NCBI GenBank assembly: GCA_020891255.1
Contig: BQFW01000002.1
Span: 2,170,001 to 2,234,000 of the forward strand
DNA from: Entomortierella parvispora E1425
Taxonomy: Eukaryota; Fungi; Mortierellomycota
Direction of reading: 5' to 3'
DNA length: 64,000 nucleotides
Positions 1-64,000 of the stretch are shown piece by piece. Below the pieces are notes generated by a model. That model had not been told where the DNA came from. It ran no database searches and worked only from the letters and a program-made list of their open reading frames with translations. Position numbers and translations under genes: made by a program. Numbering within the stretch: position 1 is the first letter of the stretch; the number at the start of each line of letters is the position of its first letter.

Positions 1-148
1 TATGCCGCTTGAAAACAGCGATCTCCATGGCATCCGAATGGCAGAGTCGAACGTTACTTCTGACGCCATGATGATGGCGTAATAATCCACCTAGAACCAC
101 TTATCAAAACTTAATATAATCGTACGCCTATAATCTTTATGCCCTTTC

Positions 149-3130
149 CTATGGAATGCGCGATTTGAAAAGAGTATATCGATCAATGGTATCTAGCCCC
201 TGAAGTACACGTTTCTCGCCTCCAGCGTGGAACAAATCACTATTTGCTTGGCCCGATTGTCTCCCATCGAGCATGCTCGTCACAGCCGCATCAGCTGCTT
301 TTTCCTCAAGGGAAGCACTTGACTCTCGTGCCATTCTATCTGTCTTTCTCTCCGCCTGCTCTCTGGACTCCATTGTCATGAAACGATGGTGCGCAAATCC
401 AAGTAAATTGATGCCAATCAACAACTTGAGTGCCACCAAGCAGACGTATGTGGCCAGGCAAACCAAGATGATCACCCCATACTCCATGAGACGATGCCAA
501 AACTCCTGCGAGATGCCAATCTTATGTGCTTGGTATAGAGTCCAGCAATACAGAGTCATAGTGTTTAGCGTAATCGCCGTCCATGCAAACTTTGAAAAGG
601 ACAAGGCAAAGTTGAGGAGACTGGATACGGCTGCACCGAATCCGGACGAGAATTCGATTGGAGGAACTTGCCAGATATTTGCCAGATGCTCGAACTGCAG
701 TGCAGATACAGTTACAGCTGGTGCGATAGCCATCTCTTCTGGAAGAGTTGCCATGACCATTTGGAGCGTCTGCACTGTCACACAAATTACGAGACAAGCC
801 AAGGGAAGTGCAGCTAGCCCAATACGGCGGGATACCATCGGTGACTGGTCGACAAACATCTGTTGCTGCTACAAAGGGAGTATAAAGTAAATTAGAGTCA
901 TCCTTACAAATTCGTCTAGGACCAGTAAAACTGAAGACTCACGTTATTCCGACCTGCAATCCTGGCTGGACTTCCTACAACTAGGTCTCTGCTCAAGATA
1001 TCTACAAAGCGATCGTATACGCTTGGACGAATTTGATTGAACTTGGTGATAAATGCATGCTTCAGCCAGTCCACAAGGGTTTCGCACCCAAGTACGAGGA
1101 TACATGGCGTTAGAAGTCGTGCGACTGCCGTCATGGACGAGAACAATGGGACGAACGATTGTGGGTACACAGAGAAGGGCGAGGGCGGTGCAGCCGACAG
1201 TTCTACTAAATTTCGAATTGTGATGATAGTAACGAACACTGAAAGCTGAAATCGCTCAACGATATCTAATAAGAAGGAAACCACAACACGTCATATCAAT
1301 CAAACTTGCCCTCCAAGCGCATTTTAGGTCCTCAATCGACTTACCACTGCAACTAAGTTGAAAAAGATTTTCTTTTTCGAATTTTTTGAAGACACTTCCT
1401 TTGATCTCCACAAACTGATTGCTGATCAATAATGTCAAAAGAGCGTTCGAATAAGAGTTTACGGCAACGTTCAAGGTCACCATTTGAAAGAACAAGACCA
1501 TCGTATGAGCCACTAAAGAAAGTAAGAAGTTGTTAACTCACAACTGTTTAACGAAAAGAATTCCACAAAAAAACACAAAAAAAAACATACATATGTAGAG
1601 GATAGCCAAGACCACAAATGTCAGAGGTCTTGCATGTCGGGATGCAGTGTGGCTGGTCTTTGGTGGATGGCTGCCCAGCGTCGACTTTGAAAACAAGGAG
1701 TCCAGAATGTCTTGCCCAAAGGAGCAACAGAGTCGATCAAATATCTACAAGATTCAAGCCCCGTTAATAGGACACTCCAAGACCGTATGCACTTCAACCA
1801 TTTCCTGATGCATACCTCAAGGCAATTGAAAATGGCGTAAAGCTTCATGGCGTTTTGTCCTCGAATAAAGTGATATGTCCTGGACGCGTCTACTGATTGA
1901 AGGATTGTGCATGCCACCACTACCAAGGTAACTTTAATCAGGTCGCACTTCTGCGAGGACTTCAGTCGGCTAGATAAACGAGAGGATAGCCGCATTAGTC
2001 GTAGTAGCGGAGTAATATCAACCAAGCTATGGAACTTTACAAATTCACTTACACGCGCTCCTTGCTCTTTGAAAACCATGTCCTTGATATCAAATACCGA
2101 AACAAGGCTACCAAAGCCAATGCAAACCGTGCTGGAAGGATGGTGAAAGTATAAAGAAACGAATCCAGGCAAACAAAGTACCCAAAAACAAGCATCTAAG
2201 GTTGTCTAATACTATTAGCATATGACTTCAGGTTTTAAGTTGGACATCAATTCCAGCATAAAACTTGCCTTTTCAAATGCAATCGGGACACTCAAAAAGT
2301 TGGCTACTCTTTCCCGTTTAAGCTCCTGAGTTGATTCGAAATCTGCTGCTGTGAGTTCTTCCTTGAGATAGTCCCAAAGTGAAACTGAGGAGGGTTGGTG
2401 CACCGAAGTAATCGACCCCAGTAATGTCTTCAGTTTAAGACTATCCAACTTCACTGCTAAAAAAAAGTCCAGTCTTGGGTTAGCCAATCGACTATGTTTC
2501 AATATAAGAAGAAAGGTACCTTCACTTGCAAATCGTTTTTTTACCTTGTCCCTCTGAAGAAGGTGCCACAGATGCCGCTGAAGCCGGTGGTTTCAGCAAT
2601 TCTGAAAGCTCCTGTTCCAACATCTTTATAGAGCCACCTGCCTTGCTCATTGAACCATTCCTACTTGAAAGCTTTGCATCGTTGTTGTCGGGAGGAAGAT
2701 ACTTTTTTCCACGATCATCCTCTCGTCGAATTTTTGTGAGCTGGTTATCCAGCGTTTGAAGGAATTCGTTTTTGTGGGTGTTACGTCTGTCCTTGGGTTG
2801 AAGTCTTTCGCTGTTTATCCTTTGATAAGGCTTCTCACCATTTTCAACAGACTGAGGACAGTCATCTTTGAGAGGGGAACACTCAGTACGTGAGTCCTTT
2901 TGTTGGGTGTGTTCTGGAATTTGCTTCGTAGAAGTACCAAGATCGGAGGCGAACGCGCTTCGGAGGTTGGATATGTCCGTCAATACTGGTAGTCGGCCCT
3001 CCAGAATATTTTGAGCGGGTGAAGATGGTGTGCTGTTAAAGCCAGCTTTCCATGACGTTCTCGACTTTTTCTTGCCATGTTTTTTGGCAGGGCCGCCTGT
3101 TTGTCGTGAGGGTGAGGGCTGTGTAGACAT
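149..3130 (-). CDS. TAPT1: Multi-exon TAPT1/Emp65 (DUF747) ER membrane protein gene; exon boundaries not fully resolved
   Basis: Successive minus-strand exons encode family-typical motifs: SLWDYLKEEL...ELKRERVANFLSVP, RTYHFIRGQNAMKLYAIFNCLE, NVAVNSYSNALLTLLISNQFVEIKGSVFKKFEKENLFQLSC, DIVERFQL, ETLVDWLKHAFITKFN, SPMVSRRIGLAALPLACL; stop at 149-151, ATG at 3130. Confidence 0.9.
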
Positions 3131-3320
3131 GTATTAAGGAAGAGTGGATGACGGTGGGATGGTTGCTTAATTGTCAGACTGGTCCTGTGCCATGTTCCCC
3201 CGAGAGGGGGGGGGGCAGTGTGGTGTTTGTCACGTGACTGGAAGACAAGAAGAAAGCCTGCCGTTGTAAACAAATCACGCGTCGTACCTTTTCGTCCCTT
3301 CATCGCAACCTTTGACACAC
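3131..3320. promoter_or_regulatory. Short bidirectional promoter between TAPT1 and SMC5 with palindromic E-box GTCACGTGAC (3229-3238) and MCB-like ACGCGT (3277-3282)
   Basis: 190 bp between divergent start codons; motifs read directly; function inferred. Confidence 0.55.
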
Positions 3321-8084
<4,764 letters not shown>

Positions 8085-8521
8085 GTCGCCCCTCTGCTAT
8101 AATACAAGGCTTAATCTCAGTAAAACAAAAGGGAAGATGTGATATGAGAAATCAGCCAGTCGAGCCACACCTCCGACATACTGTTGTACAATGCGTATCA
8201 TGTCTTTTTTTTTTTGTTCTTGGTATCAAGCTTAATACAAGAAAAACATTTCGTGGTCTTGTACTTCACCAGTTGCTCCTTGGCATTAGCGGAGAAAGAG
8301 AGGCCACACACTCTTTCTTTTAATTTGTTCTTTTGCACTATATTTTTTGGCAGGTGGATGTTGTTGCAGCAGCGACTTTGCCGAGCGTACAGTATGTTCT
8401 TTGCAGTCGCTCTCGTCGTGTTTGACTACGATGAAGTACTGTAGACAAGAAGTGTCGTTTATCTTAGGGCCTGATACTAACTTGTATAGGCATGGATCGC
8501 GTGATGTCGCTGTAATACTGC

Positions 8522-8572
8522 TGTGGTGTAGTAGATGTGGAGTCCCGGTCCACATCCATCGGAGTAGAGATA
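8522..8572 (+). repeat. 5' stub of a family-D LTR, cut by a Crypton end
   Basis: TGTGGTGTAGTAGATGTGGAGTCCCGGTCCACATCCATCGGAGTAGAGATA matches the start of the D LTRs (rc of 33492-33542 and 40976-41026). Confidence 0.9.
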
Positions 8573-9491
8573 TAGACTACGAGTTCAAATTTTAGCCGTG
8601 TCCAGGCTCATGTCCGACCATGGACACGGTGTCCATCACGTGACCTGTCCCTGGAGGATTAGCGAGATGAATGCCATATTGGGACCCCATCGTCCTGTCG
8701 GAAAATAAAGAATAGCGATGTGAATTTGCCATTGGTTGCCGTCGTCTCGGGTTTTTTTGCCTGCACGATCTCCCTGCAATTTTTATCTTGGGTCTCGCGA
8801 GCTTTTTGAAAAGGGTTTATTCATGGGACCATGTGCGACCCCTTGAGGCAAACATTTTTTTTTTTTCTTTTTCTTCTTCAAACCCTGCTCCCCCCTCTCC
8901 CCTGCTTTCTCTCCTCCCAACTGCACTGTCCTCCCTTTCCCCCCCCCCCCCCCCCTAAGGATGTCTGAGATCACTTTCAACAATCAACAAGGTCAAGCTC
9001 ACCAGGTCGATGGCTTGGATGGTGGCATCTTGAATCACCATGCTAGCCAAACGCGCGATAGTCGAGTCCATTCCACGCATTCTGGTCGTCATGCAGGCAC
9101 CTCTGCACTCGACAGACGTACACATTCTGGCCGCCACAGTGGTCGCCAAGTACAAATAGGCCCGGTACTCCAAGCAACCATGCATCACACTCACTGACCT
9201 GTGGGTGGATGTGACCATGAGCGCGCGCGGCGCGCGCGCGTGTGTGTGTCTATGTGTATGCAGGGTTTTTTTTGCATTCTTCCGCTTGGTATTATCTCTG
9301 CCTCATCTCATTCTCGTTTCACTTTCGCTCGCGTCGTGTTTGAAGGTGTTTAACTATTGATCCATAAACTCCTCAAACACTCAAAAGCTTTGGAGAAGAG
9401 ATCAGTTTATTGTCTTACAAAATCTACAACTGCTTCTGTTTTTTCCTCAAGTCCTCTCGAATGAAGTTGATCGTTTTATCTTTGTAAGTGA
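8570..9491 (-). mobile_element. 3' end of a Crypton-like element (left copy, inverted), truncated by LTR element B
   Basis: Reverse complement aligns, with substitutions and indels, to 61663-62607, including the last codons of the GCR1_C-like ORF and the same terminus ...GAACTCGTAGTCTATAT. Confidence 0.85.
8961..9197 (+). CDS. 78-aa ORF antisense to the Crypton recombinase gene, containing THSGRHAGTS; expression unproven
   Basis: ATG...TGA open here and in the second copy (61952-62191), which differs by substitutions and an in-frame 3-bp indel. Confidence 0.4.
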   Translation: MSEITFNNQQGQAHQVDGLDGGILNHHASQTRDSRVHSTHSGRHAGTSALDRRTHSGRHSGRQVQIGPVLQATMHHTH

Positions 9492-9953
9492 TGAAAAGTA
9501 TATGGCACACGGAGTCAGTGAGAATAAGAGAGGGATCTCTGTTTTATTGAACCGGTCAGGATATTATCCTGACCGTTGCCTCCGTGACTGTGCCTTGCTG
9601 CCAGCAGCATCATTTGCCGCTGCGCCACCAAATTATGCGACAGAACTTCCCCTCCCATGGAGAGCGAAGCGCGGGTTGACACTACTGGTCAGTGAGAGGG
9701 TAAAAAATAAAACCTCTATGAAAATGTTATGGTTGAGGAAAAGTGAAAAACCTCTTGTCTTTGAGGAAAACCATGTGGTAAAAAACCTCTTTGCCTGTTA
9801 GGTCTTCTTTGCGTAGTAGCGTTTTAGTTCCTCGTTCTCGTTTGGTATCTCTTCGATCTTTGATCCTGTGGTCGCTTATTTTCTTTGAGAAGTTGCCAAT
9901 ATTCTCTGATACATTGTTTTTCAATAAAGTTTTCTTCGGGTTCCCAAGTGTAG

Positions 9954-10749
9954 TCATCTTTGGAGTAGCCAGCCCATTTTGCTTTGTATTCCCACTCCCC
10001 CCTTTCGAGAAGGATGAGGACGGTGGTCGAGAATGTACTCGATCTCGAATATGGGCAGCGTATTTAAATCCTCGAGTACGAGTTTGAGCTGGGATGGGGC
10101 ATAGTTGCGACTGAGCGACTCGCCTGTACCATCTCTGAGCTCATAAGATCCACCGGTCGTGCGGCGCACTACTGTGTACGGGCCTTCATACCGTGGCGTA
10201 AGTTTATTACCGCGGATGGGATCAAGTGTCATGACTTTTGCGCCATCAGGGAATTCATTATGCAGAACTGTGGCATTGAATCGGGCGATCATTTTCTTTT
10301 GAGTCTCTTCTGATTTCTTGTCAATCGCTGGAAAGACAATTTCAGTCATGTATGCGAGACGATCACAGAGCTGCTTGTGGGTCATGACGTTCTTGGTAGA
10401 TTTGGAGTAATTTTGGAAGCCATTGGCCTTGCGAGCGAAGAAGAGAGAGAACGGTGATGAATTATGGAGAGCAACGATTCTTGTATTCATTGCAAGCTGT
10501 GCCATGGGTACATGAAGGTCCCAAGTATCTTGTTTCTGATGATGTTCTTTCTTGAGGATGTCGACTGCGACTTTGACATGTCGTTCAGCAACGCCGTTTC
10601 CTCGAGGGTGATACGGCGTAAGTAGCCAGTGGTCAACGTTAAATTCAGAGGTCATTGCAAGCATGACTTGGTTCACCAATTCCCTGCCGTTATCGGATTG
10701 TAAAACGCGAGGAAAGCCAACGGTACAAAATATATCAAACAGGGCTTTA
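9954..10749 (-). pseudogene. Family B integrase C-terminal half plus frameshifted chromodomain
   Basis: LQSDNGRE, TPYHPRGNGVAER, PRYEGPY, FEIEYILDHR; joins 15817+ once A1 and one CTTTA copy are removed. Confidence 0.88.
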
Positions 10750-10860
10750 TGTAACAGGAATACGGTGACATCACGCGATGTGTACCTACAAAAGCTAGAA
10801 ACTTGCAATATAATAAAACGCACTTCTTGTCTCCACTCCACCCTCGATACTCCTATTGCA

Positions 10861-10892
10861 TGGTAGCAAAGGTTTTCGATCCACTGACCTCA
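10861..10892 (+). promoter_or_regulatory. Primer-binding site of A1, tRNA-iMet type
   Basis: TGGTAGCAAAGG directly after the LTR, followed by TTTCGATCCA resembling the complement of the iMet T-loop; same in A2 (rc, ending 58947). Confidence 0.7.
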
Positions 10893-10978
10893 CTGACCCA
10901 CTGACCCTCCGACACACTCACACCCTGGACCCCCTCGTATCCCTCTTCGATCAACTCTCCCTCGACAATTCACCCAAC

Positions 10979-11899
10979 ATGGACTCCGCGACACCGTCAT
11001 TCAAATTCCCTCATCCAACACCGTTCAACGGCAAGCGCGACGGATTCTCTGTTCTCGGTTTTCTGAAACGCATGACCTTTTTCTTCGATGGCGCTGGAAT
11101 TGCCGAATCTCGCAAGGTCGGGGTTACCCTTGCCTTTGCCGGCGATGAGGTTATCGGCTGGTGGGCACTCTTAAACAAGCCATCCGACACCTCATTCCCG
11201 GATTTCAGCGAGCTCCTTGCCGCCGAGTTCAGCCCTGCGAAGTTTAAGGAGCACATTCTCGCCCTCACAATGCAAATGAAAATGACACTGCCACTGAACA
11301 TCTCCAACGTCATGGCCTATATTACCAAAGCCCGTGAATACCACCTACTCCTCCAGTCTTACTACGCCGACAACGCAGTTCTCAACGATACTATCCGTAC
11401 TGCCTTTCTCAGTGGTGCACCTACTCAGCTTCGCCAGATGCTGGAAGTGGCCATTGTTAATGCAGGCAACGACACCATAGATCTGCCCAGACTCTTTAAG
11501 GCCGCGGAGGAGTTCGGTCGTATCTTCCACACTGAAGACCCATCACTCGGTGCCAAAGCACTGGCTGCCTCGGGATCCTCTGCTGGTATCACCGACCCCA
11601 ACGCAATGGAAGTGGACAATATTCATATCCAACTCAACAATATCCACAAGCAACTCGGCACCCTTCACCGCTCCTTACAGAACCGCCCCACCAACGGTAC
11701 TAACAACCCTTCTCGAGATCGCCCCGCACCCCTGACCGCCGCCGACCGAGAGTACCTTGTACGTAACGGTGGCTGCTTCCGCTGCCGCGAATTGGGTCAC
11801 ATCAGTCCCAATTGCCCTAAGTACGGCAACGGCAGCCGAGGAATTAATCAAGTAACCGCGGGTGAATCCCCTGATTCGGGAAAAGCCTCCGGCAACTAG
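10979..11899 (+). CDS. A1 Gag with CCHC zinc knuckle
   Basis: Retrotransposon gag-like N-terminus, PMEVD-like NAMEVD, CFRCRELGHISPNC; -1 slippery site G GGA AAA at 11878-11884. Confidence 0.9.
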   Translation: MDSATPSFKFPHPTPFNGKRDGFSVLGFLKRMTFFFDGAGIAESRKVGVTLAFAGDEVIGWWALLNKPSDTSFPDFSELLAAEFSPAKFKEHILALTMQMKMTLPLNISNVMAYITKAREYHLLLQSYYADNAVLNDTIRTAFLSGAPTQLRQMLEVAIVNAGNDTIDLPRLFKAAEEFGRIFHTEDPSLGAKALAASGSSAGITDPNAMEVDNIHIQLNNIHKQLGTLHRSLQNRPTNGTNNPSRDRPAPLTAADREYLVRNGGCFRCRELGHISPNCPKYGNGSRGINQVTAGESPDSGKASGN

Positions 11900-14800
11900 G
11901 GTCGGTCCGGACCCCAGTTGTCGAAACTGTAGCCAACAACCCTGAGCTAAGTACCTCAAATAAAACTTCACTTGATTCTACACCTCAGAAACATGACTCC
12001 AATCATGACAAGCGAACTCACATCCACGATGCTCTGGTTGTTCTATCGGACCGAAACCAAAACCAAACCAAAAAACCTGTTGCCTCGCCCGCTCCAGTTG
12101 CCCTGTCCGCTCCTCTACCTAGATCCTCCGATACAGATGAACCGGACCCTCTCGCTGTACCGCCGGCACCTAGTGTACCTCTGTCCAAAAAGTCAGTTGA
12201 AGAAGTTGAAGCGTCGTGCGATTCGCCTACACGAATTCACTGTCCAAAAGGCAGAGAGCCAACTGCTCACTTTCATCGGTTCTGTCAATGGCCACGCTGC
12301 CAGAATCCTGATTGATGGTGGTGCAGAAGGTAATATTATCAGTTCGTCTTTTCAAAAGCGACACCAGCTCCTCCGCACTGAATGCTTGCCCATCCCCATC
12401 CTCCTCCCCAATGGCTCTTCCTCCCTCACATCACACACCGTCCCCATCACCCTCAACCGCAGCGACTACTCCGATTCGCTCAACCCTATTCTCTATCCTC
12501 TCAACAAATACGACCTCATCCTTGGCAAACCCTGGCTCACCAAAGTTAACCCTTGCATCAATTGGCGCACCAACGATCTTCATTTCACTCACAATGGAAT
12601 CGATGTCAAATGGAGCTGCCGCGGCTTCAAGGCCGATCACATCCAAAGCCGCACCAAAGGACTCCTCCTCACACACATGCACTTTCATTCCATGGCAACC
12701 CTGCCCGGCTCGGAGGTGTTCCTGGCCCTTATTCGCAACACCCCAGAGCCCTCTGAAGAAACTGACCAACCGCGTACAATTCCCGATATGACCCCAGAGG
12801 TGCGGTCCATTGTCATGGAAGAGTTCGCTGATGTCTTTCCGGAGAAACTCCCGGACGGCCTGCCCCCAGACCGTGGTGATGCTATGAAGATCGAGACCGA
12901 CCCGACAGCCGACCCACCCTTCCGCCCTGTCATTAGACTTTCAATCGCCGAGCTTGACGAACTTCGCAAACAACTGGACCAATTGCTAGCAGCAGGTTTT
13001 ATCAAACCCAGTACCTCTCCCTATGGCGCCCCCGTGCTCTTTGTGCGGAAGAAGGACGGCACACTCCGAATGTGCGTCGACTACCGTGGCCTCAACAAGA
13101 TCACCAGGAAGAACAGACACCCGCTGCCCCGTATCGACGAGCTACTTGACCGCTTCCGTGGAGCACGCTATTACTCCAAGTTGGACTTGTTATCCGGTTA
13201 TCATCAGCAGCGTATCTTTGAACCACACACACACAAGACTGCCTTCCGTTGTCGCTATGGTCACTTTGAGTTCAATGTTGTTCCCTTTGGCCTTACTAAC
13301 GCTCCTGCTTCGTTCTCCAATATGATGTTGCGAGTACTCGATCCAGTCTTGGACAAATGGGTTGTCGTGTATCTCGACGATCTGTTGATCTACTCCAAGA
13401 CAAAGAAAGAACACCTGCAGCATCTCCGAAGCGTCCTGGCTCTCCTCCGCAAGAACGGTCTGTACGCGAAATTGAGCAAGTGCTCCTTCATGCAAGACGA
13501 AACTGAATTTTTGGGCCACACCATCACGAAGGACGGGATCAAAACATCGGCCGGGCTCAGCAAAGCCATCAGTGACTGGCCCACCCCCAAGAGCACAAAG
13601 GACGTCCAGCAATTTTTGGGGCTTGCGCAATTTTATCAACAGTACGTATCGGGCTTTGCAGGGATTGCCCTCCCTCTCTCTTCCCTCCTCGCCAACAACA
13701 CTCCCTTCAAATGGACCGACGAACAACAATCTGCATTCCTTCAGCTCAAACGCGCCATCTGCTCCGCCCCCGTCCTCCGCATCTTCGACCCTGATCTCTC
13801 ACCTTTGTCGAAACAGATGCATCCGGTTTCGCCATCGGTGCAGTGCTGCTGCAGACTGACCGGGAAGGGAATACCCATCCCATCGCATTCACTTCCAGGA
13901 AAATGCAGTCAGCTGAGCGGAACTACCCTGTCCATGAGCAGGAACTGTTGGCTGTCATCCATGCGCTCCGCACTTGGCGCTACTACCTCGATGGAACCAA
14001 GTTCAGCGTCCACACCGACCACGCCACCCTCCGCCACTTCCCCCACACAGCCCAAACTCACTCGTCGACAGGCTCGCTGGATGGAGTTGCTTCAGGAATA
14101 CGACTTTGACTTCAAGTACAAGCGAGGAGTTGACAACATCGTCCCAGACGCTCTCTCCCGACGACCGGACTACCGCGAGCCTGACCCTGTTGAGCTATAC
14201 AACCTCAGCGTCTCCCTGTCCCCGGACGTCCGTGACCAGCTTGTCCAGGACTACAACGACGATCCTCGACTTGGACCCATCTACAAGGATTGCCTGGATG
14301 GGAAGGTTGCCAATGGATATTCATTCCAGAACAACCTCCTCTACTTTACCCGACGTGGAGCAACCACCCTGGCCATCCCTCGGCACTCCCCGATCCGCCT
14401 CACTCTCTTGCACGACGCTCACGACTCTGCCACTGCTGGACACTTTGGTTTTCAAAAGACTTACGACAACCTGCGCCGTTTCGTATATTGGCCCCACATC
14501 GCCAAGGATACCCAGCAGTATGTAGCAACCTGCGAGAAGTGTCAAAGGAACAAGGACTCACAGGATCGACCAGCTGGACTCTTGCAACCGCTACCCATTC
14601 CTTCGCAACGTTGGGAGGTAGTCACCATGGACTTCATCGGCCCTCTTCCGCCCACAGCTAGAAATTTTGACGCCATCACAGTGTTTGTCGACAAGCTGAC
14701 CAAGCAAGCTCACTTCGTCCCCAGTACTACCTCTGCCACAGCCGTCGACGTCGCCCACCAGTTTTTTGACAACATCTTTAAGCTGCATGGCACACCAACA

Positions 14801-15695
14801 TCCATCATCTCGGACCGCGACACTCGATTCACTAGTAGATTCTGGCAAGAGTTGCACAGGCTAATGGATGTCAAACTTGCACTGTCAACCGCCTACCACC
14901 CACAGACGGATGGGCAGACAGAGGTTATGAACAAGACGCTGAAGACTATGTTGAGAGCGTTTATTGACAACAAGCAGTCTAACTGGGACCAGCTCCTTCC
15001 GTCACTGGAATTCGCCTATAACAACGCTGTCAATGCATCCACGGGATACTCGCCGTTCTTCCTCAACTCTGGCCAGCACCCTCGTCTCCCCCACCGCTCT
15101 CCTCGGTAAACCCAGCAGCTCAGTCCCCACTGTCGATACCTTCCTGACTGAGCAGGCGACCACCCTTGCCCTGGCCCAGGATGCTCTGCAGCGTGCTCAG
15201 GATCATCAGGAGCAACAGGCAAACAAGCGACGACGGGATCACAAGTACAAGGTTGGCGATAAGGTCCTGCTGCGTGCCACCAATATCACCATCCCTGCCG
15301 ACAGTATCAGACCAGCCGATAAACTTCGACCTCAATTCCTTGGCCCGTTCACACTTTTGGAGCAACACTCACCTGTCACCTTCCGCGTCGAGCTGCCACC
15401 ATTCTACAAAATCCATGACGTCTTCCACGTTGATACCTTTCGACCCTATTTGCCGTCCCCGGAGTCACTCGGCATTCGAGCTCCTGCCCCCGTGGATCCC
15501 ACTGTAATTGACGGCGAAGAGGAGTATGAAGTGGACGAAATTTTAAAGTACCGCTTCTACCGCAGACAACACCAGTTCCTAGTGTCATTCAAAGGCTACG
15601 GCAGAGAAGCTGACGAATGGCTCCCAGTAAGCAACTTGGACAACTGCATGGACTTGGTCACAACCTTCAAAGAGCAGCACGGTATCATTTTTTAA
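11878..15695 (+). pseudogene. A1 Pol (PR-RT-RNaseH-INT-chromodomain) with four single-base frameshifts
   Basis: LIDGGAEGN, CVDYRGLN, YLDD, GHFG..CEKC, IISDRD, HPQTDGQTE, YEVDEIL..FLVSFKGY; shifts near 12187-12191, 13796-13800, 14040-14044 and ~15090. Confidence 0.9.
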
Positions 15696-15816
15696 AAGGG
15701 GAAGGTGTAACAGGAATACGGTGACATCACGCGATGTGTACCTACAAAAGCTAGAAACTTGCAATATAATAAAACGCACTTCTTGTCTCCACTCCACCCT
15801 CGATACTCCTATTGCA

Positions 15817-18800
15817 CTTTAGAGACAGTGTTTGCTTGTTTATCAGGGAGCGCTCTTAAGAAGACGAAGCGTGTGCATACGTCGACTACGATAAGAAGGA
15901 TTTCATTGCCTTTCTTTGAGAGTTTGAACGGTCCCGCTAAATCCATAGCCATATGATCTCCTGGCAGGTTTGCGTGGATAGCTTTTAATGGATGATAGCC
16001 TTTGATACTAATATTGTACTTCTGACATTCCGAGCATTTCTTAACCCAATTCAAGCAGTCATCTGTGAGATGGGGCCATGTGTATTGTTCCGCATGTATA
16101 GACCGGACCATTGCATTCGCTCCAAGGTGGCCGAGGGCGTGGGTTTTGTACAATATATCGTCCTGCTTCTTTTTGCCATGAACGACTTCTAACATTGTGT
16201 CTTTGTTTTGCATGATGTGCATGTAAGCGTTGACTATGTGCCCATGGTTGGAGTCGTAGCGAGTCTGGATGGAGGCTGGGAACAGTCTAGACAAGTGATC
16301 TGGCAACACATTCATCACTCCAGGTCGGTATTCGACCGTAAAGTCATAACTCAGGATTGTTTCATGCCAGCCAGTGAGCATGGAGTTTAACTCTTTCTGC
16401 GAGTGAATGAACGTAAGTGCTCGATGATCTGTATACAGTGTAAAGTGTCTTCCCCAGAGGTAATAGTGGAATTTCGTGAGTGCAAACACGATTCCTAGCA
16501 ATTCTTTTTGTGTGGCTGAATACCGTCGTTCTCTGTCTTGTAGAGAGCGTGCCATGAAGGATATGTATCTGTTCTCCCATTTTTTCTTGGATTCATTCCT
16601 GACTTTCTGGTAAAGGACCGATGCAATGCCTACGTTGGATGCGTCAGTGGCGACGTAGAACGGCAGACCGAAGTCAGGGAAGTGCAAGATTGGTGCATGG
16701 CTTAGCAGTTTCTTGAATGTATTGAAAGCATCGAGTTCGTCTGCATTGAGTTTGAACACTTTTGTTTCATGCCTCAACTTATCCAATGGCGCTGCCAACG
16801 TACTGAACAGCGGGATGAATTCTCGAAAGAAATTAAATGTGCCCATGTAGGACTGAATCTGATTGCCTGTGGTTGGTGGAACCCACTGGTCGATATTGGC
16901 TAGCTTGGTAGGATCTACCCGTTTGCCAGCCAAGTCAATGACAAAGCCGAGAAGTACAATCTGTGTTGCGAAGAAGTGTGATTTTTCTGGGTTGATAATA
17001 AGCTTTGCTTCTGTTAGGCGTTCGATTACACACTTGACGTGCGCTGCATGCTCTTCCTTGGTCTTGGAGAAAATAACGATGTCGTCAATGAACACCAGGA
17101 CAAAGGGCAAGTCCCCCAAGATGCGTGTCATTCCGCGTTGGAATATGCTTGACAGTGGCTTAAGTCCGAATGGAGCTCGTCGGAACATATATTGAGTTCC
17201 TCGGTGCATGAATGCAGTGAGTGGTTGATGTCCTGCTTCGATAGGTAACCGGTGATATGCTTGTGTCAAATCGAGCGTTGTATAAATCATGTGGCCACCT
17301 ATCTGTTGTAAGATGTCCGATATTAATGGTACTGGATGGTTGTCATCCTTTAATAATTTGTTCAGAGGACGTGGGTCTAGGCAAACCCGCCATTTCGTTT
17401 TATTGCCGAGGAGATCTTTCTTGGCCGCGAGAGTTAGCGTGTTATTGTGCCGATTGTTGGCCGGAGCAAGTGTGATAACTCCATCTTTAAGCCATTTGTC
17501 AACTTGTTCGTCGAAAATATGCTGTTGCTGTTCAGCAAACGTCCTTGGTCTGCGATAAATTGTCGTGCCATCAGGAACATCCAAGAACACGTGCATCTCT
17601 GGTAGAGTGCAGTAGCTGTCTAGCGGTATCTGTGCGTTGTCCTTTATCGAGTCTTGGATTTCACTCATGAATTGTGCTTTGAGTTTCTTGAACTTGTCAG
17701 TCAGTTCTTCGATTGGTGTTTCCAATGGTAACACGGATGGCTTTTCATGGTGTTGGCGTTGGCAGAGTCTGTGCGTTTGCTCGTCCGTCTGCAATGCCTC
17801 CGATTGAGAACCCTAGTTTGTTAAATAGGTCCATGCCAATGACAAATGGGTATTGTAGGTCAAACAGTTCAAATGAGGCGAGAAGCGAATGTTCATTGCA
17901 TTCTACTTCTATATGTTCTGTTACTCCTGTTCTTGCTACATGCATTTTCTTGTGCCCGAGGAAGATGTTTCCCCGTGCTTTGCTGACCTCAATTTTCAGA
18001 GCTTCTACTAATGACTTGTCTATGAATGACTTCGTGGCTCCAGAATCAATTAGTGCTTCAAATTGAAGGCCTTCGAAGTAGATCGGTACTACAAGTCTCT
18101 TGTCATTGTCGTTCTGGTCACCCATTTCATTGTATATAAGTGTTTCAAACATGTGTGATTGCTCATCGTTTATTGTCATGTGCTCCTGTGGTATGTCTTG
18201 TGACATTCTACTTTCCCTCCCCGCATGTGCCAGGACTGAATCTGTGGAGTGAACAGACTCTATGAATTCTTTATCTGACACTGGCGACATGTCTCTAGTC
18301 TGAGAGGAGTAGGACGCAAGAGTGAGTGCGTTGAAGTTGATATCAAGATCGTGGTATGTTTGCCACACATTTTTACGAGAGCGTAGTATATGAAGAGGGT
18401 CCTTACTGTAATTGCGCTCACGAGAGTTGTGGCTATCCCTGTTGTCTCTGCGCTGGCGATTGTCAGCTTGATATGGCCCGAAGCGGCTTGATCCGCGGTG
18501 GGACCGGTCTTGTCGATCGTCTGAGCTGTGTGAGCTACGCTCCGAGTGTTCATTGCGTCGTCGTTCGTCGTTCTGGCGCGCACGGCAGGCGTCCTTCTTA
18601 TGGCCTAGCTTGTTGCAGTAGTCGCAGCTGATATGGTCCTTGGAAACGTGGTTGCCGTTCTTGTTACATTTATCACACCACATCTGCTTCGACTCAGCCT
18701 TGGCGGCGTGAGAGTTGGTGGTGGGCATTACTGGAGCGCTAAAGTTTTCGCGAGCTCCAGCTGGTCCTGTTAGCTTGCCCAGTGCGATACAAAAATCAGC

Positions 18801-20018
18801 GATAGCAATTGGAGTGTCTGGCACTGATGTTGCTTGTGGGTTGTCCAGTACGTATTGCGATTGGAATCGCGTGTTGACTGTGTCCATTTCAGATGATGCA
18901 AGTCCTTGTCGGAGCAGAGTCAAAACCACATCGTTGTTGTCTTGTACTCGGAATAGCTTTGTAGCTCTTGCGATCCGATGAGCGTAGTGACTATATGGCT
19001 CTCCTGCGAGTCGTCCAAATTTGGTGAGCGTGGTAACAGCGTTTTCTCGCTCTTCGATTGTTAAACATGTCTCGAAGAACGTCCTCTCGAGATAGTCCAC
19101 TGTCAGCACCTCCTTGGGTGCCTTGAACTTCTCTTTCAGATTGGCATGAAAGTGGTCGTTGTGGACCAGGTACAGGAGGTATTTGTCTCCATGACTTCCT
19201 ATGATTTGCTCCCCCACATACGGCGCGATTTCTCGTTCGAAGTGCGCCCACCAGTCGTATGCCGATAGGGATCCTGATGATCCGAATCGAAGCCATGTGG
19301 ATAGAGGCTTGACAGGAAATCCTGCCTCAGATCGCACTTGTGGAGCATGGTTGCTTGCGCTTCGATCCTGCTCTTGATAACGGTCTACGGTGGACTGATT
19401 TGGATATGCCCATTGTGCTGGTACAGGGCGGCGAGCTGCGTGAAGAGCATTGTATGTTTGCTCCATACTGCTGAGGAAGTCCTCGTTGCGCTTATGTTCT
19501 TCCTCCATCTTGTCTGTTTCCGGTGTGAGGTCCATGGGAGCTGTACCGGCATGGGTGACTCTTTTGTTACGTGAGATATGTAAAAGGAGTCTTACATTGG
19601 TGAGCCGAGTAGCTTCCATCTGTGCGTACGTTGCCGCAATGTCTGCCTCTATTTCCGCATCTGTTATGTCAGGCAGGGCAGTATGGGTAGGTACCGCCAA
19701 GGCTCTGGTGATTGATACGACCGATGTAGGACTATCCTTTCTTGGAATAGATGGCAACTGTGACGGTGGTAGTCCTTCAAACGTCAGTCCACTTCTGGTG
19801 CCAGAGCTGGTGGATGGAATGGTTTCCTCGTCCACATCCATCTCTTCTGTGATGGATCCTTCGTGTGTGGCTACAGTGGCCAAGTCTCCGCCATTGTTGG
19901 TGGGTTCTCCAGAGTTGGAGGCAGTGGCGCGCGCGTTGGCGGCTTGTGCAACAGGTATAACAACTGCAGCGACTCTGCTCCGAATTGGTTTGTTGTTGTT
20001 GAGATTCACTTTGCCCAT
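15817..20018 (-). pseudogene. Family B gag-PR-RT-RH-INT N-terminus; probably a single ORF broken by one indel near 17750
   Basis: Two zinc knuckles (CDKCNKNGNHVSKDH, CDYCNKLGHKKDAC), LIDSGA, VCLDPRPLN, FIDD, TDAS, HALGH..CSEC. Confidence 0.9.
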
Positions 20019-20785
20019 GTCGCGAAAATTTTTTCCCAGCTGAATTGAGTTAATGCCGGAATGAACTGAATGTCGAAAAGTTCACCAAAGTCCATGAGCG
20101 GTGGCTTGCGTGCAGTAAGTGGTGTTTTGGTAACTTTCAAGGGTCCTGAAAGCGATGCTGTGTTCCGTTTAGATGGATGGGTCGGATTGACGGGTGAATT
20201 GGCGTTCCAAAGTTGATCTCAGTTAAATCGAGTGGAATTAACTTGCGGAATGTGAGATGCAGGTCAATGCTGGTGAATGTCGTCGCAGACAGTGAAGAAA
20301 TGCTGTTGATCGGTCGAGTGCTGACGAGTGCGGTTGAATGGAGGTGAATGCCGGTTGTGAATGTCGGTTATGTTCCTGATCCTGCGAGATCTTCTTCTCT
20401 TCACTGAAAAAAATGAAAAGTATATGGCACACGGAGTCAGTGAGAATAAGAGAGGGATCTCTGTTTTATTGAACCGGTCAGGATATTATCCTGACCGTTG
20501 CCTCCGTGACTGTGCCTTGCTGCCAGCAGCATCATTTGCCGCTGCGCCACCAAATTATGCGACAGTTGGAGGTCCAAATGGGTGTAGCCGACGGATATAT
20601 ACCAATGATAGATAGAACACCCGAGATCTAGACCCTGGAGGACTCCAATGGGTTTGACCTTAGATCCTAGGTTCGGATCCTATATCAAGCAAGACGCGTT
20701 CCGACAATGGGTGGAAATGGAGTGGCCAATTGGTGCCCAGCACGGCACGTGACAGATCGCGGCTGATATCTGACGGTTCGTGACA

Positions 20786-21036
20786 ATGTCCTTATTAGTC
20801 TCCTTTCAGTTTCGTTCCTGCTTATATCGTGATCCTGTTGCTCATTCTCCTCCTCCTGTCTATCCAGTTCATTCTCTCGAAATTGTATCTGGTCATATAG
20901 CAGTGCTGTGCTTGATCCTTGTGGCACAGAGAGCAAAGTCCCTATCATATGTAGGCAGCGAGCTTTGTTCGTTATTATTCTTTTCACCTCCAGCCTTTGC
21001 TGACGTTAGATTATACTTACTTTAGACAACATCACA
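20786..21036 (+). repeat. 3' portion of a family-D LTR with a 12-bp internal deletion
   Basis: Matches 23474-23736; ends ACATCACA and is followed by ACGG. Confidence 0.88.
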
Positions 21037-21514
21037 ACGGCTGTGGCAGAAGTGGTACTGAGAGCTTGTCAACAAAGACTGTGATGGCGTTGAAGTTGCG
21101 GTCTGTGGTTGGAAGAGGGCCGATGAAATCCATGGTGACGAGGTCCCAGCGTTGGAAGAGGCTGCAGCAGTCCTGCGGGTCGCTCCTGAGATCCTTTGTT
21201 CCTCTGACACTTTTCGCAGATGGCGACATAGAGTTGGGTGTCCTTAGCAATGTGAGGCCAATACACAAAGCGGCGCAGGTTGTCGTAAGTCTTCTGGAAG
21301 CCAAAGTGTCCAGCGGTGGTTGAGTCGTGAGCATCGGAGGGTGAGGCGGATGGAAGAGTGCTGAGGGATGGCTAGAGTGGTGGTTCCTCGCCTACTGTAG
21401 TAGAGGAGGTTGTTCTCGAACCGATATCCATTGGCAACTTTTCCTTCCGGACAGTCCTTGTAGATGGGTCCGAGGCGAGAGTCGTTCTCGTAGTCCTGCA
21501 CAAGCTGGTCGCGG
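21037..21514 (-). pseudogene. Degenerate RH/integrase fragment of an A-related element
   Basis: QDYENDSRLGPIYKDC, YWPHIAKD..CEKC, WDLVTMDFIGPLP..FVDKL, with deletions. Confidence 0.85.
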
Positions 21515-22531
21515 TGTGATGTTGTCTAAAGTAAGTATAGTCTAACGTCAGCAAAGGCTGGAGGTGAAAATGATAACGAAAAGAATAATAACGAACAAAG
21601 CCCGCTGCTTACATATGATAGGGACTTTGCTCTCTGTGCCACAAGGATCAAGCACAGCACTGCTATATGATCAGATACAATCTCGAGAGAATGAACTGAA
21701 TAGACAGGAGGAGGAGAATGAGCAACAGGATCACGATATAAGCAGGAACGAAACTGAAAGGAGACTAATAAGGACATACCAATGAGCAAGCACGTCCTAA
21801 CGGTAACCAAACAGGAGAATAAACAACTACGGAGGCGAACACTGGGTACTATACTAACTAATAACAACAGCAAGGGAGGATTGAAGGGATCTAATCAGTA
21901 AGAGCACGGCCAGAAATATTCTATCCAGGGAAAGGGGACAAGGCCGCCTAACTGAGGGTTCAGGAGGGACTCGAAGGAAGGCGACGAGAAGATAAGGGAG
22001 GTTCCCAAGCACCAGTTAAGGCCTCAGGATGCCCAAGAGCCAGTTAAGGCCTCAGGATGGGATGCCAAGATCGTACAAGTCCACTCAAAAGAGACAAGAC
22101 ATTGCTGGTACCTCGTAAGTGAGCAAGGACACGGAGAACTGGTTGGCCGAGGTTCTTGACGGGACTTGTCGAGGACGGGGAAGATCGTAACTTGTGAGTG
22201 TACAAGGTCGATCAACAGAACGCAATAGGTCTGTGATATCCAAAGGTAAGGGGGTGGGGAGGAGGTTTAGACTAGATACTAATAGTCTCAGCAATCGGAA
22301 TTAAGGCGTCGAGCTTGCTGCTGCAAAGGGGATATCGGGCAGGAAGGGGGGATGTGTGTTTGTGTTCTGAAGGGTTCAACAAAAGTGTACTGGCAGGAGT
22401 CGTAAAGGAAAAAGGCAACCAGGAGCAAAATGGATTTTGCTCCCTTCTTTATAGAAAAAAAAACTGAAACTAAACAAAATAATAAATGCTACTGAAAATA
22501 TATATCTGCTCCGATTGATGTGGATCGGGAC
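21515..22531 (-). repeat. Family-D LTR, nearly complete, cut near its 5' end by element F
   Basis: Matches 32479-33520; preceded by GCGG; carries two copies of the internal 28-bp repeat. Confidence 0.9.
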
Positions 22532-25500
22532 TGTGCCGGATCAGGCCTCTGACCCTTAATTTTTAGTTGACGAAGATATATCAGCGCCTCCAGCGCTCTC
22601 TCATTAAAACAGATCTCTTCTTCCGTCTCGTCATTACTCGTACCCATACTTACTCACGTTGACGGGGACCCCCTGCCCCGCACACTTTTTTTGACGTTGT
22701 GGTGTAGTAGATGTGGAGTCCCGATCCACATCAATCGGAGTAGATATACATTTTCAGTAGCATTTATTATTTTGTTTAGTTTCAGTTTTTTTTTCTATAA
22801 AGAAGGGAGCAAAATCCATTTTGCTCCTGGTTGCCTTTTTCCTTTACGATTCCTGCCAGTACACTTTTGTTGAACCCTTCAGAACACAAACATACATCCC
22901 CCCCTTCCTGCCCGATATCCCCTTTGCAGCAGCAGCAAGCTCGACGCCTTAATTCCGATTGCTGAGACTATTAGTAGCTAGTCTAAACCTCCTCCCCCCC
23001 CTTACCTTTGGATATCACAGACCTATTGCGTTCTGTTGATCGACCTTGTACACTCACAAGTTACGATCTTCCCCGTCCTCGACAAGTCCCGTCAAGAACC
23101 TCGGCCATCCACTTCTCCGTGTCCTTGCTCACTTACGAGGTACCAGCAATGTCTTGTCTCTTTTGAGTGGACTTGTACGATCTTGGCATCCCATCCTGAG
23201 GCCTTAACTGGCGCTTGGACATCCTGAGGCCTTAACTGGTGCTTGGGAACCTCCCTTATCTTCTCGTCGCCTTCCTTCGAGTCCCTCCTGAACCCTCAGT
23301 TAGGCGGCCTTGTCCCCTTTCCCTGGATAGAATATTTCTGGCCGTGCTCTTACTGATTAGATCCCTTCAATCCTCCCTTGTTGTTGTTATTAGTTAGTAT
23401 AGTACCTAGTGTTCGCCTCCGTAGTTGTTTATTCTCCTGTTTGGTTACCATAGGACGTGCTTAGCTCATTGGTATGTCCTTATTAGTCTCCTTTCAGTTT
23501 CGTTCCTGCTTATATCGTGATCCTGTTGCTCATTCTCCTCCTCCTGTCTATCCAGTTCATTCTCTCGAGATTGTATCTGATCATATCGCAGTGCTGTGCT
23601 TGATCCTTGTGGCACAGAGAGCAAAGTCCCTATCATATGTAAGCAGCGAGCTTTGTTCGTTATTATTCTTTTCGTTATCATTTTCACCTCCAGCCTTTGC
23701 TGACGTTAGACTATACTTACTTTAGACAACATCACAACGTAAAACGAAGGCCACCACATTCCCTCACGATCCCTTCGTCGTAGACATTAATCTCTTGAAC
23801 GATGTCGAACGGTTCTCCACAGAACACTTCTCCTGCTCCTGTGCCTCAAAACACTGGAGAAGACTCCTCTGGAATCTCAGCCGAGGCCACTCCAGTTGTA
23901 TCCAACCCGCTTGAGTCTCACAGCTCAATCCTCGCGCTCAACAACAGTGGATCTCCTTCTCCAGTTCCAACGAGTGCCTTTGCTGGCTTCGCTGAACTAT
24001 TGCGCTCTTCCGCTCCCATGGAAGTAGACGGAGCGCCACCTGTTAGCAGAATCGCTCAGCTAGAGTCCCTCGTTGTGCGCAAGCAACAGCGGGTGGATGA
24101 ATTGGCTGAACAACGCGAAGATGTTCTACTCAAGGCTGAGGAGCTCATAAACGCTAGTCCTCCTGCAGAACAACCCTCATTAGTTGTGCAACACGATCTG
24201 ATGTTGACTGATCTTGCTGACAAGTTGAAGCAAGCCAACGCTGATCTGGAAGTAGCTAGAGAAGCACTCAACAGGCGTCGCCCGCTTATTTTTCCGACGG
24301 CCACTTCACTTGCACAAGAGACTTCACAAGTACTTTTGAATTCATCCAACGTGGCTCCCGTTCTCAATGCTCCTTTCCATCAAGCGTTGGTCCGTTACAA
24401 CAGCTTCAAGTCCATTCCAGTCTTTCCAGGCACCCTGTAGATCTGACTTCGCAGCTCAAGAATGTTGAAAAGAAGGACTTTGAAGCCAAGTTTGTCGAGG
24501 TCATCTTCACCTTTCTCGATCGTTTTGAGAAGTTCTTGCGAGAACGTCTTATCGAGCTTTTTGATCCATTGGCTTGGCGTTACGTCTCGGTCGCTTTGCA
24601 AACAGTAGAGATGGACCGTCGTTTTGATTCTCAAATGGAGCTGATCAAAAATCCACTGGATCGTACTTGGGTTCAAGTCGAGAAAGCTATCAAAACCATT
24701 TTCTGCCTTGACATGATCAATGGTGATCTGCTTGAGCGAGTCTTCACATTCAAGGCGCTCCCTCAGGAGAACTCAGAAACCTTCGCCTGTCGCTTTGAGG
24801 GCTTGCTCGGAGCCTCTGGTATTGCCGATGCTCGAGGCAACACGGATTTCCCTCAGTCACTTCTAGTCGGGGTCCTCTATCGAGCGGTCCCGGACAATGT
24901 TCAGAACCTTGCTCTGTCTCATTTCAATCGGTTGTCTGACATCAAGGACTACGATGCGCTTCTAACGTTTATCCGCAACACCAGTAATACTCTCCAGGGT
25001 ACGTATCCTTGGGGCGGTTTCTGGGCAGCCTCTCAATGGGCTCCGCACCTTATCAAACAAGACGGCACTAAAGGTCATTCATCGCACTCTGCTTCCCATG
25101 GCGGTTCTAAGCGGCAACGCTCTCCATCGCCTGCTCCTCGAGATCGCAGGTCCAGTTGTAAGCAACACAAGCAGAAAGGCAAGAGTGATCGATCCTCGCC
25201 ACGACTCCCAGATGGTGAAAAGTGGTGCACCAATCCTCCGTGCACCACCCTTACAAAGCAACACTGGGACTCATCTTGCAGAAGACATAGCAACAATCGC
25301 ACACCTGCAAGCTCCGGAACTCCCACGTCCGAGTCTTCAAACTCCAACGGTTCCTCCAATTCTACATTTGCTCATAAGAACAAGCAAAACTCTTCTAATT
25401 ACTCCAAAAGACACAACGCAGCCATTAACCGTCTCATTGAAGGCGAGGCTGACGATGATGATCCTATTCCTGACTTTGGCCTCAAAATCGATGATATTGA

Positions 25501-27911
25501 CGATAACGAGGACACCAAAGGTCTTGACCATGATTATAGTAATGTTGATGCAATTAAATCTATGGTTCTTGGTTCCTCTTATTCTACTCGTTCCACTCAT
25601 GGTGACTTGGCTCGTTCTATCCATAATGTTACTCCTAAGTTCAATGCTCTATCTCTTACTGAAGCTGCACAAGCAGTTCCTTTTTTCCCTGCCGATCAAT
25701 TTGATCGCTCCAATTGTGCATTCACTGGCCAAAAACCAGAAGATACACGACTTGTAGTTCCTATCACTTTCAATGGTGTTGAGTATACAGCTCTGCTTGA
25801 CACGGGTTGCACACAGACAACAATTGATCCATGAGTAGCTGAAGAGCTATGCATCCCAACTACTCTGCTTTCAGGCACCAAAACTGTGTTAGCCAACCCT
25901 GATCATGTCAATCCCACTTGCATCACTACTCAGGCTGTTCAAGTCGGCTGCAATGGCCGCGCCCTAAACTACCAACTCGATGTCATGAAGCTGGACAGCT
26001 ACGATTGCTATTTAGGAATGGACCTGTTTTCCCGACTAGGTTTTTCCATTAGCGGCATCCAATTCAAACGCCCAGACCTCTTACATGACAACGTCGAATC
26101 TGACAAAAAACCTTCTATTGTGTCCTCCACACGCCCCGATCATGAAAACTCCGAAGAGTTTAAATCTCAAAGACAGGATTTCCTGTCCGCAATTGGCGCT
26201 CCCCTTGCAGAGAATGCAGCAATTAATCCTCAAAGCTGTTGTCCTCATCCCTCCATGAAGGTGCATCTTACAACCAAGGACGGCGCAACCGTCTTCCAAC
26301 GCTCCTCTAAACCATTCTCCCAATCTCAAAAGGGGGAGGTGGATGCTCAAATATCAAAATGGTTGAACGACGGTGTCATTGTTCCAGCACCGCACGGCAC
26401 TCCTCATATGAACAAACTTACAATGGCTGCAAGGCACGATCTAGAAGGCAACCTCCTCAAAAACCGAGTGTGTCTAGACCCTCGTCACCTCAATAGTCTC
26501 TTAGAAGACACTGACAACTTCACGCTGCCTCAAGTAGCAGACATTCTAGAGAAGGCGGCTGGTCACCGATTCTTCTCCACACTCGATCTATTTCAGGCGT
26601 ATCATCGGTTAGCACTCACAAAGGAGAGTCAACCCTTGACTGCCTTCATGCACAACGGCAAACAATACATGTTTGCTCGTGCCCCTTTTGGTTTGAAACC
26701 AATGACTTCCATATTCCAAAGAGGAATGTCACTCATCCTAGGTGATCTGCCCTTTGTTGCTGTGTATGTAGACGATATTGTTATCTTCTCAGACACAGCG
26801 GAAGAACATCGTGAACATGTCCGAGAGGTCATCAAACGCCTCACCAAAGCCAACCTTATTCTGAACCCTGACAAATGTAATTTCTTTAGCACGGCAAGAT
26901 GGTTCAACGCTATCTTGGCATGTTCAATTACTTCCGAGAGTTTATCCCTCTCTACTCCACCTTGGCTGCTCCACTAGACGAACTCCGATTTCGTAGAGGC
27001 TCGTTCGAGCTTTCACCACTTCAGCCTGAATGCTTCACGCAGATCAAAGAGTTGATCAGCCGCGCACCAGTCCTCTCTTTCCCGGACTTCACTCAACCGT
27101 TCTACGTTGCTACAGACGCGTCCAATCTTGGACTTGGCACTGTCCTGTACCAACTCCTGGTGACGAATCTGTGGTTAAGTACATTTCGTTCATGGCTCGC
27201 TCGTTAAAAAAACATGAGCGTAACTACCCTGCCTATAAGAAAGAGTTACTTGGTATAGTCTACGCCCTCAAGAAGTTTCATTACTACTTGTGGGGTCGCC
27301 ACTCATCCAGAATCAGACTGATCTACCTACAACTATTGCCAATTGGACAGATCTATCGTCCTGGTTTGCTCAACATCATTCCTGATGCCTTATCGAGAGC
27401 ATTCCCTAAGGCACTCTGGACTCACTCCTCTGAACAGAGACAAGCGTCGCAAGACAGCTGCGGTCACCACTCGTCGTGAATTCCGCCCAACGGTCCCTGA
27501 AAATAATGATCAAACTTTATCTGTCTCGTCTGAGCAATTGGGCAATAACCTCTCTGATCCCCCAGCACCCTTCGTGCATCAGATGCAATTAGCCGAAGAC
27601 GCTATGACCATCCCTAAAGAATCTGAACGATCTGATCTTCTCCAGAAGACTCATGGCGATGCTCACCTTGGAGCCAACGCCATGGTCAGCGCCCTGCATT
27701 TGCAAAAGTTGACTTGGCCAAAACTCAAAGATGCATGTCTAAGCTTTATCCGAAAGTGCACGGCTTGCCAGCACTTCAACATCGCAAGAAAAGAGTACCA
27801 CCCTCTCAAAGCTGTCCATGCCACCTTCCCTGGTGAACATCTAGCTATAGATCTTGCTCAATTTCAGCAGAGTTCTAACAACCACGTCTACGCCCTAGTC
27901 GTCGTTGACGT
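22532..27911 (+). mobile_element. Decayed, 3'-truncated Ty3/gypsy family F (B/E-like); 153-bp 5' LTR at 22532-22684
   Basis: TGTGC..GCACA LTR followed by oligo-T; gag 23802-25834 with frameshift, LLDTGC protease, VCLDPRHLN, YVDD, TDAS, HGDAHLG..CTAC; ends at a C LTR. Confidence 0.85.
22698..23736 (+). repeat. Solo family-D LTR with 4-bp TSD ACGT, inserted in the leader of element F
   Basis: TGTGGTGT...ACATCACA; ACGT at 22694-22697 and 23737-23740. Confidence 0.95.
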
Positions 27912-28391
27912 TGTGGTGTTGCTACAATGGGTTGGGGATCGGTCGTAGCTCAAGGAGAGAGGGGCGGGTCACAAGTGATCAAGGGAAAGGGGATTGCTTG
28001 CGAGGGGGAGGATAGACGTTGCAGGATCTCACTGTCTAAACTGTGTGAACCAAGTATCAATAAAGATCTCAGTCCGGTGGAAGCTCAAGACTTGTACGAA
28101 GGCAAGCTTGATCGGCAGAACAGGGTCTGTGATATCCAAAGGTAAAGGGGGGGGAGGAGGTTAGACTAGCTACTAATAGTCTCAGCAATCGGAATTAAGG
28201 CGTCGATCTTGCTGCTGCTGCAAAGGGGATATCGGGCAGGAAGTGGGGGGCGGGGGGGGATGTGTATGTGTTCTATAACGATCAAACAAAGGCAAACGAA
28301 CTGCTCTGAACACGAAATTATATTAACGCAATCTTTTAAGGGTATCTAAACTGATTTCTACAAATGTGTGATCTGTATCTACTACACCACA
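27912..28391 (-). repeat. Family-C LTR with ~30-bp internal deletion; flanks ACGT and ATGC do not match
   Basis: Matches 29714-30222 and the rc of 60864-61373. Confidence 0.92.
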
Positions 28392-28455
28392 ATGCTTCGA
28401 GTAGTTCGAATGCTTCGAGTAGTTCGAATGCCTCAGATGCCTCAGACTCAGATGA
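28392..28455. repeat. Short tandem repeats (ATGCTTCGAGTAGTTCGA x2, then ATGCCTCAG x2)
   Basis: Read directly. Confidence 0.8.
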
Positions 28456-28488
28456 CATATATAGTTTGGATAATAAATATAACTCTTT

Positions 28489-29215
28489 TTAATTAACGTA
28501 ATGAAAGGTGGGTACAGTAACCACTAAGGAAAGTGCTGTAGCCAAGAGTCTACAAGGACTAGACGCTGAACAGACGCCGGAAGTAGAGCATTCCTTTCTG
28601 GCGGCAGGACAAACTTGACCTGGGAAAAGCATCGCTCTGCAGGGGTCTAAGTGACAGGTATAGCAAGGAAGTCTCTTGCCATATTTGCAAGGTTGGGCCA
28701 TCGTTCCGCCTGACCCCTCCAGTACATTAGCTCCGGTGGCTCTGTCTTGCAGGTGATAAGCGTGGCTCCTTCATTGGTATACTCTTCGAGCTCGCCGGCT
28801 TGCTGTGTTATCCCATACAACTCCATCTCTTTTGCTATTTCTGAATCCAAAAGCCTAGGACCATCTTTTCCTTTGTAATGCTCTTCCCAGACTGACTTGA
28901 CAGCGTTGATGCTTATTTGCACATACTCATCCCAACCTTGAGCTCTCCACCAGTTGTATCTCATTCTTGGATCCATTGCTGTTTTTGAATAATATTTCAA
29001 AAGCTTGGTCCTTCTCTGAAAAATCTTCCAGTTTGTCGATTAGAGTAGGAAAAAAACTGCCAGACACGGTTTCAGTCATTGCCTCGAACCCTGAGAGAAG
29101 ATTGCTGAGTTCCTTCAAGTAGACCCACTCAGTCTCGTCCAATACATATGCTTCCAGACTTAGCTCATTCCTGCACATTGACTGATATGCGTCCTTAAGT
29201 TCAATTGCTCGTTCT
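28489..29215 (-). pseudogene. hAT transposase C-terminal remnant including the dimerisation domain
   Basis: IERAIELKDAY..EWVYLKELSNLLSGF..TETVSG..PTL; AMDPRMRYNWW; YWRGQAERWPNLANMARDFLAIP; frameshifted. Confidence 0.85.
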
Positions 29216-29309
29216 ATATTTTGGGCTCTCACTTACAATATGACTATCGAGACAAGAAGAAGGATCTTTATGTTCTGCCCTCTCACTCCCTTATCAAAGG
29301 AGTGCGATG

Positions 29310-30593
29310 TGCGTATCAATTCGGCTCGGATTTCAGGAGTAAGCTTCTTATATTGGTGGCATTGGCTCCTTGGAAGAGCGCAGCCATTTGAGCCATGAAA
29401 ACGTGCATGGAGTCGAGGTCCATAGGTGTAGCGCCAGAGGTTGGGGGCGGGGGAGTGGGTTGGGTTGGAAGGTCTTGAGGGTGTGTAGGGTGCAGGATAC
29501 TGTGGATGATGGTGGCATGGGTAATGGCCTCGTCTAGAGTCTTCGGTTGAAGCAGTCGAACCTAGGTGCTGGTCGCGGGATCAAGTCCCCGAAGGAACTC
29601 GAAGAGGATTGTGCCATCGGGAATCAACCGAGTACAAGAGCGGAACTCGCTGGTGTAAGTGGCTACAGATCGTTTGCCCTGGGTGACAGTAGTGAGTTTT
29701 CGTCGGGCAGCGTTGTGGTGTTGCTACAATGGGTTGGGGATCGGTCGTAGCTCAAGGAGAGAGGGGCTGGTCACAAGTGATCAAGGGAAAGGGGATTGCT
29801 TGCGAGGGGGAGGATAGACGTTGCAGGATCTCACTGTCTAAACTGTGTGAACCAAGTATCAATAAAGATCTCAGTCCGGTGGAAGCTCAAGACTTGTACG
29901 AAGGCAAGCTTGATCGGCAGAACAGGGTCTGTGATATCCAAAGGTAAAGGGGGGGGGGGAGGAGGTTAGACTAGCTACTAATAGTCTCAGCAATCGGAAT
30001 TAAGGCGTCGATCTTGCTGCTGCTGCAAAGGGGATATCGGGCAGGAAGTGGGGGGGGGATGTGTATGTGTTCTGTAACGATCAAACAAAGGCAAACGAAA
30101 AAGTAGGGAAGGAAGCGACCCAGAGCAATTACTGCTCTGAACACGAAATTATATTAACGCAATCTTTTAAGGGTATCTAAACTGACTTCTACAAATGTGT
30201 GATCCGTATCTACTACACCACAGCGTGGATGGCGTCAGGGGGCGTGAATCGTTTTTCAAACTTGTCGCGGAACGTGTCCCAATCTGTTGCTAGGGTGAGA
30301 CCAGAGACGCGCCACCACGAGCGGGCCTCGAGGGTGAGGGCGAGGACGGTAAATTTTACCCACTGGCTTTTGTCCAGGCCGACAATCTCAAAGTACTCCT
30401 CGTAGCTGTCCAGGAAATTGAGGCAAAGGTCGGCGTCGATTTTGCCAGTGTATGGTTCGGGTTTCTGGGGTTTGAGAACAGCAGCGAGTGTGCGTACACG
30501 ATCGTTCGTGGCCGCGGCGTCTTCTGCTGTCTCGGGTGGTCTGATGGTATTGTCGGTAGAGCCAGAGTTATTGGCATCATCTTCTCCGGCCAT
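29310..30593 (-). pseudogene. Gag remnant of another gypsy family (G), split by a solo C LTR
   Basis: KPQKPEPYTG..ARSWW..WDTFRDKFEKRFTP, then TQGKRSVATYTSEFR, LDEAI, PMDLD, KKLTPEIRAELIR; stops and frameshifts present. Confidence 0.8.
29714..30222 (-). repeat. Solo family-C LTR with 4-bp TSD GCGT
   Basis: TGTGGTGT...ACACCACA; GCGT at 29710-29713 and 30223-30226. Confidence 0.95.
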
Positions 30594-33500
30594 GTGCAAT
30601 AGGAGTATCGAAGGTGGAGTGGAGACAAGAAGTGAGTTTTATTATATTGCAAGTTTCTAGCTTTTGTAGGTACACATCGCGTGATGTGACCAAGTCCATG
30701 CAGTTGTCCAAGTTGCTTACTGGGAGCCATTCGTCAGCTTCTCTGCCGTAGCCTTTGAATGACACTAGGAACTGGTGTTGTCTGCGGTAGAAGCGGTACT
30801 TTAAAATTTCGTCCACTTCATACTCCTCTTCGCCGTCAATTACAGTGGGATCCACGGGGGCAGGAGCTCGAATGCCGAGTGACTCCGGGGACGGCAAGTA
30901 GGGTCGAAAGGTATCAACGTGGAAGACGTCATGGATTTTGTAGAATGGTGGCAGCTCGACGCGGAAGGTGACAGGTGAGTGTTGCTCCAAAAGTGTGAAC
31001 GGGCCAAGGAATTGAGGTCGAAGCTTATCGGCTGGTCTGATACTGTCGGCAGGGATGGTGATATTGGTGGCACGCAGCAGGACCTTATCGCCAACCTTGT
31101 ACTTGTGATCCCGTCGTCGCTTGTTTGCCTGTTGCTCCTGATGATCCTGAGCACGCTGCAGAGCATCCTGGGCCAGGGCAAGGGTGGTCGCCTGCTCAGT
31201 CAGGAAGGTATCGACAGTGGGGACTGAGCTGCTGGGTTTACCGAGGAGAGCGGTGGCGAGACGAGGGTGCTGGCCAGAGTTGAGGAAGAACGGCGAGTAT
31301 CCCGTGGATGCATTGACAGCGTTGTTATAGGCGAATTCCAGTGACGGAAGGAGCTGGTCCCAGTTAGACTGCTTGTTGTCAATAAACGCTCTCAACATAG
31401 TCTTCAGCGTCTTGTTCATAACCTCTGTCTGCCCATCCGTCTGTGGGTGGTAGGCGGTTGACAGTGCAAGTTTGACATCCATTAGCCTGTGCAACTCTTG
31501 CCAGAATCTACTAGTGAATCGGGTGTCGCGGTCCGAGATGATGGATGTTGGTGTGCCATGCAGCTTGAAGATGTTGTCAAAAAACTGGTGGGCGACGTCG
31601 ACGGCTGTGGCAGAGGTAGTACTGGGGACGAAGTGAGCTTGCTTGGTCAGCTTGTCGACAAACACTGTGATGGCGTCAAAATTTCTAGCTGTGGGCGGAA
31701 GAGGGCCGATGAAGTCCATGGTGACTACCTCCCAACGTTGTGAAGGAATGGGTAGCGGTTGCAAGAGTCCAGCTGGTCGATCCTGGGAGTCCTTTGACAC
31801 TTCTCGCAGGTTGCTACATACTGCTGGGTATCCTTGGCGATGTGGGGCCAATATACGAAACGGCGCAGGTTGTCGTAAGTCTTCTGAAAACCAAAGTGTC
31901 CAGCAGTGGCAGAGTCGTGAGCATCGTGCAAGAGAGTGAGGCGGATCGGGGAGTGCCGAGGGATGGCCAGGGTGGTTGCTCCACGTCGGGTAAAGTAGAG
32001 GAGGTTGTTCTGGAATGAATATCCATTGGCAACCTTCCCATCCAGGCAATCCTTGTAGATGGGTCCAAGTCGAGGATCGTCGTTGTAGTCCTGGACAAGC
32101 TGGTCACGGACGTCCGGGGATAGGGAGACACTGAGGTTGTATAGCTCAACAGGGTCAGGCTCGCGGTAGTCCGGTCGTCGGGAGAGAGCGTCTGGGACGA
32201 TGTTGTCAACTCCTCGCTTGTACTTGAAGTCAAAGTCGTATTCCTGAAGCAACTCCATCCAGCGAGCCTGTCGACGAGTGAGTTTGGGCTGTGTGGGGAA
32301 GTGGCGGAGGGTGGCGTGGTCGGTGTGGACGCTGAACTTGGTTCCATCGAGGTAGTAGCGCCAAGTGCGGAGCGCATGGATGACAGCCAACAGTTCCTGC
32401 TCATGGACAGGGTAGTTCCGCTCAGCTGACTGCATTTTCCTGGAAGTGAATGCGATGGGATGGGTATTCCCTTCCCGGTGTGATGTTGTCTAAAGTAAGT
32501 ATAGTCTAACGTCAGCAAAGGCTGGAGGTGAAAATGATAACGAAAAGAATAATAACGAACAAAGCTCGCTGCTTACATATGATAGGGACTTTGCTCTCTG
32601 TGCCACAAGGATCAAGCACAGCACTGCTATATGATCAGATACAATCTCGAGAGAATGAACTGGATAGACAGGAGGAGGAAAATGAGCAACAGGATCACGA
32701 TATAAGCAGGAACGAAACTGAAAGGAGACTAATAAGGACATACCAATGAGCTAAGCACGTCCTAATGGTAACCAAACAGGAGAATAAACAACTACGGAGG
32801 CGAACACTAGGTACTATACTAACTAATAACAACAACAAGGGAGGATTGAAGGGATCTAATCAGTAAGAGCACGGCCAGAAATATTCTATCCAGGGAAAGG
32901 GGACAAGGCCGCCTAACTGAGGGTTCAGGAGGGACTCGAGGGAAGGCGACGAGAAGATAAGGGAGGTTCCCAAGCACCAGTTAAGGCCTCAGGATGCCCA
33001 AGCGCCAGTTAAGGCCTCAGGATGCCCAAGCGCCAGTTAAGGCCTCAGGATGGGATGCCAAGATCGTACAAGTCCACTCAAAAGAGACAAGACATTGTTG
33101 GTACCTCGTAAGTGAGCAAGGACACGGAGAAGTGGTTGGCCGAGGTTCTTGACGGGACTTGTCGAGGACGGGGAAGATCGTAACTTGTGAGTGTACAAGG
33201 TCGATCAACAGAACGCAATAGGTCTGTGATATCCAAAGGTAAGGGGAGGAGGTTTAGACTAGCTACTAATAGTCTCAGCAATCGGAATTAAGGCGTCGAG
33301 CTTGCTGCTGCTGCAAAGGGGATATCGGGCAGGAAGGGGGGGGTGTATGTTTGTGTTCTGAAGGGTTCAACAAAAGTGTACTGGCAGGAATCGTAAAGGA
33401 AAAAAGGCAACCAGGAGCAAAATGGATTTTGCTCCCTTCTTTATAGAAAAAAAACTGAAACTAAACAAAATAATAAATGCTACTGAAAATATATCTCTAC

Positions 33501-33625
33501 TCCGATGGATGTGGACCGGGACTCCACATCTACTACACCACACCGATCCCAGGGTCTCTTTCTCACATCCTCCTATGTGAGAGCAAGCCAGTGAGTGTCT
33601 CTGGTGGGCTGATCCCCATATCCTA

Positions 33626-36600
33626 CTAGGTCGTTCGTTTATACGGTCTAAGGCGACTGTGATTAACGGGTCGACCTCCATAATATCGATGCCATTGTCC
33701 ATCGATCTTTTCACTCAATCGATAGGCTCCTCCGGGCAAAGCTTCAACAATAACGTAAGGTCCCTTCCATCTGGGTGAGAGCTTACCGCTCCACTGCTTG
33801 AGAAGCGCGGATTGATGTACTAGTACCTCATCTCCAACTTCGTACTGTCGAGGGGGAGGGAGGTCGGCTGCATCGGTGGACCATTTGTGCTCATTTATGA
33901 TCCTTTGATGAACCTCCGCGCGTAAAACTCCCAAGATTTCCCGTCTCTCCTCATCCACCTCTTCACGTTCTTCCAAGTCCATGTTGTGGTTAAGATCGAT
34001 ATCCCAGGGAAGGCGGGCTCGTTGCCCAAAAAGGATCTCGAACGGTGAAACCCCCCGGGTCTGTTTGATCTGGGTCCTCCAAGTCCAGGTAACACGATCC
34101 AGAATGGTAGCCCACGCATTCTCTGGTAATCCATCGTGCTGGATGATACGGGCCATTTGACGCACCATGAAACCATTATACCGCTCTACCATTCCGTTGG
34201 TCTGTGCATGATATGCAGAGGCTGGATCCAGATCGATCATATGCTTGATACACCATGCTTTGAAGACTCCTGCGGACAACGATGATCCATTATCCGTGAT
34301 GATACGTTTAGGATGGCCGTATTGCATCGCCCAATGTTTTTCAACTGTTCGCAAGACTAGGTTTCCAGACAAGGATGACAATGCAACGGACACAACCCAT
34401 CCGGAGAGATAATCCACCATGTTCAAAACGAATCTTTTTCCATTGGACATTGGCAAAGGTCCGACGGCATCTAGTCCCACAGTCTCAAAGATAGTTCGAG
34501 GCGGAGGTATGCGATGGAAACGATATCGGGTGGGGTCTCGTGCCTGATACCGTTGACATGCATCACAGCTGGATAAGTGTTCCTTAACGTCCTTGTACAT
34601 CCCAGGCCAGAAGTATCCCTCGGCGATGAGAGTATAGGTCGAAACTACGCCCAGATGCCCGACGATGGTGGATCCATGAGCGCGTTCTAACACCCTAGAT
34701 ACTTCTCCAGGCGGCACGTATTGGCGAGGCATCCCGCCAGGCGTGCGCTTGAATAGACGACCTTGAGCAACAAAATACTTGGGCAGCATGCTCATAATTT
34801 TGCCCCTTGAATTTTTGTCCAAATAGGTCAAAGGATCTCCTTGTAACGCAGCCACAATTGAGACGAATGGCTCTTGGTCCTCCGAGATGAGCAAAGTGCT
34901 CATCAACCTCTTGTTTTCTTGTATCTCAATGGCTTCCTCCACCCCAAGGTCCGGTAGATCCTCCCCAGTGACATTCTTGTGATGGATGCGAGATAAAGGA
35001 TCGGAGTCTTTCATGTCCCGCCCGGGTCGATGATGAATGGTAACCCGGTATTGGGCGATGATTAATGTCCACCGAGTGAGTCGCGCGCTCCTCGAAGAAA
35101 GGTTATGCATGTATAACAACGCCCGATGGTCGATGAAGACATGAATCTCCTTCCCTTCTAACAGATGACTGTGCTTGACGAGGCAATACACTAGTCCTAG
35201 CAATTCGCGCTCCGTGGCAAAATAACGAGACTCGGCCCCCGATAATTTCCGGCTTCCAAAAACAATGGGCTGATATTTGACGTTGATATCGATCCGATCG
35301 TCATCTTCTGGGTTCAGACAATGAGCAACCACATGCCCTGTGGCGAAATCCGACGTGTCGGCGGATATAATAACCGGTCTCTTATGGTCCATCATAATTA
35401 GAACTGGAGCGGTGACCAGAGCAACCTGAATATCGCGGAAGGCTTTCATATATTTGGGATCTGACATCCATTTTTCCACAAAAGCGTTTGGATCCTTGTG
35501 CAATTTGTACAGAGGAAACAATGGGGCAGCCATGGCAGAAAAGTTGGATATGAAATCACACAAAAATAAAGCAAAACCAACGAAACCGCGTAGTTCAGTG
35601 ACATTCTGAGGCACGGGCCAATATTCCATCTTGAATAGCTTCTTGGGGTCCGCAGAGATCCGACTATCTCCTACAATCCTTCCCAAGAACTCGCGCTGTT
35701 TGACAAAGAACGCCGATTTCTTGCCTGAAAACGAACCGTTGAACATATCCATGCGGGCTAGCACTTCTTCAACGGTGCGGAAATGGAGATGAAAGGTGCC
35801 GTCGCCTGTAGCCATGTCGTCCACGAAATTCCCTAGTCGTTCCTTGATTGTGCTGAAGACCTCGCCCATGTGTCGAGTATACCATTGCATAGAATCGATC
35901 AATCCCATAGGCAATACGTTATACTCGTATAATCCATCCGGAAAGGCGACGGCGGTGAGGAAGCGACTGTCTTCGGCGATAGGTGATTGAAGATACCCAT
36001 CTTTGCAATCCCAAAATGACAAAAACTCGCATCCTTGCAACTTGTATATCTCGGTGATGGGATCCGGTAGCGGCCATGCCATAGGTGCAATCAACTTGTT
36101 GACTGGTATGAAATTAACGCATACCCGATAGGAGTTATCCTTCTTTTGTATTAAGAGCGGATTGCAGGAGGCAGGAGAGCTGGATCGCCTCATCTTTCCA
36201 GCCTTGACCATTTGATCGCGATATTCACATAAAGTGGTTACCTGACCCGGTGAATATTTCTTGTTGTACGCACGCGGAAACTTTGAGCCAGGCTTGAGGT
36301 GGAAAAAAGCGGGTGCTTCCAACATATCAGCGTTCAGAGTCCTTGACATCTCGCCCTCCTTTGGAAAACATTCCTCATGTTTCTGGAAAATACGTCGAAT
36401 TTCTGATAAATTATCATGCACCTCCGGTATGTCTCCCACATACACTGATCGTTCCTCCAAACCAGGCAGCAACATGACCGGAGTGTTAGTCAACCGGTCT
36501 CGGCAACGTGGTGCTTCCAGGTGGAAACCATAGGAGTCATTCACCATGATCGGAGAAGCGTCGAAGATAGAACTGATTTCAGCAGATGGTGACGGGTGGG

Positions 36601-38323
36601 AAGCATCCACAACGGAGAGACATGATACAGGTTGACGACCATCCGGAATAGGGGGTTCTGGGAAAACCGCTTGCAAAAACCAACAATTGACAATGTCTCC
36701 CTTGGCATCGTCCTGCTTGAGTTGTTCCACGGTAGTGCGCTCTACCCTCCCTTCCTGGATGTTTCGAATAAGGAGGGCGTATCCTTCATCCTCATCTTCT
36801 TTTTCGCTGGTGGAGGACGCTTCGTTGTCGGTACCTGAATCCTCGGACGTGTCTTCGCGGAGTTCGGCTTCGGATTCACTCGTATCGTCTTGGTTGTCAA
36901 CGCGAGAAACGATCGGAAGGGTGCGGGCGCGACCATCAATTGTGACCTTGAATCCTTGGACATGCAAGGTAGTGATAGCAGTAGACCAATTTGTGTATCC
37001 GCTGCAAGCCTCGAGAAATGGGCGGCCCAACAAAATATCGAAGTCGACAGAATCCACAATCACGCAGCCCGCTGGAATCATGATACCTTGAATGTCGATA
37101 GGAACGCCCGGAGCTTCTCCAGCAACTCCAGCGTTTCCAGTCAAACCTTTCAACGAAAATGACGAGTAAGGTGTGTGGTTGGTTATCCCGATTTGATCGA
37201 GAAATCCACGACGGATAACATTGACACAGGAGCCACCATCCAACAAAATCTCGCACTTGGTTCCCATGATGGCAGCTCTGAATCCATGGGTGTCGGTTTT
37301 GGATCGTTCCACTCGGTTCAGAAAAACACGTAGCTCTTCTATTTCGGACTCGCCCAGTAATAACGAGGGATATTCTTGAGTGAGTAGGACTCGCTCCTCG
37401 CGCGGTACAGTTTTCAGCGAGGCTTGTACAGTCCGTCTAATGCTGGGTGACAACTCCATCAGTTGCCCGATGGTTAAGCCTTCGACTTTGGTGGTTCGTA
37501 AGCACTGACGGATGTCAAAAGGTTTCTGCTTCAACTGCAACACGATAGGATTGGGTAACGACTTCAAAAACGCCTCATCTGACTCGAGGGTAAGATCCGG
37601 TCCGTCCGTTTTTTTTTTCTTTTGCTCCCCTTTTTTGTCGTTCTTGCTGCTCTCTTTTTTCTTTTCGGGCGAGGATGGCCGTGACTGGTCTTTTTCCTCC
37701 CATGTGATCTTCTTGGCAGATGACGCACGCATGCTCGTTCCATCATCTCTTCCTCCATTCACTTTTCTTGTCTCCATTACTTTTCGACTTTCCTTCGGCG
37801 GCACCATCATCCTTCGTAATCCGCCATCTGAGTCGTCCGCCTCCATCTCATCTCGCCCATCTCTCTCAATTCCCTTCGTTGCCTTGATTGCATCTTGTGC
37901 AGCGATGGTTCGTTCGAGCCGGGCCAAGTTTTCCGCAGCAGATGGACCTTCAATGGAACTTGGGACACTCTCCTTGGGCTTGATGGGAATCTCCACTGCG
38001 GTCATCATCTCTCGTCGAGGAGGAGGATCGACATCCATCGAGCGAGCCTTGGCCGCAGCATGTTGGAGGGCTTTGACATGCGACATGGCAGATGGGCCAA
38101 CACGTGTAGTCATGGCAGGTGGTCTTTTCAGGACTTGGGTGGCAGCGTTGGGGCGAGGCACTCCTCGAGGCGGCGGCGCTTTTGCATACGGTAACGAGCT
38201 GGTAGGGTTGCGGGTAGTGGGACGAGTAGCAACCAGTACGCTTACTTCTTCTGTGTTTTCTCCATGGATAGGGTCAGGGGGTTCATGGTTTGGAGTCTCT
38301 CCATGGTCCCCTTCTAAAAATCC
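33626..38323 (-). CDS. Element D Pol (PR-RT-RH-INT), entered by -1 frameshift
   Basis: Frame open from the G GAT TTT slippery site (38317-38323) to 33626: LLDGGS, VCVNF, FVDD, DTSD, HGSTIVGH..CDAC, ITDNG, GMVERYNG, RWKGPY. Confidence 0.92.
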   Translation of the reverse strand, partial: GFLEGDHGETPNHEPPDPIHGENTEEVSVLVATRPTTRNPTSSLPYAKAPPPRGVPRPNAATQVLKRPPAMTTRVGPSAMSHVKALQHAAAKARSMDVDPPPRREMMTAVEIPIKPKESVPSSIEGPSAAENLARLERTIAAQDAIKATKGIERDGRDEMEADDSDGGLRRMMVPPKESRKVMETRKVNGGRDDGTSMRASSAKKITWEEKDQSRPSSPEKKKESSKNDKKGEQKKKKTDGPDLTLESDEAFLKSLPNPIVLQLKQKPFDIRQCLRTTKVEGLTIGQLMELSPSIRRTVQASLKTVPREERVLLTQEYPSLLLGESEIEELRVFLNRVERSKTDTHGFRAAIMGTKCEILLDGGSCVNVIRRGFLDQIGITNHTPYSSFSLKGLTGNAGVAGEAPGVPIDIQGIMIPAGCVIVDSVDFDILLGRPFLEACSGYTNWSTAITTLHVQGFKVTIDGRARTLPIVSRVDNQDDTSESEAELREDTSEDSGTDNEASSTSEKEDEDEGYALLIRNIQEGRVERTTVEQLKQDDAKGDIVNCWFLQAVFPEPPIPDGRQPVSCLSVVDASHPSPSAEISSIFDASPIMVNDSYGFHLEAPRCRDRLTNTPVMLLPGLEERSVYVGDIPEVHDNLSEIRRIFQKHEECFPKEGEMSRTLNADMLEAPAFFHLKPGSKFPRAYNKKYSPGQVTTLCEYRDQMVKAGKMRRSSSPASCNPLLIQKKDNSYRVCVNFIPVNKLIAPMAWPLPDPITEIYKLQGCEFLSFWDCKDGYLQSPIAEDSRFLTAVAFPDGLYEYNVLPMGLIDSMQWYTRHMGEVFSTIKERLGNFVDDMATGDGTFHLHFRTVEEVLARMDMFNGSFSGKKSAFFVKQREFLGRIVGDSRISADPKKLFKMEYWPVPQNVTELRGFVGFALFLCDFISNFSAMAAPLFPLYKLHKDPNAFVEKWMSDPKYMKAFRDIQVALVTAPVLIMMDHKRPVIISADTSDFATGHVVAHCLNPEDDDRIDINVKYQPIVFGSRKLSGAESRYFATERELLGLVYCLVKHSHLLEGKEIHVFIDHRALLYMHNLSSRSARLTRWTLIIAQYRVTIHHRPGRDMKDSDPLSRIHHKNVTGEDLPDLGVEEAIEIQENKRLMSTLLISEDQEPFVSIVAALQGDPLTYLDKNSRGKIMSMLPKYFVAQGRLFKRTPGGMPRQYVPPGEVSRVLERAHGSTIVGHLGVVSTYTLIAEGYFWPGMYKDVKEHLSSCDACQRYQARDPTRYRFHRIPPPRTIFETVGLDAVGPLPMSNGKRFVLNMVDYLSGWVVSVALSSLSGNLVLRTVEKHWAMQYGHPKRIITDNGSSLSAGVFKAWCIKHMIDLDPASAYHAQTNGMVERYNGFMVRQMARIIQHDGLPENAWATILDRVTWTWRTQIKQTRGVSPFEILFGQRARLPWDIDLNHNMDLEEREEVDEERREILGVLRAEVHQRIINEHKWSTDAADLPPPRQYEVGDEVLVHQSALLKQWSGKLSPRWKGPYVIVEALPGGAYRLSEKIDGQWHRYYGGRPVNHSRLRPYKRTT

Positions 38324-39846
38324 ACTTCGACTTCAACAAATCCGAAGAAATAACAGCGAACGTCGAAATCCTCAACTCCAGCGCCTTCGTCGATCCTGGC
38401 TTCGACCAACAAAGTTTGAGGTGTCTTCTGCGCGGGGCAATCTCGGGCTATATGTCCCAACTGTTGGCAATTGTAACACTGTCTCTCTGACATGGGGTTC
38501 TTCTCGCCTGAGTACCGAGTGGTGGGCGGACCAGCCGGTCTTGGAGTAACTCGATTACTCTTACTGATGAGGATTTTCAGGCGGTCCAGCTCCTGAGTGA
38601 CAGCTTCGATGTCGTCCTTGGAAGCTAAATTCTTCTGGGTCGAGTTGTTTTTGCCAGAGGTAACGGATTTGGTGTCGTGCTTCACGGACGGGGTGCCGAC
38701 GGTCTTTGATTCAGATTTGCCACGGTCATCTAACAGGCCCTTCTTCTTTTGCTTGTCCTTAGCAGTTGTGTTCTTATCGTCGTTGTCATCACTGGACTCG
38801 CTTTCACCCTCGGTGTCGTCCGTTTCCTCGTCATGTCGTACCAGATACAACTCGTACATCTTGCGGGAGCATTTGTGGGCCTCCTCCATCATATCCTCAA
38901 GTTTGTTCTGGTGGTGGACCTCCTTGGCAATGTCAGGAAGGAACAAGTTCTTGAGATAAGCCTTGCGTACGCCTGCTTCATCATACACGCCAAGTCCTTG
39001 TCGAGTAGCCTGTTGATATTGTTCGTTCAGGATCCTAAAACGGATGTTGAAGGCCTGGACCGACTCTTTCTTTGTCTGCTTGCACTTGTCCAACTGCGCC
39101 AAGGATCCTGAGAGCAACTGATCGCGAACGGACATGAAAGTATTGCGGAAGTCCTCGTAGAGACCTTCAGGGCGAACCTCCCGGTTATTTTCGAGAAAGT
39201 ATACAAACCAGGCCTGTGTTTCGTCTGTTCCCATGGATGCTCCAAATGATTCGATGGTACGAGAGGCAGCCGTATGCGGGCTCATGTTGGTAAATTGCGT
39301 TCCAGCCCACAACTGGTACTGATGCAGCCATACCTCTGCCTTATGTTTCTTAGGATTGAACTTTCCAGCCGAACATACACGGGGTTCTTTCTTGCCATGG
39401 AAGTCGTTGTGAGGCATCCGATACTGATCTTGAGGGCGTTCGTCACGTGACCAAGGACGTTCGATTCGTTCTCGGGTCCTTCCTTCGACAAAGTTAGAGG
39501 GCCTGTAGGGGGTCGAGAAATGGCTGGTTGGCTGGGTCGTCGGTAACGAGGGAGTAGGTTCAGGGATTGGTCCTGGATCGGCAGTTTGAGCGTACTCAGG
39601 ATGACGATTAGCGGCTGCTAATTCCGTACGCTTCAGCACGTTCAACAGCATGCTCTCCATCCTGCTAAGGGTGCTTTCCATCAGCCATTTCTCTCTGTCC
39701 GTGGCTACAAACATTTCAGGTGTGTTTTTGAGGTGACCTGGGATCTCTCCTTCTAGGCGCATATCTGGCACACTACTCTCCATGCTGCTAGTGGATGCGG
39801 CAGGGGACCGGTCCGCGGAGATACTATCGGAGCTGCGCAGGGTCAT
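38314..39846 (-). CDS. Element D Gag with CCHC zinc knuckle
   Basis: CYNCQQLGHIARDC; ends GTG GAT TTT TAG; first ATG at 39846. Confidence 0.88.
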   Translation of the reverse strand: MTLRSSDSISADRSPAASTSSMESSVPDMRLEGEIPGHLKNTPEMFVATDREKWLMESTLSRMESMLLNVLKRTELAAANRHPEYAQTADPGPIPEPTPSLPTTQPTSHFSTPYRPSNFVEGRTRERIERPWSRDERPQDQYRMPHNDFHGKKEPRVCSAGKFNPKKHKAEVWLHQYQLWAGTQFTNMSPHTAASRTIESFGASMGTDETQAWFVYFLENNREVRPEGLYEDFRNTFMSVRDQLLSGSLAQLDKCKQTKKESVQAFNIRFRILNEQYQQATRQGLGVYDEAGVRKAYLKNLFLPDIAKEVHHQNKLEDMMEEAHKCSRKMYELYLVRHDEETDDTEGESESSDDNDDKNTTAKDKQKKKGLLDDRGKSESKTVGTPSVKHDTKSVTSGKNNSTQKNLASKDDIEAVTQELDRLKILISKSNRVTPRPAGPPTTRYSGEKNPMSERQCYNCQQLGHIARDCPAQKTPQTLLVEARIDEGAGVEDFDVRCYFFGFVEVEVDF

Positions 39847-39931
39847 GTTGGGATCCAATGAAGACTGGTTTCAAATTGATATCGGAAAGAAGAAGAGTTT
39901 CTCTTTAATCTCAGACGGGAGTGCTTGTAAT

Positions 39932-39949
39932 TGCCCAGGTTCTCCACCA
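39932..39949 (-). promoter_or_regulatory. 18-nt tRNA-Ala-type PBS of element D, 13 nt from the LTR
   Basis: TGGTGGAGAACCTGGGCA; its complement ends TTCTCCA-CCA with the G3:U70 position typical of tRNA-Ala; identical at 59329-59346. Confidence 0.75.
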
Positions 39950-41622
39950 AATTGGCTTCGGGTGTGATGTTGTCTAAAGTAAGTATAGTCTAACGTCAGC
40001 AAAGGCTGGAGGTGAAAATGATAACGAAAAGAATAATAACGAACAAAGCTCGCTGCTTACATATGATAGGGACTTTGCTCTCTGTGCCACAAGGATCAAG
40101 CACAGCACTGCTATATGATCAGATACAATCTCGAGAGAATGAACTGGATAGACAGGAGGAGGAAAATGAGCAACAGGATCACGATATAAGCAGGAACGAA
40201 ACTGAAAGGAGACTAATAAGGACATACCAATGAGCTAAGCACGTCCTAATGGTAACCAAACAGGAGAATAAACAACTACGGAGGCGAACACTAGGTACTA
40301 TACTAACTAATAACAACAACAAGGGAGGATTGAAGGGATCTAATCAGTAAGAGCACGGCCAGAAATATTCTATCCAGGGAAAGGGGACAAGGCCGCCTAA
40401 CTGAGGGTTCAGGAGGGACTCGAGGGAAGGCGACGAGAAGATAAGGGAGGTTCCCAAGCACCAGTTAAGGCCTCAGGATGCCCAAGCGCCAGTTAAGGCC
40501 TCAGGATGCCCAAGCGCCAGTTAAGGCCTCAGGATGGGATGCCAAGATCGTACAAGTCCACTCAAAAGAGACAAGACATTGTTGGTACCTCGTAAGTGAG
40601 CAAGGACACGGAGAAGTGGTTGGCCGAGGTTCTTGACGGGACTTGTCGAGGACGGGGAAGATCGTAACTTGTGAGTGTACAAGGTCGATCAACAGAACGC
40701 AATAGGTCTGTGATATCCAAAGGTAAGGGGAGGAGGTTTAGACTAGCTACTAATAGTCTCAGCAATCGGAATTAAGGCGTCGAGCTTGCTGCTGCTGCAA
40801 AGGGGATATCGGGCAGGAAGGGGGGGGTGTATGTTTGTGTTCTGAAGGGTTCAACAAAAGTGTACTGGCAGGAATCGTAAAGGAAAAAGGCAACCAGGAG
40901 CAAAATGGATTTTGCTCCCTTCTTTATAGAAAAAAAAACTGAAACTAAACAAAATAATAAATGCTACTGAAAATATATCTCTACTCCGATGGATGTGGAC
41001 CGGGACTCCACATCTACTACACCACACCGGTCAGTCTGCAGCAGCACTGCGCCGATGGCGAAACCGGATGCATCTGTTTCGACAAAGGTGAGGAGATCGG
41101 GGTCGAAGATGCGGAGGACGGGGGCGGAGCAGATGGCCCGTTTGAGCTGAAGGAATGCAGATTGTTGTTCGTCGGTCCATTTGAAGGGAGTGTTGTTGGC
41201 AAGGAGGGAAGAGAGAGGGAGGGCAATCCCTGCAAAGCCCGATACGTACTGTTGATAAAATTGCGCAAGCCCCAAAAATTGCTGGACGTCCTTTGTGCTC
41301 TTGGGGGTGGGCCAGTCACTGATGGCTTTGCTGAGCCCAGCCGATGTTTTGATCCCGTCCTTGGTGATGGTGTGGCCCAAAAATTCAGTTTCGTCTTGCA
41401 TGAAGGAGCACTTGCTCAATTTCGCGTACAGACCATTCTTGCGGAGGAGAGCCAGGACGCTTCGGAGATGCTGCAGGTGTTCTTTCTTTGTCTTGGAGTA
41501 GATCAACAGATCGTCGAGATACACGACGACCCATTTGTCCAAGACTGGATCGAGCACTCGCAACATCATATTGGAGAACGAAGCAGGAGCGTTAGTAAGG
41601 CCAAAGGGAACAACATTGAACT

Positions 41623-44372
41623 TGTGATATTCTCGTGGGGTCTTACTTACAAACAATAACAGTCAATAGAAGTCAACGAGAACAAGAGAGGGTTTTATTA
41701 AAGACAGGCACCAGCAGGTCTATTATAGTCCGGCGGGTGCCAGTCACGGAAGACTCTTAAACATCGGAGAAGTAAAAAAGGACTGCGACTCAGGACTGGC
41801 GTCCTGAACCCCATACCTAGTGCTAAACATCACAGACTCCCCCTCCAGAACTGAACTAGGGAAGTGTTCGTAATGTGTGGCTAGAAGCGGTAGCTAACCG
41901 TTCTGAGTAGCCATGATTAAAGGAAAAAAAACCGTTAGGACGGGCAAAATAAGCCTTTAGTCAATAAGCGAGGGATTGAAACCTCATTGTGAACTAAGCA
42001 GATTGTACAAGTCTGTCTTTGTCACTTGAGAAGTAAACCGTGAAGATCGGGAAAGCTTCTACTCTCAGGCAAAAAATAGAACCTGTGCGAAACAGTGCGT
42101 CTGCAGATTGCAACTGTCAATTACTTAGACTGGCTTGTGCCATGTCATTAGTCAGGGGTGATCTGACTTGTCAAGATGGAAAACGCAATGCGGACAAAAC
42201 CATTGACAATGTAGTTGCATGAGGAGAGGAATGACAAAAGCAAAAAGCTTGTTTGTCTCACGCACGGGTCAAGGAGTTAGAGCACGCGCGCCCACTCCCC
42301 CCGCAAAAAAAAAAAATGAAAAAAATGTCTAAGCCACCGCCCATTAGGATGGCCCATCATTTAATTCATTGAACTCAATTCAGCTCCCCATTCCTTTTCA
42401 CTTTTCTCCCAGAGGACGACTACAGCTTCACTCTTTTGTTTCGCTCTGACCTTCGGACAGACTGGACATTATCAACAGTAAAAGAGACCTTCTTAAGCGC
42501 CTTATTCGGGACTTTTCGCTGTCTCGTCTCCGTCGCCTGTAGAGCGTGCAGTCTTTTCAACTCTTCCTTCTTGGCCTTCTCCAACTTGCGTTGATGCTTG
42601 GCGACCACTCGCGGGTTCTTTTCATTCATGCGTTTCCAGTATTGGTGGACCATCTGGTCTGAGTCAAACCTCTCGTAGGGGATGTAGGAGTCTTCACTAT
42701 CCTTGTATCCCTTCCAGTGGACCTTGTAGAGTATTCTGCCGTCTTCAAAAGTATGGCCTTTGATTGATTCTACTTCATAGCTCTCTTCGGAGGGCTTTTC
42801 TAGGTCCTGGGTTACTACGTTGAGTTGCTCAGGTGCATAATGACGAGGAAGAATCTCACCAATTGCGTTTTGTAATTCATAGGCTCCGAAAGCTGTCCTT
42901 CTTGTTACTTTAAAAGGGCCGTCCTTTTTAGGGGTAAGAGCACCTTCGGCAGCAGGATCTTCAGCCATGACGAATGCACCAGGTTGTATTTCGCGAATGG
43001 TGTGAGATTTGTTGAACTTATCGATCATTTTCTTTTGGTTACTGGAGCTAAGCTCTGATAACGCAGGAAATACCAGGTGAGTCAAGTATAATAATCTCTT
43101 CTCTAATTCTTCATCATTTAGAAGAGGACTCTCAGCCGCTGTGAAGTTTGATATCCCAGGAAATGCTCGACCATAAAATAGTGAGAATGGTGTTGAATTG
43201 TGAAGTGACACAATTTTGCTGTTCATCTGAAGCTGGACCATGGGTAAGTGCACATCCCAATCAGTAGGGTTTGCCTCCATGTTTTTTCGCAAGATGTCCT
43301 TCATTGACTTTCCGCCACTCCGTTACCTCGAGGGTGGTATGGCGTTGAGACTCGGTGGTCAATCTGTAGAGTTTCTGTCAGATTGGTAATAATTTTGTTG
43401 ACAAACTCTAGACCATTGTCGCTTTGGATAATCTTTGGAAATCCAATGTCGCAAAATAGACGAAAGAGAGGCTTACTAACTGAAGCAGCATCTTTTGTTT
43501 TCAATTCAAATAGGAAAACAAATCTAGTGCAGACATCGACAACTAGGAGGGCATATTCATTGCCGTCTTTACTTGGTGGAAATTGAGTCAAGTCAATAGC
43601 CAAATGTTCACCAGGGAGTTCTGCGTGAATGGCTTTTAAAGGGTGGTATCCCTTTCTAGCAATGTTGTACCGCTGACATGATGAATATGATTTAACCCAG
43701 AGGACACAGTCTTCTTTCAATTTGGGCCACGTCATGTTGTCTAGCTGGATCATGTTGACCATTGCTGTCGCACCTAGATGACCAAAGGAATGAGTCCTGT
43801 TCAAGATCTCTCTTCTTTTGGACTTCTCAGGTACTTGTCTATTATCAGGTTCAGGAATTTGATGCATGAAAGGTTTATCAGACAATTGAACGCCTTCTGC
43901 TAGTTTAAGACCTTCTGGACTCATCCGCAGGGCAAAATCTACAGAGTCGATAGTCTCTGCATCTGGAGCTGCCATTGCTGCATTGAATCTCTTACGAGCC
44001 TTAATCTCTGACATCTTGCTTTCCTCCCATAGATCATCAGGAAATGCTCTAGACAATGCATCTGGAATAACATTCAGGATTCCAGGAAGATGGATGATCT
44101 TAAAGTCATAGTTGAAGATCGTCTCTTTCCAGTCTGCCATGATGTTGTTCAGATTCTCTTGATCCATCAGGAAGGTCAATGGCTTATGGTCAGTGAACAG
44201 AGTGAAGCGTCTTCCCCACAGGTAATAGTGGAACTTCTTAAGTGTAAAGATAATTGCCAACAATTCTTTCTTGTATGCAGGGTATCGCTTCTCATGATCA
44301 CGCAGTGCCCGAGCCATGAACGAGATGTAATTAATCTTGCTGTCATCTTTTTCTCCCAATGGTAGTTGATAC
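41623..44372 (-). mobile_element. 5'-truncated family E copy E2 (3' LTR 41623-41834, RH-INT-chromodomain)
   Basis: Near-identical to 45870-48645; 10-bp deletion at ~43310 frameshifts the integrase. Confidence 0.92.
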
Positions 44373-44442
44373 AGTAAGGGACAAAACTGTCTCAATGTTT
44401 TCAAATTTTTTCTATTACGCGTGAGTGCTCCATCATAAACGC

Positions 44443-44951
44443 TGTGGTGTAGTAGATACAGATCACACATTTGTAGAAGTCAGTTTAGATACCCTTAAAA
44501 GATTGCGTTAATATAATTTCGTGTTCAGAGCAGTAATTGCTCTTGGTCGCTTCCTTCCCTACTTTCTCGTTTGCTTTTGTTTGATCGTTACAGAACACAT
44601 ACACATCCCCCCCCCCCCACTTCCTGCCCGATATCCCCTTTGCAGCAGCAGCAAGATCGACGCCTTAATTCCGATTGCTGAGACTATTAGTAGCTAGTCT
44701 AACCTCCTCCCCCCCCTTTACCTTTGGATATCACAGACCCTGTTCTGCCGATCAAGCTTGCCTTCGTTCAAGTCTTGAGCTTCCACCGGACTGAGATCTT
44801 TATTGATACTTGGTTCACACAGTTTAGACAGTGAGATCCTGCAACGTCTATCCTCCCCCTCGCAAGCAATCCCCTTTCCCTTGATCACTTGTGACCAGCC
44901 CCTCTCTCCTTGAGCTACGACCGATCCCCAACCCCTTGTAGCAACACCACA
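44443..44951 (+). repeat. Family-C LTR, left flank ACGC, no matching right TSD
   Basis: Matches 60864-61373. Confidence 0.92.
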
Positions 44952-44954
44952 CCA

Positions 44955-45065
44955 TGCAATAGGAGTATCGAGGGTGGAGTGGAGACAAGAAGTGAGTTTT
45001 ATTATATTGCAAGTTTCTAGCTTTTGTAGGTACACATCGCGTGATGTCACCGTATTCCTGTTACA
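44955..45065 (-). repeat. Family-A LTR
   Basis: Matches 53994-54104; abuts the truncated Crypton gene. Confidence 0.93.
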
Positions 45066-45869
45066 CGTATACTGAAGGGGAATTCATCAGGATCCTTTGC
45101 TATCTCTGGCGATATCTTCCTATCCGATCTGTCGAGGGAAATAAGCGCCAGTACAAGTCTGAGAGGCGCTTCCCATATCTTCGCGAGCGTCTTGCTCAAC
45201 TCTTTCGTCACCATGCATTGATGCGAGACGAAGATATACGCAACATCACCCTCAGCAATATGTTTTGTATCCAAGCAAAACATCCTGGAGCGGGATCCGA
45301 TCTGGCGACTGGAATTGTCTGTTGTATTTCCCGAGGCAAGACCAACAAGAAGGGCGTGAAGCTGTATAGCACTGTATTCCGCCACAAGAACGTTCTTCGA
45401 TGCACAGTAGGAGGCTTTGCATTTTACATGCTGGAGCGTTGGCAGGTAAGAGGAAGTTTTGGTGCTCGACTGTCCATCATTCGTCTCACAAGGCTGATAG
45501 ATAGTATAGGGACTCATGCTTTTTCCAATACTTTCATCGTGATTTCTGGTAGGTTGACAAGGAGCCTCTTCCTAACTTTCTTGATCCGGACGATTGGAGT
45601 GGTGTGATGCTTTTGGCTGATGCAAATCCTGCAGCTCGGATGGGGTTGAGCAAAGACCGAAAGTCAACCTCTGGAGGAAAAGTCCAGAACCGTAAACAAG
45701 CAATTGATCCAAGGACTCAAATCGCCACCACCACCAAGGCCTTGTTGGCTTGTGGAATTGCATCAACCAAGATCACTCACGGTGGCCGTCATGCTGGAAC
45801 CTCCGAGGCGTACCACCTAGGCCTTGATTTTGATCATATCCGACACCTTGGTCGATGGGTCATGGGTCA

Positions 45870-48800
45870 TGTGATATTCTCGTGGGGTCTTACTTACAAA
45901 CAATAACAGTCAATAGAAGTCAACGAGAACAAGAGAGGGTTTTATTAAAGACAGGCACCAGCAGGTCTTTTATAGTCCGGCGGGTGCCAGTCACGGAAGA
46001 CTCTTAAACATCGGAGAAGTAAAAAAAGGACTGCGACTCAGGACTGGCGTCCTGAACCCCATACCTAGTGCTAAACATCACAGACTCCCCCTCCAGAACT
46101 GAACTAGGGAAGTGTTCGTAATGTGTGGCTAGAAGCGGTAGCTAACCGTTCTGAGTAGCCATGATTAAAGGAAAAAAAACCGTTAGGACGGGCAAAATAA
46201 GCCTTTAGTCAATAAGCGAGGGATTGAAACCTCATTGTGAACTAAGCAGATTGTACAAGTCTGTCTTTGTCACTTGAGAAGTAAACCGTGAAGATCGGGA
46301 AAGCTTCTACTCTCAGGCAAAAAATAAAACCTGTGCGAGACAGTGCGTCTGCAGATTGCAACTGTCTATTACTTAGACTGGCTTGTGCCATGTCATTAGT
46401 CAGGGGTGATCTGACTTGTCAAGATGGAAAACGCAAAGCGGACAAAACCATTGACAATGTAGTTGCATGAGGAGAGGAATGACAAAAGCAAAAAGCTTGT
46501 TTGTCTCACTCACGCACGGGTCAAGGAGTTAGAGCATGCGCGCCCACTCCCCCCGCAAAAAAAAAAAAAAAAAAAAAAAATGAAAAAATTTTCTAAGCCA
46601 CCGCCCATTAGGATGGCCCATCATCTAATTCATTCAACTCAATTCAGCTCCCCATTCCTTTTCACTTTTCTCCCAGAGGACGACTACAGCTTCGCTCTTT
46701 TGTTTCGCTCTGACCTTCGGACAGACTGGACATTGTCAACAGTAAAAGAGACCTTCTTAAGCGCCTTATTCGGGACTTTTCGTTGTCTCGTCTCCGTCGC
46801 CTGTAGAGCGTGCAGTCTTTTCAACTCTTCCTTCTTGGCCTTCTCCAACTTGCGTTGATGCTTGGCGACCACTCGCGGATTCTTTTCATTCATGCGTTTC
46901 CAGTATTGGTGGACCATCTGGTCTGAGTCAAACCTCTCGTAGGGGATGTAGGAGTCTTCACTATCCTTGTATCCCTTCCAGTGGACCTTGTAGAGTATTC
47001 TGCCGTCTTCAAAAGTATGGCCTTTGATTGATTCTACTTCATAGCTCTCTTCGGAGGGCTTTTCTAGGTCCTGGGTTACTACGTTGAGCTGCTCAGGTGC
47101 ATAATGACGAGGAAGAATCTCACCAATTGCGTTTTGTAATTCATAGGCTCCGAAAGCTGTCCTTCTTGTTACTTTAAAAGGGCCGTCCTTTTTAGGGGTA
47201 AGAGCACCTTCGGCAACAGGATCTTCAGCCATGACGAATGCACCAGGTTGTATTTCGCGAATGGTGTGAGATTTGTTGAACTTATCGATCATTTTCTTTT
47301 GGTTACTGGAGCTAAGCTCTGATAACGCAGGAAATACCAGGTGAGTCAAGTACAATAATCTTTTCTCTAATTCTTCATCATTTAGAAGACGACTCTCGGC
47401 CGCTGTGAAGTTTGATATCCCAGGAAATGCTCGACCATAAAATAGTGAGAATGGTGTTGAATTGTGAAGTGACACAATTTTGCTGTTCATCTGAAGCTGA
47501 ACCATGGGTAAGTGCACATCCCAATCAGTAGGGTTTGCTTCAATGTTTTTTCGCAAGATGTCCTTCATTGACTTGATATGTCTTTCCGCCACTCCGTTAC
47601 CTCGAGGGTGGTATGGCGTTGAGACTCGGTGGTCAATCTGTAGAGTTTCTGTCAGATTGGTAATAATTTTGTTGACAAACTCTAGACCATTGTCGCTTTG
47701 GATAATCTTTGGAAATCCAATGTCGCAAAATAGACGAAAGAGACGCTTACTAACTGAAGCAGCATCTTTTGTTTTCAATTCAAATAGGAAAACAAATCTA
47801 GTGCAGACATCGACAACTAGGAGGGCATATTCATTGCCGTCTTTACTTGGTGGAAATTGAGCCAAGTCAATAGCCAGATGTTCACCAGGGAGTTCTGCGT
47901 GAATGGCTTTTAAAGGGTGGTATCCCTTTCTAGCAATGTTGTACCGCTGACATGATGAACATGATTTAACCCAGAGGACACAGTCTTCTTTCAATTTGGG
48001 CCACGTCATATTGTCTAGCTGGATCATGTTGACCATTGCTGTCGCACCTAGATGACCAAAGGAGTGAGTCCTGTTCAAGATCTCTCTTCTTTTGGACTTC
48101 TCAGGTACTTGTCTATTATCAGGTTCAGGAATTTGATGCATGAAAGGTTTATCAGACAATTGAACGCCTTCTGCTAGTTTAAGACCTTCTGGACTCATCC
48201 GCAGGGCAAAATCTACAGAGTCGATAGTCTCTGCATCTGGAGCTGCCATTGCTGCATTGAATCTCTTACGAGCCTTAATCTCTGACATCTTGCTTTCCTC
48301 CCATAGATCATCAGGAAATGCTCTAGACAATGCATCTGGAATAACATTCAGGATTCCAGGAAGATGGATGATCTTAAAGTCATAGTTGAAGATCGTCTCT
48401 TTCCAGTCTGCCATGATGTTGTTCAGATTCTCTTGATCCATCAGGAAGGTCAATGGCTTATGGTCAGTGAACAGAGTGAAGCGTCTTCCCCACAGGTAAT
48501 AGTGGAACTTCTTAAGTGTAAAGATAATTGCCAACAATTCTTTCTTGTATGCAGGGTATCGCTTCTCATGATCACGCAGTGCCCGAGCCATAAACGAGAT
48601 GTAATTAATCTTGCTGTCATCTTTTTCTCCCAATGGTAGTTGATACAACATTCCTGCAATACCACGATTGGACGCATCGGTTGCAACGTACATCGGAAGT
48701 TCCCAAATGACATGGCAAAGGATTGGTGCTTGAGGAATCAATTTCTTAATTCCTTCAAAGCTTCGCATTTGGAGACTATCCAAAACGAATGGTCCCTTTA

Positions 48801-51800
48801 CGTTTCTCAGGGCATCTAAAGGACTGGCTATGTCACCAAACAGAGGAATATATTCTCTGAAATGGTTGAACATTCCCATGTATCTTTGTACCATCTGACC
48901 GCTGGTAGGTGGAGCCCATGACTTGATGTTGGCAATCTTTTCAGGATTAATTCTTCTCCCGTACTTGTCAACAACAAATCCCAACAGTACAATCTGTGTG
49001 CACAGGAAGCGACTCTTCTCTCGATTGATAATGAGTTTTGCTTTTGTTAACCTGTCTATTACAATTTTGACATGTTGTAGGTGCTCTTCCTTGGTGTGAG
49101 AAAAGATAACTATGTCATCTACATAGATGCAGACAAACGAAAGGTCTCCCAGGAGGTAAGTCATTCCTCTCTGAAAAATACTTGTCATTGGCTTTAAACC
49201 AAAAGGAGCTCTCGCAAACATATATTGCCTCCCCTTGTAGGTGAATGCCGTCAGGGGTTGACTCTCTTTTGATAGTGGCAACCGATTGTAAGCTTGAGCA
49301 AGATCGAGCGTGGAGTAATAACTGTGACCAGCTGTCTTTTTCAGGATGTCGGCGATCTCAGGTAGCTGAAATGTATCCGATAACAATAACTGCTTGTTTA
49401 ACAACCTAGGATCTAAACAGACTCTATATTTTAATATCTTGCCTTCTAGGTCTCTTCTGGCTGATAAGGTCAGCGAGTTATTGTGTGGATTGCCTTTCGG
49501 CGCAGGCACAATCACCCCACTATCCCACCATTTTACGATTTGTTGAGCTACTTCAGCATCTGCTGTCTGCGCATGGAATTGTCTTGTCTTGACAAAGACT
49601 GTGCAGTTAGGAGGTACTTTGAGTTCAACTCTCATAATCTCCAAGGTACAGTGGCTCTTGGGATCAATCGCGGTGTTGAGGTCCAGTAGATTCTGAATCT
49701 CTTTCTCAAAAAGGGCTTTGTCTCTGATAAATTCAGCAGTTTTTTCTTCTTCAGGCTTTTCGTCAGGAATGATCGGCGGCTTGTCTTCATCATGAATCCA
49801 GATGTCAGGTAGAGGAGATGGTTTGGGCATTCGGACACCTCCGATGTAATACCCAAAGCGATAGAATAGGTCTGCTCCGACATAAAAGTCATAGTAAGGT
49901 ATGTTCATAACACCCACTTGACAAGAGACCGAACGTCCATTACAGGCAAGATCTAACTTATCACATGTAAGTAGGTTCTCTGCCTTAGCTCCTGCTTCTC
50001 CCAGCTCAACTGGATCTGGTAGCTTTGCCACTCGAATTCCCAGCTCTTTAGCAATCGCTGAATCAATGAACGAATCCGTCGATCCAGTGTCTAGAACTGC
50101 TGTAAGTGATTTACCATTGGCAATTAATTCTACCGCAAAACGGTTGTCACCCTCTTGCGCACCTCTGAAAGCACAAAGCTTCTTCGTTGGTGGTGTTGGG
50201 TCAAACTCATTAAAGTACTTTGAAAATTCAGCAATTTTATTAATACTAACAGTTCCAATTTCTTCTGCTAGATTGGCATCCAGACTCGAACTGCGGATCA
50301 TATCGATTTCTCTAGTGATGGCAGCTAGTCTCTTAGGATTCAATGGAACCAATGGAATTGGGCTACTCTTTTTCATGGCTGCGACCGCGCGGATAGGACC
50401 TTGCTCAGGCCTTGCTTTCTTGAAGGACGGTCGCAACTCAGGGTGCACAAAGTAGCACTTGGAGTGATGATGCTTCTTGGAGTTGCATCTCTCACTGGTA
50501 CATGGCTGCTTTTCCTTCTCGCTACGAGGGTGCTTGCCAGTGCTTGCTTGCGGAATCTGCGCCTTCTTCCCAATGGTGGTAGAAGAGGAAGCACTCTTTC
50601 CTGCAAGTGACTTGAATCTTGACTTGAACCACTTGGCCCAATCAGTCTTGCGACCAGGAAGTGCAGTATTGTCGGCTCGGAGGCACTCGAGGAACTTCAA
50701 TACGTTCGGGACATCAGGCAGATTTGGGTAAGTCTTTGTAACTGCTTTCTGGCCCTCATCCGGCAAACCCGCATAAAGTGACTGAATGACCAACTTCTCA
50801 TGCACAGTATCCGTTAGGCCAGACGCTTCTAACAGAAGATCAACCTTGTACGCATAGAGGTGGATATCAGCAAATGATGCTGAATCCAAAGAGAAAAAGC
50901 TTGTTCATCGCCTCAGCTTGCAAGAGCTCGACTCGAAATAACTCCTGGATGCACTTCTCAACTGGAATCCAAGTGTTGATGGAGCTGTAATCGTAGCACG
51001 GAGGAGACTCTGTCTCAATCACATTGTCCATCTGGGTGGCTAGGTCCTTGCCCATTTGCTTGAGCATGTCGTCTAGCAACTTTACTTCGATACCAGCCTT
51101 GCGGAACGCCTTCATCATGTACTGACTCGCCATGATGTCAAACAGACTGCCCAGCTGGATCTTGTAGAACTCGGAGAACTCACGCATAAACTTGTTGATT
51201 GCACGAACGATTTCCATGGCGTCAGTGCTGGCTTGGAAGTTCAGCTTCAGTTCCGGCTCATCGTCGAAGTTTATCGGGATCACTCTGGAGAAGTCGATCT
51301 TCTCACTGTCCTTAAATACAGGAACGGCCTTTTCTTTCAAGCGCCTGATGTCAATATGATACAGGTTGGAGTTGTTGAAGGGAATGGCGTAGGCACCGGT
51401 GGTTTCGACTGATGGAGTCGTAGTGGTTGGTGTAGGTGTAGACATGGGCGTCTCGCTTCGACCTCTCCAACTCATGTCCACTGGCTCTCGAGGACAAAAC
51501 TCCTTCCAGTGATGGTATGCCAGGTCCATGTCTCGGGTCACCGTTTTAATCTTGCTGAATGTGGCATCGATCTGAGCGCTGTGGTTGCTGAGGATCTTGT
51601 CTCTTTCCTCAGGGCCCATGTTCGCATCCTGGTCGAGCTCTTTGGTCGCCTTTCGAAGGGCGTCCTTTTGCTGCACGAACTTCAGCAGTAATTCGGTCCG
51701 CTCAATTGTGACTTTGTCCAGTTCTTTCTTCATCACATCAGCCATAGAAATAGCTTCTGTCGGAATAGGAACGGCGTCGTCATACTCTTGCATTGGGACA

Positions 51801-52534
51801 TCTTCGGACAGAGGCGCTGGAGGGCGCTCTGGACTTGCATCGACCTCGGCACTCATAAGGTAACGCTATTGATGCGAATGAATACAAAAGAAGCGTTACG
51901 CTATGTCTCTTGAATACAGATAGTGAACGCTAACCAGTCAATCGAGTTGGTGGTTTAGACGTAAACAATAATATTTTGTTTTGGGACTCAGCCAACAAAA
52001 ACAAAATCAGTGATATGGACGACAACAGTTGCTGGACTCACTGCAGTGGATCAACCTCTGAACAATGGATCTACAGTAACAATGTTGTTCGAACAATGTG
52101 TGGAGCACAAAGGAGTGATCAAAGAAAAGGGGCACAAAGGACAAGCCGTTGTGTTCTTTCCGATCAACCTGCACGGGTGGATACGACTGAGAGGAGATCC
52201 CAATTACTGTACACTACACAACAGAGAGGATGATCGATTCTCAAAGGATGGATGATCAACCGGACTGATAGATGTATAATGGTAATGGATGGATGCCCAC
52301 TCTTAAGTACGTTGAAAAAAATGTGATATTCTCGTGGGGTCTTACTTACAAACAATAACAGTCAATAGAAGTCAACGAGAACAAGAGAGGGTTTTATTAA
52401 AGACAGGCACCAGCAGGTCTTTTATAGTCCGGCGGGTGCCAGTCACGGAAGACTCTTAAACATCGGAGAAGTAAAAAAAGGACTGCGACTCAGGACTGGC
52501 GTCCTGAACCCCATACCTAGTGCTAAACATCACA
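45870..52534 (-). mobile_element. Full-length Ty3/gypsy chromovirus E1; 213-bp LTRs 45870-46082 and 52322-52534; 5-bp TSD GGTCA
   Basis: Identical LTRs by eye; GGTCA at 45865-45869 and 52535-52539; removal restores RWVMGQMENFY. Confidence 0.96.
46684..51856 (-). CDS. E1 Gag-Pol polyprotein, single ORF apart from one extra base in the A5 run at 50894-50898
   Basis: Removing one base gives NKLFSLDSASF; then VLDTGS, VCLDPRLLN, YVDD, TDAS, HSFGH..CSSC, IQSDNG, chromodomain YEVESI..YKVHWKGY. Confidence 0.88.
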
Positions 52535-53646
52535 GGTCAGATGGAGAACTTCTATGCTCCCAAGAACCCCACTGTAGGGGCGTTTTACATGGCGCACTTC
52601 AACAAGAGAGATGAGCCTTACAAGATCGAACGCGACCTTGTCACCCCCGACCTCGAGCTTCAACGACTGATTTTCCCCTGGATTGAAAACGTCATGGATG
52701 AAGCCGATGGTAGGCCATGGGCGGAGGTGTGTGCAGATGAGATGCGAGGTGTCAACCCATCCGAGTCCACACTGAAGGATGTCTTTTGGAAGCCAATTGC
52801 TCTTGACGAGCTATCAAAGACCACGGCATCTTTGACCAGTAGCGTCCTGATCGATCGAATTGCATTCTTAAAGCTCATGGTCCGGATGAGGCGAGTAATC
52901 CTACAGGATGCGGTGATGATGTTGACTTACTGTATACCGACTCCACTGGTGAAACTCTCAACAACCGGCTTTTATCCTCGGTGGAGCTGAAACACATTTT
53001 CTCTGGCCCTCTCTTCCGCAAGCTCCAGACTGATCTCCTAGCCGCCATTGCTCTTCACCAGGAGCAGGTAAAGATCATCAATGACAGTGTGCAATTGACC
53101 ACAGAGAAAGTCAGTGCCTTGAACACACTTGGGTCTGTGATGGTGAACAGTGGGATATTTTGGGCTCTCACTTACAATATGACTATCGAGACAAGAAGAA
53201 GGATCTTTATGTTCTGCCCTCGCACTCCTTTGATAAGGGAGTGCGAGGGTGGCTTGCTACTAAACTAGGTTACTAAAATAAACATCCCTATTAATACACT
53301 TCAAGGCCCACGATATGCCACAAACAGCACCGCCCAGATGCAAACTCAGATGCATTCAAATTGGGACTTGGTGACGGAGACACGGGAAGAAATCAAAGGA
53401 CTCAAGGAAACATTCACGGAAAAGTTTGTCCGACAGGAGGAACGACAGAATCAACAGGATGAGTGGCAAGTGCAGCACTGGCTCCATCTTCAACATTCAG
53501 TTCCGCCTCCAGCTGCAGTCAGACGACCCTTTGTTGTCAGTGCTGGTGTTTCCCAACCTCAACCACCGTAGGCTGTGCACCAACAACCACGCCAGCTACC
53601 ACCTCCTCGGTACGAAACACCACCACCGCTGCAACAAATGAGATGG

Positions 53647-53673
53647 CAACAACAACAACAACAACAACAACAA
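53647..53673 (+). repeat. (CAA)n microsatellite encoding poly-Q in the Crypton linker
   Basis: Read directly. Confidence 0.85.
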
Positions 53674-53737
53674 CCACCACCACCACAACCACTATCACCA
53701 CAGTCAAACGCCTCAATCTCCTCTTCATCACTGCCGC

Positions 53738-56700
53738 TGTGGTGTAGTAGATACAGATCACACATTTGTAGAAGTCAGTTTAGATACCCTTAAAAGATTG
53801 CGTTAATATAATTTCGTGTTCAGAGCAGTAATTGCTCTGGGTCGCTTCCTTCCCTACTTTTTCGTTTGCCTTTGTTTGATCGTTACAGAACACATACACA
53901 TCCCCCCCCACTTCCTGCCCGATATCCCCTTTGCAGCAGCAGCAAGATCGACGCCTTAATTCCGATTGCTGAGACTATTAGTAGCTAGTCTAATGCAATA
54001 GGAGTATCGAGGGTGGAGTGGAGACAAGAAGTGAGTTTTATTATATTGCAAGTTTCTAGCTTTTGTAGGTACACATCGCGTGATGTCACCGTATTCCTGT
54101 TACACCTTCCCCTTTTAAAAAATGATACCGTGCTGCTCTTTGAAGGTTGTGACCAAGTCCATGCAGTTGTCCAAGTTGCTTACTGGGAGCCATTCGTCAG
54201 CTTCTCTGCCGTAGCCTTTGAATGACACTAGGAACTGGTGTTGTCTGCGGTAGAAGCGGTACTTTAAAATTTCGTCCACTTCATACTCCTCTTCGCCGTC
54301 AATTACAGTGGGATCCACGGGGGCAGGAGCTCGAATGCCGAGTGACTCCGGGGACGGCAAATAGGGTCGAAAGGTATCAACGTGGAAGACGTCATGGATT
54401 TTGTAGAATGGTGGCAGCTCGACGCGGAAGGTGACAGGTGAGTGTTGCTCCAAAAGTGTGAACGGGCCAAGGAATTGAGGTCGAAGTTTATCGGCTGGTC
54501 TGATACTGTCGGCAGGGATGGTGATATTGGTGGCACGCAGCAGGACCTTATCGCCAACCTTGTACTTGTGATCCCGTCGTCGCTTGTTTGCCTGTTGCTC
54601 CTGATGATCCTGAGCACGCTGCAGAGCATCCTGGGCCAGGGCAAGGGTGGTCGCCTGCTCAGTCAGGAAGGTATCGACAGTGGGGACTGAGCTGCTGGGT
54701 TTACCGAGGAGAGCGGTGGGGAGACGAGGGTGCTGGCCAGAGTTGAGGAAGAACGGCGAGTATCCCGTGGATGCATTGACAGCGTTGTTATAGGCGAATT
54801 CCAGTGACGGAAGGAGCTGGTCCCAGTTAGACTGCTTGTTGTCAATAAACGCTCTCAACATAGTCTTCAGCGTCTTGTTCATAACCTCTGTCTGCCCATC
54901 CGTCTGTGGGTGGTAGGCGGTTGACAGTGCAAGTTTGACATCCATTAGCCTGTGCAACTCTTGCCAGAATCTACTAGTGAATCGAGTGTCGCGGTCCGAG
55001 ATGATGGATGTTGGTGTGCCATGCAGCTTAAAGATGTTGTCAAAAAACTGGTGGGCGACGTCGACGGCTGTGGCAGAGGTAGTACTGGGGACGAAGTGAG
55101 CTTGCTTGGTCAGCTTGTCGACAAACACTGTGATGGCGTCAAAATTTCTAGCTGTGGGCGGAAGAGGGCCGATGAAGTCCATGGTGACTACCTCCCAACG
55201 TTGCGAAGGAATGGGTAGCGGTTGCAAGAGTCCAGCTGGTCGATCCTGTGAGTCCTTGTTCCTTTGACACTTCTCGCAGGTTGCTACATACTGCTGGGTA
55301 TCCTTGGCGATGTGGGGCCAATATACGAAACGGCGCAGGTTGTCGTAAGTCTTTTGAAAACCAAAGTGTCCAGCAGTGGCAGAGTCGTGAGCGTCGTGCA
55401 AGAGAGTGAGGCGGATCGGGGAGTGCCGAGGGATGGCCAGGGTGGTTGCTCCACGTCGGGTAAAGTAGAGGAGGTTGTTCTGGAATGAATATCCATTGGC
55501 AACCTTCCCATCCAGGCAATCCTTGTAGATGGGTCCAAGTCGAGGATCGTCGTTGTAGTCCTGGACAAGCTGGTCACGGACGTCCGGGGACAGGGAGACG
55601 CTGAGGTTGTATAGCTCAACAGGGTCAGGCTCGCGGTAGTCCGGTCGTCGGGAGAGAGCGTCTGGGACGATGTTGTCAACTCCTCGCTTGTACTTGAAGT
55701 CAAAGTCGTATTCCTGAAGCAACTCCATCCAGCGAGCCTGTCGACGAGTGAGTTTGGGCTGTGTGGGGAAGTGGCGGAGGGTGGCGTGGTCGGTGTGGAC
55801 GCTGAACTTGGTTCCATCGAGGTAGTAGCGCCAAGTGCGGAGCGCATGGATGACAGCCAACAGTTCCTGCTCATGGACAGGGTAGTTCCGCTCAGCTGAC
55901 TGCATTTTCCTGGAAGTGAATGCGATGGGATGGGTATTCCCTTCCCGGTCAGTCTGCAGCAGCACTGCACCGATGGCGAAACCGGATGCATCTGTTTCGA
56001 CAAAGGTGAGAGATCAGGGTCGAAGATGCGGAGGACGGGGGCGGAGCAGATGGCGCGTTTGAGCTGAAGGAATGCAGATTGTTGTTCGTCGGTCCATTTG
56101 AAGGGAGTGTTGTTGGCGAGGAGGGAAGAGAGAGGGAGGGCAATCCCTGCAAAGCCCGATACGTACTGTTGATAAAATTGCGCAAGCCCCAAAAATTGCT
56201 GGACGTCCTTTGTGCTCTTGGGGGTGGGCCAGTCACTGATGGCTTTGCTGAGCCCGGCCGATGTTTTGATCCCGTCCTTCGTGATGGTGTGGCCCAAAAA
56301 TTCAGTTTCGTCTTGCATGAAGGAGCACTTGCTCAATTTCGCGTACAGACCGTTCTTGCGGAGGAGAGCCAGGACGCTTCGGAGATGCTGCAGGTGTTCT
56401 TTCTTTGTCTTGGAGTAGATCAACAGATCGTCGAGATACACGACAACCCATTTGTCCAAGACTGGATCGAGCACTCGCAACATCATATTGGAGAACGAAG
56501 CAGGAGCGTTAGTAAGGCCAAAGGGAACAACATTGAACTCAAAGTGACCATAGCGACAACGGAAGGCAGTCTTGTGTGTGTGTGGTTCAAAGATACGCTG
56601 CTGATGATAACCGGATAACAAGTCCAACTTGGAGTAATAGCGTGCTCCACGGAAGCGGTCAAGTAGCTCGTCGATACGGGGCAACGGGTGTCTGTTCTTC

Positions 56701-59700
56701 CTGGTGATCTTGTTGAGGCCACGGTAGTCGACGCACATTCGGAGTGTGCCGTCCTTCTTCCGCACAAAGAGCACGGGGGCGCCATAGGGAGAGGTACTGG
56801 GTTTGATAAAACCTGCTGCTAGCAATTGGTCCAGTTGTTTGCGAAGTTCGTCAAGCTCGGCGATTGAAAGTCTAATGACAGGGCGGAAGGGTGGGTCGGC
56901 TGTCGGGTCGGTCTCGATCTTCATAGCATCACCACGGTCTAGGGGCAGGCCGTCCGGGAGTTTCTCCGGAAAGACATCAGCGAACTCTTCCATGACAATG
57001 GACCGCACCTCTGGGGTCATATCGGGAATTGTACGCGGTTGGTCAGTTTCTTCAGAGGGCTCTGGGGTGTTGCGAATAAGGGCCAGGAACACCTCCGAGC
57101 CGGGCAGGGTTGCCATGGAATGAAAGTGCATGTGTGTGAGGAGGAGTCCTTTGGTGCGGCTTTGGATGTGATCGGCCTTGAAGCCGCGGCAGCTCCATTT
57201 GACATCGATTCCATTGTGAGTGAAATGAAGATCGTTGGTGCGCCAATTGATGCAAGGGTTAACTTTGGTGAGCCAGGGTTTGCCAAGGATGAGGTCGTAT
57301 TTGTTGAGAGGATAGAGAATAGGGTTGAGCGAATCGGAGTAGTCGCTGCGGTTGAGGGTGATGGGGACGGTGTGTGATGTGAGGGAGGAAGAGCCATTGG
57401 GGAGGAGGATGGGGATGGGCAAGCATTCAGTGCGGAGGAGCTGGTGTCGCTTTTGAAAAGACGAACTGATAATATTACCTTCTGCACCACCATCAATCAG
57501 GATTCTGGCAGCGTGGCCATTGACAGAACCGATGAAAGTGAGCAGTTGGCTCTCTGCCTTTTGGACAGTGAATTCGTGTAGGCGAATCGCACGACGCTTC
57601 AACTTCTTCAACTGACTTTTTGGACAGAGGTACACTAGGTGCCGGCGGTACAGCGAGAGGGTCCGGTTCATCTGTATCGGAGGATCTAGGTAGAGGAGCG
57701 GACAGGGCAACTGGAGCGGGCGAGGCAACAGGTTTTTTGGTTTGGTTTTGGTTTCGGTCCGATAGAACAACCAGAGCATCGTGGATGTGAGTTCGCTTGT
57801 CATGATTGGAGTCATGTTTCTGAGGTGTAGAATCAAGTGAAGTTTTATTTGAGGTACTTAGCTCAGGGTTGTTGGCTACAGTTTCGACAACTGGGGTCCG
57901 GACCGACCCTAGTTGCCGGAGGCTTTTCCCGAATCAGGGGATTCACCCGCGGTTACTTGATTAATTCCTCGGCTGCCGTTGCCGTACTTAGGGCAATTGG
58001 GACTGATGTGACCCAATTCGCGGCAGCGGAAGCAGCCACCGTTACGTACAAGGTACTCTCGGTCGGCGGCGGTCAGGGGTGCGGGGCGATCTCGAGAAGG
58101 GTTGTTAGTACCGTTGGTGGGGCGGTTCTGTAAGGAGCGGTGAAGGGTGCCGAGTTGCTTATGGATATTGTTGAGTTGGATATGAATATTGTCCACTTCC
58201 ATTGCGTTGGGGTCGGTGATACCAGCAGAGGATCCCGAGGCAGCCAGTGCTTTGGCACCGAGTGATGGGTCTCCAGTGTGGAAGATACGACCGAACTCCT
58301 CCGCGGCCTTGAAGAGTCTGGGCAGATCTATGGTGTCGTTGCCTGCATTAACAATGGCCACTTCCAGCATCTGGCGAAGCTGAGTAGGTGCACCACTGAG
58401 AAAGGCAGTACGGATAGTATCGTTGAGAACTGCGTTGTCGGCGTAGTAAGACTGGAGGAGCAGGTGGTATTCACGGGCTTTGGTAATATAGGCCATGACG
58501 TTGGAGATGTTCAATGGTAGTGTCATTTTCATTTGCATTGTGAGGGCGAGAATGTGCTCCTTAAACTTCGCAGGACTGAACTCGGTGGCAAGGAGCTCGC
58601 TGAAATCCGGGAATGAGGTGTCGGATGGCTTGTTTAAGAGTGCCCACCAGCCGATAACCTCATCGCCGGCAAAGGCAAGGGTAACCCCGACCTTGCGAGG
58701 TTCGGCAATTCCAGCGCCATCGAAGAAAAAGGTCATGCGTTTCAGAAAACCGAGAACAGAGAATCCGTCGCGCTTGCCGTTGAACGGTGTTGGATGAGGG
58801 AATTTGAATGACGGTGTCGCGGGGTCCATGTTGGGTGAATTGTCGAGGGAGAGTTGATCGAAGAGGGATACGAGGGGGTCCAGGGTGTAAGTGTGTCGGA
58901 GGGTCAGTGGGTCAGTGAGGTCAGTGGATCGAAAACCTTTGCTACCATGCAATAGGAGTATCGAGGGTGGAGTGGAGACAAGAAGTGAGTTTTATTATAT
59001 TGCAAGTTTCTAGCTTTTGTAGGTACACATCGCGTGATGTCACCGTATTCCTGTTACATCTAACCTCCTCCCCCCCCCCCCTTTACCTTTGGATATCACA
59101 GACCCTGTTCTGCCGATCAAGCTTGCCTTCGTACAAGTCTTGAGCTTCCACCGGACTGAGATCTTTATTGATACTTGGTTCACACAGTTTAGACAGTGAG
59201 ATCCTGCAACGTCTATCCTCCCCCTCGCAAGCAATCCCCTTTCCCTTGATCACTTGTGACCAGCCCCTCTCTCCTTGAGCTACGACCGATCCCCAACCCA
59301 TTGTAGCAACACCACACCCGAACGAAAATGGTGGAGAACCTGGGCAACCATTGCTGGGTACTGCAATAAGAGGATATAGACAGAGGTCCACTTCACTGTG
59401 TGCACTTTTGTTTATATGGTCCCCGTCCGGCCCTCTTGGACTTTTTCTTTTTTCTTTTTCTTTTTTTTTTTTTTCACTCCTTTGCCCCCCGCGTCTTCTT
59501 TCCGCTTTCGTCCCTATCCCTCTGCTGAGGATAATACTTCCCGGTATTTTCCTCAACAAATCTCGTCTTCATTCGTGTTCATTTGTGTTCATTTGTGGTC
59601 GCATGCACCCGAATTGAGATCTCGGATCTGAATTAATTTCATTTTTTTCTCCATTCGGAACATTTCGGAGCAGTCACACTCTGTTATGAGCTACCTTAAG

Positions 59701-61373
59701 AATGGTACCTTCTTATGTTCGTTCTTCGAGAAGATTCCAGAACCGTCCTTTGTTTTGAAATCCGCTGAGTATTAGCTGAGCCACAGCATTTTCGTCTTTC
59801 ACTGCTGTTTTTCGACCCATTGTCCACCTTGAACACTCGCCTTCTTTCTCCTTCTCTCCTTTCGCGTCATTCCATCCTTTTACAACCTCTTCCAACCGTC
59901 AAGGATGAAGTGCTCAGTCCCTTATTTTGTCTTTGTCGGATACCGATTTTTTTTCCACGACCATTTTTCTCACATGGGCTGAATTAGAGCAAGTAATTCA
60001 ATTAATTGTTTTTTTTTGGCACATGCAGAATTCGACGCACTACCTCCCACGTTATAACCTACTTTGAAACCACGACCTTTCTATGTTCTTTTCTCGTGTG
60101 GATTTCAAAACTGCCCTTCGTTTTGAATTTGGTTGATTATCGAGCGATTTATTGCCCCCCCCTTTTTTTTTTATCGTTCAATACCCGTTATCTTTTATTT
60201 GTTGCCTTTCGCTCGATCTTCTACCTTGTTCTTGCCGCCAGAGTCTCGAGTCCCAAGCCGAATCATGTCTTACCAGTCTTGTTTCCGTCGAGCATTGCGC
60301 CCCTCACCCTTAGCCGTTGAACTTCAACTCAGGATCCCGTTGACAAGTACCGCGGACTAGGCGCGTACGAGAGAAACAATACCGACGATCATTGACCGTT
60401 GATGTACAGGAATCCCTTGGACTGGATCCCGGAACACTGGTGACATCCATCTGGATATGAATAACAAGATCATAATATATCTGATAAGAGTCTCTGGATA
60501 TTGAGATTGTTTATTGGGCCTACCTTATGATCAATGTTATTATAATCTTTCAAGTACAACAAGCAAGGATAAGAATCGCTCCCTCCAGTCGAATAGGCCA
60601 TTCGTCTGGCTCAAGAACATTCTTATTCGAAGTGGCACTCAATGGATCCCGAATTGAGTCCAGTCTTCGCGCTCGCACGTAGTAATGACTGCCCTTCAGT
60701 CGTTATTTACTTTGTAGTTGGCCGCCACTACCGTTCCTTTATTTGCTTCTGTTCTACTATATGTTTTGGTCTCCTTATGTCGACTTTGGGGATCTTAGCT
60801 CTTGGTATTAGCAACTCACTTGGCACTCGCCTTGAATAGCTCGTATGAGGCAGCTGGGATCGGTGTGGTGTAGTAGATACAGATCACACATTTGTAGAAG
60901 TCAGTTTAGATACCCTTAAAAGATTGCGTTAATATAATTTCGTGTTCAGAGCAGTAATTGCTCTGGGTCGCTTCTCCTTCCCTACTTTTTCGTTTGCCTT
61001 TTGTTTGATCGTTACAGAACACATACACATCCCCCCCCACTTCCTGCCCGATATCCCCTTTGCAGCAGCAGCAAGATCGACGCCTTAATTCCGATTGCTG
61101 AGACTATTAGTAGCTAGTCTAACCTCCTCCCCCCCCCCTTTACCTTTGGATATCACAGACCCTGTTCTGCCGATCAAGCTTGCCTTCGTACAAGTCTTGA
61201 GCTTCCACCGGACTGAGATCTTTATTGATACTTGGTTCACACAGTTTAGACAGTGAGATCCTGCAACGTCTATCCTCCCCCTCGCAAGCAATCCCCTTTC
61301 CCTTGATCACTTGTGACCAGCCCCTCTCTCCTTGAGCTACGACCGATCCCCAACCCATTGTAGCAACACCACA
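53738..61373 (+). mobile_element. Non-autonomous two-LTR family-C element (LTRs 53738-59316, split by A2, and 60864-61373; ~1.55-kb non-coding core); 4-bp TSD CCGC
   Basis: CCGC at 53734-53737 and 61374-61377; removal rejoins the Crypton frame SLP|PPPPFTQ; PBS at 59329-59346; no convincing core ORF. Confidence 0.9.
53994..59058 (-). mobile_element. Full-length chromovirus A2; LTRs 53994-54104 and 58948-59058; 5-bp TSD TCTAA; gag 57909-58829; pol frameshifted twice
   Basis: TCTAA at 53989-53993 and 59059-59063; near-identical to A1. Confidence 0.96.
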
Positions 61374-61951
61374 CCGCCACCGCCACCATTTACTCAAAAC
61401 TTGACTCACTCGCCTCTTAATTCTTCTGATCTCTCCACTAAAGGATATCTAATGCTTCCCGATAACAAAAATCTGACCCTTCGTATTCTCTGGACCGAGT
61501 ATCATGGCCCAATTGCAGAAGCAAAGAAGAATGACCCAGCTTATCCTTACACTCAAGCGCGCAAAAAGGCTCTGCAGAGGCGAACTCAGCTTGTAGACAA
61601 CATCGAAGCCATGGCAAAGAAAAATGAAGTTCCTGTCGAGTCGATTATTGCAACACTGGGGGTCACTTACAAAGACAAAACGATCAACTTTATTCGAGAG
61701 GACTTGAGGAAAAAACAGAAGCAGCTGCAGATTTTGTAGGACAATAAACTGATCTCATCTCCAAAGCTTTTGAGTGTTTGATGAATTTATGGGTCAACAG
61801 TTAAACACCTTCAAACACGACGCGAGCGAAGGTGAAACGAGGATGAGATGAGGCTGAGATAACACCAGGAGGAAGAATGTAAAAAAGACTCCTCCATACA
61901 CACAACACACATACACAGGCGCGCGCGCTTGTGGTCGCATCCACCCATAGG

Positions 61952-62191
61952 TCAGTGAGTGTGATGGATGGTTGCTTGGAGTACCGGGCCTATTTGTACT
62001 GGGGGACGACCACTATGGCGGCCAGAATGTGTACATCTGTCGAGTGCAGAGGTGCCTGCATGACGTCCAAAATGCGTGGAATGGACTCGACTATCGCGCG
62101 TTTGGCCAGCATGGTGATTCAAGACGCCACCATCCAAGCCATCGACCTGGTGAGCTTGACCTTGTTGTTTGTTGAAAGTGATCTCAGACAT
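61952..62191 (-). CDS. 79-aa antisense ORF in the Crypton 3' end (THFGRHAGTS); second copy of 8961-9197
   Basis: Open ATG-TGA frame conserved between the two copies. Confidence 0.4.
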   Translation of the reverse strand: MSEITFNKQQGQAHQVDGLDGGVLNHHAGQTRDSRVHSTHFGRHAGTSALDRCTHSGRHSGRPPVQIGPVLQATIHHTH

Positions 62192-62699
62192 CCTTGGGGG
62201 AAGAGAGGACAGTGCAGTTGGGAAGAGAGAAAGCAGGGGAGCGGGGCTTCAAGAAAAAAAAAAAAAAAAAAAAGGTGTTTGCCCCCAAGGGTCGGGTCGC
62301 ACCTGCTGGTCCCCATGAATACAGTAAACCCTTTCAAAAAACCAGACAATCGCAATCGCCATCCTTCCAAGACCCAAGATAAAAATGACAGGGAGATCGT
62401 GCAGGCAAAAAAAACCCGAGACGACAGCAACCAATGGCAAATTCACATCGCTAGTTTCTTTTTTCCGACAGGACAATGGGGCCTCAATATGGAATTCATC
62501 TCGCTAATCCTCCAGGGACCGGTCACGTGATGGACACCCGTGGACACCATCGGACATGGTCGGACGTGAGCCTGGACACGGCTAAAATTTGAACTCGTAG
62601 TCTATATTGTATATGTAAAGTGACAAAAAGGTAACAGACTTTGATAGAGAAAGAAAGAGATACTACAGTGGCCCAGCTCATAGCTCTGATCATAAAAAA

Positions 62700-63386
62700 T
62701 TAAAATAGTCAAGAATAATAAAAATATCACATGACTTTTTTTATTAGGCGTTGATTGGACGCTCTGACCATCCGTCCCCCAGGAACACAAACAGAACATG
62801 GCACGCGGCGGTATGTCTTTCGAAGGCAAACTCAACACTGCTTTTTGATTGAGGTAGACTTTACAAAAAATCCCGATTCACTCTTCCTGTGCTTTTCGTT
62901 TGGCGATTGGATACACGCGAGATTAACGGATAAGAGAGCATCAATGACACGATTTGTGTACTTCGCTTGGGTTGACGAAGCAAGGCCATCGATGACAAGC
63001 TCGGTGAAGGGAGAAGAACCGCCCCAGGGTCTGCTAAGCTTGATCAGGGCGATCGTAACTTGCCAAGCTGGATCGAGGGTTTTGCGGACCGAGTATTCTC
63101 TGAAGAGGTCATTTTTCTCAAGCATCTCCACAAGAGCTTGAAATGCAGTCTTGGTTGTTTGAAACGTGTTCTTGAATTCCTGCTCGGTCAAGTTTCCAAA
63201 TTTTAGAATGAAGAAATGATCGTCCTCCTCTCTGGGAACCGGATCATTCATATAACGGGAGAAGACAGTAAGCAAGAATTTCTCTGACAATTCCTCTACT
63301 CTGTCCACGCAGTCGTCTTCTTCAGCTAGAAGGATGTCGGTTTGAAGCTGACAGAGCCGTCCTTTGCGGGCAGTATCGAAGACCAT
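62700..63386 (-). pseudogene. PIF/Harbinger (HARBI1-like) transposase N-terminal remnant
   Basis: EFKNTFQTTKTAFQALV..L, WQVTIALIKL, KYTNRVIDALLSV..I.SP resemble the Harbinger nuclease N-terminal pattern; degenerates around the first catalytic Asp. Confidence 0.65.
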
Positions 63387-63628
63387 CGTCCAGGGGATGT
63401 TTGTGGTGAAAGAAGGGATCAGGGCTGTATGTCTCTTTAAGAATTGGTTTTTGGGGGTTCAGGGCGTGGGATTTCACTGCAGGAACGAAAAGAGATTTCT
63501 CTTTCTTTCATGCTGTGGTTTGTGCAAGGACATGGCAAAGTATGGCACCTTGGAAAAACAATTGCATGGATCCCTCCTGTGTCCAAGGGGCAATCTTTGC
63601 CAAAAGCCGCATTTCTTTTCTCACCCGC

Positions 63629-64000
63629 TGTGATGTTGTCTAAAGTAAGTATAGTCTAACGTCAGCAAAGGCTGGAGATGAAAATGATAACGAAAAGAAT
63701 AATAACGAACAAAGCTCGCTGCTTACATATGATAGGGACTTTGCTCTCTGTACCACAAGGATCAAGCACAGCACTGCTATATGATCAGATACAATCTCGA
63801 GAGAATGAACTGGATAGACAGGAGGAGGAGAATGAGCAACAGGATCACGATATAAGCAGGAACGAAACTGAAAGGAGACTAATAAGGACATACCAATGAG
63901 CTAAGCACGTCCTAATGGTAACCAAACAGGAGAATAAACAACTACGGAGGCGAACACTAGGTACTATACTAACTAATAACAACAACAAGGGAGGATTGAA
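63629..64000 (-). repeat. Family-D LTR running off the window end; left flank CCGC
   Basis: Matches 32479-32850. Confidence 0.93.

Follow-up and report, generated by a model that had tools for sequence, protein, structure and literature searches.

The 64,000-nucleotide stretch of DNA analysed here, from the soil fungus Entomortierella parvispora (hereafter the window) carries insertions of two LTR retrotransposon families, D and C, many of which sit at tetramers with a central CG, and this raises the question of how the two families come to choose CpG. The first-pass annotation proposed that the D integrase reads CpG, possibly methylated CpG, as a route into TE-rich chromatin, and that the remaining tetramers are deaminated CpGs. 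Our analysis retains the CpG at the centre of a 4-bp cut as a property specific to D and C, and departs from that proposal on methylation, the chromatin route and deamination. D is very probably a recently active Ty3/Gypsy retrotransposon whose 4-bp-stagger integrase sets the CpG rule, with C as its passenger.

Structures of the D and C elements

One complete, autonomous D element of 8,548 bp lies on the minus strand (32479‒41026) and was recognised by its gag and pol domains (Pfam) and its LTR pair. The two LTRs (32479‒33542 and 39963‒41026), with TGTG...CACA termini, are identical at 1063 of 1065 aligned positions. The 4-bp target-site duplication (TSD) CCGG flanks the element on the left (32475‒32478) and on the right (41027‒41030), and a D-less copy of the host repeat, a paralogous empty site, shows a single CCGG with identical flanks (55945‒55948). 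The pol ORF (33626‒38161, minus strand, 1,511 aa) encodes a protease (residues 297‒384), a reverse transcriptase (671‒828), an RNase H (904‒1038) and an integrase comprising a zinc finger (1149‒1207), a core (1235‒1318) and an SH3-like C-terminal domain (about 1439‒1476); the gag ORF (38314‒39858, minus strand, 514 aa) encodes a CCHC zinc knuckle (Pfam). This domain order with a CCHC gag places D in the Ty3/Gypsy group (Metaviridae), as do its TG...CA direct LTRs, primer-binding site (PBS), purine-rich tract (PPT) and 4-bp TSD. The internal junctions are shared by 11 copies and show the primer-binding core TGGTGGA at one end and ...CTGGGATCGG ahead of the LTR at the other.

As the first-pass annotation had stated, D lacks a chromodomain: the C-terminal 192 aa of D pol gave no match to PF00385 even at E = 1 and contain only the SH3-like domain, beyond which about 35 residues of the integrase follow. 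By contrast, the neighbouring family at 45870‒52534 carries a chromodomain. There is also no space for an env ORF, since on the coding strand only 83 nt separate the end of pol from the 3′ LTR and ~100 nt separate the 5′ LTR from the start of gag. The closest solved relative of the D integrase is that of PFV (E = 4e-22), and D has a Ser at the target-contact position of PFV Ala188 and HIV Ser119. Relatives within the D clade (P0001‒P0014, from a protein search) are 46‒83% identical and lie on 6‒8 kb contigs that end within the element, and outside this clade the nearest relatives are less than 30% identical in the integrase. Scanning metagenome contigs with the D/C LTR start gave no matches, and scanning them with the LTR start of the relative L133 gave only internal PPT-LTR junctions and no host junctions.

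The non-autonomous C element in the window (53738‒61373, plus strand) is flanked by CCGC TSDs (53734‒61377); the 5′ LTR is interrupted by a 5,075-bp element nested within it, and the internal region of the C element (59317‒60863) has no long ORF. The C element itself is 2.6 kb, with LTRs, a PBS and a PPT and no ORF, and in this it resembles non-autonomous elements of the TRIM/LARD type. Since C shares with D the 15-nt LTR start, the PBS core TGGTGGA and the PPT-adjacent bases, it is plausibly mobilised in trans by the D integrase.

All 16 junction tetramers listed by the first-pass annotation are present in the window, and its four TSD pairs match exactly (ACGT 22694/23737, GCGT 29710/30223, CCGG 32475/41027 and CCGC 53734/61374). 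The ACGT pair encloses a D solo LTR (22698‒23736; 22694‒23740 with TSDs, minus strand) that has a paralogous empty site at C13:2023049, and the GCGT pair encloses a 509-bp C solo LTR (29714‒30222; 29710‒30226 with TSDs, plus strand) whose target repeat is empty in four other copies. The CCGC reported there as unpaired flanks a D solo LTR starting at 63629 (63625‒64000, plus strand); this LTR continues for 667 bp beyond the window, and a second CCGC follows it there (C2:2233629-2234667). Single host flanks with a central CG adjoin a D LTR fragment (20786‒21040, minus strand; ACGG, 21037‒21040), a truncated D LTR starting at 21515 (21511‒22532, plus strand; GCGG, 21511‒21514) and a C LTR at 44443‒44951 (44439‒44955, minus strand; ACGC). 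At the other end of this C LTR, the letters CCAT are present as reported, but CCA abuts an LTR end of the 5-kb family and the tetramer is thus not clean host sequence. A shortened, 480-bp C LTR (27912‒28391; 27908‒28395, plus strand) has the flanks ACGT and ATGC, which differ and are thus not a TSD pair, and a terminal D LTR fragment starting at 8522 (8518‒8569, plus strand) adjoins CTGC. Three neighbouring Gypsy elements served as controls, and their 5-bp TSDs agree with the earlier reading: two copies of the 5,075-bp family, at 10750‒15816 (CTTTA; 10745‒15821, plus strand) and nested in the C LTR at 53994‒59058 (TCTAA; 53989‒59063, minus strand), and the chromodomain-bearing element (GGTCA; 45865‒52539, minus strand).

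CpG at the centre of 4-bp target sites

Junctions were collected over the 38.9-Mb genome by near-exact pattern searches with the LTR termini, so that degraded, old copies are under-sampled, and flanks were read as 66-bp junction stretches. Among 192 D/C LTR ends, 28 internal junctions at the PBS or PPT were identified and dropped before counting because the PPT-side internal flank itself reads TCGG. The remaining 164 LTR-host junctions have 156 unique flanks and represent 114 independent target sites, all of them within TE nests. The central dinucleotide is CG in 128 of the 156 unique flanks (82%). When each insertion is counted once, it is CG at 91 sites, TG at 14, CA at 7, and TA and GC at one each. 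The share of CG-centred sites (91/114, 80%) far exceeds the 4.5% CpG background, taken as the dinucleotide share across 164 kb of the same clusters (binomial p = 1e-99), and CG occupies the other dinucleotide positions of the 20-nt flanks at only 0‒9%. Integration at CpG, first noticed in the window, therefore holds genome-wide. C obeys the same rule although it lacks any ORF (34/43 sites CG-centred).

The TSD length is also consistent. Among the 60 insertions present as a solo LTR or a complete element, 44 are flanked by a perfect 4-bp repeat, and none of these repeats reaches 5 bp. The two outer bases of the tetramer (positions 1 and 4) differ from site to site, yet both sides agree in the 44 pairs, and paralogous uninserted copies of the target, the one at 55945‒55948 among them, show a single tetramer for 26 of these pairs. 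In the 5,075-bp family, 18 of 20 copies have perfect 5-bp TSDs, only 4 of these 18 contain CG, and its position is not fixed. The CpG-centred 4-bp target choice is specific to families D and C.

The suggestion that TG- and CA-centred tetramers arose by deamination after insertion was rejected. Five TSD pairs have identical TG or CA tetramers on both sides (CTGG twice, ATGG, CCAC and GTGG), the paralogous empty sites for two of these five also carry TG, and no pair combines CG on one side with TG or CA on the other. The matched duplications and the TG-bearing empty sites indicate that TG and CA were genuine targets rather than decayed CpGs.

The target motif and the probable reading of its central step

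The D/C target is the palindrome KTR|VCGB|YAM. Around the central CG, the bases are degenerate (V/B within the TSD and R/Y outside it); T is rare at TSD position 0 (5/156 unique half-sites) and A at +3 (4/156), T is enriched two bases beyond the TSD (73/156), and G or T is favoured at three bases beyond. This motif is the consensus published for retroviruses with 4-bp TSDs, tightened to CG at its central step. The PFV target consensus, KWK|VYRB|MWM, has been extended to MLV-type viruses and is associated with a sharp bend at the central pyrimidine-purine (YR) step (PMC4422553). All four retroviruses described there (PFV, MoMLV, PERV and XMRV) share with D/C a 4-bp stagger, a palindrome reaching 3 bp past the TSD, a central YR step, avoidance of T at 0 and A at +3, and preference for T at -2 and A at +5 (PMC4422553). 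Unlike these viruses, D is an env-less Ty3/Gypsy element of a fungus, and the strength of the preference differs: YR in the retroviruses is only ~63% above random (PMC4422553), whereas CG reaches 80‒88% in D/C and TA is avoided.

On each strand, the second base past the joining point is C in ~90% of cases, T in ~10% and a purine in <1%. The two half-sites are independent, the observed CG/TG/CA/TA counts of 91/14/7/1 matching the product expectation of 90.3/13.8/6.9/1.1, and each catalytic protomer therefore appears to read one C:G pair. The D integrase cuts its target with a 4-bp stagger and very probably itself selects K-T-R | V-C-G-B | Y-A-M, that is, the generic geometry of a 4-bp-duplication integrase with its centre restricted to C-G, each of its two catalytic protomers probably reading one C:G pair. 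We infer that the integrase itself makes the base-specific contacts and that C uses the same enzyme.

An alternative explanation is that the integrase needs only a flexible central YR step, as retroviral integrases do, without base-specific reading, and that CG is incidental. A YR centre in 112 of 114 sites agrees with this explanation, as does the report that YR selection is strongest among 4-bp-TSD integrases (PMC4422553). However, TA, the most deformable step, occurs once in 114 sites against a background of 4.6%, and CG is enriched ~18-fold whereas TG/CA, three times commoner in the background, is enriched only ~1.3-fold; the retroviral YR enrichment given above also weighs against this explanation. 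Since TA is avoided, flexibility alone was rejected as the cause of the CG choice, and we regard this explanation as very unlikely.

The base-specific reading proposed for the D integrase has a precedent in the insect errantiviruses, to which the first-pass annotation had rightly pointed. The integrase of ZAM, a Drosophila errantivirus with a 4-bp TSD (PMC3276498), binds and targets CGCGCg (PMC2527525). ZAM and D/C are alike in being LTR retroelements that make a 4-bp TSD and have a strict palindromic target containing CG, the specificity being assigned to the integrase itself. They differ in that ZAM, an insect element with env, uses a 6-bp alternating CG hexamer and a second binding site 40‒56 bp away (PMC2527525), whereas D has gag and pol only, and at D/C sites the central dinucleotide alone is fixed, the flanks are weak and the CGCGCG hexamer was not found. 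No LTR element of a fungus was found in the literature searched to have a 4-bp TSD centred on CpG.

Integrases usually show weak target-sequence preferences. In D, a PFV-type geometry seems to have been sharpened to a near-obligatory dinucleotide whose halves are read independently, and the element is therefore well suited to finding out how base specificity can arise in integrases.

Confinement to one nest per contig

A single D/C cluster lies on every one of the 15 large contigs, with at most three LTR ends elsewhere; roughly 190 LTR ends fall within ~1.4% of the genome. A motif of ~4.5 bits is too weak to confine them in this way. Nor is CpG supported as the route into TE-rich chromatin that was first envisaged, since its frequency is much the same inside and outside the nest (observed/expected 0.79 in the TE nest and 0.78 in the left 8.5 kb of the window) and CpG thus cannot explain the clustering. 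The confinement of D/C to a single nest on each large contig is a targeting layer separate from the CpG rule. Selection alone as the cause of the clustering is weakened by the 5-kb family, which is equally young and has at least 6 of its ~20 full copies on chromosome arms. This family, a control from the same nests, follows neither D/C rule, with its 5-bp TSDs, absence of CG bias and arm copies.

The D/C clusters, one TE nest per chromosome-sized contig, are candidate centromeres in a Mortierellomycota genome; we found no descriptions of Mortierellomycota centromeres in the literature searched. The Tcn elements of Cryptococcus are centromere-confined LTR retrotransposons. Plant CRM elements and an LTR pair of einkorn wheat, also centromere-confined, resemble D/C in forming one nest per chromosome and in having autonomous and non-autonomous partners that share the niche (PMC3059260, PMC11302176). 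CRM elements are described as chromoviruses (PMC3059260), whereas D lacks a chromodomain, and the centromere identity of the E. parvispora clusters is only suggested by the clustering. For centromere-confined LTR families, the literature searched contained no CpG-centred TSD. Targeting by D/C can be separated into a local and a regional layer.

The two layers could still reflect a single mechanism, in which the intasome reads a CpG state specific to centromeres or heterochromatin; such a state could be a cytosine modification by a non-canonical enzyme or the presentation of CpG on a nucleosome of the centromere. The dinucleotide that it cuts would then guide an integrase lacking a chromodomain to centromeres, a prospect that we consider very improbable. 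A host CpG-binding factor, such as a CXXC-type or centromere protein, might instead dock the intasome and fix where it cuts, in which case the specificity would lie outside the integrase; we consider this highly doubtful. In its favour, D/C require some regional tether anyway, and exact positioning by a host factor is known from Ty3, whose integration is reported to be limited to a short interval upstream of genes transcribed by Pol III. Against such docking, the 10-bp motif is dyad-symmetric and centred on the stagger, its flanking preferences are those of PFV-type integration on naked DNA (PMC4422553), and its half-sites are independent, as expected of two identical protomers.

Reading of methylated CpG by the integrase or a partner would explain both the CG cut and the confinement to TE nests. 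CG is symmetric and is the usual substrate of maintenance methylation, and T, the sole tolerated substitute for C, bears a 5-methyl group like 5mC. The genome argues otherwise: its only gene with a C5-methyltransferase domain (PF00145) is a homologue of DNMT2, a tRNA methyltransferase; CpG transitions among 30 D LTR copies are not raised (0.0033 against about 0.0066 elsewhere); CpG is not depleted in the nest relative to the window's left end; and no MBD, SRA or CXXC domain was found in D pol. A 2026 review reports near-undetectable 5mC in early-diverging fungi, Mortierellomycota included (PMC13297926). The methylated cue of the first-pass annotation is therefore most unlikely, and the CpG preference looks built into the D integrase. 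Mis-drawn LTR ends, copying of one segmental duplication or CG arising after insertion have a negligible chance of accounting for the pattern, since although some flanks recur across contigs, only unique flanks were used with each insertion counted once, the internal junctions had been removed, the variable outer positions of the tetramer match across 44 pairs, and empty sites carry the tetramer once.

Copies of one repeat form a hot spot, in which three insertions (two D and one C) on separate contigs occupy an identical GCGT. This site is a perfect match to TG|GCGT|CA, and the C solo LTR of the window lies 9 bp upstream of it.

Organization of the D and C elements

An LTR retrotransposon nest fills the window from ~8.5 kb onward. 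The autonomous Ty3/Gypsy element D (8,548 bp) lies at 32479-41026 on the minus strand, and its 1,064-bp LTRs are identical at 1063 of the 1065 aligned positions. The gag ORF of D includes a CCHC knuckle, and D pol (1,511 aa) carries PR, RT, RNase H, and IN; no chromodomain was found in D, and there is no room for env. C LTRs are 509 bp long, and stop codons occur throughout the 1.55-kb internal region of this family. The LTRs of C and D share an identical first 15 nt, TGTGGTGTAGTAGAT, and have similar 3' ends (…ACACCACA and …ACATCACA). Both families also contain a TGGTGGA primer-binding core 12-13 nt past the LTR, and CTGGGATCGG precedes the 3' LTR in both. Since these signals are shared, C most plausibly represents a non-autonomous passenger of D. 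The primer-binding core is thus offset from the LTR end rather than adjoining it (D, 39940-39962; C, 59317-59340). Two C copies, C7:18721-26352 (L021) and 53738-61373 in the window, each harbor a nested element of a 5,075-bp Gypsy family (hereafter the 5-kb family), located in the internal region of the former and in the 5' LTR of the latter. These differing positions indicate independent entries of the 5-kb family into C.

The homologue search identified D-clade Pol relatives, 46-83% identical, in assemblies from soil and from sequencing runs, and relatives beyond the D clade showed <30% identity. A soil-metagenome relative (L133) has the LTR ends TGTGGTGTAGTGG…ACAACACCACA, GATCG ahead of the LTR, and the primer-binding site TGGTGGAGA, in which the TGGTGGA core is 9 nt from the LTR (6702-6722). 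The contigs of the relatives end before host DNA, and the target-site duplication (TSD) rule described below was read in the E. parvispora genome alone.

Genome-wide target sites

The assembly (38.9 Mb, 20 contigs; the window is G000:C2:2170001-2234000) was searched for three LTR termini, yielding 192 ends. Thirty loci surrounding D LTRs and 100 junction stretches, each 66-122 bp long, supplied the flanks. Since the PPT-side flank itself reads TCGG, 28 internal junctions were removed before counting, leaving 164 host junctions, 156 of them with unique flanks. The central dinucleotide of the four host bases adjoining the LTR was CG in 128 of these 156 flanks (82%), followed by TG (15), CA (11), TA (1), and GC (1). 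CpG accounts for 4.5% of dinucleotides in the background (164 kb of the same clusters), and CG occurred at 0-9% at any other dinucleotide position of the 20-nt flanks. When each insertion was counted once, 91 of 114 sites were CG, 21 were TG/CA, and 2 were other (p = 1e-99), and the central CG was found in both D (56/70 sites) and C (34/43 sites). Both host flanks were available for 60 solo LTRs or complete elements, 44 of which show a perfect 4-bp repeat, and no match reached the fifth base among the pairs examined. For 26 of the 44 perfect TSDs, the reconstructed empty site, with the tetramer once, was found in further copies of the targeted repeat. The 4-bp TSD with a central CG, proposed in the first-pass annotation from the window alone, is therefore confirmed genome-wide with very strong statistics.

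In the window, all tetramers had been placed correctly and the four TSD pairs were exact on re-checking. CCGC at 63625, previously listed as unpaired, has its CCGC partner beyond the window end. CCAT at 44952 is correctly positioned but is not a clean tetramer, as it runs into an LTR terminus of the 5-kb family after three bases. A paralogous empty site for the D element lies at 55945-55948, where a single CCGG is located between the same flanks. Two D solo LTRs and a C solo LTR, on three contigs (C4:1237471, C9:296351, and C13:2001258), occupy an identical GCGT position within a repeated target (TG|GCGT|CA), and a C solo LTR in the window occupies another GCGT, 9 bp upstream of this hot spot (30223-30240).

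The non-CG tetramers had been attributed to deamination of CpG. However, five TSD pairs carry identical TG/CA on both sides, and the empty sites of two such pairs (CTGG and GTGG) likewise read TG. Among the 16 non-matching pairs, six differ by a single base, and none of these six is a CG versus TG/CA difference. The TG/CA tetramers were genuine, less-favored targets and not decayed CpGs.

Other families in the same clusters behave as previously described, with 5-bp TSDs and no CG bias. Perfect 5-bp TSDs were observed in 18 of 20 full copies of the 5-kb family, with CG in 4 of the 18 and at no fixed place, and for the chromodomain-family copy in the window the 5-bp TSD is GGTCA. The ~20 full copies of the 5-kb family (10750-15816 and 53994-59058 in the window; C12:199288, C7:627214, C2:51938, C1:439405, C1:308754, and C13:2267388 among others) are nearly all 99-100% identical. 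Their presence in nests and on arms suggests a very recent burst without regional confinement.

Nature of the CG preference

The first-pass annotation also suggested that the integrase may read methylated CpG. PF00145 matches in the genome are confined to three exons of a single gene of contig C5 (G000:C5:618789-620299, L131), whose best solved relatives are DNMT2/tRNA-C38 methyltransferases, and no DNMT1-, DNMT5-, DIM-2-, or RID-type gene was detected in the genome. A 2026 review describes near-undetectable 5mC in early-diverging fungi, naming Mortierellomycota among them (PMC13297926). Across 30 D LTR copies, transitions per compared site were 0.0033 at CpG versus ~0.0066 elsewhere, a comparison that rests on D because the C copies (n = 8) are too few to judge. 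The CpG observed/expected ratio is nearly the same for the left 8.5 kb (0.78) as for the nest (0.79), and D Pol contains no CXXC, MBD, or SRA domain. Given these observations, methyl-CpG reading of the target seems unlikely.

When each flank is read toward the LTR, the preferences among the 156 flanks are G or T at -7 (102), T at -6 (73), G or A at -5 (T in just 13), not T at -4 (T in 5), C at -3 (C in 139, T in 16), G at -2 (G in 143, A in 12), and not A at -1 (A in 4), giving KTR|VCGB|YAM as the full D/C target site. Relative to background, CG is enriched ~18-fold and TG/CA 1.3-fold, while TA is depleted 5-fold and the remaining 12 dinucleotides ~100-fold. Flexibility by itself does not account for the CG choice, because TA, depleted here, is the most deformable step. 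A model of independent half-sites predicts 90.3, 13.8, 6.9, and 1.1 sites for CG, TG, CA, and TA, compared with the observed 91, 14, 7, and 1. These counts fit two identical protomers, each of which would favor C over T ~9:1 through a putative contact at the second base from its own joining point.

Among solved structures, PFV IN is the best sequence relative of D IN (E = 4e-22; Ty3 IN, 9e-19), and the CCD alpha-2 Ser of D IN aligns with Ala188 of PFV. Serrao et al. reported the PFV target consensus KWK|VYRB|MWM, and all four retroviruses with 4-bp TSDs disfavor T at 0 and A at +3, prefer T at -2 and A at +5, and have a central YR (PMC4422553). Comparison with KTR|VCGB|YAM therefore indicates that D and C use the standard geometry of these retroviruses and restrict the central step to CG. 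Two functional precedents come closest, the weak PFV/MLV-type consensus and Drosophila ZAM with its strict CGCGCg target (PMC2527525). Unlike these, D and C fix the central dinucleotide alone, reside in an early-diverging fungus, and have copies in centromere-like nests, and D lacks env and a chromodomain. No case of such a CG-fixed fungal LTR target with these features was found in the literature searched.

Regional confinement and candidate centromeres

On every one of the 15 large contigs the D/C ends group into a single cluster, ~1-65 kb in size, and the clusters together amount to ~1.4% of the genome; at most three ends lie outside (C10 at 22 kb, C11 at 679 kb). Confinement is equal for the chromodomain family, whereas at least six full copies of the 5-kb family are found on arms. 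CpG had been proposed as a route into TE-rich chromatin; however, the ~4.5-bit motif cannot produce this regional pattern, which calls for a separate tether or for strong selection. The earlier interpretation is partly supported overall: CpG-centered 4-bp targeting by a chromodomain-less D is supported, but methyl-CpG reading, deamination, and the chromatin route are not.

Exactly one nest per large contig holds D, C, and chromodomain-family copies: C1 (~0.98-1.04 Mb), C2 (the window nest, 2.18-2.235 Mb), C3 (1.844-1.848 Mb), C4 (1.23-1.25 Mb), C5 (1.50-1.524 Mb), C6 (0.417-0.47 Mb), C7 (8-35 kb), C8 (2.08-2.118 Mb), C9 (0.267-0.304 Mb), C10 (0.743-0.796 Mb), C11 (0.368-0.407 Mb), C12 (0.989-1.054 Mb), C13 (1.966-2.024 Mb), C14 (2.012-2.047 Mb), and C15 (0.612-0.632 Mb). 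We consider these nests candidate regional centromeres of E. parvispora. Since only 10 kb separate the C3 nest from a contig end and the nest of C7 lies at a contig start, C3 and C7 may be arms of one chromosome whose assembly was broken at the centromere. In the window, an inverted pair of 0.9-kb segments with 85% identity (8570-9491 and 61663-62607), which are neither D nor C LTRs, bounds most of the nest.

Follow-up and report, generated by a model that had tools for sequence, protein, structure and literature searches.

The locus and its host element

The window analysed here is a whole 64,000-nucleotide stretch (C2:2,170,001-2,234,000) of Entomortierella parvispora (Mortierellomycota), for which a genome note describes a 38.7-Mb Nanopore/Illumina assembly and stranded RNA-seq (PMC8759367). 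From ~9.5 to 61.4 kb (9491-61375) it is occupied by a ~52-kb nest of Ty3/gypsy-type LTR retrotransposons, and at each of its two edges lies a 3' fragment of a single CryptonF/Ndc10-like transposon; these fragments, copies A and B, are inverted with respect to each other and their 3' ends face outward (Table 1). The two blocks, A at 8570-9491 (+) and B at 62607-61663 (-), form inverted repeats ~52 kb apart with 85% identity, and in the 39-Mb genome the block was found as A and B only, with no third copy. In copy A the end of the Crypton gene is retained, its last codons matching protein P0005, up to a 153-bp LTR end (9491-9643) which has many 100% copies genome-wide. The recombinase gene of copy B has been scattered by LTR insertions into the two pieces listed in Table 1 and a last one at 61372-61739, which were mapped with P0005, a protein of 87% identity, and with its contig, L057. 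The element represented by both fragments is dead.

Matches to the 153-bp LTR end form one tight cluster per contig on ~11 contigs, a distribution which suggests that the 52-kb nest is a regional centromere. The central part of the copy B gene holds ~170 bp (53150-53323) that are extra with respect to L057. A TAG stop is common to A and L057 (9424-9432; L057:2981-2989), and in copy B (61731-61739) it is replaced by CAG with three further codons of frame. Because of this common stop, the idea that a small open reading frame (ORF) downstream of it, the subject of this study, is spliced onto the Crypton gene as a 3' extension was rejected.

Table 1. Features of the two Crypton fragments and of the small ORF (window coordinates)
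Feature	Position	Strand	Remarks
Crypton copy A	8574-9491	-	3'-terminal ~920 bp only; LTR truncation at 9491
Crypton copy B	61372-62604	+	GCR1_C-like gene end and 3' region to element terminus; tblastn with P0005, blastn with L057
Copy B recombinase piece with box II (45775-45804) and GRW	45066-45869	+	Interrupted by LTR element; NDC10_II
Copy B recombinase, following piece (QMENFYAPKNP onward)	52535-53608	+	P0005/L057 mapping, profile HMM
Conserved 3'-terminal region	62367-62604 (A: 8573-8795)	+	TGGACAC repeat cluster and CACGTG; 76% identity to L057
Lineage-specific segment, copy A	8806-9285		T/CT/C tracts, ORF, GC/GT microsatellite; absent from L057 (TRF, blastn)
Lineage-specific segment, copy B	61869-62359		Alignment with L057
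Small ORF, copy A	8961-9197	+	78 aa, 14% His
Small ORF, copy B	61952-62191	-	79 aa, THFGRHAGTS, one codon more; 91% aa identity to A
Box-II-like motif 1, THSGRHAGTS	9075-9104	+	9/10 residues as in window recombinase; HMM domain match
Motif 2, THSGRHSGRQV	9120-9152	+	Second HMM domain; HHalign partner HLGRW
In-register opposite-strand ORF, copy A	8955-9218	-	87 aa
In-register opposite-strand ORF, copy B	61931-62530	+	199 aa

The recombinase carries THGGRHAGTS and RHLGRW at 45775-45860, which are the box II (HxxR) and the downstream H/W motif of the core, and passes the Pfam cut-off for NDC10_II (35.1 against 26.3 bits). Its identity is 87% with P0005/L057 and 50-60% with Ndc10-domain proteins in annotated genomes' records. 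The Pfam match of the gene end to GCR1_C was under the 23-bit cut-off (15.8 bits, E = 0.017), and 20 Crypton-like proteins aligned with this C-terminal domain at their own C-termini, with E values of 1e-12 to 1e-68. CryptonF elements are known to combine a tyrosine recombinase with a GCR1_C domain and to end in short direct repeats only (4-6 bp), without terminal inverted repeats (PMC3212892). Common to these elements (Goodwin et al. 2003; Kojima & Jurka 2011, PMC3212892) and to the one described here are a single protein with a tyrosine-recombinase core and a 'zygomycete'-grade fungal host; a GCR1_C-like domain at the C-terminus is a probable further common feature and the want of terminal inverted repeats a presumed one. 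The genome contains the 5' end of neither A nor B, and L057 is truncated by the ends of its contig. The published architecture is without an antisense ORF in the 3' region (PMC3212892), whereas one is present in A and B, within an extra segment of ~490 bp that belongs to one subfamily and is lacking in its closest relative. That Cryptons can hold a second coding region is known from oomycete elements with extra proteins such as a C48/Ulp1 peptidase (PMC3212892), but those are large conserved domains with homologues and the ORF considered here is an orphan without a predicted fold.

In A as in B the 3' terminus of the element reads ...CGTAGTCTA, and TAT follows it. The final ~100 bp contain three TGGACAC repeats and a conserved GTCACGTG (8598-8635; 62531-62579; L057:3340-3400), all retained in A, B and the metagenomic relative L057. 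Six of the 13 TGGACAC sites in the window fall in the two Crypton ends, and these repeats are candidate recombinase-binding sites. Solo matches of 41-61 bp (90-93%) to the 3'-terminal bases were found at L062:5125-5185 (C11:~255.1 kb) and L063:5248-5288 (C13:~2.323 Mb), with no Crypton gene near them in either case; these could be footprints or truncated ends.

Comparison with the nearest relative

A metagenome scan yielded one relative, L057 (Ga0302182_10015896, 3446 bp), which is a near-complete element with an intact two-exon gene of 87% identity to that of copy B. In a three-way alignment two stretches of L057 match A and B, one of ~130 bp directly behind the stop and one of ~240 bp at the terminus (76% identity), and by the same alignment and blastn it has ~55 unrelated bases in place of the ORF-bearing ~490 bp. 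As the segment is missing from L057, the family as a whole does not include the ORF, which either belongs to one subfamily only or was lost in L057, gain in the A/B lineage being inseparable from loss in L057 with one outgroup. The homology between A and B and that between B and L057 break at one base, just past ...CGTAGTCTA. This common breakpoint indicates that A and B were inserted separately and that the segment was already part of the element when this happened.

The small ORF and its motifs

The features that drew attention to the ORF were all recovered. It lies in the Crypton 3' end, is present in both copies with nine substitutions and one 3-bp in-frame indel between them, and converges on the recombinase stop at a distance of 226 nt in A (stop 9426-9424) and 212 nt in B (stop 61737-61739). 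By BLASTP motif 1 matches the window recombinase at nine of ten residues, and relatives P0003, P0006, P0007 and P0023 read THSGRHAGT(S), identical to it. A weaker echo, RHSGRQV against RHLGRWV, was seen as well, and HHalign pairs these two stretches. Motif 2 is either a second box II or a version of the RHLGRWV stretch; compared with the box II of two other Crypton lineages (L073, L075) it agrees at 8/8 amino acids and 22/25 nucleotides. The remainder of the tyrosine-recombinase catalytic set is lacking, there being HxxR-like and GR motifs only, with neither the upstream Arg box nor the Tyr region, as the initial annotation had said of the latter. On the opposite strand A and B each have a frame in exact codon register that is as open as that of the ORF itself, and these opposite-strand ORFs gave no Pfam family and no homologue in a word-index protein search and a six-frame search of the genome.

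One claim stood in part. It had been pointed out that six of the codons in motif 1 differ from those of the recombinase at synonymous third positions only, and that the match was therefore one at protein level. The count is right (22 of 30 bases are identical), but it fails as independent evidence of selection on the protein, because differences confined to synonymous positions are forced once amino-acid identity is the basis on which a match is chosen. They would also be explained by an origin from another Crypton lineage, as the invariant core would match whatever the source.

Is the echo more than chance?

Comparison of the ORF with 28 Crypton proteins by BLASTP gave gapped alignments over residues 24-64 with 43-51% identity in 39-47 aligned positions, at E values of 5e-4 to 1e-3 for the 28-protein database that would rise to near 1 at the scale of the whole six-frame window. 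A profile HMM of box II (75 columns, 19 relatives) was searched against 1577 six-frame segments of the window, and both ORFs ranked directly behind the true gene pieces at E = 0.002-0.003 on the scale of the window. A caveat that applies to these matches is that scores of 14-14.5 bits carried a large bias term of 8.5-10 bits and that the aligned part consists of two motifs of 10-12 residues only. This, together with the fact that ~17 core residues carry the signal, that 64 kb were scanned (a look-elsewhere effect) and that an ORF is expected here from composition, would be in keeping with a compositional resemblance in which a frame rich in His, Gly, Arg and Ser, lying in a low-complexity spacer, happens to spell box II, with neither descent nor function behind it. 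Such a coincidence is unlikely in view of the controls. None of 3000 dinucleotide shuffles of the block 8570-9400 attained the observed profile score and 1-2 of 3000 did so when the ORF alone was shuffled. HHalign placed THSGRHAGTSA...LDRRTHSGRHSGRQVQ on the stretch from box II to HLGRW, leaving a gap of 7 residues (probability 85.6%, E = 5.6e-6, 27 columns). A search of the 39-Mb genome for the codon pattern TH.GRH.G gave 12 matches, and a reversed control gave 0-1. About one is expected genome-wide, yet two occur within 45 nt inside a Crypton, and the two ORFs hold four of the 12; most of the others fall in Crypton genes belonging to different lineages or in recognisable relics. The resemblance to the recombinase box II thus appears to go beyond chance, although it is short.

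Searches for a wider relationship were negative. No such echo was found in the flanks of the other Crypton lineages of the genome that were compared (L053, L054 and L056). A search for the source among the Cryptons of the genome turned up none with long colinear DNA homology, and the best matches, of 22/25 nt, are not decisive. The whole block was also compared with the 28 Crypton proteins by blastx, and no second colinear recombinase piece was found; the ORF as an exon of a larger inverted recombinase gene, which had been offered as one of its possible origins, was therefore rejected.

Other traces of Cryptons were met in the course of these searches. L053 (C2:1580000-1589999) contains at ~4172-7961 (-) a near-intact P0001-like Crypton between exons of a 4-aminobutyrate-aminotransferase-like gene, and since there are near-identical copies (87-100% aa) in L054 and L056 this family looks recently active. 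Two identical open frames of 47 codons with THLGRHLG ... IRGVGMW (L064 and L065, on the - strand of C1 near 503.2 kb and 522.4 kb) seem to be a further recombinase relic in decay.

Is the ORF a gene?

When the 480-nt segment was subjected to dinucleotide shuffling, 78 or more codons without a stop were found in 2786 of 3000 shuffles (93%), and on both strands in 1422 of 3000 (47%). The open frame itself is expected by chance from the composition of the segment. The substitutions between A and B fit neither of the in-register frames, with seven non-synonymous and two synonymous changes in the ORF (+) frame and six and three in the opposite (-) frame, so that the comparison of both strands which the initial annotation had called for gave no coding signature. 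By a binomial estimate, seven non-synonymous changes out of nine reject strong purifying selection (omega up to 0.2, p of about 0.01), but as inserted copies drift neutrally such substitutions have low power and are no test of selection on an active master element. Codon log-odds of the ORF were 0.02-0.04 per codon and did not set it apart from the +1 frame, compared with 0.15-0.27 for eight real genes.

Protein-level searches gave a similar picture. No Pfam family was found on either small ORF and no homologue in a word-index protein search with the ORF, and a full HMMER scan of the 78-aa ORF against 1.84 billion representative proteins returned 0 matches at E <= 0.001. Six-frame searches of the genome with both frames found A and B only and no paralogue, and the exact protein is missing from the collection that holds the EMPS_ annotated proteins of the genome. 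Language-model recognition (ESM Atlas) was 1253 for the ORF, against 2300 or more in 91% of known-family proteins, and for both frames it was as for shuffled sequence with no usable match. The AlphaFold2 model (single sequence) had a mean pLDDT of 58, and residues 21-60, the motif-bearing centre, had 48-53 and are predicted to be disordered. A tandem-repeat scan called flanking simple tracts only and did not call the two motifs as a tandem repeat. The ORF has no place as a conserved accessory gene of the Crypton family, being absent from L057 and from L053, L054 and L056 and showing no coding pattern.

It had been proposed that the ORF encodes a mini-protein mimic or regulator of the recombinase. 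Such an antisense small protein, with two box-II-like motifs modulating the recombinase or its DNA sites, could be read into the ATG with A at -3 and a CT-rich tract before it, the retention of the frame in both copies with an in-frame indel, the match of the motif at protein level and the transposition of the carrier subfamily at least twice. It is nevertheless very unlikely, and the proposal is unsupported: the frame is of a length expected by chance and is open on the opposite strand too, seven of its nine substitutions are non-synonymous, its codons are non-genic, its disordered centre offers no fold to present an active-site motif, its product is an orphan that is also missing among the annotated proteins, and the nearest intact and presumably mobile relative does without it. 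Primate LINE-1 ORF0 is a lineage-specific antisense small ORF in the untranslated region of a transposon. Both ORF0 and the frame described here are small, antisense to the main gene and found in one lineage, but ORF0 has an antisense promoter and evidence of expression and translation, whereas the present frame is known from sequence and is expected by chance.

The core of the ORF is better conserved than its surroundings. Identity between A and B is 96.2% in the core compared with 88.8% in the rest of the block (Fisher p = 4e-4) and with 91.7% in the non-repetitive flanks (p = 0.035). Together with an indel that is in-frame only, this hints at constraint, gene conversion or a locally lower mutation rate. 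The ~240-bp core may have been kept for a role as DNA or RNA, such as a cis element or an antisense transcript, or may have been homogenised by gene conversion, and the frames would then be by-products. The preservation of both in-register frames with substitutions that fit neither would agree with this, and inverted repeats ~52 kb apart are a layout that permits conversion. However, the excess over the non-repetitive flanks is marginal, and as regards a DNA or RNA role no Rfam family was matched, folding was not in excess on either strand (z = -0.07 and -0.48) and the core is missing in the intact relative L057. These explanations are held to be quite unlikely.

A probable decayed piece of recombinase-coding DNA

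On balance it is probable, from the comparisons above, that the frame of the ORF is open only incidentally and that what lies beneath it is a short, decayed and lineage-specific piece of Crypton recombinase-coding DNA. As best explained, the piece spans box II (HxxR) to GRW, some 30-45 codons with small in-frame deletions, and lies in reverse orientation within the ~490-bp lineage-specific segment, in the 3' non-coding region of one E. parvispora Crypton subfamily. The 3' region would first have captured a fragment from a different Crypton copy or lineage, for instance through nested insertion and subsequent deletion or through aberrant repair. The composite element would then have transposed at least twice, giving rise to copies A and B, both of which would later have been broken by LTR retrotransposons. 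The relic presumably has no function. The suggestion of the initial annotation that a second, inverted recombinase gene left the ORF behind as a relic agrees with the evidence, in that there is a short but real similarity, confined to box II-GRW, in a segment that is missing in the nearest relative. What counts against a relic is the shortness of the similarity, the two HMMER-aligned motifs with their high bias and the failure to find a source lineage with extended colinear homology.

Rearranged and nested transposon relics include inverted partial copies, such as maize Mu killer. As in that type, a fragment of the same enzyme-gene family lies reversed within or next to the element. The fragment here differs in being ~100-140 nt long and, in its best 30 nt, only 73% identical to the gene of the element that carries it, and is thus too short and too diverged for silencing by double-stranded RNA.

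A more far-reaching but highly speculative idea, which must be given the slimmest of chances, is that a Mortierellaceae Crypton subfamily evolved an antisense micro-protein with two TH.GRH.G motifs out of captured recombinase scrap, and that it tunes transposition. If so, tuning might operate e.g. by competition for the DNA or protein contacts of the recombinase, and the higher conservation of the core between A and B would be a trace of that constraint.

Implications

As it stands, the ORF is ordinary transposon debris, a rearranged bit of an enzyme gene within a dead element. Its meaning is mostly cautionary, as two signals that resemble selection at protein level are not evidence of it. The first of these is an open frame within a stop-poor, low-complexity stretch, and the second is a set of 'synonymous-only' differences that remain after a match has been selected on amino-acid identity. 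At the same time a Crypton subfamily and its 3' terminus have been delimited in Mortierellomycota. Two inverted copies of this subfamily flank a retrotransposon nest which is possibly a centromere, and this arrangement may be of interest for the evolution of Cryptons and Ndc10.
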